From: an uncultured Chitinophaga sp.
Lineage (GTDB): Bacteria; Bacteroidota; Bacteroidia; Chitinophagales; Chitinophagaceae
NCBI GenBank assembly: GCA_964650455.1
Contig: CAZYTV010000003.1
Location: 1-51,461, forward strand
DNA: 51,461 bases
Direction: 5' to 3'
Part shown: positions 1-51,461 of the stretch, one piece after another
How the letters are laid out: every line of letters starts with the position of its first letter
Numbering within the stretch: position 1 is the stretch's first letter
The notes under the pieces: generated by a model
The model's database searches: none
Told to the model about the DNA's origin: nothing
What the model saw: the letters and a program-made list of their open reading frames with translations, nothing else
Made by a program: the position numbers and the translations under genes

Positions 1-2
1 AG

Positions 3-497
3 CAGGTGAATGGTGATACCGGGGAATACCCGATGGCGTATAAATATCCGATCGACCTGAACGTGATTCCACAGATTGATGTATTCCTGGATAATGGCTA
101 CACCAAGGAAGAAATGAAAATGGTGAAAGAGACCAACAAGATTATGCGGGATGATTCCATCCGGGTAACGGCCACTACGGTACGTATCCCGGTCATGGGC
201 GGACATAGTGAAGCGGTGAATGTGGAATTCGCCAATGATTTTGACCTGGCCGAAGTAAAAGCGTTGTTGCAGTCTGCTCCCGGTGTGGTGGTGGTGGATG
301 ACCTGGCTAACCAGCAATACCCTATGCCCATGGATGCCCATGAGAAAGACGATGTATTTGTTGGCCGGCTCCGCAGAGATGAAAGCCAGCCCAATACGTT
401 AAACATGTGGGTGGTGTCCGATAACCTGCGCAAAGGGGCGGCGACCAATGCGGTGCAGATCGCGGAATACCTGAGTGCAAAAGGATTACTCGCCTAA
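3..497 (+). CDS. asd: Aspartate-semialdehyde dehydrogenase, C-terminal part (5' end outside window)
   Basis: Motifs NVIPQID, NGYTKEEMKM..ETNKI, ATTVRIPV.GGHSE, VGRLRRD and WVVSDNLRKGAATNAVQIAE are typical of type B Asd. Confidence 0.95.
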   Translation, partial: QVNGDTGEYPMAYKYPIDLNVIPQIDVFLDNGYTKEEMKMVKETNKIMRDDSIRVTATTVRIPVMGGHSEAVNVEFANDFDLAEVKALLQSAPGVVVVDDLANQQYPMPMDAHEKDDVFVGRLRRDESQPNTLNMWVVSDNLRKGAATNAVQIAEYLSAKGLLA

Positions 498-1154
498 GGC
501 GTGATTGATAAACTGAATCATCGGTTGCAGTGCTTCAAAAGCTGCAACCGTTTTTTTTACCAGGTCTTTCGAAGTAAGATCCGTGTCTTTGAGGTTGGTC
601 AGTGCGACATAACTTTTCAGTTTCAGGTATTCGCCGGCAGGATTATCCGCTTCATACCCTTTGGGTAAACGGGTTAATGTATATTCAGCCGAACGGGATA
701 GATCCCCATACAGAGATTTGAATTTTTTATGGGCCAGTATCTTTTTAAAATCCGCATAATTATAATCGATCTCCTGCCTGATCTTACTCAGTTCCGGCGG
801 CATCGGCATCCATAAACCACCTCCCACAAAAGCCTGTCCCGGCTCGCCATGAAAATAATATCCTGCCAGGATCGATTTTTTGCCACCCGGATTGAAGTAG
901 GCTCCCATATTGGTTTTGTAAGGCGATTTGTCTTTGGAGAAACGCACATCCCGGTTGATCCGGAACATACAATTCTTTGCCAGCATACTACTGAACTCCG
1001 GATTTTTTTTGCTGAATTGGGTGATGACCGCCTGCACAAAAGCCGCAAAATCTGCTTTTGCGGCTTCATAATTTTTCCGGTTCGTTTCAAACCAGGGTTT
1101 ATTATTGTTTTTCTTGAGTGCCTTGAGGAAATTCAATGTTGAAGGCTGGAGCAT
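486..1154 (-). CDS. DUF2461 (TIGR02453) family protein
   Basis: FLKALKKNNNKPWFE..R..YE and FRINRDVRFSKDKSPYKT signatures; 222 aa. Confidence 0.9.
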   Translation of the reverse strand: MLQPSTLNFLKALKKNNNKPWFETNRKNYEAAKADFAAFVQAVITQFSKKNPEFSSMLAKNCMFRINRDVRFSKDKSPYKTNMGAYFNPGGKKSILAGYYFHGEPGQAFVGGGLWMPMPPELSKIRQEIDYNYADFKKILAHKKFKSLYGDLSRSAEYTLTRLPKGYEADNPAGEYLKLKSYVALTNLKDTDLTSKDLVKKTVAAFEALQPMIQFINHALGE

Positions 1155-1187
1155 GAGATAAAATTTCTTCTAAAGGTAGAGGATGGG

Positions 1188-1215
1188 AAGTCAAAACTCA
1201 AAAGTCAGAATTAAA
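1188..1215. repeat. Degenerate heptamer tandem array (aagtcaa-aactcaa-aagtcag-aattaaa)
   Basis: Four 7-bp units read directly in the intergenic region. Confidence 0.55.
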
Positions 1216-1279
1216 AAACAAATAGGTTGGGTTGTCTTTCATATCCCATCACACTGATTTGTTACAGGTACCCGCTTTC

Positions 1280-1314
1280 TACCTCGTACCTCGTACTTCT
1301 TACTTCGTACTTCA
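1280..1314. repeat. Heptamer tandem array, 5 x TACYTCN
   Basis: tacctcg-tacctcg-tacttct-tacttcg-tacttca. Confidence 0.85.
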
Positions 1315-1337
1315 CTTCACTCCCGCTTAGCTATATC

Positions 1338-1361
1338 AAGGTATTTCCCGGGAAATACCTT
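1338..1361. repeat. Perfect 24-bp palindrome (possible hairpin or protein-binding site)
   Basis: AAGGTATTTCCC|GGGAAATACCTT is its own reverse complement with no spacer. Confidence 0.85.
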
Positions 1362-1402
1362 ATTTACTTTGCTGTAACAAAATCACCTAGGTAAGGGCTG
1401 TT

Positions 1403-1437
1403 GACTCCCGACTCCCGACTACTAACTACTAACTTAT
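1403..1437. repeat. Heptamer tandem array, 5 x RACTNNY, overlapping the HNH gene stop codon
   Basis: gactccc-gactccc-gactact-aactact-aacttat. Confidence 0.8.
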
Positions 1438-1994
1438 TTCACCCTTCCCCAATTCTCCCCGCTCTTAATACGGTACAGGGTCATTTCACTCACGTCGTAC
1501 TTTGCGGCAAGCTGACGGATGCTCAGGTTGCGTTTTTTATTGGCGAGTGTGGCTTTGATCTTACTGACCTGTGACGCGGTGAGTTTGAGTCCGGTGGTCT
1601 TGTTGGCCTGTTTTACTTTATAAGCTTTTTTCGCCGGGCTCTCCTGCTGATGGGCCATCATTTCCTCGAGGCTGGCCCATTTCAGGTTCTTGACATCATT
1701 GTCCAGTTTATTGTGGTTCTTATGAATAACATATTTATGAGCCGCTGATTTGCGGTTCACCATCAGTTTGGCAATTTCCCGATGAATGTAGAGGGTGCCT
1801 TTGTTATCCGGCCGGTGAAGGTTGAGGGTGCGGTATCCTGTGGTTAAGGAACCGCTTAATAATTTTCCATCCGTTATGTCTTCTTTATAACTGGCGATGC
1901 GGCCTTTACTAGATACAGCATAACGATTCCTCAGTTGCCTCCATCCGGAAAAACTCAAAGGTTTCCAGACTTCACCGGCTAATTTTTTAATCAT
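1434..1994 (-). CDS. NUMOD4-HNH(I-HmuI-like)-HTH protein, probably nuclease-degenerate
   Basis: N-terminal EVWKPL...YAVSSKGRI (NUMOD4); YIHREIA...VIHKNHNKLDNDVKNLKW (HNH_3); C-terminal HTH SIRQLAAKYDVSEMTLYRIKSGENW. Confidence 0.8.
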   Translation of the reverse strand: MIKKLAGEVWKPLSFSGWRQLRNRYAVSSKGRIASYKEDITDGKLLSGSLTTGYRTLNLHRPDNKGTLYIHREIAKLMVNRKSAAHKYVIHKNHNKLDNDVKNLKWASLEEMMAHQQESPAKKAYKVKQANKTTGLKLTASQVSKIKATLANKKRNLSIRQLAAKYDVSEMTLYRIKSGENWGRVK

Positions 1995-2106
1995 GGTAGT
2001 TTTTTTTTTAGCCAGGAAAAGGTTGCTTTAATAACGGAAATACATCAGGTTACAGGTGCAATTCGTTCTCTACTAAGTTAGACCATATTCATATCAACCG
2101 CAATAA

Positions 2107-4233
<2,127 letters not shown>

Positions 4234-4290
4234 TTAATCAGCAGCCGGGTATAAAAAGCGTTCCGTTCCTGTATATGGGCGGGAAAAATT

Positions 4291-4311
4291 AATGTGTCGT
4301 TAGTACATATT
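4291..4311. promoter_or_regulatory. NrtR-type operator (TGTGT-N7-ACATA) upstream of amylase-nrtR
   Basis: aatgtgtcgttagtacatatt; GT-N7-AC core typical of NrtR boxes; sits just before a Bacteroidota -7-like element TAACTTCG (4315-4322). Confidence 0.7.
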
Positions 4312-4381
4312 TATTAACTTCGAACCCGGATATCCGGACCGGATCTGTCTTGCCGGAATCCGAATTGCTAAAAAGCTTGCT

Positions 4382-7294
4382 ATGAAAAAAACTGCAACAC
4401 TGCTGTTTGCATTGGTAATGGTGATTGTGTCAGCCAATGCCCAGTTACTCACCTGGACACCTGATTTTTCCAAAGACAATGATAATATCAGCATTACCAT
4501 GGATGCCAGTAAAGGCAACCAGGGTTTACTGAATTATAGTACGACATCGGATGTATATGTCCACATCGGCCTGATCACCAGTGCCAGTACGAGTGCCAGT
4601 GACTGGAAATATGCCAAATTTACCTGGGCGTCGACCACGGCCGCGGCGCAAGCCACTTATCTCGGCAACAATAAATGGTCTTACAGCATTAATAATCCCC
4701 GTACATTTTTTAATGCACCCACCGGTGTTCCGGCAGGGGAAACGATTCTAAAAATCGCGATCCTCTTCCGTAATGGTGCCGGTACCATTGTGCAGCGCAA
4801 TACGGATGCCAGTGATATGTACATCCCGGTCTATGATAATACCATTGCCACCCGTTTTACCGTTCCTCTTTTCCAACCTACCAATATCCGGATACCTGAG
4901 CCCATTTCAAAACAGGTGGGCGATAATATTCAGTTGACCGCCACTGCCAGTATTTCATCCACGATGAAATTATTCCTGAATGGTACGGAGATACAAACTG
5001 CTTCGGGTGTAACGACCATTTCTGCCAACCCGGTGCTGAGTACCGGGGGCAACCAGACGATCCGCGTGGATGCGATTGACGGGGCCACCACTAAATCGGA
5101 ATCCTTCCAGTTCTTTGTATCCACCCCGGTGAATATCGCTCCTTTACCGGCCGGTGTGCGGGATGGAATCAATTATGAAGCAGGGAATACTTCAGTAGTG
5201 CTTGTTTTATATGCACCCAACAAGACAAGGGTATCGGTGATCGGTGAGTTTCCCGGCAGTAACTGGGCCGAGCAAACTAACTATGTAATGAACAAAACAC
5301 CGGATGGCAATTACTGGTGGTTGCGGATCAGCAACCTGACCCCGGGAACAGAATACGCTTTTCAATACCTGGTGGATGGCAACCTGAAAGTAGGTGATCC
5401 TTATGCAGAGAAAATCCTGGATCCGAATAATGACACTTATATCACGGCCACTGTATATCCATCGTTGAAAGCCTATCCCACCGGTTTAACCTCCGGCATT
5501 GTAAGCGTGCTGCAGACCAATGCACCCGCTTATAACTGGGCCGTCAGTAATTTTGCCCGTCCGGATAAACGCAACCTCGTGATCTATGAAATGCTGCTGC
5601 GTGATTTTATTGAGGCCCATGACTGGAAAACACTTCGCGATACCCTGAATTATTTCCAGACAATGGGTATCAATGCCATCCAGTTGATGCCGGTCAATGA
5701 ATTTGATGGCAATGAAAGCTGGGGTTATAACCCTTCCTATTTTCTGGCACCGGATAAATATTATGGTCCAAAGAACCGGATGAAGGAGTTTATCGACAGT
5801 TGTCACCGCCGTGGCATTGCCGTGATCATGGATATTGCCCTCAATCATACCACAGGCGATAATCCTCTTGCCAAATTGTATTGGAATAGCAGTACGAATC
5901 AGCCGGCGGCCAATAATCCCTGGCTGAATGTAACTGCCACCCACCCGTACAATGTATTCAATGATTTCAACCATGAAAGCCTGCCCACCCGTTACTTCAC
6001 CTCCAGGGTGGTGGAACACTGGCTGCAGGAATATAAGATCGACGGATTCCGTTTTGACCTGTCTAAAGGATTTACCCAGAATGCACAGTGCGGGGCCAGT
6101 ACCAGCAATGAAGCCTGTATTGCACAGTATCATGCTGACCGCGTGGCGATCTGGAAACGATATTATGATTCCTGCCAGTTAAAAGCAGCGGGCAGTTATG
6201 TGATCCTGGAACATTTTGCAGCGGAAAATGAAGAAATTGAGTTGTCAGATTATGGCATGTTGTTATGGGGCAATGACACTTATAATTTTGATGAAGCCTC
6301 CATGGGCTGGGTCAATACTTCCAATTTTGACCGTTATCTCTACAGTTCCCGTGGCTGGAACAAGCCACACCTGGTGAGTTATATGGAGAGTCATGATGAG
6401 GAAAGGATGATGTACAAAAACCTGAATTTCGGCAATACCACAAACAGTGCACATAATGTCAGGGATCTGCCGGTTGCTTTAAGACGGGTGGAACTTTGCG
6501 CCGGTTTCTTCCTGGCTGCCCCCGGTCCGAAAATGGTATGGCAGTTTGGCGAACAGGGATATGATTTTTCGATCAATCGTTGTACTGACGGGACTATTAA
6601 TAACAATTGCCGGCTGAGTAATAAACCCATCCGCTGGGATTATTTAACGGTTACGGGCAGAAAGAGACTCTATGATATTTTCAGCAGTATGAATAAACTC
6701 AGGGCTCATCCCTGGTATAAAGATGTATTTACCGCCAATAATATTACCATCAGCCGCAGCCTGGCCGGGGCGTTTAAAACACTGACCCTGCGAAGTGCCA
6801 CCGATACCTCCATGTTATGTGTGATCGGCAACTTTGATGTGAATGCACAGACCAATACATTCACCTTCCCGGCAGCGGGTACCTGGTATGATTACCTGGG
6901 CGGCACTCCATTTACTTCCCCCGGAACCGCGCAGAGTTCTCCGCTTCAGCCCGGCGAATTGCATGTATTTGTAAACCGGAACCTGACCAATGCCGTAGTG
7001 ACTTCCGATGGCGGGGTAACCCCGGCAGGCACTGCCTTTACCGCTTCTGTCTTCCCGAATCCCGGAGTGGCCGGTTCACAACTGGAGATCAATACACCCC
7101 AGACAGGCCTGGTACAGGCAGAACTTTCAGATATCAGTGGCCGTAAACTGGGTACCGTTTTATCTCAAACTTTGACAAAAGGGAAGCACCGGATAGCTAT
7201 CGGTGAAAAAATAAGTATGTTGCCGGCAGGAATCTATATGATGTCCATCAGGACCGGAACAAAAACCATCCAGTTAAAACTGGCAATTCAATAA
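4382..7294 (+). CDS. Secreted GH13 alpha-amylase-like enzyme with N-terminal CBM-like modules, CBM48 and T9SS type A C-terminal domain
   Basis: Signal peptide; SWGYNP, DIALNH, DGFRFDL (nucleophile), ILEHF (acid/base), ESHDEER; C-terminal VFPNP...DISGRK...GIYM..KLAIQ T9SS signal. Architecture recalls Bacteroides ovatus BoGH13A-type amylases. Confidence 0.88.
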   Translation: MKKTATLLFALVMVIVSANAQLLTWTPDFSKDNDNISITMDASKGNQGLLNYSTTSDVYVHIGLITSASTSASDWKYAKFTWASTTAAAQATYLGNNKWSYSINNPRTFFNAPTGVPAGETILKIAILFRNGAGTIVQRNTDASDMYIPVYDNTIATRFTVPLFQPTNIRIPEPISKQVGDNIQLTATASISSTMKLFLNGTEIQTASGVTTISANPVLSTGGNQTIRVDAIDGATTKSESFQFFVSTPVNIAPLPAGVRDGINYEAGNTSVVLVLYAPNKTRVSVIGEFPGSNWAEQTNYVMNKTPDGNYWWLRISNLTPGTEYAFQYLVDGNLKVGDPYAEKILDPNNDTYITATVYPSLKAYPTGLTSGIVSVLQTNAPAYNWAVSNFARPDKRNLVIYEMLLRDFIEAHDWKTLRDTLNYFQTMGINAIQLMPVNEFDGNESWGYNPSYFLAPDKYYGPKNRMKEFIDSCHRRGIAVIMDIALNHTTGDNPLAKLYWNSSTNQPAANNPWLNVTATHPYNVFNDFNHESLPTRYFTSRVVEHWLQEYKIDGFRFDLSKGFTQNAQCGASTSNEACIAQYHADRVAIWKRYYDSCQLKAAGSYVILEHFAAENEEIELSDYGMLLWGNDTYNFDEASMGWVNTSNFDRYLYSSRGWNKPHLVSYMESHDEERMMYKNLNFGNTTNSAHNVRDLPVALRRVELCAGFFLAAPGPKMVWQFGEQGYDFSINRCTDGTINNNCRLSNKPIRWDYLTVTGRKRLYDIFSSMNKLRAHPWYKDVFTANNITISRSLAGAFKTLTLRSATDTSMLCVIGNFDVNAQTNTFTFPAAGTWYDYLGGTPFTSPGTAQSSPLQPGELHVFVNRNLTNAVVTSDGGVTPAGTAFTASVFPNPGVAGSQLEINTPQTGLVQAELSDISGRKLGTVLSQTLTKGKHRIAIGEKISMLPAGIYMMSIRTGTKTIQLKLAIQ

Positions 7295-7313
7295 CAGACC
7301 AAAAGCTGCAGCG

Positions 7314-8045
7314 ATGACGGAGAAAGCCTTACAACAACTGAAAACGGCGGAGACGGAGAAGATCAGTCACCTTGATTATTTCAATATTGGTATATCGATT
7401 GACTGTGTGATACTCGGATATGATGACAAAGAACTTAAAGTCCTGCTGATCAAATCGGATATGCAGGAGTTTTCCGGTCTCTACTCCCTGCTGGGCGATT
7501 TTATAAAACCCGATGAGGACCTGGAAGCGGCTTCTTACCGGGTACTCAAGGAAAGAACCGGGCTGGATGATGTTTTCCTGGAACAGGTAAAGACTTTTGG
7601 AAATATTTACCGTCACCCTTCAGGACGTGTTATCACTGTAGCTTATTATTCACTGATTGATGTGAGTAATCACAAACTGCAACTTGACCTGAATGAACTG
7701 CACTGGCATCCGGTGGATGAAATAAAGAAACTGGCTTTTGACCATAAACTGATCCTGGATACCTGTCTCGGCCGCCTGCGGGAGCAGGTGATGGAACACC
7801 CGGTGATTTTTAACCTGTTGCCGGAAAAATTCTCCCTGCGCGAATTACAGGAACTCTACCAGGCTATACTTGGCGTGGAACTGGACCGCCGTAATTTCCG
7901 GAAGAAAATCTCGATCAAAGACTGGCTGGTGGATATTGATGAAATGGAACGGGATGTGCCGCATCGTCCCGGTAAATTATACATGCTGAAAAAGCAATAC
8001 CGGAACAAAACAGCCAAAGGAACCATCCCTCATCTGATGGCCTGA
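7314..8045 (+). CDS. NrtR-family (Nudix + winged HTH) transcriptional regulator
   Basis: SIDCVI, degenerate Nudix box GDFIKPDEDLEAASYRVLKERTG, LAFDH, wHTH FSLRELQELYQAILGVELDRRNFRKKI, RPGKLY. Confidence 0.92.
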   Translation: MTEKALQQLKTAETEKISHLDYFNIGISIDCVILGYDDKELKVLLIKSDMQEFSGLYSLLGDFIKPDEDLEAASYRVLKERTGLDDVFLEQVKTFGNIYRHPSGRVITVAYYSLIDVSNHKLQLDLNELHWHPVDEIKKLAFDHKLILDTCLGRLREQVMEHPVIFNLLPEKFSLRELQELYQAILGVELDRRNFRKKISIKDWLVDIDEMERDVPHRPGKLYMLKKQYRNKTAKGTIPHLMA

Positions 8046-8046
8046 T

Positions 8047-9042
8047 TCAGAGGGAGCCGCCAATTACCAGGCGGGAAGGAAGTATGATTGATCGGGAAGG
8101 GGTGGGCCCAGCCATATTTTCCAGCATCCGTTTCACTGATAATTTTCCCAGTTCAAATCCACTGGTTTCGATATAGGTGACTTCCGGTTTATAAAGACCC
8201 GGAATAAACCCGTTGCTGATCGCCAGTACCGATACATCATCGGGTACACGCAGATCAGATTGGTGTACACTTTTCATAGCCCCGATCAGCAGTTCATCGC
8301 TCATGCAAAAGATATGATCTGGTTTGTTTTTTTTACTCAGCACTTCGGCGGTAATCTTCCGGGCTGCGGCACTGTTCAGGCAGTGCCGGATATCGATTGA
8401 GGGGGCTGACTTTTCTTTTTCAAAAACTTTCAGGAAAGCCTCTTTTCTTTTCTTTGTAATGGAAAGCTCGGCATTGCCCAACAGCGCCAGTATTTTTTTC
8501 TTTTTATACTTGAGGATGGTATTCGCCGCCATCGTTGCCGCTTCCTCATCGGCCATACAAATCGTATCCAACCCGGTTTCTTCCGGTACCTTATCAAAAA
8601 ACACCACCGGGGTACCGGAGTCTTTTAATTTATGATACAAAGGTGCCGAATTACTGTCGGCCACCAGGGAAATAAACACGCCATCAACCCGGTTCAGTTT
8701 ACAGAGTTTGAGATTCTCCGCTTCCTGCAACGGATCATCACCCGACTGCAGAATAATCAGTGAATAGCCATGCCGGCGGGCCTCCTCTTCCACAGCCGCG
8801 ATAAAGGAATCGTAAAACAGGTTTGAGATGACTGGTACAATAAGACCAAATACACGGCTTTTATTGGTACGCAGGTTTACGGCATAGGCATTTGGCTCAT
8901 ATTCCATCAGCAAGGCGAGCTCTTTTACTTTGCGTTTCGTGTTTTCGGAAATATCCGGATGATTCTTCAACGCACGGGAGACCGTAGAAATACTGATATT
9001 CAGTTGCGTTGAAATCTTTTTAAGTGTGGCGGGGCTTCCCAT
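8047..9042 (-). CDS. LacI-family transcriptional regulator (LacI-1)
   Basis: HTH TLKKISTQLNISISTVSRAL, YEPN..A..LR hinge, sugar-binding domain. Start placed at ATG 9042 rather than TTG 9087. Confidence 0.93.
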   Translation of the reverse strand: MGSPATLKKISTQLNISISTVSRALKNHPDISENTKRKVKELALLMEYEPNAYAVNLRTNKSRVFGLIVPVISNLFYDSFIAAVEEEARRHGYSLIILQSGDDPLQEAENLKLCKLNRVDGVFISLVADSNSAPLYHKLKDSGTPVVFFDKVPEETGLDTICMADEEAATMAANTILKYKKKKILALLGNAELSITKKRKEAFLKVFEKEKSAPSIDIRHCLNSAAARKITAEVLSKKNKPDHIFCMSDELLIGAMKSVHQSDLRVPDDVSVLAISNGFIPGLYKPEVTYIETSGFELGKLSVKRMLENMAGPTPSRSIILPSRLVIGGSL

Positions 9043-9081
9043 AAGCAGGTAATCGTATAGAATATAAAAGTAATTTTTCCA

Positions 9082-9108
9082 CCGCAAACATTTGCGGAAA
9101 TGTTTTCG
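9082..9108. promoter_or_regulatory. Two overlapping LacI-type operators
   Basis: CCGCAAACATTTGCGG (9082-9097) and CGGAAATGTTTTCG (9095-9108); AAAC/GTTT-type palindromes between divergent lacI-1 and susC1. Confidence 0.7.
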
Positions 9109-9136
9109 GTCTTTTTTTGCGGCATCAAACCCGTTG

Positions 9137-9157
9137 AGCGTGTTCTTGATACATCTA
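9137..9157. promoter_or_regulatory. Weaker NrtR-type operator upstream of susC1
   Basis: agcGTGTtcTTgaTACAtcta matches GTGTnnTTRRTACA; followed by -7-like TAAATTTA (9166-9173). Confidence 0.55.
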
Positions 9158-9380
9158 AATAACTATAAATTTATCCCGGATTGGAAATTTAACATTCTTT
9201 TTTTGAAAGCAGCAATGCGAAGGAATTAATTGCCTGAATCAAAGAACGAACGACTTTCCACCCCATTTTCGTTGAAACAAAAGCCGGTCCCCCCTTTTAG
9301 TTCCAGTGTTACATACGGATCAGGCCATATGAAGTTTGGATTATTACTCCGATTATAATTTTAAAAAAAATCGATTGCTT

Positions 9381-12377
9381 ATGTCTGCAAAAACTCTGCT
9401 TTCTGCTCTCCTTTGCCTAGTATTTGCGGTTTCTGTGCAGGTAGTATCTGCCCAGGACAGAACCGTAACAGGTAAAGTGACTGACTCAAAAGATGGTTCC
9501 CCCGTGTCGGGAGCTTCTGTTCAGCCCAAGGGCACCCGGACAGGAACTTCCACTCGTCCTGACGGAACCTTTTCCCTTTCCGTTGGATCAAATGTGAGTA
9601 CACTCGTGATTACTTCTGTGGGTTATGAATCCCAGGAGGTTTCCATTTCCGGAAAATCTTCTGTTGAAGTATCCTTTGTTGCTACGTTTGGTTCTAACCT
9701 GAATGAAGTGGTGGTAACCGGTTATGGGACTGCCAAGAAGAAAGACCTGACAGGTTCTGTAGGTTCTGTAAAGGAAAAAGACTTTAATAAAGGAGTCTTT
9801 ACTTCACCCGACCAGTTATTCCAGGGTAAAGTATCCGGTGTTCAGGTATTAAATAACAGTGGGCAGCCCGGTGGCGCTGCAACGATCAAAATCCGTGGTA
9901 ACTCTACGGTGACCGGTAGTGGTCAGCCGCTGTTTGTTGTAGATGGTGTTCCACTGGATGGCCGTTCTGCCCGTCCCGGTATCGGTGATATCGGCTTTGG
10001 TGGCGGTAACCCCGGCAGCAACCCCCTCAACTTTATAAACCCTTCGGATATCGTATCCATCGATATCTTAAAAGATGCTTCTGCCACAGCAATCTACGGA
10101 TCACGTGGTGCTTATGGGGTGGTACTGATCACCACCAAGCGTGGTAAATCAGGTGAACCGAAAGTTGATGTGAACATGTCTATCGGACAAGCTTCTATTA
10201 TGAATCGGATCGAAGTGTTAGATGCGGCACAGTTCCGCCAGGCACTGACCTATTACGGTGTCAGTGCTTCCAATGACAAAGGAGGTAATGTTAATGCGCT
10301 TGATGCCATTCTTCGTAATGCAGCTGTACAAAATTATAATGTTGCAATCAGTGGTGGTAACGAAAACGCTAAATACCGTTTATCCCTGGGTGCCCTTGAC
10401 CAGGAAGGTATTATCCGTAAATCAGGGATTAAAAAATATACTGCTAACCTGAACGCTAACTTTAAGTTCCTGGAAAGTAAAAAACTGGGTCTTGACATAA
10501 ACATCGTTCCCAGCCAGTATACGGAGCAGATTGCTCCTATTTCCAATGATGCCGGTGCTGGTAACAGCCTGATCGGTATGGCGCTCTCCTGGAACCCGAC
10601 CCAGCCGCTTAAAATTGGTGACTCTGTCGTGAACGTGGGTGGTAACTCCATCTTCAATCCCCTGGGTGTGTCCAACGCTATGAATGATAAATCAACAGTT
10701 ACAACTGTACTTGCAAGTATATCTCCTTACTACAAGTTTAACAGTTGGCTGGAGTACAAAATGATCTACAGTGTAAACTATGCCTCTGGTGTACGCAGAA
10801 CCAGCCGTGATCAGAATATCAACATGGCCGGTACAAGTACCTATACCGGTGTTGGTTTTGCCGGTATCGGGCAATCTGAATTAGTGACCAGGCAGATTAC
10901 ACATACCTTGTCATTAGACAGGAAGATCTCCAGTAACCTGAACCTGAACGCGGTGGTGGGTTATGAATACATGAAATTCAGCAACAAAGGATCGGGTATG
11001 AGTGCCAGCGGACCTACCGGCGGTTTCGGTCAGTTTGGTCTGGACTATACCAACTATATCCAGTATGGTGCTATCTCCACACGTAATGTTTTCTCTTATA
11101 TTGATCCAAGTTCAGAACTGCAATCTTATTTTGCAAGAACGGTGTTCAACTATAACGATAAATACCTGTTAACCGCCACTTTCCGTTCTGACGGTTCCAG
11201 CAAATTTGGTAAGAATAACCGCTACGGTTACTTCCCTTCTTTTGGTGCTGCCTGGAATATCAGCAAGGAAGATTTCTTCAAAGTGGATATTATCAACAAC
11301 ATGAAGATCCGTGCCGGCTGGGGTAAAACCGGTCAGCAGGAGTTTCCTGCTGGAGCTGCTGTTGAAAGGATTGCTTTTGGCAGCAATGGTAATAGTGCTG
11401 GCCGGATCAACTACGATAATGACGACTTGAAGTGGCAGTCTGACCGTCAGTACAATGTCGGTTTTGATATGACTGCTTTCAAAAACAAACTGACCCTGAC
11501 TGTTGACTATTTTAATAAGAAAACAACAGACTTGTTGTTTCCTGTAACTGCTGATCCTTATGGTCCAATTGCCACAGGTATCACATGGGATAATCTTGAT
11601 GGTTATGTAGAAAACAAAGGGCTTGAAATATCAGCAAATATTGCCGTAATAAATAAGAAAGACCTGGGATGGGATTTCGGAATAAACGCATCTTTTATTA
11701 AAAACATGGTAAAAGATATCCCGGCTCCGATTTATACAGGTACATTAAACGGCCAGGGTGTGTCTGGTACACTGGTACAGACTATTCAGAATGGTATGCC
11801 ACTGAATACGTTTTATACCCGTCGTTTTGAAGGGATGGACAAGGCAACCGGATTGGCCATTTATACCGATGAGGGTAACGTGTTCTATAATGTAGGGAAT
11901 CCCAACCCCAAAACGCTGTTGGGTATCTCAACCAGCCTTCGTTACAAAAAACTGAACCTGGCGGTTAACATGAACGGAGCCATGGGACAGGATATCTACA
12001 ACAACACGCTGAATAACGTAATCAACGTGGGTAGTATCAACGGCGGACGTAATATCGCGGTATCTGTATTCAAAGACCCGGTAAAAGAGTCCTTTGCTAA
12101 TCCTGTAACGGCTTCTTCAAGATTTATTGAAAACGGAAGTTACCTGAAGATGAGCAATGCCACCCTGAGCTATGCGTTGGGTAATGTAGGTAAGGCCTTT
12201 AAAAACGCAAATGTGTTTGTTACCGGTCAAAACCTGTTTGTGATCACTAAGTTCACTGGTTTCGATCCGGAGGTGAACGTGGATAAGAATGCCAACTTCG
12301 CTCCTTCTGTTGGTTTTGAATATCAGCCTTATCCCTCCGCCCGGACATTTACTTTAGGTGTAAACTTTTCATTATAA
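9381..12377 (+). CDS. susC: SusC/RagA-family TonB-dependent transporter (SusC1)
   Basis: Signal peptide, N-terminal extension, LNEVVVTGYG, INPSDIVSIDILKDASATAIYGSRGAYGVVLITTKRG plug signature, C-terminal YPSARTFTLGVNFSL. Start placed at ATG 9381. Confidence 0.96.
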   Translation: MSAKTLLSALLCLVFAVSVQVVSAQDRTVTGKVTDSKDGSPVSGASVQPKGTRTGTSTRPDGTFSLSVGSNVSTLVITSVGYESQEVSISGKSSVEVSFVATFGSNLNEVVVTGYGTAKKKDLTGSVGSVKEKDFNKGVFTSPDQLFQGKVSGVQVLNNSGQPGGAATIKIRGNSTVTGSGQPLFVVDGVPLDGRSARPGIGDIGFGGGNPGSNPLNFINPSDIVSIDILKDASATAIYGSRGAYGVVLITTKRGKSGEPKVDVNMSIGQASIMNRIEVLDAAQFRQALTYYGVSASNDKGGNVNALDAILRNAAVQNYNVAISGGNENAKYRLSLGALDQEGIIRKSGIKKYTANLNANFKFLESKKLGLDINIVPSQYTEQIAPISNDAGAGNSLIGMALSWNPTQPLKIGDSVVNVGGNSIFNPLGVSNAMNDKSTVTTVLASISPYYKFNSWLEYKMIYSVNYASGVRRTSRDQNINMAGTSTYTGVGFAGIGQSELVTRQITHTLSLDRKISSNLNLNAVVGYEYMKFSNKGSGMSASGPTGGFGQFGLDYTNYIQYGAISTRNVFSYIDPSSELQSYFARTVFNYNDKYLLTATFRSDGSSKFGKNNRYGYFPSFGAAWNISKEDFFKVDIINNMKIRAGWGKTGQQEFPAGAAVERIAFGSNGNSAGRINYDNDDLKWQSDRQYNVGFDMTAFKNKLTLTVDYFNKKTTDLLFPVTADPYGPIATGITWDNLDGYVENKGLEISANIAVINKKDLGWDFGINASFIKNMVKDIPAPIYTGTLNGQGVSGTLVQTIQNGMPLNTFYTRRFEGMDKATGLAIYTDEGNVFYNVGNPNPKTLLGISTSLRYKKLNLAVNMNGAMGQDIYNNTLNNVINVGSINGGRNIAVSVFKDPVKESFANPVTASSRFIENGSYLKMSNATLSYALGNVGKAFKNANVFVTGQNLFVITKFTGFDPEVNVDKNANFAPSVGFEYQPYPSARTFTLGVNFSL

Positions 12378-12398
12378 GAAATAACAAAAATTTTCCTT

Positions 12399-13973
12399 AT
12401 GATACGTAAACTCTTTTTCTTACTTGTTTTTTCCTCCGTGGTACTGCTTGGCTGTACCAAACTGGAGCAAAAATTTGAAGGCGAACTTACTTCCGGCCAG
12501 GTAAGTTCAGGTGGCAACACCAATACAGCCGCCCTGCTTTCTGGTTTGTATAATTCCATGCAAGGCCTCTTCCAGGACCAGGCGGGTATCTATGCCCTCT
12601 GGGAAATGACCACCGATGAACTGATCGGACCCACCCGCGGACCAGACTGGGATGATAATGGTGTTTGGCGCGTACTGCATGCCCAGAAATATGATGGCGA
12701 AAACCAACGTATTGTGGATGCCTTCAAAAACCTGAATGGTATTGCTTTTGGTGCAACAGATATGCTACGTTATAGTCCATCTGCTCAGCAAAAGGCTGAA
12801 GCGCGTATGCTGAGGTCCCTCGCAGAGTTTATGCTGCTGGACGGCTGGGGGCAGGTCAACTATCGTGAGCCCGGTGAAAGTGTACTGACACCTTCTAATG
12901 TACGTGTTGGTTCAGTAGCACTTGATTATATTATCGCTGAGTTGCAGGCTGTGATTCCTGACCTTCCCAATGGTCCTGCATTTACCGCCAATAAAAACGC
13001 GGCCCGTGTGCTGCTGATGAAGTGTTTCCTGAACAAAGGCGTATGGGCGACCAACGCTTCCCGTCTGAACCCCACTTTTGCTCCGGCGGATATGAACCAG
13101 GTGATCAGCCTGGCTGACCAGATCATTAACTCAGGTCTGTATAGTATCCCGGCTAGCTACTTTGACAACTTTGCACCAACCAACGGATCTATCGGAAGTG
13201 AAAACATCTTCACCCAGGAAAACAAGGGTGGTGTACAGGCCGGTAACCTCCAGTCACGCTGGCGCTCTACCATGCACTACAACCAGAACCCCGGCGGATG
13301 GAATGGTTTCACTACTTTATCTGATTTCTATGGCAAGTTCGAAGCTGCTGATAAAAGAAGAGGTGTGAATTACCCGACCGCAGGTGGTCCGCCCAACCCC
13401 GGAAACCGCCAGACCGTTGGTCTGTTCCTGGGTCAGCAATATGACCTCACAACCAACGCAGCCCTGCAGGACAGAACCGGTGCTCCGCTTGCTTTCACCG
13501 CTACAGTGAAAAGTGTGGAGACAGGTACTAACCTCGAAGTAACAGGTATCCGTGCGTTCAAATACCCTATCGATTATGTAAATACCGGTGCAGGGTCCAT
13601 TGATAACGACTACGTTTACTTCCGTCTCGCTGATGTACTCCTGATGAAAGCAGAAGCCATCCTGAGAGGGGGTACTGGTACGGCAGCCGGATCTTACGGC
13701 AGCACAGCGGTAGCCCTCGTGAACTCCGTACGTACCCATGCTTCCCGTGGTGCCAGCACCCTGGCTTCTGTTACACTGGATCAGTTGCTGGACGAAAGAG
13801 GACGTGAACTGTACCTGGAAAGCTGGAGAAGACAGGATATGATCCGCTTCGGCAAATTCCTCGCTCCATTCCAGGAAAAAAATTATACCAGCGACGACAA
13901 ATATATTCTGTTCCCCGTGCCTAACAGGTTCCTGGCAGTGAACCCGAACCTGACCCAGAACCCGGGGTACTAA
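12399..13973 (+). CDS. susD: SusD/RagB-family lipoprotein (SusD1)
   Basis: Lipobox LLGC; TTDE..PTRGPDWDD.G.W; FRLADVLLMKAEA; ERGRELYLE..RRQD.IRFG; NPNLTQNPGY. Confidence 0.95.
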   Translation: MIRKLFFLLVFSSVVLLGCTKLEQKFEGELTSGQVSSGGNTNTAALLSGLYNSMQGLFQDQAGIYALWEMTTDELIGPTRGPDWDDNGVWRVLHAQKYDGENQRIVDAFKNLNGIAFGATDMLRYSPSAQQKAEARMLRSLAEFMLLDGWGQVNYREPGESVLTPSNVRVGSVALDYIIAELQAVIPDLPNGPAFTANKNAARVLLMKCFLNKGVWATNASRLNPTFAPADMNQVISLADQIINSGLYSIPASYFDNFAPTNGSIGSENIFTQENKGGVQAGNLQSRWRSTMHYNQNPGGWNGFTTLSDFYGKFEAADKRRGVNYPTAGGPPNPGNRQTVGLFLGQQYDLTTNAALQDRTGAPLAFTATVKSVETGTNLEVTGIRAFKYPIDYVNTGAGSIDNDYVYFRLADVLLMKAEAILRGGTGTAAGSYGSTAVALVNSVRTHASRGASTLASVTLDQLLDERGRELYLESWRRQDMIRFGKFLAPFQEKNYTSDDKYILFPVPNRFLAVNPNLTQNPGY

Positions 13974-14012
13974 AATTTTTCAGAGCTAAGCAGTTAGCAA
14001 TTTTAGCAATTC

Positions 14013-14042
14013 AAAAAAGCCATTTTCTAATGGCTTTTTTTT
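14013..14042 (+). terminator. Intrinsic terminator after susD1
   Basis: AAAAAAGCCATT-ttct-AATGGCTTTTTT followed by further T residues. Confidence 0.85.
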
Positions 14043-14123
14043 ATTTTATTACCTGGCTGGCACTCAACTAATGCTGTCTTCAGCGGTTAAAATATGGTAC
14101 ATTTGATATTCACTTTTTCACCA

Positions 14124-17100
14124 ATGATTTTTCGCCTGCTTCGCCATACCTGCTTTATTTACGGCCTGTCCCTGGTCCTGCTAGCCTGCGGGAAAAAGCA
14201 ACAAAAAGAAACCCTGTTTACCAAACTGGAGGATACCGGGATCCGGTTTAATAATATGGTGATTGACGATTCGCTGGAGAACAGTTTTTATTACCGCAAT
14301 TATTACAATGGCGGTGGTGCCGGTATCGGGGATATCAACAATGACGGACTGGCTGATGTACTGCTTACCAGTAATATGGGAGAGAATAAACTCTACCTGA
14401 ATAAAGGCGGGATGAAGTTTGAGGATATTACATCCAGAAGCGGTATGAAACAAGACAGCATGTGGAGTACCGGGGTGCTGTTTGTCGATATCAATAATGA
14501 CCACTGGCTGGATATCTATATCAGCAACGCCGGTCACATGGAGAATGGAAACAGGCGGAATAAACTTTATATCAATAACCACAACCTGACCTTCACCGAA
14601 GAGGCCGCTAAATACGGGCTGGATATAAAAGCGTATACCACCCAGGTTTCTTTCTTTGATTATGATCTCGATGGCGACCTGGATTGTTTTATGATCAACA
14701 ACAGCCCGATGCCGATCAATAACCTGGGCTATGAAAACAAACGGGACCTGCCCGACAGCCTTTGGCCGGTAGCTGAATTCTTCAAAGGCGGTGGGGATCA
14801 CTTATACCGGAATGACAATAATCAGTTTACAGAAGTAACACAACAAGCCGGTATTCATGGCACCCTCGTCAGTTTCGGACTGGGTGTGGCTGTAAGTGAT
14901 GTCAACAACGACGGATACCCGGATGTGTTTGTAGCCAATGATTCATACGAACGGGATTACCTGTATATGAATCAGGGCAATGGCACGTTCAAAGATGAAA
15001 TGGAAAACTGTATTGAACAGAACAGTTTCTCTTCCATGGGTGTGGATGTAGCTGATGTAAACAATGATGGCTACCCGGACCTCTTTACCACTGATATGCT
15101 GCCCGGTGATGACTTTCGCTTAAAAACACTCGGCGCTTTTGATAACATCGATCTCTACAATACCCGGATCCGGAATGGCCTTTACCGCCAGTTTATGAAA
15201 AACTGCCTGATGGTGAATAACCGGAATGGTGAGTTTATCGAAGCCGCTAACTTTAGCGGTGTACAGGCTACCGACTGGAGCTGGGGTGCCCTCTTCTTTG
15301 ACGCGGATAATGATGGCCTGAATGATATTTATGTCTGCAATGGTATTAATCATGATGTGACCAACCTGGACTTTATGGAGTTTTTCGCCAATGATATCAT
15401 TAAAAAAATGGTGATCTCCGGGCAGAAACAAAGTATTGATTCTGTACTGAAGCATATTCCCATATTCCCGATGCCCAATAAGGCATTTAAAAATAATGGC
15501 GATCTCCGTTTCTCCGATGCGGGGGAAGACTGGGGCTTTATGGAACCCAGCTTCTCTAATGGAGCGGCTTACGGCGACCTGGACAATGATGGTGATCTGG
15601 ATATCGTGATCAATAACCAGAACCAGCTAAGCTTTGTCTACCGCAATAACAGCCGGGAGCAAACCCGGAATAATTATGTAGCCCTGAATTTAAAAGGACG
15701 CAAGGGCAATGAGTTTGCCATCGGTACCAAGATCAGAATCTTTGCCGGTGGACAGGTCTTCTTCCGCGAACAGGTGCCCAGCCGCGGTTTCCAGTCAAGT
15801 GTGGATTATAAACAGGTGATTGGTGTGGGGAAGATCAGTAAAGTGGATTCCCTGGAACTGATCTGGCCTGACCGGACCTATACCCGGTATTATGATATTA
15901 AACTGAACAATATAACAGAACTCCGGCAGCCGGAACAGCCCGGTCCCCTGGCCTATGGTAAGGAATTGCTTCTGCCGTTGATGACTGCTGATTCCACCGG
16001 GATGGACAAGCATACGGAAGATGACTATATCGATTTTTATTTTGAACGGAACCTGCCTGAACAATTGTCCAAAGAAGGGCCGGCCATGTCGGTGGGTGAT
16101 GTAAACGGCGATGGACTGGAAGATGTATTCATGGGCGGCGGGAAAGGACAGGCTGCACAACTTTACGAGCAGACCCGGGAGGGCCGGTTCAGGAAAAAAG
16201 AACAACCGGAGTTTAAACTCTATGCGGATTTTGAAGATGTGGCTTCATGTTTCTTCGACGCAGATAATGATGGTGACCTGGATTTGTTTATTGGTGCCGG
16301 TGGAAATAATATGGAGAAGGGAAGCCGGGAAGCACAGCACCGCCTCTTTAAAAATGATGGCAAGGGTAATTTTAAAATTGATGTCAGCGCCTTTCCAAAT
16401 AATGACATGAATATTGCGGTGGCGGTAACTAACGATTATGATGCTGATGGAGACGAGGACCTATTTGTAGGGAGCCGCAGTGAACCTTTTCAGTATGGAA
16501 CCAATCCGCAGAGCTATCTGTATAATAATGACGGGCAAGGGCATTTTACCGATGTTACTGAACTACTGAACAAGGCTCTTGCTGCAAAAGGAATGATCAC
16601 CGGGGCGGAATGGGCAGATATGACTGGTGATGGAAAAAAGGAACTGGTGATTGCCGGCGAATGGATGGCACCGGTTATTTATCAATACAATAAAGTGACA
16701 AATAAGCTGGAAGAACTGAAGCAAACAGGACTTGAAGAGATGTATGGCTGGTGGCAGACACTGAAAACCGGTGACCTGAACGGTGATGGGAAAACAGATC
16801 TCGTGCTGGGTAATATCGGGGAGAACTTTTACCTGCGTCCGGATAAGGAACACCCGGTGAAGTTGTGGTTGAATGATTTTGACAAGACAGGCACCATGGA
16901 TAATTTCCTGACCCGGCATGTGGACGGCCGGGATGTTCCGGTATTTTTAAAGCGGGAGATCACCGATCAGTTCCCGGCATTGAAAAAAGAGAACCTGTTG
17001 CATGGAGAATATGCAAAAAAGGATATTAATGGGTTGTTTGGAAAGGAACTATTAAAAACAGCCACGCAGAAGAAATTCAATGATTGCCGGTCCGTCATCG

Positions 17101-17453
17101 CATGGAATGAAGGGAATGGAAAATTCAGGATCGAAGTATTGCCTTTATGGGTACAGTTGTCCAGCGTGAATGCGATTGAACTCGCAGATATTAATAACGA
17201 CCAACTACCAGACATTCTGCTTGGGGGTAACAGTTTTACCTTCCCGCCGCAATTTGGCCGGCTGGATGGAAGTGATGGACAGGTATTACTGAATGAAGGG
17301 AAAGGAAAACTGAAATATTCCGGCAACAAAGAAACAGGGCTTCGTATAAAGGGGGAAGTGAAAAACATCCGGGCCATCCGGCTGAATGGCCGTATAAGCC
17401 TGATCTTTGCTGTCAATAGTGAAAAACCCGTGCTGTATCGTCCTTTAAAATAA
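14124..17453 (+). CDS. FG-GAP/VCBS repeat lipoprotein with central ASPIC/UnbV domain (CRTAC1-like), copy 1
   Basis: Lipobox LLAC; many D[IVL]NNDG.[PL]D Ca-binding repeats; ASPIC/UnbV motif N.FAIGTKI...RGFQSS...GVG...LIWP. Alternative start 14094. Confidence 0.9.
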   Translation: MIFRLLRHTCFIYGLSLVLLACGKKQQKETLFTKLEDTGIRFNNMVIDDSLENSFYYRNYYNGGGAGIGDINNDGLADVLLTSNMGENKLYLNKGGMKFEDITSRSGMKQDSMWSTGVLFVDINNDHWLDIYISNAGHMENGNRRNKLYINNHNLTFTEEAAKYGLDIKAYTTQVSFFDYDLDGDLDCFMINNSPMPINNLGYENKRDLPDSLWPVAEFFKGGGDHLYRNDNNQFTEVTQQAGIHGTLVSFGLGVAVSDVNNDGYPDVFVANDSYERDYLYMNQGNGTFKDEMENCIEQNSFSSMGVDVADVNNDGYPDLFTTDMLPGDDFRLKTLGAFDNIDLYNTRIRNGLYRQFMKNCLMVNNRNGEFIEAANFSGVQATDWSWGALFFDADNDGLNDIYVCNGINHDVTNLDFMEFFANDIIKKMVISGQKQSIDSVLKHIPIFPMPNKAFKNNGDLRFSDAGEDWGFMEPSFSNGAAYGDLDNDGDLDIVINNQNQLSFVYRNNSREQTRNNYVALNLKGRKGNEFAIGTKIRIFAGGQVFFREQVPSRGFQSSVDYKQVIGVGKISKVDSLELIWPDRTYTRYYDIKLNNITELRQPEQPGPLAYGKELLLPLMTADSTGMDKHTEDDYIDFYFERNLPEQLSKEGPAMSVGDVNGDGLEDVFMGGGKGQAAQLYEQTREGRFRKKEQPEFKLYADFEDVASCFFDADNDGDLDLFIGAGGNNMEKGSREAQHRLFKNDGKGNFKIDVSAFPNNDMNIAVAVTNDYDADGDEDLFVGSRSEPFQYGTNPQSYLYNNDGQGHFTDVTELLNKALAAKGMITGAEWADMTGDGKKELVIAGEWMAPVIYQYNKVTNKLEELKQTGLEEMYGWWQTLKTGDLNGDGKTDLVLGNIGENFYLRPDKEHPVKLWLNDFDKTGTMDNFLTRHVDGRDVPVFLKREITDQFPALKKENLLHGEYAKKDINGLFGKELLKTATQKKFNDCRSVIAWNEGNGKFRIEVLPLWVQLSSVNAIELADINNDQLPDILLGGNSFTFPPQFGRLDGSDGQVLLNEGKGKLKYSGNKETGLRIKGEVKNIRAIRLNGRISLIFAVNSEKPVLYRPLK

Positions 17454-17472
17454 CCGGATTGTTTAGCGAATC

Positions 17473-20400
17473 ATGAGGAGAAATCGTTTTTTAATTATTT
17501 GGCTACCGGGGCTGCTGCTTTTATTTTTTTCCTGCGGAAAGAATAAAAAGGCCGGCAATACCTTGTTTACCCTGCTTGATAGTACGGTCACCGGAATCAG
17601 TTTTACAAATACGGTAATCGATAATGAAGCTGATAACAGTTTCCGCTTCCGCAATTTCTACAATGGAGGAGGAGTGGGGTTAGGTGATATCAATAATGAT
17701 GGCCAGGCCGATGTGATCCTCACCAGCAATATGGGCGAGAATAAAGTCTACCTGAATAAGGGAGGGATGAAATTTGAAGATATTACCAGTAAAACCGGTT
17801 TCCGGCAGGATAGTATGTGGAGCACCGGGGTGGTACTCGTGGATATCAATCATGATGGCTGGTTGGATATCTATATCTGTAACTCGGGAAGGATCAATGA
17901 CGGTCACCGGTTAAATCAACTCTATATCAATAACCAGGATCTCAGTTTTACGGAAACTGCCAAAGCATACGGGCTGGATCATGCCGGTTTCTGTACACAA
18001 GCCAGCTTCTTTGATTATGACCTGGACGGCGATCTTGATTGCCTGCTGATCAATAACAGCCCGCTGCCTTTCAGTTCCCTCAATTATGGCAACATGCGGG
18101 ATGCTTCCCTGGATCAATGGCAGGTGAACAAGGAGTTGAAGGGTGGAGGTAATCATCTTTACCGGAATGAAAATAATTATTTTACCGAAGTAACCAAAGA
18201 AGCGGGACTGCATACCGGGCTTATCAGTTTTGGGCTGGGCGTATCCGTGGGTGATATCAATAACGACGGTTACCCGGATATTTACGTGGGCAACGATTTT
18301 ATTGAAAAAGATTATCTCTATATCAACCAGCAGGACGGATCATTCCGGGATGAAGGGGAAGACCGGTTGCAGCATATGAGTATGTCCTCTATGAGCACCG
18401 ACCTGGCGGATATCAATAACGATGGTCATCTTGATATTTTCACCACAGACATGATTCCGGATGATGATTACCGGCTCAAGACCACGGGTACCTTTGATAA
18501 TATTGATTTATACAACAGTAAACTGAAGGCAGGGCTCTATCACCAGTATGTGCGTAATGCCCTGCAGGTAAATGATGGTACCGGGCATTTTACCGAAATC
18601 GCCAATTATGCAAATGTATTTGGCACCGACTGGAGCTGGGGCGCCATCTTCCTTGATGCGGATAATGATGGCCTCAATGATATCTATGTCTGTAACGGAA
18701 TCAACCGCGACCTGACCGACCTGGATTTTCTTGATTTTTTCTCCAATGATATTTACCGGCAGTCGCAGCAGACCAGTGGCGCCGCTTCAATCAGTGATAT
18801 GCTGAAACGCATCCCGGTTACGCCATTGCCCAACCGGGTTTTTCAGAACAAAGGTGATTTTGTATTTGAGGATGCAGGAAATAAATGGGGATTTGAAACG
18901 CCTTCCTTCTCCAATAGTGTGGCTTATGCGGATCTCGATAATGACGGGGATCTTGACCTGGTGGTGAACAATGAGAACCAACTGAGTTTTATTTACCGTA
19001 ATAACAGCCGCGAACAAACCGGGAATAACTATGTGGCCCTCAAACTGAAGGGAAGAAAAGGCAATGAATTTGCAATGGGCACGAAGATCAAAGTTTATAG
19101 CGGCGATCAGCTTTTCTACCGCGAGCAAGCGCCCAGCCGTGGCTTCCAGTCCTGCGTGGATTACCAACAGGTGATCGGCCTGGGAAAGATTTCAAAAATT
19201 GACTCTATCGAACTGATCTGGCCTGATCGTTCTTATAATCGTTACTATGATGTAAGGCTGAATACACTCCGTGAATTTGTACAACCGGATTTACCCGGTC
19301 CGCTGGCTTATGGAAAGATGCAAACACAACCTGTTTTACTGATCGCGGATAGTTCAGGTATGGAAGCGCATACGGAAGATGAATATATTGACTTTTATTA
19401 TGAACGCAACCTGCCTGCATCACTCTCCAAAGAAGGGCCGGCTATGTCGGTGGGAGATGTTAACGGAGATGGACTGGAAGATGTGTTCATGGGTGGCGGC
19501 AAGGGACAATCTGCCCAACTATATGAACAGACTGCCAAAGGTACATTCAGGAAAAAGGAACAACCGGAGTTTAAATTATATGCGGACTTTGAAGATGTGG
19601 CATCGCTTTTCTTTGATGCGGACAAGGATGGAGACCTGGATTTATTTATTGGCGCCGGGGGCAATAATATGGAGAACGGTAGCCGTGAAGCACAGCACCG
19701 GCTGTTTAAGAATGACGGGCAGGGAAACTTTAAAATTGATGTAAGGGCTTTCCCGGATAATGATATGAATATCGCAGTTGCAGTAAACAATGATTATGAT
19801 GGAGACGGGGATGAGGATCTTTTTGTGGGCAGCCGAAGTGTACCTTTTCAGTATGGGGCTAATCCGAAAAGTTATGTATACAACAATGACGGGCAGGGAC
19901 ATTTTACAGATATAACCAGGCAACTGAATAATGAACTGTCCCAAAGGGGAATGATCACCGGGGCGGCATGGACTGATATAACAGGGGATGGGAAAAAAGA
20001 ACTGATCATCGTGGGCGAATGGATGACGCCAGTGATTTATGAATACCACAGGAAAAAGAACAAACTTCTGGAATTAAAACAAACCGGACTCGAAGAACTG
20101 TATGGCTGGTGGCAGACAATGAAGTCCTGTGACCTTAACGGGGATGGGTTGACTGACCTGGTGCTTGGTAATATTGGTGAAAATTTTTACCTGCGACCGG
20201 ATAAAGAACACCCGGTAAAATTGTGGTTGAATGATTTTGACAAAACGGGCAGCAGGGATCATTTTTTAACAAGGAATATGGCAGGCAGGGACCTGCCGGT
20301 ATTTTTGAAACGCGAGATCACCGATCAGTTTCCGGCCCTGAAGAAGGAAAACCTGCTGCACAGTGACTATGCGAAGAAAGATATGAAGGGTCTGTTTGGG

Positions 20401-20811
20401 GAGGAACTGCTGAAAAGTTCAACGCAAAAGAAATTTAATTTCTGTCAGTCGGTGATTGCCTGGAATGAAGGGCATGGAAAATTCAGGGTTGGCGTACTGC
20501 CGGTTTGGGTTCAGTTCTCCAGTCTGAATGCTATTGAGATGACAGATATCAATGAGGATAAGCTGCCTGACCTTATTTTAGGGGGCAATAAGTTCAGCTT
20601 TCCGCCGCAGTTTGGCCGGCTGGATGGAAGTTATGGCCAGCTTTTACTGAATGAAGGGAAAGAGAAATTCAATTTTGTGCAGCAACGCATCTCGGGTTTA
20701 TATCGCAGGGGGGAAGTCAAAGGCATCCGGTCCATCCGGATTAACGGACAGCAATCCCTGCTCTTTGCTGTAAACAATGATAAACCTGTCGTTTATCGGG
20801 TAAAAAAATAA
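17473..20811 (+). CDS. FG-GAP/VCBS-ASPIC/UnbV lipoprotein, copy 2 (close paralog of copy 1)
   Basis: Lipobox FFSC; same repeat and ASPIC architecture; long near-identical blocks shared with copy 1. Confidence 0.9.
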   Translation: MRRNRFLIIWLPGLLLLFFSCGKNKKAGNTLFTLLDSTVTGISFTNTVIDNEADNSFRFRNFYNGGGVGLGDINNDGQADVILTSNMGENKVYLNKGGMKFEDITSKTGFRQDSMWSTGVVLVDINHDGWLDIYICNSGRINDGHRLNQLYINNQDLSFTETAKAYGLDHAGFCTQASFFDYDLDGDLDCLLINNSPLPFSSLNYGNMRDASLDQWQVNKELKGGGNHLYRNENNYFTEVTKEAGLHTGLISFGLGVSVGDINNDGYPDIYVGNDFIEKDYLYINQQDGSFRDEGEDRLQHMSMSSMSTDLADINNDGHLDIFTTDMIPDDDYRLKTTGTFDNIDLYNSKLKAGLYHQYVRNALQVNDGTGHFTEIANYANVFGTDWSWGAIFLDADNDGLNDIYVCNGINRDLTDLDFLDFFSNDIYRQSQQTSGAASISDMLKRIPVTPLPNRVFQNKGDFVFEDAGNKWGFETPSFSNSVAYADLDNDGDLDLVVNNENQLSFIYRNNSREQTGNNYVALKLKGRKGNEFAMGTKIKVYSGDQLFYREQAPSRGFQSCVDYQQVIGLGKISKIDSIELIWPDRSYNRYYDVRLNTLREFVQPDLPGPLAYGKMQTQPVLLIADSSGMEAHTEDEYIDFYYERNLPASLSKEGPAMSVGDVNGDGLEDVFMGGGKGQSAQLYEQTAKGTFRKKEQPEFKLYADFEDVASLFFDADKDGDLDLFIGAGGNNMENGSREAQHRLFKNDGQGNFKIDVRAFPDNDMNIAVAVNNDYDGDGDEDLFVGSRSVPFQYGANPKSYVYNNDGQGHFTDITRQLNNELSQRGMITGAAWTDITGDGKKELIIVGEWMTPVIYEYHRKKNKLLELKQTGLEELYGWWQTMKSCDLNGDGLTDLVLGNIGENFYLRPDKEHPVKLWLNDFDKTGSRDHFLTRNMAGRDLPVFLKREITDQFPALKKENLLHSDYAKKDMKGLFGEELLKSSTQKKFNFCQSVIAWNEGHGKFRVGVLPVWVQFSSLNAIEMTDINEDKLPDLILGGNKFSFPPQFGRLDGSYGQLLLNEGKEKFNFVQQRISGLYRRGEVKGIRSIRINGQQSLLFAVNNDKPVVYRVKK

Positions 20812-20825
20812 GACATTCGTAATAC

Positions 20826-23800
20826 GTGAAGAAAAACAGATTTATATTTCATTTCATTTTATACAACCTGTTCGCTGCAGGGCTGTTGCTTTCTGGCTGT
20901 TCCGGTAAAATGAAAATCAAAGACCCGCTTTTTCGTTCATTGGGAAGTAAAACCACCGGTATTGGTTTCCGGAATGATCTGGTGTACACGAAAGAGTTTA
21001 ATCTCTTTAAGTATATGTATTTCTATAACGGCAGCGGACTCGGAGCAGGTGATTTTAATAAGGATGGGAAAACTGATCTTTTTTTTGGTTCCAACCAGGG
21101 ACAGAATAAACTTTACCTTAACCAGGGGGATTTAAAATTTTCAGATAAAACAACGGATGCCGCCATTCCTGATGACGGGGGCTGGACCACCGGTATATCA
21201 GTCGTGGATATCAATAATGATGGCTGGCCCGATATCTATGTCTGCCGTGTTGGGAATTTTGAAACACTGAAAGGAAAAAACCAGCTCCTGGTCAATAAGG
21301 GGAATAACAAAGACGGTGTTCCGGTTTTTGCTGATGAAGCCGCTGCATACGGACTTGATTTTTCCGGTTTCAGTACCCAGTCCGCTTTTTTTGATTTTGA
21401 CCTCGATGGAGACCTGGATATGTTGCTGATGAATCACTCCGTACATCAGAACGGCACTTTCAAACCCCGGGCGGAATTTCTGAATACCTTTCATCCTTTA
21501 TCCGGCGACCGGTTTTACCGCAATGACAGCGGAAAGTATGTTGATATCACCCGGGAAGTGGGTATCCAGAGTTCAGCAATCGGTTATGGACTGGGTATCG
21601 TCATCAGCGATCTGAACTTGGATGGCTATCCCGATATCTATATCGGGAATGATTTTCATGAAAATGATTATCTCTACATCAACCAGGGCAATGGAACCTT
21701 CAAAGATGAATGCCAGCAACGGGTCATGCATACCAGCCAGTTCTCGATGGGTGTGGATGCGGCGGATATTAATAATGATGGCTGGCCGGAAATCGTATCC
21801 GTGGATATGCTGCCATCGGATCCTTATATACTGAAGCGCTCCCTGGGCGAGGACACCTGGGATATCTTCAATTTCAAGATTGGTGCAGGCTATGCGCACC
21901 AGTACACCCGGAATAACCTGCAGCTGAGTCAACGGAACGGGCATTACAGTGAGACCGGCTTATATAGTGGTATTGCTGCCACCGACTGGAGCTGGGCCCC
22001 CCTGTGGATGGATTTTGATAATGATGGCCGTAAGGACCTGTTTATCTCCAACGGGATACCCAAGCGGATGAATGATATCGACTATGTGAACTTTGTGTCC
22101 AATGAAGAGATCCAGCAGCGGATCAACAGCAATTCGATGAATGATAAGAACATGGCCCTGATCAGCAAGTTTCCGGAGATCAAACTGCCGAATAAATTCT
22201 TCAGCAATAACGGCGACCTGTCTTTTACGGATGATGAAACCCGGGTGGAAGGGAATGAAGCCACTTATTCTAACGGGGCGGTATATGCGGATTTTGATAA
22301 TGACGGAGACCTGGATATTGCGGTGAACAATATCAATGCGGAAGCCCTGCTGTATGAAAACCAAACCGCTGTTTCCGGGGAGCATTCATCTCTCCGGCTG
22401 AAGCTGGAAGGCCCGGCCGGTAACCGCAATGCCATCGGCAGCCGGTTGATTCTTTTCTCGGGCAGTGAAATTAAAACTTGGGACAAATACCCGGTAAGGG
22501 GTTTTATCTCCTCCATGGAAACCGATTTGATGATCGGACTGAAAAACACCAAAGTGGATTCCATGTTTTTGTTGTGGCCCGATAATCATTACCTGCGGAT
22601 TAAACCAGACACAGTAAAAGGGGAAATGAGTTTCCGCTATACTTCCGGACTCCCCATATTCGATTTTAACAAGGTGCGGAATTTTTATCCACTGACCGGT
22701 TCTCCTGTAACAGATATTACAAAAGCAACCGGGATTGATTACCTGCATACAGAAAACCGCTTTGCCGAATTTGACCGTGAGCCCTTGTTACCGCATATGT
22801 TTTCCACGGAGAGTCCGGCCCTTGCCATCGGCGATATGAATAAGGATGGTCTTGATGATGTGTTTATTGGCGGAGCAAGAAACGAAGCAGATGTGGTTTT
22901 CCTGCAAAAGGCTTCCGGCCGGTTTATCAGGTCTTTTCAACCGGCACTGGAAGCAGACAGTGTGTACGAGACTACTGATGCGCTCTGGGTGGATCTGAAT
23001 AATGATGGTTACTCGGACCTGGTGGCCGTGAGCGGGGGAAATGAATTTTACGGCGAGGATCTGCATAATATGCCGAGGGTCTATCTTAATGCCAAAGACG
23101 GAATACTGCGGAAGAAAGAAGATGCTTTTACTGGTTTATTCCTGACAGCTGCAGCAGTGACAGCAGATGATTTTACCGGCGACGGATTTGCCGATCTGTT
23201 TATCGGCAGCCGTACCATTCCCTTTGAGTATGGTCGGATTCCTTCCTCTTATTTACTGGTTAATGACGGACAGGGAAAATTTACAGACCGTACGGATCAA
23301 TATGCACCGGGACTGAAACAGGCGGGTTTTGTAACCAGTGCACAATGGCTGGACCTGGATGGAGATCAGAAAAAAGACCTGCTCTGTACCTATGAATGGG
23401 GAGTACCTACTGCCTGGGTATGGCAGCAGGGTCAATTGACTCAAAAAGAAATAACAGGACATAAAGGCTGGTGGAATTTTATGTTGCCGGCCGATCTCGA
23501 TAATGATGGCGATACCGATTTCATAGCCGGTAACCTTGGACTGAACTCCCGGCTGAAAGCCAGTAAGGAAGAACCGGTACGACTGTATGTGAATGATTTT
23601 GACAATAACGGAAAAAAAGAACAAGTGCTCACCTATTACCTGCAGGGAAAGGAAATCCCGTTTGCCAATAAAGCCGAATTGGAAAAGCAGATGCCGGGGT
23701 TGAAAAAGAAATATCTGTATGCCGCCGATTTTGCCAAAGCAAGGCTCAATGAATTATTCAGTCCTGAGAAACTCAGTACCTCAGCCCGCTATACTGCGGA

Positions 23801-24167
23801 TTATTTTTCCAATGCGGTATTGATCAATAAGGGCAATCTTCATTTTGAACTGATCGCCCTCCCTGATGAAGCACAGCTAACGGAGCTGAGAACGGCGGTC
23901 GTGCTGGATGCGAACAAGGACGGGTTACCGGATATATTGATTGGCGGAAATTTCTATGAGAACAATATTGAAATGGGACGTTATGATGCGGGATATGGCA
24001 CACTCTTACTCAACCGGGGCAATGGGGCTTTTACAACAGAAGCACTCAACGGACTTTCGATCAAAGGGCAGGTACGTCATATTGCCCCGCTGATGATCAA
24101 TAAGCAACCTGCTTATTTCCTCGCCATGAACAATGACACAGCCAGGGTGATCCGGTTTCAGCAATAA
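20826..24167 (+). CDS. FG-GAP/VCBS-ASPIC/UnbV lipoprotein, copy 3 (more divergent)
   Basis: GTG start; lipobox LSGC; YFYNGSG..AGD, TDWSWAP, NAIGSRL...RGFISS...LWPD. Confidence 0.9.
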   Translation: MKKNRFIFHFILYNLFAAGLLLSGCSGKMKIKDPLFRSLGSKTTGIGFRNDLVYTKEFNLFKYMYFYNGSGLGAGDFNKDGKTDLFFGSNQGQNKLYLNQGDLKFSDKTTDAAIPDDGGWTTGISVVDINNDGWPDIYVCRVGNFETLKGKNQLLVNKGNNKDGVPVFADEAAAYGLDFSGFSTQSAFFDFDLDGDLDMLLMNHSVHQNGTFKPRAEFLNTFHPLSGDRFYRNDSGKYVDITREVGIQSSAIGYGLGIVISDLNLDGYPDIYIGNDFHENDYLYINQGNGTFKDECQQRVMHTSQFSMGVDAADINNDGWPEIVSVDMLPSDPYILKRSLGEDTWDIFNFKIGAGYAHQYTRNNLQLSQRNGHYSETGLYSGIAATDWSWAPLWMDFDNDGRKDLFISNGIPKRMNDIDYVNFVSNEEIQQRINSNSMNDKNMALISKFPEIKLPNKFFSNNGDLSFTDDETRVEGNEATYSNGAVYADFDNDGDLDIAVNNINAEALLYENQTAVSGEHSSLRLKLEGPAGNRNAIGSRLILFSGSEIKTWDKYPVRGFISSMETDLMIGLKNTKVDSMFLLWPDNHYLRIKPDTVKGEMSFRYTSGLPIFDFNKVRNFYPLTGSPVTDITKATGIDYLHTENRFAEFDREPLLPHMFSTESPALAIGDMNKDGLDDVFIGGARNEADVVFLQKASGRFIRSFQPALEADSVYETTDALWVDLNNDGYSDLVAVSGGNEFYGEDLHNMPRVYLNAKDGILRKKEDAFTGLFLTAAAVTADDFTGDGFADLFIGSRTIPFEYGRIPSSYLLVNDGQGKFTDRTDQYAPGLKQAGFVTSAQWLDLDGDQKKDLLCTYEWGVPTAWVWQQGQLTQKEITGHKGWWNFMLPADLDNDGDTDFIAGNLGLNSRLKASKEEPVRLYVNDFDNNGKKEQVLTYYLQGKEIPFANKAELEKQMPGLKKKYLYAADFAKARLNELFSPEKLSTSARYTADYFSNAVLINKGNLHFELIALPDEAQLTELRTAVVLDANKDGLPDILIGGNFYENNIEMGRYDAGYGTLLLNRGNGAFTTEALNGLSIKGQVRHIAPLMINKQPAYFLAMNNDTARVIRFQQ

Positions 24168-24174
24168 ATGATGA

Positions 24175-25113
24175 TTAAATGACCGGGTAGTAAATCCGGG
24201 TGATCCATTTGCTACTGTCTTTTTCCTGTAAGCGGTCTGTGACCATTGACTCAAATGGAATTGCGGGAGCAATCCGTTTATAATCGGTGACATAGTGACT
24301 CACCTGGATATAGGCTTTCTTTATTTCTTCAGGTCCGCCTTTTACTTCCGTGATCAGGATATTACCACCACCCAGCATCCATTTGTAATGAATGGCTCCG
24401 GTGTCCGGCAACCGCCGGTTTACCGGGATGGCAACTCTTAACTCATAGTTTAAACTGTCGCGGGTGAAAATATTCAGCATAGGATGACCGGTGGCTTCAG
24501 CTTTTTGTGCCTGAATAAATTCATTCAGTTTTTTCACCAGGGCATATACCTGTTCAGTAGCGGGCAGGCCTTTTGTTACCGAGGACATATACACCAGATT
24601 CGAATCCACCACTTTTTCTTTCCGGATATCATACCCATACAGTTTCGAGACTGCACTATAATTTGTATTGATTGCCTGCAGTATAGTTGCGAAATGGTCT
24701 TTGATCTTTACCGCTTTCATATAAGCGGCGACCCGGCGAAAGGGATTATTTGAACCGGGAATACTGGTTTCCACATGCAGTAGACTGGAATCTGTTTTAT
24801 TGGCAATCAGCGTCAGCTCGGCGGTGGTTTGCACCGCTCCTTCTTTAATGGAAAAGGATAATGACAGCATTTTCTGTTCTAATGGCTGAAAGAGGCCCCC
24901 GTTCAGTTCCCACGCACCGGTTGCATCTGCAGTCTTGCTGCCAGGCCACCATTCCGGCCAGCTTGCCGGCTGACTTAGTTTACGATAAAGTCCTTCTTTA
25001 TTTGCCTCAACCCGGATCGTCTGACTGATTTTCAGGTTGGAAGGTATAAACAGATAGATGGAACCCAATGCCAGTCCCAGTAAAATGATGCTGATCAGTA
25101 TCCCTTTTTTCAT
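24175..25113 (-). CDS. Membrane-anchored SRPBCC-like + GyrI-like small-molecule-binding protein
   Basis: N-terminal TM segment, W.EWWP, C-terminal VKGGP..IKKAY...FESMVTD.....W.TRIYYPV GyrI-like signature. Confidence 0.7.
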   Translation of the reverse strand: MKKGILISIILLGLALGSIYLFIPSNLKISQTIRVEANKEGLYRKLSQPASWPEWWPGSKTADATGAWELNGGLFQPLEQKMLSLSFSIKEGAVQTTAELTLIANKTDSSLLHVETSIPGSNNPFRRVAAYMKAVKIKDHFATILQAINTNYSAVSKLYGYDIRKEKVVDSNLVYMSSVTKGLPATEQVYALVKKLNEFIQAQKAEATGHPMLNIFTRDSLNYELRVAIPVNRRLPDTGAIHYKWMLGGGNILITEVKGGPEEIKKAYIQVSHYVTDYKRIAPAIPFESMVTDRLQEKDSSKWITRIYYPVI

Positions 25114-25253
25114 ACGTGCAGTCTTTCTTTCTCAGCGTGAAAAATAATACATCTCCCAATAACCACCCAAATCCTTTTTGATTGAACGGGTTTGGTTAGA
25201 GCGCTGGAACTTAATTCATTTCATGGAAGAAAACCCGGCCTCAATTTCCCAAC

Positions 25254-25267
25254 AACAAACGTTTGCA
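25254..25267. promoter_or_regulatory. LacI-type operator upstream of the sucrose/alpha-glucoside operon
   Basis: aaCAAACGTTTGca, with a perfect 10-bp core at 25256-25265. Confidence 0.7.
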
Positions 25268-25341
25268 ACCAGCCCGGCCCCCTCAGTTCAGTACGGAACT
25301 CCCTGCTGTTTTTTGTATTTTCCGGGTCCAAACGATTGCTT

Positions 25342-26829
25342 ATGACATTGGCAAAACCACGGTTAAGTTTCTGGCAGATCATTAACATGAATGTGGGCTT
25401 TTTCGGCATTCAGTACAGTTTTGGTTTGCAACAAAGTGCCGTGAACCCTATTTATGATTTTCTGGGGGCAAAGCCGGATGAAATTCCCTGGCTCAATCTG
25501 GCCGGACCATTAACCGGACTTGTCATTCAGCCGATCATTGGAGCCCTGAGCGATAAAACCTGGCACCCACGCTTCGGCAGAAGAACTCCCTACTTTTTTA
25601 TTGGTGCCATGATCTGCAGTATCGCCCTCTTTCTTTTTCCCTTCAGCAGCGCTTTATGGATGGCCGCCGGTTTATTGTGGTTACTGGATGCAGGCAACAA
25701 TACGGCCATGGAACCCTACCGGGCTTTTATTGCTGATAAGCTGGACCCTTCCCAGCAGCCGACCGGGTTCCAGGCACAGAGTTTTTTTACCGGCTTTGGA
25801 CAGACCCTGGCGAATGTCTCACTGTTTATATTTCCGCTGATCTTTATTGGTAAAACCGGCAAGCTACCCACCTGGGTATTTGCCTCATTTTTCCTGGGGG
25901 CTGTATGTTCCATCGTTTCTATCTGGTGGAGTGTGAGAACCACCCCGGAAATCGCGCCCGATGAAAATGAACTCGCATTGATCAAAGAAAAGAACAGGGG
26001 GATGCCGCATCCTGCCGTACAGTTTTTCTTATCCATACTGACCACACTGATCGCGTACGCGGTGATTGCTGTTTTACTGATACCTTCTTTAGTGATGCCC
26101 GGACTGATCCGGAAAATGCTGAGTTATGTGGAAGCACATCCCACCCTGAAAATACTTTTTGCACAGAATATTGAAATCATCGATGCCATCACTCAGATGC
26201 CCAAAGTAATGTGGCAACTGGCACTGGTCTACCTGTTTCAATGGTATGCCCTGTTTTGTTACTGGCAAAACTCTTCAAAAAGTATCGCTTTGTCTGTCTG
26301 GAATACGACCCCGGAACAAAACAGTGAGTTGTATGAGAAAGCCGTTGGCTGGACCGGCCTGGTGAATGGCTGGTATAATATTGTCACTTTCCTGTGTGCC
26401 TTTGGCCTGGTCTGGTTTGCCCGCCGTTTTTCACCGAAGCTGGTGCATTTCGGTTGTTTAATACTGGCCGGTATTGGCTTACTGGTTTTCCCCTTTATAG
26501 AAAACAAATACCTGTTGTTTCCGGCCATTACCGGTTTTGGAATTGGCTGGGCCAGTATGATGGGTATTCCTTACCTGATTGTGGTCAGTAAGATTCCAAA
26601 GGAACGTTATGGGGTGTATATGGGAGTGATCAATATGATGATCGTGATCCCGATGTTCATACAGACCCTGTCGTTTGGTTATATATTAAAACATTTTCTG
26701 AATAATAATGCTGGTTACGCGATTGCCTTTGCCGGTGTCCTGTTGCTGATCGCCGCTTTGCTGACCCTGCGTATCCAGGCAGATGATCAACCAGTCAGCG
26801 GCGAAGTAAATTTTTCGGCCGGTCATTAA
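25342..26829 (+). CDS. MFS disaccharide transporter (SLC45/GPH-like, maltose/sucrose type)
   Basis: LSFWQIINMNVGFFGIQYSFGLQQ, QPIIGALSD...FGRR.PYF, MEPYRAFIAD, GVYMGVINMMIVIP. Start placed at ATG 25342. Confidence 0.9.
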   Translation: MTLAKPRLSFWQIINMNVGFFGIQYSFGLQQSAVNPIYDFLGAKPDEIPWLNLAGPLTGLVIQPIIGALSDKTWHPRFGRRTPYFFIGAMICSIALFLFPFSSALWMAAGLLWLLDAGNNTAMEPYRAFIADKLDPSQQPTGFQAQSFFTGFGQTLANVSLFIFPLIFIGKTGKLPTWVFASFFLGAVCSIVSIWWSVRTTPEIAPDENELALIKEKNRGMPHPAVQFFLSILTTLIAYAVIAVLLIPSLVMPGLIRKMLSYVEAHPTLKILFAQNIEIIDAITQMPKVMWQLALVYLFQWYALFCYWQNSSKSIALSVWNTTPEQNSELYEKAVGWTGLVNGWYNIVTFLCAFGLVWFARRFSPKLVHFGCLILAGIGLLVFPFIENKYLLFPAITGFGIGWASMMGIPYLIVVSKIPKERYGVYMGVINMMIVIPMFIQTLSFGYILKHFLNNNAGYAIAFAGVLLLIAALLTLRIQADDQPVSGEVNFSAGH

Positions 26830-26840
26830 AAAAGTCTTTT

Positions 26841-28604
26841 ATGAAAAATGTCCGATTCAATCTTGCTGTTTTATGCCTGGTGATCAGCATCACTTCCTGC
26901 AAACTCATGCCCAAAGAAAAAGAGGAAGCGAAGAAAGCCGAAATAAAAAAGACCTGGTGGAAGGAAGCCACCGTGTACCAGATCTATCCGCGCAGTTTCA
27001 AAGACAGTGATGGGGACGGGGTAGGTGACCTCAAAGGAATCATCTCTAAGCTCGATTATATAAAAAGCCTGGGGATTGATGCGGTCTGGCTGAATCCCGT
27101 TTATGCATCTCCCAATAAAGACAATGGCTATGATATCAGTGATTATGAAAATATACAGCCACAGTATGGGACAATGAGTGATTTTGATACCCTGCTGAAG
27201 GGTTTTCATGCCCGGGGAATCAAAGTGATGATGGATATGGTGCTGAATCACTGCAGTGACGAACATAAGTGGTTCCTGGAGGCCAGGAAATCAAGAACCA
27301 GTCCCTATTATAATTATTTCCATTGGTGGCCGGCAGAAAAAGGGGAGCCGCCCTACCGGTTCAGCATTTTTGATGAGAAAGGATATGGCTGGGAATTCAA
27401 TAAAGCAACCAACTCGTATTATCTCCATTATTTCGGCGACTTCCAGCCCGACTTAAACTGGGAAAACCCGGCACTCCGCCAGGACATCTATAAGATGATG
27501 CGCTTCTGGTGCGATAAAGGCGTGGATGGTTTCCGGATGGATGCCCTGGCCTTTATTTCTAAAGATACCAGCTGGCCTTCGAAACTCCCGGATGAATACA
27601 AGGGAAGCTGGCCCATGTATTATGCAAGCGGTCCGCACTTGCATGACTATATCCAGGAAATGAATAAGGAAGTATTAAGCAAATACAATCTGGCTACCGT
27701 GGCTGAAGCCATGGGCGATATTCCCCGCGTGAAAAAATTTGTAGATGAAGACCGCAAGGAACTGAATATGGCTTATCATTTTGAAGCAATTGATTTTGGT
27801 TATTTACCAGGCGAATACAAAATGCCCGATCCGAAGGGCTATGATTTTGTAACATGGAAACAAGTGTATTCCAAATGGGACAGCGCCTTTACGGATAAGG
27901 GATGGGGTACCATGTACCTGGCCAATCATGATCAGCCGCGAATGCTCACGCGCTGGGGAAATGATAGACCGGAGTACCGCGACTACTCCTCCAAATTACT
28001 GACTACATTTATCCTCAGTATGAGGGCTACCGCTTTTTATTATTTCGGGGATGAGATCGGTATGAACAATATTAAGTTTGACCGGGTGGACCAATACAAT
28101 GATGTGGAATTGCTCACGAATTACGAGCAGGTAAAAGCAAAAGGAGGTGACCTGAAACGTTTTCTCGAAGGCATGAAAATCTCCAGCCGTGACAATGGCC
28201 GCACCCCGATGCAATGGGATACCACGGTGAATGCAGGATTTGGTACTGGTATGCCCTGGCTGCCGGTAAACAGCAATTACAAAATAGTGAATGTGACCGC
28301 CCAGGATAAAGACCCCAACAGTTGTCTGAACTATTTCAGGGCCATGCAAAAACTCCGGAAGGAAAATGAAGTGCTGATATACGGGAAGTTTACTTTATTG
28401 GATAAAGACAATCCGGCCGTGTTTGCTTATACGCGGGAGTGGAAAGGAAAGAAATGGATGGTACTGCTGAATTTTAAAGACAAAGTTGCAACGGTGACCA
28501 CCGGGCTCGACCTGTCAAAGGCAAAAGTGATGATGCATAATTATGCCGCCACTTCCACCAATGGCACACTTAAACCCTATGAAGCGGTGATCTATGAACT
28601 GTAA
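26841..28604 (+). CDS. GH13 alpha-glucosidase (oligo-1,6-glucosidase-like clade), lipoprotein
   Basis: Lipobox ITSC; WWKEATVYQIYPRSF, DNGYD, QPDLN, GFRMDAL, VAEA, NHDQPR, SRDNGRTPMQW. Confidence 0.93.
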   Translation: MKNVRFNLAVLCLVISITSCKLMPKEKEEAKKAEIKKTWWKEATVYQIYPRSFKDSDGDGVGDLKGIISKLDYIKSLGIDAVWLNPVYASPNKDNGYDISDYENIQPQYGTMSDFDTLLKGFHARGIKVMMDMVLNHCSDEHKWFLEARKSRTSPYYNYFHWWPAEKGEPPYRFSIFDEKGYGWEFNKATNSYYLHYFGDFQPDLNWENPALRQDIYKMMRFWCDKGVDGFRMDALAFISKDTSWPSKLPDEYKGSWPMYYASGPHLHDYIQEMNKEVLSKYNLATVAEAMGDIPRVKKFVDEDRKELNMAYHFEAIDFGYLPGEYKMPDPKGYDFVTWKQVYSKWDSAFTDKGWGTMYLANHDQPRMLTRWGNDRPEYRDYSSKLLTTFILSMRATAFYYFGDEIGMNNIKFDRVDQYNDVELLTNYEQVKAKGGDLKRFLEGMKISSRDNGRTPMQWDTTVNAGFGTGMPWLPVNSNYKIVNVTAQDKDPNSCLNYFRAMQKLRKENEVLIYGKFTLLDKDNPAVFAYTREWKGKKWMVLLNFKDKVATVTTGLDLSKAKVMMHNYAATSTNGTLKPYEAVIYEL

Positions 28605-28615
28605 AATGGATAAGC

Positions 28616-29932
28616 ATGAATAAAAAAATTATTACCTGGTCAATCGCAGTGGGTTTGGGCGGTCTTCTGTTCGGCATGGATGTAGCGGTTATTTCTGGTG
28701 CGGAAAAAACGATACAGCAGCTATGGGGGCTGAGCGACTGGGTGCATGGCGTGGCAATTGCCATGGCCTTATTCGGTACCAGCATCGGGGCCGCGTTTGG
28801 CAATATTCCGGCCAACCGGATCGGACGAAAAAAATCACTGATCTGGATCGGTATTTTATTTTTTGTGTCTTCAGTCGGCGCAGCACTGGCGCCCGAAGTG
28901 ATCAGTTTCATGTTCTTCCGGTTTGTCAGCGGATTGAGTATCGGCGCTTCCTCCGTAGTGGCACCGGTTTATATTTCTGAAATTGCTCCGGCAAAATACC
29001 GGGGACGGCTGGTGATTTCTTTCCAGATGAATATTGTGGCAGGTATCCTGCTGGCTTATCTCTCCAACTATCTTTTACAGGGTGTGGGTGGGGAGAATGA
29101 CTGGCGCTGGATGCTGGGTATTGTTGCTTTCCCTTCATTACTTTTCTCTCTGTTCATGGTTTCAGTGCCGGAAACACCAAGGTGGCTGCTCCTGTTTAAA
29201 AATGATGAAGTACAGGCAAGAAAAGTTTTATCCATTACGGAGGATGATCCGGATAAAACCATCCGGGAACTGAAAGCGGCTTCCACACTGCGCAGTGAGC
29301 CGCTGTTCAATAAAAAATTTTACAAACCATTATTACTGGCCTTCCTGCTGGCTACGTTTAACCAGCTTTCAGGCATCAATGCCATTATCTATTTTGCGCC
29401 CCGTGTTTTTGAAATGGCACACATTGAAAAAAGCAGTGCCTTTTTAAGTACGGTGGGTATCGGGGTGATCAACCTGTTCTTTACGGTATTGGGCTGGTCG
29501 CTGATCGATAAATTCGGGCGTCGTACCCTGATGTTTATCGGTTCACTGGGTTATATCGTTTCTCTGGCACTGATCGCCTGGTCTTTTCACACCGGATCGG
29601 GATCCTTCATCGTATATTATGTTTTCCTTTTTATTGCGGCGCATGCGGTAGGACAAGGAGCAGTGATCTGGGTATTTATTGCTGAAATTTTCCCCAATTC
29701 CGTCAGGGCGGCGGGAACTTCCTTTGGCAGTCTGACCCATTGGGCCTGGGCCACCATGATCACCCTGGTCTTTCCTTCCTTCGCGGGTAATCCGCATATT
29801 GGCGGGGCTAAAATCTTTGCGTTCTTTGCGGGCATGATGGTCCTCCAGTTATTGTATGTATGGAAAATGATGCCCGAAACAAAAGGAGTGGCACTGGAGG
29901 ATATGGATAAAAAAACCATCGTACATGTATGA
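28616..29932 (+). CDS. Sugar porter family MFS transporter (hexose, probably fructose/glucose)
   Basis: GGLLFGMD.AVISG, YISEIAP...RG, PETPRWL, NQLSGINAIIYFAP, EIFP, PETKG. Confidence 0.93.
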   Translation: MNKKIITWSIAVGLGGLLFGMDVAVISGAEKTIQQLWGLSDWVHGVAIAMALFGTSIGAAFGNIPANRIGRKKSLIWIGILFFVSSVGAALAPEVISFMFFRFVSGLSIGASSVVAPVYISEIAPAKYRGRLVISFQMNIVAGILLAYLSNYLLQGVGGENDWRWMLGIVAFPSLLFSLFMVSVPETPRWLLLFKNDEVQARKVLSITEDDPDKTIRELKAASTLRSEPLFNKKFYKPLLLAFLLATFNQLSGINAIIYFAPRVFEMAHIEKSSAFLSTVGIGVINLFFTVLGWSLIDKFGRRTLMFIGSLGYIVSLALIAWSFHTGSGSFIVYYVFLFIAAHAVGQGAVIWVFIAEIFPNSVRAAGTSFGSLTHWAWATMITLVFPSFAGNPHIGGAKIFAFFAGMMVLQLLYVWKMMPETKGVALEDMDKKTIVHV

Positions 29933-30873
29933 GTAAGATTCTATGTATCGGCGAAGCCCTGATTGATATGATCTGTACCGATAAAGGCAGGACCTTGTCG
30001 GATGGAGAGAACTTCCTGAAGAAACCCGGGGGAGCACCCACCAATGTGGCAGCGGCTATTGCCGCCCTGGGCGGAAAGGTGGACCTCGCCGCTAAAGTAG
30101 GGGTGGATCCCTTTGGCCAGCACCTGGTGGATGTTATGAACGGTTTCGGTGTGGATACCACTTATATGTTGCGGGATGCGGATCATTTCACCACGTTTGC
30201 CTTTGTATCCCTGATGGAAAACGGGGAACGGGATTTTTATTTTAACCGCGGGGCAGACGGACAACTCAGCAAGGCGGATATTGAAAATATAAACCTGGAG
30301 CAAATCAGCATTGTACATTTTGGTTCGGCCACCGGTTTTCTGCCGGGCCCTCTGCAGGAAGCCTGCCTGTTTTTATTACAGCAGGCAAAGGCCCGGAACA
30401 TCTTTGTGAGTGTTGATCCGAATTACCGGCACCTCTTGTTCCGGGAGAACAGGGCTTCCTTTATTGAACAGAGCTGGCATTTCCTGGAACAATGCGATTT
30501 CTTCAAGCTAAGTGATGAGGAAGCCCTGCTCTTAACGGGAGCGGCAACATTGGAAGAAGCGGCAAAACAATTCCTGGAAAAAACCAATGCCGTATTCGCC
30601 ATTACGCTGGGGAAGGAAGGGACCCTGCTGGGACGGGATGGTCAAACCGGAATAATCGGGAGTATTGTGGTGAAACCCGTGGATACAACCGGGGCCGGAG
30701 ATGCTTTTGTGGGAGCGGTCCTTTATCAGCTTTTACAGAAAGGCACAACGGAGCACAGCCAGGAAGAATGGAATCAGATTATTTTAAATGCCAATAAAGC
30801 GGGTGCCAGAACCTGTGAATACCTGGGTGCGATGGAAGCATTCCGGCACCTCAGCAGTAATATATTTAAATAA
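29929..30873 (+). CDS. PfkB-family carbohydrate kinase, probable fructokinase
   Basis: GEALID, PGGAPTNVA, DPNYR, DTTGAGDAFVG; overlaps the porter stop codon (ATGA). Confidence 0.9.
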   Translation: MSKILCIGEALIDMICTDKGRTLSDGENFLKKPGGAPTNVAAAIAALGGKVDLAAKVGVDPFGQHLVDVMNGFGVDTTYMLRDADHFTTFAFVSLMENGERDFYFNRGADGQLSKADIENINLEQISIVHFGSATGFLPGPLQEACLFLLQQAKARNIFVSVDPNYRHLLFRENRASFIEQSWHFLEQCDFFKLSDEEALLLTGAATLEEAAKQFLEKTNAVFAITLGKEGTLLGRDGQTGIIGSIVVKPVDTTGAGDAFVGAVLYQLLQKGTTEHSQEEWNQIILNANKAGARTCEYLGAMEAFRHLSSNIFK

Positions 30874-30882
30874 CCAGCGCAC

Positions 30883-32829
30883 GTGTATAACCACCAGTTA
30901 CATCAGCAGATTAATGCTGTTTTACAAAACGAACAGATTGATATCGGGGGAAAGGACAATCATTTCTTTACCCGCTTTATCGCCAATGCCACCGCTATAG
31001 ATGCCTTGTTTCATGAAATTTACGGACGAACCGAAAACGGGGCATCGTATTTTGATCAGTTAATACACCTGCTGACCCGCGCTCATTCGCAGCGGACTGA
31101 AAAGCTCCGGGACAGGGACGCGGAGAAAGGAGCAAAAGGCCATTGGTTCCTGAGCAATGATTTAGCCGCCATGAGTTTGTACGTGGATCGTTTTGGGGGT
31201 AACCTGAAAGGCCTGGCCAATAAACTGGATTATTTCAAGGAACTCGGGGTCAATTTCCTGCACCTGATGCCGGTATTTGAAAGTCCGGAAGGTGAAAGTG
31301 ACGGGGGATATGCGGTATCTGATTTCCGTAAAGTGGATAAACGTTTTGGGAGTCTCGGCGACCTGCAGCAACTGCAGCGACGGATGCAGGATGAACAGAT
31401 GTACCTGATGCTGGATATTGTACTCAATCATACTTCCCATCATCATGAATGGGCTACGAAAGCTAAAGCCGGTGATAAAAAGTACCAGGATTATTTTTAT
31501 ATGTATCAGGACCGCAGGCTGCCTGATCAGTTTGACCGGGCCATGCCGGAAATATTTCCCGAATCTGCCCCCGGTAACTTTACCTGGATTGAGGACATGA
31601 ACAAATGGGTGATGACGGTATTTCACCGCTACCAGTGGGATCTGAATTATACCAATCCGCAGGTGTTTCTTGACATGCTGGAGAATATTTTCTTCTATGC
31701 TAACCTGGGGGTGGATATTCTGCGTATCGATGCGCCGGCCTTTATCTGGAAACAAGCGGGTACCACTTGTCAGAATCTGCCGCAGGCACATACCCTGCTA
31801 CGGCTGATCAAGCAATGTGTGGAAGTTTCTGCACCGGGTATGGCCCTGCTGGGTGAAGCAATCGTAGCACCCAAAGAGATCATGAAATATTTCGGTACCG
31901 GTTTATATACTGCCAGGGAATGTGATTTTGCCTATAATGCCACACATATGGCCCTGCAATGGGATGCCCTGGCCACTATGGATACCCGCGTAATGCTGGC
32001 GGCACAACACGAGATCCTGCAAAAACCTTATGGCAGTTCCTGGATCACGTATACCCGTTGTCATGATGATATCGGGCTGGGCTATGATGATTATATGATT
32101 CAGCATGCCGGCTTTAATCCTTTTGAACACCGGCGTTTCCTGAAGGATTATTTTTCCGGTACCCTGGAAGACTCCCCGGCCCGCGGTGCTTTATTTTCCG
32201 TGAATCCTAAAACAAACGATGCGCGGATCAGTGGTTCACTCGCTTCGCTTTGCGGACTGGAGAAAGCCATTGCGGAACAAAATGAATTTACCATACAGCA
32301 ATCGATTTCCAAAATACTCCTGATGCAGGCCCATAGTTTTTTCCTGGGGGGGCTGCCCATGATTTTTTACGGAGACGAGGCAGGGTATACTAATGATTAT
32401 TCGTACCTGCAGGAGCATGGTAAAAGTTATGACAACCGCTGGATGCACCGGCCTGTTATTGACTGGGAGAAAAATGAACGGATCCATACGGCAGGCACGA
32501 TTGAATACCAGGTTTTCCAGGCCACCAGGAAACTGATCAGTATCCGGAAAAATTTATTTGCCATAGGGGATTATAAAAACCTGACCTGGATGACCCCGCA
32601 TAATATCCATGTGGCCGGTTACCTGCGTACTTTTGAAGACCAGAAAATTTATTGCTTGTTTAATTTCAGTGATCAGCCATCTTACCTTACCTGGTTTGCT
32701 TTTAAAGAACATGGAGCTGCTCCTCAGAAGATATTTGATCACTGGGCCGAAAAGGAATATGAAGTGGGTTATGATCACCAGTACCTGGTACTGGAGCCTT
32801 ACCAGTTTATGTTATTGGAAGCAAAGTAA
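30883..32829 (+). CDS. Cytoplasmic amylosucrase/sucrose hydrolase-like GH13 (GH13_4-like)
   Basis: GTG start; SDGGYAV, QWDLN, LRIDAPAFIWK, GEAIV, RCHDDIG, DARISG, DNRWMHRP; no signal peptide. Confidence 0.88.
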   Translation: MYNHQLHQQINAVLQNEQIDIGGKDNHFFTRFIANATAIDALFHEIYGRTENGASYFDQLIHLLTRAHSQRTEKLRDRDAEKGAKGHWFLSNDLAAMSLYVDRFGGNLKGLANKLDYFKELGVNFLHLMPVFESPEGESDGGYAVSDFRKVDKRFGSLGDLQQLQRRMQDEQMYLMLDIVLNHTSHHHEWATKAKAGDKKYQDYFYMYQDRRLPDQFDRAMPEIFPESAPGNFTWIEDMNKWVMTVFHRYQWDLNYTNPQVFLDMLENIFFYANLGVDILRIDAPAFIWKQAGTTCQNLPQAHTLLRLIKQCVEVSAPGMALLGEAIVAPKEIMKYFGTGLYTARECDFAYNATHMALQWDALATMDTRVMLAAQHEILQKPYGSSWITYTRCHDDIGLGYDDYMIQHAGFNPFEHRRFLKDYFSGTLEDSPARGALFSVNPKTNDARISGSLASLCGLEKAIAEQNEFTIQQSISKILLMQAHSFFLGGLPMIFYGDEAGYTNDYSYLQEHGKSYDNRWMHRPVIDWEKNERIHTAGTIEYQVFQATRKLISIRKNLFAIGDYKNLTWMTPHNIHVAGYLRTFEDQKIYCLFNFSDQPSYLTWFAFKEHGAAPQKIFDHWAEKEYEVGYDHQYLVLEPYQFMLLEAK

Positions 32830-32835
32830 TACGGT

Positions 32836-34341
32836 TTATTGAGCAGGCCCGTATGTACTGATCAGGGCCAGCAATACACCATTGGTCCAGCCAAATCCAT
32901 CCTGGCCTTCATATTCTCCGCCCCCGGCTTCAAGATGGATGTCTGTTACATTGTATTTCTCCATCAGTTTACCGGTACGTTTAAATACATCGGTATTGAG
33001 TTGAATCCATCGCCGGGCAATTTCTTTAGCCAGGGTTGAATAACCATAATTTTCCAGCCCTTTGATGGTCATCCATTGCAGCGGGGCCCATCCATTGGGC
33101 GCATCCCATTGCTGACCGGTGGTTTCAAGCGTGGTGACAACGCCGCCGTCCTTCAGCATTTTTTCTTCGATAAGCAGGCTGATCCTTGCTGCCTTTTCAG
33201 CATCAGTGATTTTAAAATAGAGCGGACTGACACCTGCCAGGGTGATGGCAGTCTTCTGTTTGTCCTGCTGCCAGTCATAATCCATATAAAAACCAATGGC
33301 TTCATTCCAGCAGTATTTTTCAATGGCCTGTTTTCTTTTTTCTGCAGTCTGTACCCATTGAATGGATTTGACGGCTTCTCCCTTCAGTTCATACGCCAGG
33401 GCAAGGGTTTGTTCCAGGCTCAGCAATAAACAGTTCAGGTCAACGGGTATGATATCAGTGCAATGAATACTGGAGAAATCACCCGGTTGTTTAAACCAGC
33501 GGCTGCTGAAATCCCAACCGGATTCAGCACCGGCCCGTAAATGACCATAGAGCTGTTCTCCGGGTTGTTTTGTGGTGGCGGCCAGTTCAATATCCTCCCG
33601 GTAAGATTCAGGACGCGGGCTGCTTCCTTCATCTTTATACCGGTTGAGTATTTCCCCGCCCGCCAGCAATACACAATGAAAACCGGCCCTGTTTGATTCA
33701 TTCAAGTCAGCAGCCCCTTTCATCCAGAACCGGTATTCCTTTTCCAGTTGCGGCAGGTATTCCAGGTAAACAGATGCTCCTTTTTTCTCAGCCAGCAGGG
33801 CAAGCATCCGGGAATAAAAAGGAGGCTGTGACCGCCCGATAAAATAATGGCGGTTTCCATTCGGTATATAACCCAGCGTATCGATGAGATAAGAGAAATT
33901 ACGGATCATATTTTCAATCATATCATATCGTCCGGAAGCGGCAAGGCCAAGCATGGTAAAATAACTGTCCCAGTAATAGATCTCGCCAAACCGGCCACCG
34001 GGTACAATATACGGATGCGGAAGCGGGATCAGGGAATCCTGCTCTTTATCAGGTGCACGGGTCAGCACTTTCCACAATGTTTCAATATTAGCCGTGACGG
34101 GTTTCGTCTTATCACTGGTAAAATGTTCCGAATGCGGAACCGGCAAATCAAAATGAGCCAGTACAAAATTCTTCAGGTCAAAGCCTGTTTCATTTTTTTG
34201 AACTTCATAAGCAGCCAGGATGGAAGCATATTCTTTTTTTGGATGGCAGTCCACAAAGGTTTTTCCATCGGGGAATATTCTTCCCAACTGGACGGCTTCA
34301 AATAAGGGATTGCTGAAGAGGTTCACTTTTTTTTCAGTCAT
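32836..34341 (-). CDS. treF: GH37 alpha,alpha-trehalase (TreA/TreF-like, no signal peptide)
   Basis: PGGRFGEIYYWDSYF, RSQPP, PRPESY, AESGWDFSSRW, QWDAPNGWAPLQW, GEY..QDGFGWTNG. Confidence 0.93.
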   Translation of the reverse strand: MTEKKVNLFSNPLFEAVQLGRIFPDGKTFVDCHPKKEYASILAAYEVQKNETGFDLKNFVLAHFDLPVPHSEHFTSDKTKPVTANIETLWKVLTRAPDKEQDSLIPLPHPYIVPGGRFGEIYYWDSYFTMLGLAASGRYDMIENMIRNFSYLIDTLGYIPNGNRHYFIGRSQPPFYSRMLALLAEKKGASVYLEYLPQLEKEYRFWMKGAADLNESNRAGFHCVLLAGGEILNRYKDEGSSPRPESYREDIELAATTKQPGEQLYGHLRAGAESGWDFSSRWFKQPGDFSSIHCTDIIPVDLNCLLLSLEQTLALAYELKGEAVKSIQWVQTAEKRKQAIEKYCWNEAIGFYMDYDWQQDKQKTAITLAGVSPLYFKITDAEKAARISLLIEEKMLKDGGVVTTLETTGQQWDAPNGWAPLQWMTIKGLENYGYSTLAKEIARRWIQLNTDVFKRTGKLMEKYNVTDIHLEAGGGEYEGQDGFGWTNGVLLALISTYGPAQ

Positions 34342-34352
34342 ATACCAGTTGA

Positions 34353-35633
34353 TTAATGGCTGACTCCGCTTCCGGAGATTTTTACAACATCGGTCGCCGG
34401 TTGTATTTTCTTAAAGATATAGAGCAATAAGATGAGCATGCCAAGCGGTGCTAATGAAAAATAAAAGGCTGTCTGTCCTCCCCAGGCTTCAAAGATATGC
34501 CCGGTAATAATTGAACCGGTTGTGCCGCCCAATGCAGAAAAAACTACGATCAGTCCGGACATCGAGGCATGTTTATGTGCCGGCAGATTACTCAGAATAA
34601 CTGAATTGATAGCCGGGTAAACCGGGGCAAGGAACAACCCGATCAGCGGGAATGCATACGCCACCAGTGGAATATCTTTGAGCTGGCTGATTGTTCCTCC
34701 GCTGATATTACCGGTCAGGGGTACAGTTACCAATACCAGGCCGGCCGCAGCCAGCAGGCAGCCGGTCAGCACATAGATCCATTCCGTTTTTCGCAGCAGC
34801 ATACCGGCCAGGAAACGGCCAAGTGCAATTGAAGCGGACATGATGCTGGCCATTTGTATGCTCAGGCTCGTATTGAGTCCAAGCACATCTTTATTAAAGG
34901 TCGGCAACCAGCTCATGATACTCTGTTCGATCAACACATAGAAAAAAGCACAACCGATAAAGACCAATACCAATGGGAGGATAATCAGTTTCAGCATGCC
35001 GCTGAAATCATCGGATAAGGATTTCGATTCCTGTTTTTCGGCCTGCTGCACAGCGCTTTCGTCCAGCGGCGTGGTCAGTAATAATATAAAAGCGATAGCC
35101 GTAAGTCCGGCCAGCAGGTAATAAACGGAAAACCAGGACCTGGATGCCGGATGATCATTGTCCACAAAGGCACTGAAAATAAAATTACCAATGAGCACAC
35201 CCCCCATAAAAAAAGATTCCAGGAAACACATCAGGCCAAGGTGTTCTTTTTTACCGGAGGTCACCAATCCCAATGTGGCAAACACACTCACTTTGATCAG
35301 GGCAAAGCTGAGGCCGGTCACTGCAAACAGCAGTTTGGTCATCCAGAAACTGTTCAGGGAAGGCATGGCCAGGCAGATCAATGTTACCAGGGCCAGTGCG
35401 GCGAGCATGGTTTTTTTGTAACCGATTCTCACTACATAGGAGGCGATCAGAAAGGAGGTGAAGGCAATGCTGAGATCTTTAAAAGCTTCCAGCACACTGG
35501 CAGCTCCTTTTGTCACCCCAAAATTATTCTGTACCTGCAGGATAACCGTACCCACACTGTTGAGTAAAATGGCAAATACAAAATAATTCAGGAACAGGGA
35601 GAGCTTGATCTTGGTGGTATTCATTGCAATCAT
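34353..35633 (-). CDS. MFS sugar transporter (FucP/GluP-like) co-oriented with trehalase
   Basis: About 12 hydrophobic segments; LLNSVG.VILQ, LEAFKDL, EQSIMSWLPTFN, FSALGGTTGS. Alternative start 35624. Confidence 0.88.
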   Translation of the reverse strand: MIAMNTTKIKLSLFLNYFVFAILLNSVGTVILQVQNNFGVTKGAASVLEAFKDLSIAFTSFLIASYVVRIGYKKTMLAALALVTLICLAMPSLNSFWMTKLLFAVTGLSFALIKVSVFATLGLVTSGKKEHLGLMCFLESFFMGGVLIGNFIFSAFVDNDHPASRSWFSVYYLLAGLTAIAFILLLTTPLDESAVQQAEKQESKSLSDDFSGMLKLIILPLVLVFIGCAFFYVLIEQSIMSWLPTFNKDVLGLNTSLSIQMASIMSASIALGRFLAGMLLRKTEWIYVLTGCLLAAAGLVLVTVPLTGNISGGTISQLKDIPLVAYAFPLIGLFLAPVYPAINSVILSNLPAHKHASMSGLIVVFSALGGTTGSIITGHIFEAWGGQTAFYFSLAPLGMLILLLYIFKKIQPATDVVKISGSGVSH

Positions 35634-35727
35634 TTATAGTGGACTGCCGGCCGGGCAGGCAGGTCTTTGTTTCTGTTATTTTTAAAAATAACCCATCATT
35701 CCCGTGCGGGCAAATACCAGCCGGACC

Positions 35728-35741
35728 TATAACGTTTGCGT
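35728..35741. promoter_or_regulatory. LacI-type operator upstream of MFS-trehalase
   Basis: tatAACGTTTGCGt (minus strand aCGCAAACGTTata), sharing the CGCAAAC half-site of 9082-9097. Confidence 0.6.
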
Positions 35742-35757
35742 GGATAAATAATCAGGA

Positions 35758-36750
35758 TCAGATGGATCCGCCTTCGATCAGTTCAGCCTCGAGGTAGCTG
35801 AATTCAGGAAATGGTTCCTGCCGGATCGCCGCCATCATTTGTGAAAAAGCCAGCTTGCCCAGTTTCCCGCCATTGGTTTCCACATACGTGATCTTGGGAT
35901 CATACATCGTGGGAAAAAGGCCGTTACTGATACTGATCACCGAAATTTCTTCGGGTACTTTCAGCCGCATTTCATGAATGGCCTGCATCACACCCACCAG
36001 GATCATATCACCCATGCAAAAGACCACATCCGGCCGGTCTTTACTTTGCAGGGCTGCCAGGCATACTTCCCTGGATTTATCAATACCTTCCGGGTAATCA
36101 ATGGAAAACTGTGGAACCGGGTCTGCCTTTTCCAGGGTTTCCCGGAATGAAGCGGCCCTCATCCTGGTGATACTTAAATGCGGATGACCAAAAAGCCCCA
36201 ATACCTTTTTCTTTTTTTTCAATAATATGGTTTCAGCCGCCATCCTCGCTGCTTTGGCATCGGATAAACAGACTTTATGATAATCCGGCAATTCAGGCAC
36301 ACGATCAAAAAATACCACCGGAATCTTCAGGTCCCGCAGTTTTTGAAAGGAAGACATGTCTTCGGTTTCAATGGAGACCGAGGCAAAAACTCCCGATACC
36401 ATATTTTTCCGGAAGAGGTGCAGGTTGGCATTTTCAATTTCAAGATGATCTCTTGACTGCATAATCAGTACAGAATAACCCTGTTCACGGGCCAGCTCTT
36501 CAACAGAGGCAATAAAGGAATCGTAAAAGAAGTTATCGATCGAAGGAACCAGTATCCCTAGTATATTACTCTGGCGGGTTCTTAACTGTACGGCATTGTG
36601 ATTGGGCTCATATTCCAGTGCTAAGGCCAGTTCCCGTACCCGGGTCTTGGTTGTCTCTGAAATATCAGGGTGATCTTTCAGGGCCCTGGATACAGTAGAG
36701 ATACTGATACCCAGCACTTCTGATAGTTTTTTCAGCGTGCTTTGCTGCAT
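35758..36750 (-). CDS. LacI-family transcriptional regulator (LacI-2), paralog of LacI-1
   Basis: TLKKLSEVLGISISTVSRALKDHPDISE..K..YEPN..A..LR. Confidence 0.93.
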   Translation of the reverse strand: MQQSTLKKLSEVLGISISTVSRALKDHPDISETTKTRVRELALALEYEPNHNAVQLRTRQSNILGILVPSIDNFFYDSFIASVEELAREQGYSVLIMQSRDHLEIENANLHLFRKNMVSGVFASVSIETEDMSSFQKLRDLKIPVVFFDRVPELPDYHKVCLSDAKAARMAAETILLKKKKKVLGLFGHPHLSITRMRAASFRETLEKADPVPQFSIDYPEGIDKSREVCLAALQSKDRPDVVFCMGDMILVGVMQAIHEMRLKVPEEISVISISNGLFPTMYDPKITYVETNGGKLGKLAFSQMMAAIRQEPFPEFSYLEAELIEGGSI

Positions 36751-36811
36751 GAATAATAGTTAAGCAATCGGAAGTAAACAAATGTTAGCAACTAAAGATA
36801 GTTTTTATTTA

Positions 36812-36852
36812 AACAATAAGAGGCGTTGTAATTCTTTACAACGCCCCTTATT
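36812..36852 (-). terminator. Intrinsic terminator ending the haloperoxidase cassette
   Basis: 17-bp stem aataagaggcgttgtaa-ttct-ttacaacgccccttatt with one mismatch that is a G-U pair on the minus strand; 25 bp past the 36878 stop. Confidence 0.8.
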
Positions 36853-36877
36853 TGCCTATGTCAGGCTATAAAAAAAC

Positions 36878-38431
36878 TCATTCTGCTCCATCGGTTCTTG
36901 CCCTGGCGATGGCAAAGTCACCTACTTTATTTCCCGTTTCCAGACCTTTTTCACAATCACTGCGGTAATGGATAGCACCATACACCCTGGATATGGAAGC
37001 TTCTTTGGCCATGTCTGTATAGGCAGCAGCACGTCCAGGAATTACATGTCCGAGTATCGTTGCGGCGGCAGCACTGAAAGTGGAGTGACCGGAAATATAG
37101 GAGGGGAAATTGGGTAAACCGGTCAGTGTCTTTATCTGTGGATTTACCTGTGATGGCCGGGGATTAAAGTAGGTGTACTTGGCATCCCAGCAGGCGATCG
37201 CTGCATCCATCATGGCCATATTTAAAAGAGCCATATTCCTGGCCCAACGCACTTCACTGAAGTTCTGCTGGATAAAATCATCTGCTGCAATGGCATTCCA
37301 GTGCCCGGGTGGGGTATAAGTGGCCACTCCGTCTGCCCAGAAATGCACAATGCGTATCTGTTCACGGGTGGCATTTTTACTATACTGCAGCACTTCGTCT
37401 GTTTCCTGTTTAAACTGCGCAGATGAAGTGGAAGGTGGCGGGCCCGGTCTTACCTGGGTAACCATCGTTAATGAATCAAACAAAAAGCTCCGCACTTTTC
37501 CGAATGCAGGAAGCATCGGGGGCCTTTTCGGAGATTCTAGGCTGATCCAGGGTGTTTCACCCCGGGCAATCGTTTCATTTTCCATTTGCGTCCACAAAGC
37601 CTGGTTGCCCGCTGCCGCCCCGGCCCTGTCGCCCCGGGCGCGGGTTACAAATTTCTGTGCAACAGACTTCCCCAAAGATTCTCCTGCTTCAAGGTCACTC
37701 CGTACATTGGCTCCGGCAATCAGTCTTGCTTTTTTATGTGCTTCTGCTTTTTGCTGTATAAAATCCTGATCACCGGGGAAAAGCAGTTTCAGTAATTCCA
37801 CGGAAACACCGATTACCACCGCATCTTCTGAAGGATAGGAAGGCAAGGTGGATTTGGGAATCAGCGATTGGATACTGGCATCCACCGTATAGGGAGCTGC
37901 CCGGTTGTAGAGATTTTTATAATGCCAGGCCGCCACCAGTGCATCATACTGCGCGGCTGCTATATAAGCGTATGCACGGGCAGCATAAGGAGGATTGGCA
38001 AACGGAAATTGCGGATAGGCAAGAGGGTTAGAGGCACTGGGCAACGGATAAGTGCCGTCTGCATTCTGATAAGGAGGAAGATTATGTTTCGCCACCAGTT
38101 CACGCATGATCTCATTCCAGCGCAGCACCGCACCAGCACTCCAGTACTTCACCAGCTCTTTTTCATTGGTGGTCAGGTCGGCCTGCCAGGTTTTGATTTC
38201 GTTGAGCTGGGCGATGTATTCGGGCGTGGTGGTGGCAATAGGAGCCGCAACCGGAAATTCAGTGGGCCCTGTTAGTAATACCGGTCTCCAGTTACCCGCA
38301 TTGGCATCAGTATTTGATGGCTGAAGAGCCTGGGTATGATCCGTTCTGCCTTCCACTTCTTTGTTGCACCCGGAAAGCAGCAGGCCGCTGAGGCCTGACG
38401 AAATGATAAGGAGGTAAATTATTTTTTTCAT
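36878..38431 (-). CDS. Vanadium-haloperoxidase/PAP2-family lipoprotein with tandem domains (N-terminal copy degenerate)
   Basis: Lipobox LSGC; C-terminal KYTYFNPRP, PSYISGH, SRVYGAIHYRSD intact; N-terminal KNLYNRAAP, PSYPSED, ARLIAGANVRSD degenerate. Start placed at ATG 38431. Confidence 0.85.
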   Translation of the reverse strand: MKKIIYLLIISSGLSGLLLSGCNKEVEGRTDHTQALQPSNTDANAGNWRPVLLTGPTEFPVAAPIATTTPEYIAQLNEIKTWQADLTTNEKELVKYWSAGAVLRWNEIMRELVAKHNLPPYQNADGTYPLPSASNPLAYPQFPFANPPYAARAYAYIAAAQYDALVAAWHYKNLYNRAAPYTVDASIQSLIPKSTLPSYPSEDAVVIGVSVELLKLLFPGDQDFIQQKAEAHKKARLIAGANVRSDLEAGESLGKSVAQKFVTRARGDRAGAAAGNQALWTQMENETIARGETPWISLESPKRPPMLPAFGKVRSFLFDSLTMVTQVRPGPPPSTSSAQFKQETDEVLQYSKNATREQIRIVHFWADGVATYTPPGHWNAIAADDFIQQNFSEVRWARNMALLNMAMMDAAIACWDAKYTYFNPRPSQVNPQIKTLTGLPNFPSYISGHSTFSAAAATILGHVIPGRAAAYTDMAKEASISRVYGAIHYRSDCEKGLETGNKVGDFAIARARTDGAE

Positions 38432-38432
38432 G

Positions 38433-39380
38433 TCAGTTCTTTTTTGAGGATTGATCACCCGATGATTTTTTGCTGTTCAGATCAAGTACATAGAAAAAGG
38501 ATCCATAAACGGTACTGGTCTGACCCATATTTCTGCCCGCCAGCGTCAGGTTTCCCCCGGTTACAACAGACAACTGGGGAACAGATGGAATCACATACTT
38601 GATATTAATACCGGCGGTGGTGACATTCATCCGATTGCTGGGGAAAGGCATATTGTTCCGGGTGATATCAAATCCACCCAGAGTGGTCCAGTTGTTAACC
38701 ACCGCTTCCGCGATCAGCCGGAATGAACGGTATCCTGCCCGGAAATTAAAATTCATGGCATCGGGCATGGCTACTTTATCGGTCAGGTGAAGCTGTGTGG
38801 TATAATAGGAATTGCGGTCAATTTCAATATTACTGCGTAAAACATAGGTGGCAGAACCCGTCACAAAGAGTTTCCCCAACAGGTAATCGCCCATAACCCT
38901 GGCAGATACTGTTTTACTTTTCAGGCCAATGGACAAGGGAAGGTAATCGGGTGTATAATTACTGGTGGGAACAGAAAGACCGGCAATACCAAAAACAGAC
39001 AAAATGCCGTTACCCCGTTTTTTATGGTAAGCCCTCCATTTGGCAAACAGGCTGAGATCCTGCAGACCCTGCATGCCTTTCATGGTTCCGGCGGACGCCT
39101 TTGTTTTCATATAGGGCAGACTGAAAAGCAGGTTCAGTTTACGGCTGGCCCCGTAATTGCCCATCACACTGTAAACACTGCCGGATACAGTTCCGAGATT
39201 CAGGTTATTCCGTTTCAGGGTGCCTTCCCAGTAGTTTTTCCAGCTGCTGTAGCTGTACATGGGTCCCACACAAAAGGCATTTTTCTCCATCATGATGGCA
39301 TCAATATCGGTCTGGCCATACACTTTTCCACCGGCCAGTACCATGCAGGTAATGCCCAATGAAATAATCAGGTATTTCAT
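38433..39380 (-). CDS. Exported protein, probable outer-membrane beta-barrel (MetA-pathway/'transporter'-like)
   Basis: Signal peptide, alternating amphipathic strands, LPYM...GLQDLSLFAKW motif; lies between two VHPO genes. Confidence 0.6.
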   Translation of the reverse strand: MKYLIISLGITCMVLAGGKVYGQTDIDAIMMEKNAFCVGPMYSYSSWKNYWEGTLKRNNLNLGTVSGSVYSVMGNYGASRKLNLLFSLPYMKTKASAGTMKGMQGLQDLSLFAKWRAYHKKRGNGILSVFGIAGLSVPTSNYTPDYLPLSIGLKSKTVSARVMGDYLLGKLFVTGSATYVLRSNIEIDRNSYYTTQLHLTDKVAMPDAMNFNFRAGYRSFRLIAEAVVNNWTTLGGFDITRNNMPFPSNRMNVTTAGINIKYVIPSVPQLSVVTGGNLTLAGRNMGQTSTVYGSFFYVLDLNSKKSSGDQSSKKN

Positions 39381-39408
39381 GTTAAAATCGTTGGTTTTTG
39401 TTTCGCAA

Positions 39409-40734
39409 TTATTTTTTCATCCGGAGACGCTGGTTGACCAGGTCTCCCACTTTTCTTCCATACTCTGTACTCACGATACAGGAGCTATGAAAGTGAATCC
39501 CTCCGTAAAAACGGGCCCAGTTATTTTCCAGGGCCGCCTGGCGGAAAGAAGTAAATGATCTGTTTTTAATGCCAAACTCCAGTTCCGAGGTGTCGGTATA
39601 AGCAAAATGATCGCCAAATACACTGGTCAGCGCTTCAGCGGCAGAAGAAGAAACCGTACTGTGCCCGCAGGTATACTCCGGGAAGGGAGGTGTCTGCAGG
39701 AAAGGTTTCCACTCCGCATCAACATATTTATTGATGACCGTTTCCGGCCGTACCGTATTGCTCCTGAATTTCTCATCCCAGCACTGGATAAAGCCATCGA
39801 ACATGGCGATTGCAGTCTTCGTATACGCATAAACGGTAGTGTTGTAATCCACTTTAGCTTTTTGCGCGGCAATACCCACAATATTCATCCAGTGACCGGG
39901 GGGCGAGAATTTCTTGGTCATAAACATCACGTGCCCGGATACATTCAGCCGGGTGCCCAGGTCATCCCAGAATTCCGCGATATGCTTTTGCTCGTCGGTT
40001 AAACTGTCGCCTGCATTTTTCACCGCCATGACTTCCTTGTAGTATACACTGTTTTTATTCTTTATATCAAAAGGGGGTGGTGGCGGCGGCGTAAACATAT
40101 CGGCGCTGTCCATGACCATGGTCCGGATCTCTCTCCAATGTGGTTCGAGGGCCTGTGCATACATGGGTGGTGTCGGAATCCAGCGGCCGGGTGTGTCTAT
40201 CACGGTGTATTTGGGGGCGGTCCTTGTTTGCGCATAGTTGTCTTTCTTACTCCAGGCCAGGATCACTTTACCAACCGTGTCAGCAAAGGCGACGGTGTTT
40301 TTATATACAGATCCGGGCATGCCATGATCTTTCACCAGTTTTTTCAGGCTGTCCACATAGTCCTGCATACTGCCTTCCGGAAAAGTAACCGCTTCGCCAA
40401 GTTTGCAGAACGCGAGAATACTGGCAAAATGGAAATCAATTTCCTGTCCGGCGGGTGCGGCTGGTACGACACTGAGCCCATTCACCTGTCCGGCGAGTGA
40501 CTGGTACTGATCCGGGTAACCGGCGGCGATGATCTCATAAGCCGCGATATTGGCATAGAGATAATTCCTGGAAGCAATGATGGGCGGAAAATTATTCTGC
40601 ATCACCACATTGTTCAGTTCTTTCACCGTTTTGGAATAGAGGAAAGGGTTGCCCGTGATTTCTTTATAATCACTTTTAGTATTACAGGCACTTACAGCAA
40701 TCAATGCTGCAATAGCCACAACTGCTATACGCAT
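39409..40734 (-). CDS. Vanadium-dependent haloperoxidase/PAP2-family lipoprotein (flavobacterial VIPO-like)
   Basis: Lipobox VSAC; CWDEKFRSNTVRP, TPPFPEYTCGHS, RFYGGIH. Start placed at ATG 40734. Confidence 0.88.
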   Translation of the reverse strand: MRIAVVAIAALIAVSACNTKSDYKEITGNPFLYSKTVKELNNVVMQNNFPPIIASRNYLYANIAAYEIIAAGYPDQYQSLAGQVNGLSVVPAAPAGQEIDFHFASILAFCKLGEAVTFPEGSMQDYVDSLKKLVKDHGMPGSVYKNTVAFADTVGKVILAWSKKDNYAQTRTAPKYTVIDTPGRWIPTPPMYAQALEPHWREIRTMVMDSADMFTPPPPPPFDIKNKNSVYYKEVMAVKNAGDSLTDEQKHIAEFWDDLGTRLNVSGHVMFMTKKFSPPGHWMNIVGIAAQKAKVDYNTTVYAYTKTAIAMFDGFIQCWDEKFRSNTVRPETVINKYVDAEWKPFLQTPPFPEYTCGHSTVSSSAAEALTSVFGDHFAYTDTSELEFGIKNRSFTSFRQAALENNWARFYGGIHFHSSCIVSTEYGRKVGDLVNQRLRMKK

Positions 40735-40789
40735 ACGAATTCGTTTGTTAAAATAGTTGAAATAAAAAAAAGAATGGAGTCTGGATGAA

Positions 40790-41344
40790 TCAGCACTCCG
40801 GGGGGGCATGTGGTACCTGGCCGTTTATCTCAACCGGGAGAAGCAAATAGCCGTCATGAAAAGTAATTGACAGCATGACCACTTTACTTGAGAAAGCAGT
40901 ATTCAACTGATCATCAAAATCTCCCAGGCTGTTTTTTATAAGGGTGGGTGATGGTTGTTTCTGTGTTCCCTGTTCCGTGGTGGACAGCATGCTGTTGGCG
41001 CGGGTCAGATCAAAGCGCATATCTTTCAGTTGCTGGCGCGATTGGTTAGGTATGCACTGGAAGATCACCACATCACCATCGATCTTTTTCTTTACATAGG
41101 TATAGGACTGTCCATCGATTTCAATATTACCATAGTGACGTTCGTACCCGGTATAGCGTTGCTGGTAAGGCATGTTCAGCGGCATCCGGATTTCAATAAG
41201 ATTCGTTTCATCATACACTTCCTGGTCGAGCATCGATTCCAGGTTGCGGTCGGCTTTATGCTGCAGCAGGTTGATAAAAGGATGATACCCTCCTGTACTG
41301 AACAGGAGGATCAGTGAAAAGCATATGGCAATTATCTTTCTCAA
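40790..41344 (-). CDS. Hypothetical exported/membrane-anchored protein ending in HAPP-EC
   Basis: TTG start, N-terminal hydrophobic segment, compact domain (IEIRMPLNMPY...G.IEIDG..Y.YVK...CIPN), low-complexity linker, terminal VPHAPPEC. Confidence 0.75.
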   Translation of the reverse strand: MRKIIAICFSLILLFSTGGYHPFINLLQHKADRNLESMLDQEVYDETNLIEIRMPLNMPYQQRYTGYERHYGNIEIDGQSYTYVKKKIDGDVVIFQCIPNQSRQQLKDMRFDLTRANSMLSTTEQGTQKQPSPTLIKNSLGDFDDQLNTAFSSKVVMLSITFHDGYLLLPVEINGQVPHAPPEC

Positions 41345-41365
41345 GTCAGCAGTCGTCGGTTTTTA

Positions 41366-43399
41366 TTACCGCACAATATATGTTTTTTTCTCCCGTCCCG
41401 CACCGGTAATGGTCAGGCTTTTCCAATGACCAGGAAGTGCTGTTTTTAGCTGCACCAGTCCCTTTGGGGTGATTTCGATTCCACCAAATCCCATCAGGAT
41501 ACTCTGCAGAATACCTCCGGCACCTGTGGCAAAATACGGGTTGGTGCCTCCTTTTGTTTCAGCGATCACGCGGAACGGCGGATTCAGATTGGGCAGGTAA
41601 GCCTCTTTAAACCAATGATATGCTTTTTCACCTTCGCCCAACCGCGCATACAGGGTTGTGAATACCGCTTGAGTCATGGCAGGTGTACCTTCATTGGGAA
41701 CCCGCTTTTCATAATATTCAAGATCCTTCCGGATGGCATTGGGGTCCCTCACTTCTTTCAGCGGATAAGCCAGCAGGTTTACATCAGCCTGTTTAATGCC
41801 TTCGCCTGTATAGGTAGCATGTTCTTTTGTCACCCCGTCATCGAATTTCAAAATCGGAATATTAGCCGCTACCAGCATCCAGTCCGGATCAGCAGGGATG
41901 CCTAAAACGTTGGCGGCTTCAGTGGCAAACTGCAGGTTGGCCCTGGCGGCTGCATTGGTAAATGCATCGTTGTCGACGTTTTCGGCCCACTCATCAGCGG
42001 CAACCACATTATTTATATCATAGTGACCGGGTCCTTTTCTTTCCACCCGGCTGGACCAGAAATCGGCCGTGGCGGAGAGCATGGGCCATCCTTTTTCACG
42101 CAGCCAGTTTTTATCCTGAGTTACACAGTAGTAATTCCAGGCGGCAATGGCCACACAGCCTGTTATATGATGTTCAAAGGGTCCGCTCAGTGCCCATACC
42201 GGTGTTTCTTCCACACCGGAATCTGCACTTTCCCAGGGAAACATCGCTCCTTTATAACCTTTGCTGAATGCATTTCTTTTAGCCGCATCCAATCGCTGGA
42301 AACGGTATTCCATCATGCTTTTGGCGAGCCCGGGATGCAATACCAGTAAAGCCGGGTACATCCACAACTCGGTATCCCAGAATACATGACCATTATACCC
42401 CAGGCCGCTCAGTCCCATTGGCGAAGGGGATAAAGCCGTGCCTTCCCGGGTAAATGAATAAAGATGATAGAGCATGCTGTGCACATCCTGCTGTGCCTGC
42501 GGATCCCCTTCAATCGTAATATCACTCTTCCAGAGTTCATGCCAGGCATTGGTATGGAATTGCAACAGCCGTTCCCTCCCTTCCAGTTTTGCAAATATGG
42601 TCGACCGCTCTGCTTCATTCAGCGGGTCGGCATGATGAGCAGACGTAATGGATGAACCGGCAATGGAAAAACGATAGGTTTCACCGGCTTTCATGCCGCG
42701 GGAAAATTTCATCAGGTGCATATTATTATCCCACATTTCATGGATCACCCGGGGTTCCTGTCCATGGGCTTCGGGAAATAAGAAGGTGTTACTGGCGCAC
42801 ATCAGTAATTTACCGGTCGGACTTTTTGCGGAAGAAGTAAGCAGGCTGATCCTGACATGCGGCCTGTCGATCTCATTGTAATAATTCTGTACCTCTTTCA
42901 ATGCATCAGGTGCTTCCATTACACTGGCGCCACCGAGACGGAAATCTTTTTTGGCCGTAACCGTGATATCCATCAGTACGGTATAGGGTAAATGACGTAA
43001 GGAGTAATAGGTATAACTGATCCTGGCCTTATCTCCATAGTCAAAGGAAGTGGTAAAGGCTGCTTTCTTCATATCCAGTTCCTGTTGCAGGTTACTGGCT
43101 TCTGTGCTGCCAATACTTCGGCCATCAATGTCCAGCCGCATATTCAGGAGGTTGAAACTCTTTAGAAAATTGCTCACCCGGCCCCGGCCATACAGGTCAT
43201 AAGCCCCGGCCAGCACCACGTCTTTTACGGTAAAGGGTTCAGGAGAAGAAACAATGCCGATCATTCCATTGGCTACTGTTATACCATAATAGTTGGCTGC
43301 ATCTGTTTTACCCGAAGTTATCTTCCATGGGTCCGGCTGACCGGCTACCGGGATGGATAGAATAATCACGTATAGTGTAAGACATATCGTGCGCCACAT
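41366..43399 (-). CDS. Secreted GH65 glycoside hydrolase (kojibiose hydrolase/PGGHG-like rather than phosphorylase)
   Basis: Signal peptide; YNGHVFWDTELW, FPWES, VVAADEW (general acid), KQAD, and TPAMT at the position of the phosphorylase phosphate-binding loop. Confidence 0.88.
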   Translation of the reverse strand: MWRTICLTLYVIILSIPVAGQPDPWKITSGKTDAANYYGITVANGMIGIVSSPEPFTVKDVVLAGAYDLYGRGRVSNFLKSFNLLNMRLDIDGRSIGSTEASNLQQELDMKKAAFTTSFDYGDKARISYTYYSLRHLPYTVLMDITVTAKKDFRLGGASVMEAPDALKEVQNYYNEIDRPHVRISLLTSSAKSPTGKLLMCASNTFLFPEAHGQEPRVIHEMWDNNMHLMKFSRGMKAGETYRFSIAGSSITSAHHADPLNEAERSTIFAKLEGRERLLQFHTNAWHELWKSDITIEGDPQAQQDVHSMLYHLYSFTREGTALSPSPMGLSGLGYNGHVFWDTELWMYPALLVLHPGLAKSMMEYRFQRLDAAKRNAFSKGYKGAMFPWESADSGVEETPVWALSGPFEHHITGCVAIAAWNYYCVTQDKNWLREKGWPMLSATADFWSSRVERKGPGHYDINNVVAADEWAENVDNDAFTNAAARANLQFATEAANVLGIPADPDWMLVAANIPILKFDDGVTKEHATYTGEGIKQADVNLLAYPLKEVRDPNAIRKDLEYYEKRVPNEGTPAMTQAVFTTLYARLGEGEKAYHWFKEAYLPNLNPPFRVIAETKGGTNPYFATGAGGILQSILMGFGGIEITPKGLVQLKTALPGHWKSLTITGAGREKKTYIVR

Positions 43400-43457
43400 A
43401 CAGCAAGTTTGAAGTAATTTAATCAGTACTTACTTACCGTCAGCATATTCCGGGTTA

Positions 43458-43471
43458 CGAAAACGATTCCG
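43458..43471. promoter_or_regulatory. LacI-type operator upstream of GH65
   Basis: CGAAAACGATTCCG; 12/14 identical to the reverse complement of 9095-9108 (CGAAAACATTTCCG). Confidence 0.55.
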
Positions 43472-43672
43472 GTGGATAATATGCAGGTTTCATTTTAATG
43501 CTTTACAGCAGCCGGTTTAGGTGATTCTAATCAGTCGTAAAGCATGACTTCAAACGGGCATGGGACCGGATATATTTGTTTAATGTTTATTAATCAGCCG
43601 ATTAAATAATTAGACAATAGTTACACAACTGGTATAAATGGCAAAACTTACAGGAGGATTGGAAAAATAATT

Positions 43673-43702
43673 TTTGGAACCCTTAAAATATTCCTAATAT
43701 TG
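43673..43702 (+). promoter_or_regulatory. Putative Bacteroidota sigma-A promoter of susC2
   Basis: TTTG (43673-43676), 18-bp spacer, TAATATTG (43695-43702; one mismatch to TAnnTTTG). Confidence 0.5.
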
Positions 43703-43742
43703 TGTGTTTAATACACATTCCAATGTGTCTTTGATACATAAT
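43699..43742. promoter_or_regulatory. Two tandem NrtR-type operators over the susC2 promoter
   Basis: attgtgtgtttaatacacatt (43699-43719) and aatgtgtctttgatacataat (43722-43742); TGTGT-N7-ACAYA; centres 23 bp apart. Confidence 0.75.
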
Positions 43743-43784
43743 GTGTGGATGATAACAAGATTGCTAAAAATTTAATGATTGCTT

Positions 43785-46700
43785 ATGTTGCCCCAAAAAC
43801 TCATGAAGGCAGCCAGTCTTATTATACTGGCGTTGTTGGCGCAGATTTCTTTTGCGCAAGACAGAGTGATTACAGGAAAAATTACTGATTCCAAAGATGG
43901 TTCCCCGGTACAGGGAGCAAGTGTGGTGGCCAAGGGCAACCGCACCGGTGCTCAGACAGGTGCTGACGGAACCTTCCGCATTTCAGTACCTGCTACTGTA
44001 AACGCACTCGTTGTTTCTTCTGTTGGCTTTGCCACACAGGAAGTATCTATTGAAGGAAAAACATCTGTGGATGTATCGCTGGTTGTCGTCAATGCTTCGA
44101 TGGGCGAAGTAGTGGTGGTGGCTTATGGTACCCGCAGAAGAGGAGACCTTACCGGTTCCGTTACGGCGGTATCAGCAAAGGACTTCCAGAAAGGTAATAT
44201 TAACTCGCCTGAACAACTGCTTCAGGGTAAGGTAGCCGGTTTGCAGATTACCACCGGTGGTGGTTCTGCAGGTGGTGGCAGCCGTATCCGTATCCGCGGT
44301 GGGGCTTCACTGAATGCAAGTAACGATCCGCTGATCGTTATTGACGGTGTTCCTGTTGAAGGAAATGGCGTGGCCGGTTCAGCCAACCTGCTGAACTCGA
44401 TCAACCCGAACGATATTGAATCCATGACCGTGCTGAAAGACGCATCGGCCACAGCCCTGTATGGTTCAAGAGCCTCCAACGGGGTGCTGATCATTACCAC
44501 TAAGAAAGGAATGAAAGGCAAAATGAAATTTTCCTATAATACCATGTTCTCTGTAGGTATTATCGGTGATAAAGTGGATGTACTGACCGGTGATCAGGTG
44601 CGGAGTATCCTGGATGCAGATGCTGCCGCTACCGGTAACAACACCTATAAGAACCTGTATGGTCAGTCCAATACCAAATGGCAGGACGAAATCTACCAGG
44701 CCGCTTTTGGTTTTGACAATACGATCAGTGCCAGCGGTAGCCTTGGAAAGATTCCTTTCCGTGCTTCACTGGGTTACCTGAACCAGGACGGTATCCTGAA
44801 AACAAATAATTTCAGCCGTTTCAGCACAGCAATCAACTTGAACCCCAAATTCCTGGAAGATCACCTGAGTGTGAACTTATCCGTAAAAGCCAGCCAGACC
44901 AAGAACCGCTTTGCAAATGAAGGCGCAATTGGTAATGCTGTGAGCTTTGACCCCACCCAGCCTGTCACAACAGGTAATAAAGAATGGGGCGGATACTGGG
45001 AGTGGTTACAGACTGATGGTAAACCCATCGACCTGTCCAATCGTAACCCACTTGGTTTACTGAATCTCCGCGACAACCGCTCTAAAGTGGGCCGGGTGAT
45101 CGGTAACGTTCAGATTGACTATAAACTGCATTTCTTCCCTGACCTGCATATCCTTGCCAACCTGGGTATGGATTATATGAGCGGCAGTGGTAATGATAAT
45201 ATCGACTCTTTATCTCCCACTAACTACAAAGTAGGTGGCAGAAAGACTTATTATGAGCAGCAGAAAATAAATAACCTGGCTGACTTCTCCCTGTTCTATA
45301 CAAAAGAACTGAAGAGCATCCGGAGTAAGATCGATGTACTGGCCGGCCATAGCTACCAGTCTTTCCTTACCAAAGTGACCAACCTGCCTTCTTTCAGTTA
45401 CAGGGCCATTGCTGACCCCACCCGTCCAGGTAAACTGGATACGATCCAGGGTTCTGAACCGACTTTCCTGACTGATCGTCCGGAATACAGGCTGGAATCT
45501 TATATCGGTCGTATCAACTTTACAGTCATGGATAAATACCTGCTGACTGCTTCTATCCGGAGTGATGCGAGTTCTAAACTCAACCCCAATGACCGTGTAG
45601 GTTACTTCCCGGCTGTGGCATTAGCATGGAAAATGAAAGATGAATTTTTCAGATCATCCAATGTGGTGACCGACCTGAAACTCCGCCTCGGCTGGGGTAT
45701 CACCGGTCAGCAGGATGGTATCGGATACTATTCTTACCTGCCCCGTTATTCACTCGGCAATGCTTCTGCCCAATACCAGTTTGGCAACTCTTTTGTCAGT
45801 GTACTGCGTCCCGAAGGTTACGATCCTAACCTGAAATGGGAAACAACGACTACGTCTAATATCGGACTGGATTTCGGTTTTGCTAAAAACAGGATCTCCG
45901 GTACCATTGATTTCTACAAACGCAAAACAGAAGACCTGCTGGCGAATGTAGCTGTAGCAGCCGGTGCCAACTTTGTGAATGAAATCGTGACCAACGTAGG
46001 AGATATCAAAAGTGAGGGGGTTGAATTAACCATCAATACCACACCGGTGAAGAACAAGAACCTGACCTGGGATTTTGGATTCAACTATACGTATAATAAA
46101 GCAGAGATCACCAACCTGCTGAAAAACCCCGATCCGAATTTTAAAGGACAGGATGTAACCTTTATTGGTGGTGGCACCGGTAACAATATCGGTATTCACG
46201 CCGTGGGACAAAGTCCTTATACCTTCATCATGTACAAGCAGATCTATGATGAAAACGGCAAGGCGATCGATGGACTGTTTGAAGACACTAACCGGGATGG
46301 TATCATCAACAACGATGACCGTTATATGTATAAAAAACCTGCAGCCGATGTACTGCTGGGTATTAATACACAGGTTACCTACAAAGAATTCACCTTCGGC
46401 CTGGCCGGTCACGGTGCCTTTGGTAACTACCTGTACAATAACGTTAATTCCAACAACGGGGTGTTAAGGGCGATTAAGAACCCAATCAACTTTATCGGTA
46501 ATGCCACTACGGATTACCTGACCACCGGTTTCGACAACAACCGTTATTTCTCCGATTATTATATTGATAATGCTTCATTCTTCCGCCTGGATAATATCAA
46601 CTTTGGATACAATGTAGGTAAGATCCTGAAAGACAAAGCCTCTATGAGGGTGTCCGCCAGTGTGCAGAATGTATTTGTAATCACAAAGTATAAAGGACTG

Positions 46701-46790
46701 GATCCTGAGAATGCCAGTGATGGTGGTGTAGACAATAATATCTACCCAAGACCCCGTATTTTCTCTTTAGGATTCAACTTTGATTTTTAA
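43785..46790 (+). CDS. susC: SusC/RagA-family TonB-dependent transporter (SusC2)
   Basis: INPNDIESMTVLKDASATALYGSRASNGVLIITTKKG; LKWETT; C-terminal YPRPRIFSLGFNFDF. Start placed at ATG 43785. Confidence 0.96.
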   Translation: MLPQKLMKAASLIILALLAQISFAQDRVITGKITDSKDGSPVQGASVVAKGNRTGAQTGADGTFRISVPATVNALVVSSVGFATQEVSIEGKTSVDVSLVVVNASMGEVVVVAYGTRRRGDLTGSVTAVSAKDFQKGNINSPEQLLQGKVAGLQITTGGGSAGGGSRIRIRGGASLNASNDPLIVIDGVPVEGNGVAGSANLLNSINPNDIESMTVLKDASATALYGSRASNGVLIITTKKGMKGKMKFSYNTMFSVGIIGDKVDVLTGDQVRSILDADAAATGNNTYKNLYGQSNTKWQDEIYQAAFGFDNTISASGSLGKIPFRASLGYLNQDGILKTNNFSRFSTAINLNPKFLEDHLSVNLSVKASQTKNRFANEGAIGNAVSFDPTQPVTTGNKEWGGYWEWLQTDGKPIDLSNRNPLGLLNLRDNRSKVGRVIGNVQIDYKLHFFPDLHILANLGMDYMSGSGNDNIDSLSPTNYKVGGRKTYYEQQKINNLADFSLFYTKELKSIRSKIDVLAGHSYQSFLTKVTNLPSFSYRAIADPTRPGKLDTIQGSEPTFLTDRPEYRLESYIGRINFTVMDKYLLTASIRSDASSKLNPNDRVGYFPAVALAWKMKDEFFRSSNVVTDLKLRLGWGITGQQDGIGYYSYLPRYSLGNASAQYQFGNSFVSVLRPEGYDPNLKWETTTTSNIGLDFGFAKNRISGTIDFYKRKTEDLLANVAVAAGANFVNEIVTNVGDIKSEGVELTINTTPVKNKNLTWDFGFNYTYNKAEITNLLKNPDPNFKGQDVTFIGGGTGNNIGIHAVGQSPYTFIMYKQIYDENGKAIDGLFEDTNRDGIINNDDRYMYKKPAADVLLGINTQVTYKEFTFGLAGHGAFGNYLYNNVNSNNGVLRAIKNPINFIGNATTDYLTTGFDNNRYFSDYYIDNASFFRLDNINFGYNVGKILKDKASMRVSASVQNVFVITKYKGLDPENASDGGVDNNIYPRPRIFSLGFNFDF

Positions 46791-46809
46791 TTAAAAAAAT
46801 TATTGAGTT

Positions 46810-48417
46810 ATGAAACATATATCAATAAATAAAATAATTCTGGCAGGCGCCTTACTGGTGACGCTGTCCTCCTGCGCGAAAAAGCTGGACCTGTTTCCGC
46901 AAAATGACCTGACCAATGAGACCACGTACTCCACCGCTGCCGGTTACCGTGCAGTACTGGCAAAAGTATATGCGGGTCTCGCGACCACCGGTAATGCCGG
47001 ACCTGCTGGTGCATCTGATATACAGGGACTGGACGAAGGTTCTCAGTCTCCTTTTATCCGTGGGTTCTTTAACTGCCAGGAACTGCCTACCGATGAGGCC
47101 GTGGTTTCCTGGAATGACCAGACCATTAAAGATTTCCATAACCTGAGCTGGTCCAGTTCAGATCCTTTTCTGAAAGGGATGTATGCCCGCCCGATCTATA
47201 ATGTGATGGTGGCTAATGAATACCTCCGTGAATCAACCGATGATAAATTATCTGCCCGTGGTATCAGCGGTGCAGAGGCAACTGAAATCAAATCCACCCG
47301 TGCGGAAGTCCGGTTCCTCCGTGCTTTCAACTACTGGGTGATGATGGACATTTTCGGTAAATCAACCTTTATTGATGAAACCAATGTGGTGGGTACCACC
47401 CTGCCCGGAGAAAAAAACCGTGCAGAACTCTTCACATTCATCGACACTGAACTGAAAGCCATTGAATCAGAACTCAAGACCGTGAAAACCGCTGAATACG
47501 GCCGTATTGACCAGGGAGCTGCCTGGGCTTTACTCGCCAGGATGTACCTGAATGCTCAGACCTATACCGGTACCGCCAAATGGACCGAAGCGATCACTTA
47601 CGCGAAGAAAGTGATTGCCGGTGGTTATTCTTTACACAGCGATTACCGCCAGCTTTTCATGGCTGATAATGACAAACGCACCAGTGAAATGATCTATGCA
47701 GTGAACTGCGATGGCCTGCATACCAAATCATACGGTAATACCACTTTCTTTGTGCACGCTGCTTCGGGAGATGATCATAATGAATTTGGAGTGGGCGGCG
47801 GATGGTACGGCTACCGTGCCACCAAGGGACTGGCTGACCGCTTTACTGACCTGACAGGTGCAACTGATAAAAGGGCCATGTTTACCACTTCAGCTTTTGG
47901 CACCTCCCCTGCGCAGATTGCCATTTCCGATGTGGGCAATTTTGTAAATGGTCTCCATGTAAACAAATACAGGAATATCCGTTCAGATGGCGGACCCGTA
48001 TCTGATGTCAACCGCGATTTCGCGGATATCGATTTCCCCATCTTCCGGCTGTCTGAAATGTACCTCATCTATGCTGAAGCCGTACTTCGTGGCGGTACCG
48101 GTGGCGATCTGACTACGGCAACCGGTTATATCAACCTGATCCGTCAGCGTGCTTTTGGAAATACCTCCGGTAATATCACTTCCGGCCAGTTGGATCTCCC
48201 CTTCATCCTGGATGAAAGAGCCCGCGAGTTATACTGGGAAGGTCACCGTCGTACCGACCTGATCCGCTACAATCAACTGACCACCGGTACTTACCTGTGG
48301 CCCTGGAAAGGTGGCGTGGCCAGTGGAACTTCTGTAGACAGCAAGTACAATATTTTCCCGATCCCTGCTACCAACCGGACAGCGAATCCTAACCTGACTC
48401 AAAACCCCGGTTATTAA
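46810..48417 (+). CDS. susD: SusD-family lipoprotein (SusD2; starch/galactan SusD-like clade)
   Basis: Lipobox LSSC; QELPTDEA, FRLSEMYLIYAEA, DERARELYWEGHRRTDLIRY, NPNLTQNPGY. Confidence 0.95.
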   Translation: MKHISINKIILAGALLVTLSSCAKKLDLFPQNDLTNETTYSTAAGYRAVLAKVYAGLATTGNAGPAGASDIQGLDEGSQSPFIRGFFNCQELPTDEAVVSWNDQTIKDFHNLSWSSSDPFLKGMYARPIYNVMVANEYLRESTDDKLSARGISGAEATEIKSTRAEVRFLRAFNYWVMMDIFGKSTFIDETNVVGTTLPGEKNRAELFTFIDTELKAIESELKTVKTAEYGRIDQGAAWALLARMYLNAQTYTGTAKWTEAITYAKKVIAGGYSLHSDYRQLFMADNDKRTSEMIYAVNCDGLHTKSYGNTTFFVHAASGDDHNEFGVGGGWYGYRATKGLADRFTDLTGATDKRAMFTTSAFGTSPAQIAISDVGNFVNGLHVNKYRNIRSDGGPVSDVNRDFADIDFPIFRLSEMYLIYAEAVLRGGTGGDLTTATGYINLIRQRAFGNTSGNITSGQLDLPFILDERARELYWEGHRRTDLIRYNQLTTGTYLWPWKGGVASGTSVDSKYNIFPIPATNRTANPNLTQNPGY

Positions 48418-48441
48418 TCTTAATCATAAAATTGCTCGATT

Positions 48442-49269
48442 ATGAAAAATATTTTGAAACTTCTGTTTGGCTCTCTGTTCCTGGCAGCAGCTTTTTCTTC
48501 CTGCGAAAAGGATGAGAACAAAATCTATTATGAAGGAGGCACCGCCCCGGCGCTGACTGCTTCCTCAACGGCAGCACAGGTGCTCCTGATCACCAATAAG
48601 AATAATACGGCGCTGACCCTGAACTGGACCAACCCGAATTATATGTTTACTACAGGGATAAATTCACAGGATGTGACCTATACCCTGCAGTTTGATACTG
48701 TGGGCGCTAATTTTACCAGTCCCAAGAAATATGAAAAGGCGATTGCCAAAGACCTGAACATTACCCTGACCGTGGGCGAATTAAATACCGCTTTACTGGG
48801 AATGGATATGGTGGAAAACATGGCGCATAATATTGAAATGCGGGTAAAAGCCACGCTGATCAATGGCACGGTGCCCCTGATTTCCAATGTGATCACGATC
48901 CGCATCACTCCTTATCTGGATGTGGTTTACCCGGTACCGGCCAAACTGTTCATTACCGGCGCAGCTACACCAGCCAGTTGGATGGGTGGTGGTGATCCCG
49001 AACTGGCAAGTCAGCGGTTTACCAAAATCTCCAGCTCTGAATTCCAGATCAACAGTCTGGCCATTACCCCCGATGTAGGGTTCCTGTTTGTACCTGTTTA
49101 TGGTGACTGGGGAAATAAATACGGATTTACCGGTGCCGGATTGGCAAATAATGTAAACGGAGACAGCTTCCAGCCTGGTGGAAACGATTTTAAATCACCC
49201 GGTGTGGCAGGTAATTACAAGATTGTGGTAAGCTTCAAGACCGGTAAATACACAATGACCAAACTATAA
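48442..49269 (+). CDS. SusE-like surface glycan-binding lipoprotein
   Basis: Lipobox FSSC-EKDE; SusE-type N-domain (LNWTNPNY..VTYTLQFD..F..P..ELN); one CBM-like module LFITGAATPASW. Confidence 0.82.
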   Translation: MKNILKLLFGSLFLAAAFSSCEKDENKIYYEGGTAPALTASSTAAQVLLITNKNNTALTLNWTNPNYMFTTGINSQDVTYTLQFDTVGANFTSPKKYEKAIAKDLNITLTVGELNTALLGMDMVENMAHNIEMRVKATLINGTVPLISNVITIRITPYLDVVYPVPAKLFITGAATPASWMGGGDPELASQRFTKISSSEFQINSLAITPDVGFLFVPVYGDWGNKYGFTGAGLANNVNGDSFQPGGNDFKSPGVAGNYKIVVSFKTGKYTMTKL

Positions 49270-49293
49270 TTACGGAATACAAAACAACAAACA

Positions 49294-51057
49294 ATGAAAA
49301 ATATTTTTAAAATACTTGCACTGGCTGTTACATCCGTGGTTTTAGTTACGGCCTGTACCAAAGTGCCGGACCTGCCTTATTACGGGGAAGGAAAGGCTGT
49401 AACCTTTACGGCTAATAAAACTGCTGTGACAGCTACACCGGCAGACTCACTCAACCCGGTCATAACTTTTAACTGGACTAACCCTGAATACAAGCAGGAC
49501 AGTTCCCTGTACAAGTTTGTCCTGGAGATTGATTCCACCGGACGGAACTTTGCCAAAAAAACATTGAAAACAGTTACCGGTGTTTCGACCACTTCACTGA
49601 CCGGTAAAGAACTCAACAATATCCTGCTGAATTATGGTTTTGCTCTCGGCACTCCGTATGACCTGGATATCCGCCTGATTTCTTCTTATGGGAATAATAA
49701 TGAAAGTTACCAGTCAAACGTGTTGAAAATAAGGGTGACTCCTTACAATGATCCGTCTGTACTGACAACCGTGAACAGCAGTGTCACCTGTGCTTTAGCT
49801 ACAGCAGCCCAGTTGTCAAATACATTCAACTGGTCTTCTTCCTTTAACGGGTATGCTGGTGTGGTCACCTATACTTTACAGTACGATTCTGCTACCAAGA
49901 ATTTTGTAGCACCCATTGAAATACCCGTTGGAGCCAGCCTTTATACAAAAGCACTAACCCAGGGGGAGATGAATCAAACCGCGTTAACCTCCGGAATCCC
50001 GGGTGGAACCACTGGTAAAGTGGAGTACAGGATTAAAGCCACTACAGCCCAGGGTGCGGTTTCTTATTCCAATGTGGTGAATGTAACCATTGCGAGTTAT
50101 GTACCCATTCTCCGGTTCTATCTGCCGGGTGGTTACCAGGCCGCAACCGGTAACGGTAATAACTGGGATCCCGGAACCGCTCCGGAATTGATCCGTGACC
50201 TGAGATCTGCAGCGCTGAACCAGTTATATTATATCTACATGTACCTGCCCGCCAATGCAGAATTTAAAGTAACTCAGGGTCGTTCCTGGGATGTGAACTA
50301 TGGAGGCTCAGGCGGAAACTTATCAGCAGGTGGTGCCAACTTAACCGTTGCCACAGCAGGTTTCTACCGGATTTCTGTAGACAGGGTGAATATGAAGTAT
50401 GATATCCGTGAAGGCCGTATGGGCTTTGTGGGTGGTTCAACCGGAGCTGGCTGGACACCTGCCAACGTATTCCCGAACTATGGAATGGGTCTGGCTTCAA
50501 ATAACCTCTTTGTTGGATTATCTGACTTTACCACCGGAGGATGGAAAATGATTGATCATAATGACTGGAACAATGGTGATATCAGTGTGCTGAATGCAAG
50601 AAGTTATGGATCCACCGGTCCCAGCGGAAGTACTTTACTGGTCAATGATGCCAATATGCCTGATATAGCCACTGCCGGACGTTACCGGGTAATCTGGGAT
50701 GGCCGCAATGTGGATAATGTGAAATATGAAATGTCTGCGGCAACAGAAATGCGCGTGGTGGGAGATGGTATCCAGGGCGTGAATGCCTGGGATCCCGGCG
50801 CCAGTCCGCAAATGACCTATACCGGCAACGGTGTATGGACCCTTACCGTAACCCTGGTGGCAGGCAAGGATATCAAATTCCTGGCTGGTAATGCATGGGG
50901 CGCTTTTGACTATGAAGATAACAGCGGTGGCACCACAGCTACCGGTACCCCCCGGAAGATCAAATGGGAAGGTGGAGATAACTTCAAAACACCTACTACG
51001 ACCGGAAGCTATACCATTACCCTGAATGAGTATACACAAACCGTGACCATCAACTAG
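49294..51057 (+). CDS. SusE/SusF-like surface glycan-binding lipoprotein with two SusE-type domains and three CBM-like modules
   Basis: Lipobox VTAC; repeated FNW...Y.L..D...F; modules YLPGGYQ..WDP, FVGG...W, VVGDG....WDP. Confidence 0.82.
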   Translation: MKNIFKILALAVTSVVLVTACTKVPDLPYYGEGKAVTFTANKTAVTATPADSLNPVITFNWTNPEYKQDSSLYKFVLEIDSTGRNFAKKTLKTVTGVSTTSLTGKELNNILLNYGFALGTPYDLDIRLISSYGNNNESYQSNVLKIRVTPYNDPSVLTTVNSSVTCALATAAQLSNTFNWSSSFNGYAGVVTYTLQYDSATKNFVAPIEIPVGASLYTKALTQGEMNQTALTSGIPGGTTGKVEYRIKATTAQGAVSYSNVVNVTIASYVPILRFYLPGGYQAATGNGNNWDPGTAPELIRDLRSAALNQLYYIYMYLPANAEFKVTQGRSWDVNYGGSGGNLSAGGANLTVATAGFYRISVDRVNMKYDIREGRMGFVGGSTGAGWTPANVFPNYGMGLASNNLFVGLSDFTTGGWKMIDHNDWNNGDISVLNARSYGSTGPSGSTLLVNDANMPDIATAGRYRVIWDGRNVDNVKYEMSAATEMRVVGDGIQGVNAWDPGASPQMTYTGNGVWTLTVTLVAGKDIKFLAGNAWGAFDYEDNSGGTTATGTPRKIKWEGGDNFKTPTTTGSYTITLNEYTQTVTIN

Positions 51058-51081
51058 ATCATGAAGAATTAAATATTATAG

Positions 51082-51110
51082 AACGCCGCCTTTTTTAAAG
51101 GCGGCGTTTT
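51082..51110 (+). terminator. Intrinsic terminator after the susF-like gene
   Basis: AACGCCGCCTTT-ttt-AAAGGCGGCGTT followed by T-rich sequence. Confidence 0.85.
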
Positions 51111-51122
51111 AATTTTAGGTAT

Positions 51123-51461
51123 ATGAAAAAGAATTGGGTCTTATCAGTTTTTATAATCCTCTTATGGACGGGTATATTCTCCGGCTCCTGTAAATCCGAC
51201 AAACCGGCACCCACTCCACCGGCACCCACATTTACTTTTGCCAAAGGTGCTGATGTTGGCTGGCTGACCGAGATGGAAGCAGCCGGTAAGAAATTCTATA
51301 ATGCGGCCGGTACAGAAATGGAATGTATGGCCCTGTTGAAAAGCCTGGGGATGAATTCCATCCGGCTGCGGGTATGGGTAAATCCATCCGGTGGATGGAA
51401 TAATGCAGCGGATGTACTGGCCAAAGCCACAAGGGCCAAGAATGCCGGTATGCGCCTGATG
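51123..51461 (+). CDS. GH53 endo-beta-1,4-galactanase lipoprotein, 5' part (truncated by window end; absent from the ORF track)
   Basis: Manual translation MKKNWVLSVFIILLWTGIFSGSC...FAKGADVGWLTEME..G..F......LLKSLGMNSIRLRVWVNP..G.N...V....RAKNAGMRLM. Confidence 0.88.
   Translation, partial: MKKNWVLSVFIILLWTGIFSGSCKSDKPAPTPPAPTFTFAKGADVGWLTEMEAAGKKFYNAAGTEMECMALLKSLGMNSIRLRVWVNPSGGWNNAADVLAKATRAKNAGMRLM

What the first reader, a model, noticed from the sequence alone, without database searches (positions are those of the whole stretch)
4291..43742. An NrtR-family regulon read from the DNA: four operators linking the amylase-nrtR operon and both susC promoters
Seen: aatGTGTcgTTagTACAtatt (4291), agcGTGTtcTTgaTACAtcta (9137), attGTGTgtTTaaTACAcatt (43699) and aatGTGTctTTgaTACAtaat (43722). 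All fit GTGTnnTTRRTACA, lie in the same orientation and sit at predicted promoters. Known: NrtR-family proteins bind ~21-bp GT-N7-AC palindromes; characterized members control NAD metabolism or pentose use (Bacteroides AraR/XylR). Inference: the local NrtR (7314-8045) autoregulates and represses a secreted amylase plus SusCD(EF) systems. That would be a Nudix-fold sensor for an alpha-glucan- or galactan-derived effector instead of SusR/HTCS/ECF control, none of which is in the window.
Basis: partly seen in the sequence, partly recalled or inferred. Interest (0 to 1): 0.78.

Follow-up and report, generated by a model that had tools for sequence, protein, structure and literature searches.

The report
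Nudix-type repressor running starch use
The four repeated DNA boxes are real and are likely the binding sites of a neighbouring sugar-sensing repressor that is predicted to switch on starch capture, starch breakdown and part of glycolysis across a common family of soil and freshwater bacteria, a job I did not find described for this kind of regulator.

Summary
The four sites are present exactly as stated (4 matches, 0.03 expected). They belong to a 21-bp palindrome, AWTGTGT-N7-ACAYAWT, that overlaps predicted promoters. The nearest named relatives are Chitinophagaceae. A matrix built from the four sites alone finds the motif upstream of amyA in 57 of 59 and of the starch susC in 46 of 48 relatives, and in 0 of 156 control regions. 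In genomes lacking this NrtR it is found at 1 of 13 starch susC and 0 of 5 amylase promoters; those loci often carry LacI or HTCS regulators instead. The regulon reaches beyond the window: malT-susA, SusB-like GH97, alpha-glucan phosphorylase and two pfkA-pyk operons. The protein keeps AraR's DNA-reading residues but has a different, invariant sugar pocket. Binding and the effector (glucose or maltose likely) are untested. Verdict: a new alpha-glucan branch of the NrtR family.

The parts
4291..4311 (+). Operator 1 (strong), upstream of amyA-nrtR; lies over the promoter spacer and the expected -33 position
   Evidence: conserved in 57 of 59 relatives at >=14 bits
4315..4322 (+). Predicted -7 promoter box (TAACTTCG) of amyA, 3 bp after operator 1
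   Evidence: a -7-like box 23-25 bp from the operator start in 53 of 59 relatives; -7 consensus from PMC9723704
4382..7294 (+). amyA: secreted GH13 alpha-amylase-like enzyme with CBM48 and a T9SS sorting domain
   Evidence: Pfam PF00128, PF02922; TIGR04183 above cut-off
7314..8045 (+). nrtR: NrtR-family regulator (degenerate Nudix domain plus winged helix); 19 bp after amyA, likely co-transcribed
   Evidence: Pfam; best solved relative BtAraR, E 2e-45; model pLDDT 87, Foldseek top hit AraR, TM 0.73
   Evidence: Pfam PF00356/PF00532; ATG at 9042
9082..9109 (.). Tandem LacI-type operators between lacI1 and susC1
   Evidence: alignment of 25 intergenic regions; LacI-like site in 23 of 24 relatives; the LacI palindrome form is recalled knowledge
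9137..9157 (+). Operator 2 (weak), upstream of susC1
   Evidence: >=10 bits in 15 of 24 lacI1-susC1 regions with a matrix left without this site, at a shifted position in some
9166..9173 (+). Predicted -7 box of susC1 (TAAATTTA)
   Evidence: conserved column block; position; inferred
9381..13973 (+). susC1-susD1, head of a locus for alpha-glucoside disaccharides (amylosucrase-like GH13, trehalase, fructokinase, kojibiose hydrolase nearby)
43695..43702 (+). Predicted -7 box of susC2 (TAATATTG), overlapping the first four bases of operator 3
   Evidence: same offset in 46 of 46 relatives
43699..43719 (+). Operator 3 (strong), over the predicted transcription start of susC2
   Evidence: 46 of 48 relatives at >=14 bits
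43722..43742 (+). Operator 4, tandem with operator 3 (2 bp gap); kept only in a subset of relatives
43785..51057 (+). susC2-susD2-susE-susF: starch-type outer membrane uptake system
   Evidence: Pfam SusE and X25; SusD2 matches solved SusD 3CK7 at E 5e-94

Best explanation
The four boxes are likely operators of the adjacent NrtR-family protein (7314-8045), which is predicted to act as a sugar-released repressor of a starch (alpha-glucan) regulon spread over the genome. As a dimer it would bind AWTGTGT-N7-ACAYAWT over the promoters of amyA-nrtR (autoregulation), susC2DEF (two sites), malT-susA, a SusB-like glucosidase, an alpha-glucan phosphorylase and two pfkA-pyk operons, and weakly at susC1, where a LacI protein shares control. 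A starch breakdown product entering the catalytically dead Nudix pocket would loosen the dimer from DNA, as L-arabinose does for BtAraR. My odds for the effector: glucose about 35%, maltose or maltodextrin about 30%, a hexose phosphate about 25%, a nucleotide sugar about 10%. Shown: sites, their conservation, their co-occurrence with the gene, residue patterns. Inferred: binding, repression, co-transcription, the effector.
For: (1) Matrix from the four window sites only: >=14 bits upstream of amyA 57 of 59 and susC2 46 of 48, against 0 of 156 susD, ASPIC, DUF2461 and NUMOD4 regions. (2) 200 family genomes: exact pattern in 101 of 128 with the ortholog, 5 of 29 with only a distant paralog, 9 of 43 with none; 394 matches against 30 for the reversed control in ortholog genomes. 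Among genomes with SusE: 91 of 106 against 4 of 22. (3) Starch loci of genomes without the ortholog: 1 of 13 susC2 and 0 of 5 amyA promoters score >=14; 7 of those 13 loci have a LacI gene and one an HTCS; G135 keeps ligA...amyA-susCDEF without nrtR and without sites. (4) 35 of 46 genomes whose only NrtR-family match is this ortholog carry the pattern, so AraR is not needed. (5) Own genome: the seven best hits (>=20 bits; shuffles gave 0, 1, 0) are three window sites, malT-susA, pfkA-pyk, GH97 and one unexplained site. (6) 26 of 42 pattern sites fetched away from nrtR in relatives precede alpha-glucan genes and 2 precede glycolysis genes. (7) BtAraR binds GTGT-N7-ACAC through D178-K179-R180-N181, K184, K204-R205 (PMC4666351); the matching D191-R192-R193-N194, K197 are invariant in 101 of 101 orthologs and H217-R218 in 100 of 101. 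(8) Sites overlap -7-like boxes, the position of NrtR repressors.
Against: No binding or expression experiment exists. The genomes are kin, and many ortholog-negative genomes are distant lineages, so the counts overstate independence. NrtR paralogs read similar boxes: two fetched sites sit at another NrtR paralog (L166, L170) and AraR- and NAD-type loci show related sites, so cross-talk is possible. 27 of 128 ortholog genomes have no exact match and 9 of 42 fetched sites are unexplained. Where nrtR has no amylase in front, only 4 of 10 loci show a site. The pfkA site is kept in only part of the family (13 of 30 against 2 of 30 at >=10 bits with a softer matrix; 6 of 30 against 1 of 30 at >=12 with the strict one). 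No glucokinase/glucose-transporter site was found in the one region checked, and an invariant basic residue (R81) sits where SoNrtR binds a phosphate, so the effector is open.
Confidence: 0.85

Rival explanations
1. The boxes are read by another NrtR paralog, such as the AraR of the arabinose operon on contig C15, and the local gene is a bystander.
For: BtAraR binds GTGT-N7-ACAC; the genome has a second NrtR gene in an ara operon; related sites occur at paralog loci.
Against: 35 of 46 genomes with no other NrtR-family match carry the pattern; genomes with paralogs only mostly lack it (5 of 29); the ara operon's own site has different flanks and scores 5.2 bits.
Confidence: 0.04
2. The boxes belong to one of the LacI regulators or to an unknown global factor (for example a Crp-like activator).
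For: Two LacI genes lie in the window; LacI genes sit at starch loci of other family members.
Against: A separate LacI-type palindrome is conserved next to lacI1; 38 of 79 loci have susC2 with no LacI gene in the fetched flank while the site is nearly universal there; LacI-associated starch loci lack the site; the odd 7-bp spacer fits NrtR, not the even LacI or Crp palindromes (recalled).
Confidence: 0.04
3. The protein is the cognate factor but acts as a general glycolytic-flux sensor for a sugar phosphate, with starch genes as its largest target set.
For: Sites before both pfkA-pyk operons in this genome, before pfkA in 13 of 30 relatives and before an aldolase gene; 22 ortholog genomes have no SusE match, 10 of them still with the pattern; R/K81 is invariant; NrtR genes divergent from pfkA exist in another family (L273, L274).
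Against: Three of four phosphate contacts of SoNrtR are lost and an invariant Asp (D62) enters the pocket; 26 of 42 fetched targets are alpha-glucan genes against 2 glycolytic. This differs from the best explanation only in effector and emphasis.
Confidence: 0.22
4. It is an ordinary ADP-ribose-sensing NAD regulator, and operator 1 serves the divergent NAD-dependent DNA ligase gene.
For: ligA lies divergent from amyA-nrtR or nrtR in most loci, 82 bp from operator 1.
Against: No NAD biosynthesis gene among targets; the NAD-type signature R48, RDPR is replaced by S48, RHPS; separate clade from NAD-linked paralogs; NCBIfam NF050029 score 121 against a cut-off of 400; the -7 box points to amyA.
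Confidence: 0.02

Closest known systems
BtAraR (BT0354), L-arabinose-responsive NrtR-family repressor of Bacteroides thetaiotaomicron (PMC4666351; results sections and passages read; supplements listed, not read)
   Same: Nudix plus winged-helix fold, 21-bp GTGT-N7-ACAC-type site, tandem sites a few bases apart, control of SusCD loci plus cytoplasmic catabolism, retained sugar-ring residues R100 and H144.
   Different: About 35% identity, separate clade; arabinose O4 contact R34 is S48, G48 is D62, RDP is RHP; flanks AATGTGT rather than AAGTGT; targets are starch genes and pfkA-pyk.
XylR (BT0791) and the pentose NrtR regulons of Bacteroidetes (PMC2330246, passages and section 14; PMC3878776, passages)
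   Same: Sugar-catabolic NrtR with a GT-N7-AC palindrome at promoters.
   Different: Only arabinose, xylose and pentose-phosphate targets are listed in the passages read; no starch, maltose or glycolysis regulon. I had no XylR sequence, so it was not compared directly.
SusR of the B. thetaiotaomicron starch utilization system (PMC3878776, passages)
   Same: Controls the same gene set: susA, susB, susCDEF and an amylase.
   Different: SusR is a membrane activator sensing periplasmic maltose, with long-spaced direct repeats; this is a soluble predicted repressor with palindromic operators that also reaches the inner-membrane transporter, phosphorylase, amylomaltase and pfkA-pyk.
NAD-metabolism NrtR (SoNrtR, ADP-ribose sensor; PMC2330246)
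   Same: Family fold, degenerate Nudix box, 21-bp site.
   Different: ADP-ribose contacts mostly lost; no NAD genes among targets.

Membership tests
NrtR family | N-terminal Nudix-like domain fused to a C-terminal winged helix | tested here: met
   PF00293 and PF21906 above cut-off; Foldseek top hits AraR and SoNrtR
NrtR family | Impaired Nudix signature (ligand binding, not hydrolysis) | tested here: met
   Box positions read D62, V/I77, R/K81 in 101 of 101 orthologs; inactivity itself not assayed
NrtR family | 21-bp palindromic site with GT-N7-AC core | tested here: met
   48 distinct sites; definition in PMC2330246 section 14
NrtR family | Sites overlap or follow the promoter (repressor position) | tested here: met
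   fixed offsets to -7-like boxes, 53 of 59 and 46 of 46; promoters are predicted, not mapped
NrtR family | Protein binds the site and an effector releases it | not testable with these tools
   needs EMSA
AraR subfamily | Arabinose contacts R34, R86, H131 all conserved | tested here: not met
   R34 is S48 in 100 of 101; R100 and H144 kept
AraR subfamily | Linked to and regulating ara genes | tested here: not met
   75 of 79 loci have amyA or susC beside it; a separate AraR lies in the ara operon
NAD-type NrtR | ADP-ribose contacts and NAD gene targets | tested here: not met
   no NAD targets
SusR system | Membrane-bound SusR activator next to the sus genes | tested here: not met
   none among window proteins; PF19904 (recalled as the SusR-like family) has no match over cut-off in this 81%-complete genome
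XylR subfamily | Orthology to BT0791 and xyl gene linkage | tested here: inconclusive
   no BT0791 sequence at hand; no xyl genes seen beside the ortholog

The most novel reading that the evidence does not exclude
A previously undescribed NrtR branch is the main starch regulator of Chitinophagaceae: a dead Nudix enzyme sensing glucose or maltose that couples the whole route from secreted amylase and SusCDEF import to phosphofructokinase and pyruvate kinase, doing the job of SusR by the opposite logic, and swapped for LacI or HTCS regulators where it was lost; related members beside starch-binding genes or pfkA in other Bacteroidota may mark an older hexose-sensing lineage.
Probability: 0.6. 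Interest if true: 0.65.

Novelty: new variant of a known kind. Interest (0 to 1): 0.55.

Why it matters
Regulation of starch use in Bacteroidota is known mainly from gut Bacteroides (SusR). This gives a different, testable solution in a large environmental family: the ortholog was found in 128 of 200 sampled genomes, annotated only as a NUDIX hydrolase or 8-oxo-dGTPase. It would extend the NrtR family from ADP-ribose and pentoses to a hexose or glucan signal, supply an operator that identifies starch genes and their regulation in uncultured genomes, and offer an inducible promoter and sugar biosensor for a family with few genetic tools.

Tried and rejected
Galactan effector: no galactan-active enzyme among window proteins or fetched targets. 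RNA element: no Rfam match in the window. The sigma-70 scan is not suited to this phylum and found nothing above chance; it showed no terminator-like site on the + strand between amyA and nrtR. Expression: 9 RNA runs held only small shares of susC2; four laid runs are contigs of relatives covering susC2-susF and not GH65, which cannot show starts, strand or level, so not used as evidence. The ortholog-trained strict matrix was too sharp for weak sites, so a softer one was built afterwards; both results are reported. The structure model confirmed the fold only; no coordinates were available for pocket geometry. The second tree failed at rooting, so placement of the pfkA-linked proteins L273 and L274 was not obtained; the first tree is midpoint-rooted FastTree and left out proteins under 190 aa. 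G028 was counted as paralog-only by E-value but falls in the clade on a long branch with an altered pocket; its starch locus has an HTCS and no site. Ortholog-negative genomes G099 and G123 carry sites but are fragmented; G123 has ligA-site-amyA at a contig end, so nrtR may be unassembled. No complex prediction was run. Literature: searches listed no paper on an NrtR starch regulon; RegPrecise, subscription journals and the supplements of PMC2330246, PMC3878776 and PMC4666351 were not seen and could hold such a prediction.
Full report
Observation. The four 21-mers are at the stated coordinates. Since the pattern came from these sites, I relied on other genomes for the real test.

Setting. The window is contig C3 of an 81%-complete genome whose nearest named relatives are Chitinophagaceae. 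It is an alpha-glucan region: amyA (secreted GH13), nrtR, lacI1, susC1-susD1, three ASPIC/FG-GAP genes, transporters, two more GH13s (one amylosucrase-like), fructokinase, trehalase, lacI2, a kojibiose hydrolase (NF053734, 1197 bits against a cut-off of 800) and susC2-susD2-susE-susF.

The regulator. The 243-aa protein has Nudix and NrtR winged-helix domains. Its closest solved relative is BtAraR by sequence and by predicted fold. Its orthologs form a clade apart from AraR-, NAD- and other paralogs in a midpoint-rooted tree of 71 proteins. The genome has one other NrtR gene, inside an arabinose operon on C15. Orthologs (E <= 1e-70) were found in 128 of 200 family genomes; outside the family, 9 of 284 genomes had weaker matches at E <= 1e-52, some beside amylase, starch-binding or susC genes.

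Conservation. In 79 loci chosen by protein similarity, 75 have amyA or a susC beside nrtR. A matrix made from the four window sites alone scored >=14 bits upstream of amyA in 57 of 59, susC2 in 46 of 48 and susC1-like genes in 14 of 34, against 0 of 156 control regions. The consensus is AWTGTGT-N7-ACAYAWT; the central TT varies. This is the GT-N7-AC core of the family (PMC2330246 section 14) and the GTGT-N7-ACAC form bound in the BtAraR-DNA crystal (PMC4666351). The AraR base-reading residues map to D191, R192, R193, N194, K197, H217 and R218 (mapping with a three-residue offset that I inferred); the first five are invariant in 101 of 101 orthologs.

Does the site follow this gene? The exact pattern occurs in 101 of 128 ortholog genomes, 5 of 29 with only a distant paralog and 9 of 43 with none; among SusE-bearing genomes 91 of 106 against 4 of 22. 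I fetched 20 starch-gene regions from ortholog-negative genomes: 1 of 13 susC2 promoters (an AT-rich match lacking GTGT) and 0 of 5 amyA promoters reached 14 bits. Seven of the 13 have a LacI gene in the locus and one an HTCS. G135 keeps ligA, amyA and susCDEF together without nrtR and without sites. 35 of 46 genomes with no other NrtR match carry the pattern. These genomes are related, so this is a pattern, not a statistical test.

Promoter anatomy. With the -7 consensus TAnnTTTG (PMC9723704, two passages), amyA has a -7-like box 23-25 bp after the operator start in 53 of 59 relatives, and susC2 has one overlapping the first four operator bases in 46 of 46. Operator 1 thus covers the spacer and the expected -33 position (recalled), and operators 3-4 the start and leader: repressor positions. 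At susC1, LacI-type operators are present in 23 of 24 relatives and an NrtR site in 15 of 24, in several at a new position, which suggests dual control with selection to keep an NrtR site.

Extent of the regulon. In the own genome, strong intergenic sites lie before malT-susA (C21:14054), pfkA-pyk (C77:1771 and C147:8735) and a SusB-like GH97 (C192:5876), a weaker one before alpha-glucan phosphorylase (C11:24438), and two are unexplained (C7:39382, C349:278). In relatives I fetched 40 regions around 42 pattern sites away from nrtR, picked from the 150 rows shown of 420: 26 precede amylases, GH77, phosphorylase, malT/susA or susC2; 2 glycolytic operons; 2 a sugar-phosphate nucleotidyltransferase; 2 another NrtR paralog; 1 another susC; 9 are unexplained (my tally). 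The pfkA site is lineage-limited: 6 of 30 against 1 of 30 with the strict matrix, 13 of 30 against 2 of 30 with a softer one built later; the negatives that score are fragmented assemblies.

Mechanism. By analogy with BtAraR (EMSA and structures), the apo dimer would repress and a sugar would release it. The Nudix box is broken (D62, V/I77, R/K81). The ring-binding R100 and H144 and F142, V106 are kept; the arabinose O4 contact is S48, and D62 and H101 are invariant or nearly so. Three of four phosphate contacts of SoNrtR are lost, one (R81) is kept. A roomier pocket near C4-C6 with an added acid fits glucose or an alpha-1,4-linked sugar best, but this is inference from sequence only.

Novelty. 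The passages read list NAD, arabinose, xylose and pentose-phosphate regulons for the family and SusR, HTCS and ECF for PULs. Eight searches (listings only for the papers not named above) showed no NrtR starch regulon; RegPrecise and supplements were not seen. One earlier unchecked note of this scan reached the same reading in another genome; it is not independent support.

Verdict. Observation confirmed; interpretation right in its core, incomplete on LacI and regulon size, unsupported on galactan. New variant of a known kind; interest 0.55.

Noticed in passing
window:9082-9109: Tandem LacI-type operators conserved in 23 of 24 relatives; they lie well upstream of the predicted susC1 promoter and 40-67 bp from the lacI1 start, so they may autoregulate lacI1 or even activate susC1.
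   Followed up: partly
window:14094-24167: Three tandem ~1,115-aa ASPIC/UnbV-FG-GAP genes follow susD1 and are conserved with it in relatives; their role in an alpha-glucoside locus is unexplained.
   Followed up: no
window:25192-43399: Cluster for several alpha-glucosides: amylosucrase-like GH13, oligo-glucosidase-like GH13, fructokinase, trehalase, kojibiose hydrolase (GH65), three transporters and a second LacI 48% identical to the first.
   Followed up: partly
window:36878-41344: A PAP2/vanadium-haloperoxidase-like gene, a MetA-like barrel and two genes with no Pfam match (466 and 184 aa); the last two stay divergent from susC2 in some relatives (L006, L010, L011).
   Followed up: no
window:2107-4209: NAD-dependent DNA ligase, NUMOD4 and DUF2461 genes stay linked to nrtR across the family even where starch genes have gone.
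   Followed up: partly
L273:1459-3251 and L274:394-2175: In another Bacteroidota family an NrtR gene with the RHP pocket motif is divergent from pfkA; possibly a related hexose regulator.
   Followed up: partly
L203:5843-6541 (G028): Long-branch member of the clade with a decayed pocket; its genome's starch locus has an HTCS and no operator, as expected of a regulator being replaced.
   Followed up: partly
G000 C77 and C147 (L081, L082): Two pfkA-pyk operons (PfkA 81% identical), both with an operator; a duplication or strain mixture in the assembly was not excluded.
   Followed up: no
5' ends of susC1, susC2, amyA, malT and pfkA: A conserved stretch resembling ACGATTGCT(T) directly before many start codons in this family, also in genomes without the regulator; probably a translation-initiation signal.
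   Followed up: no
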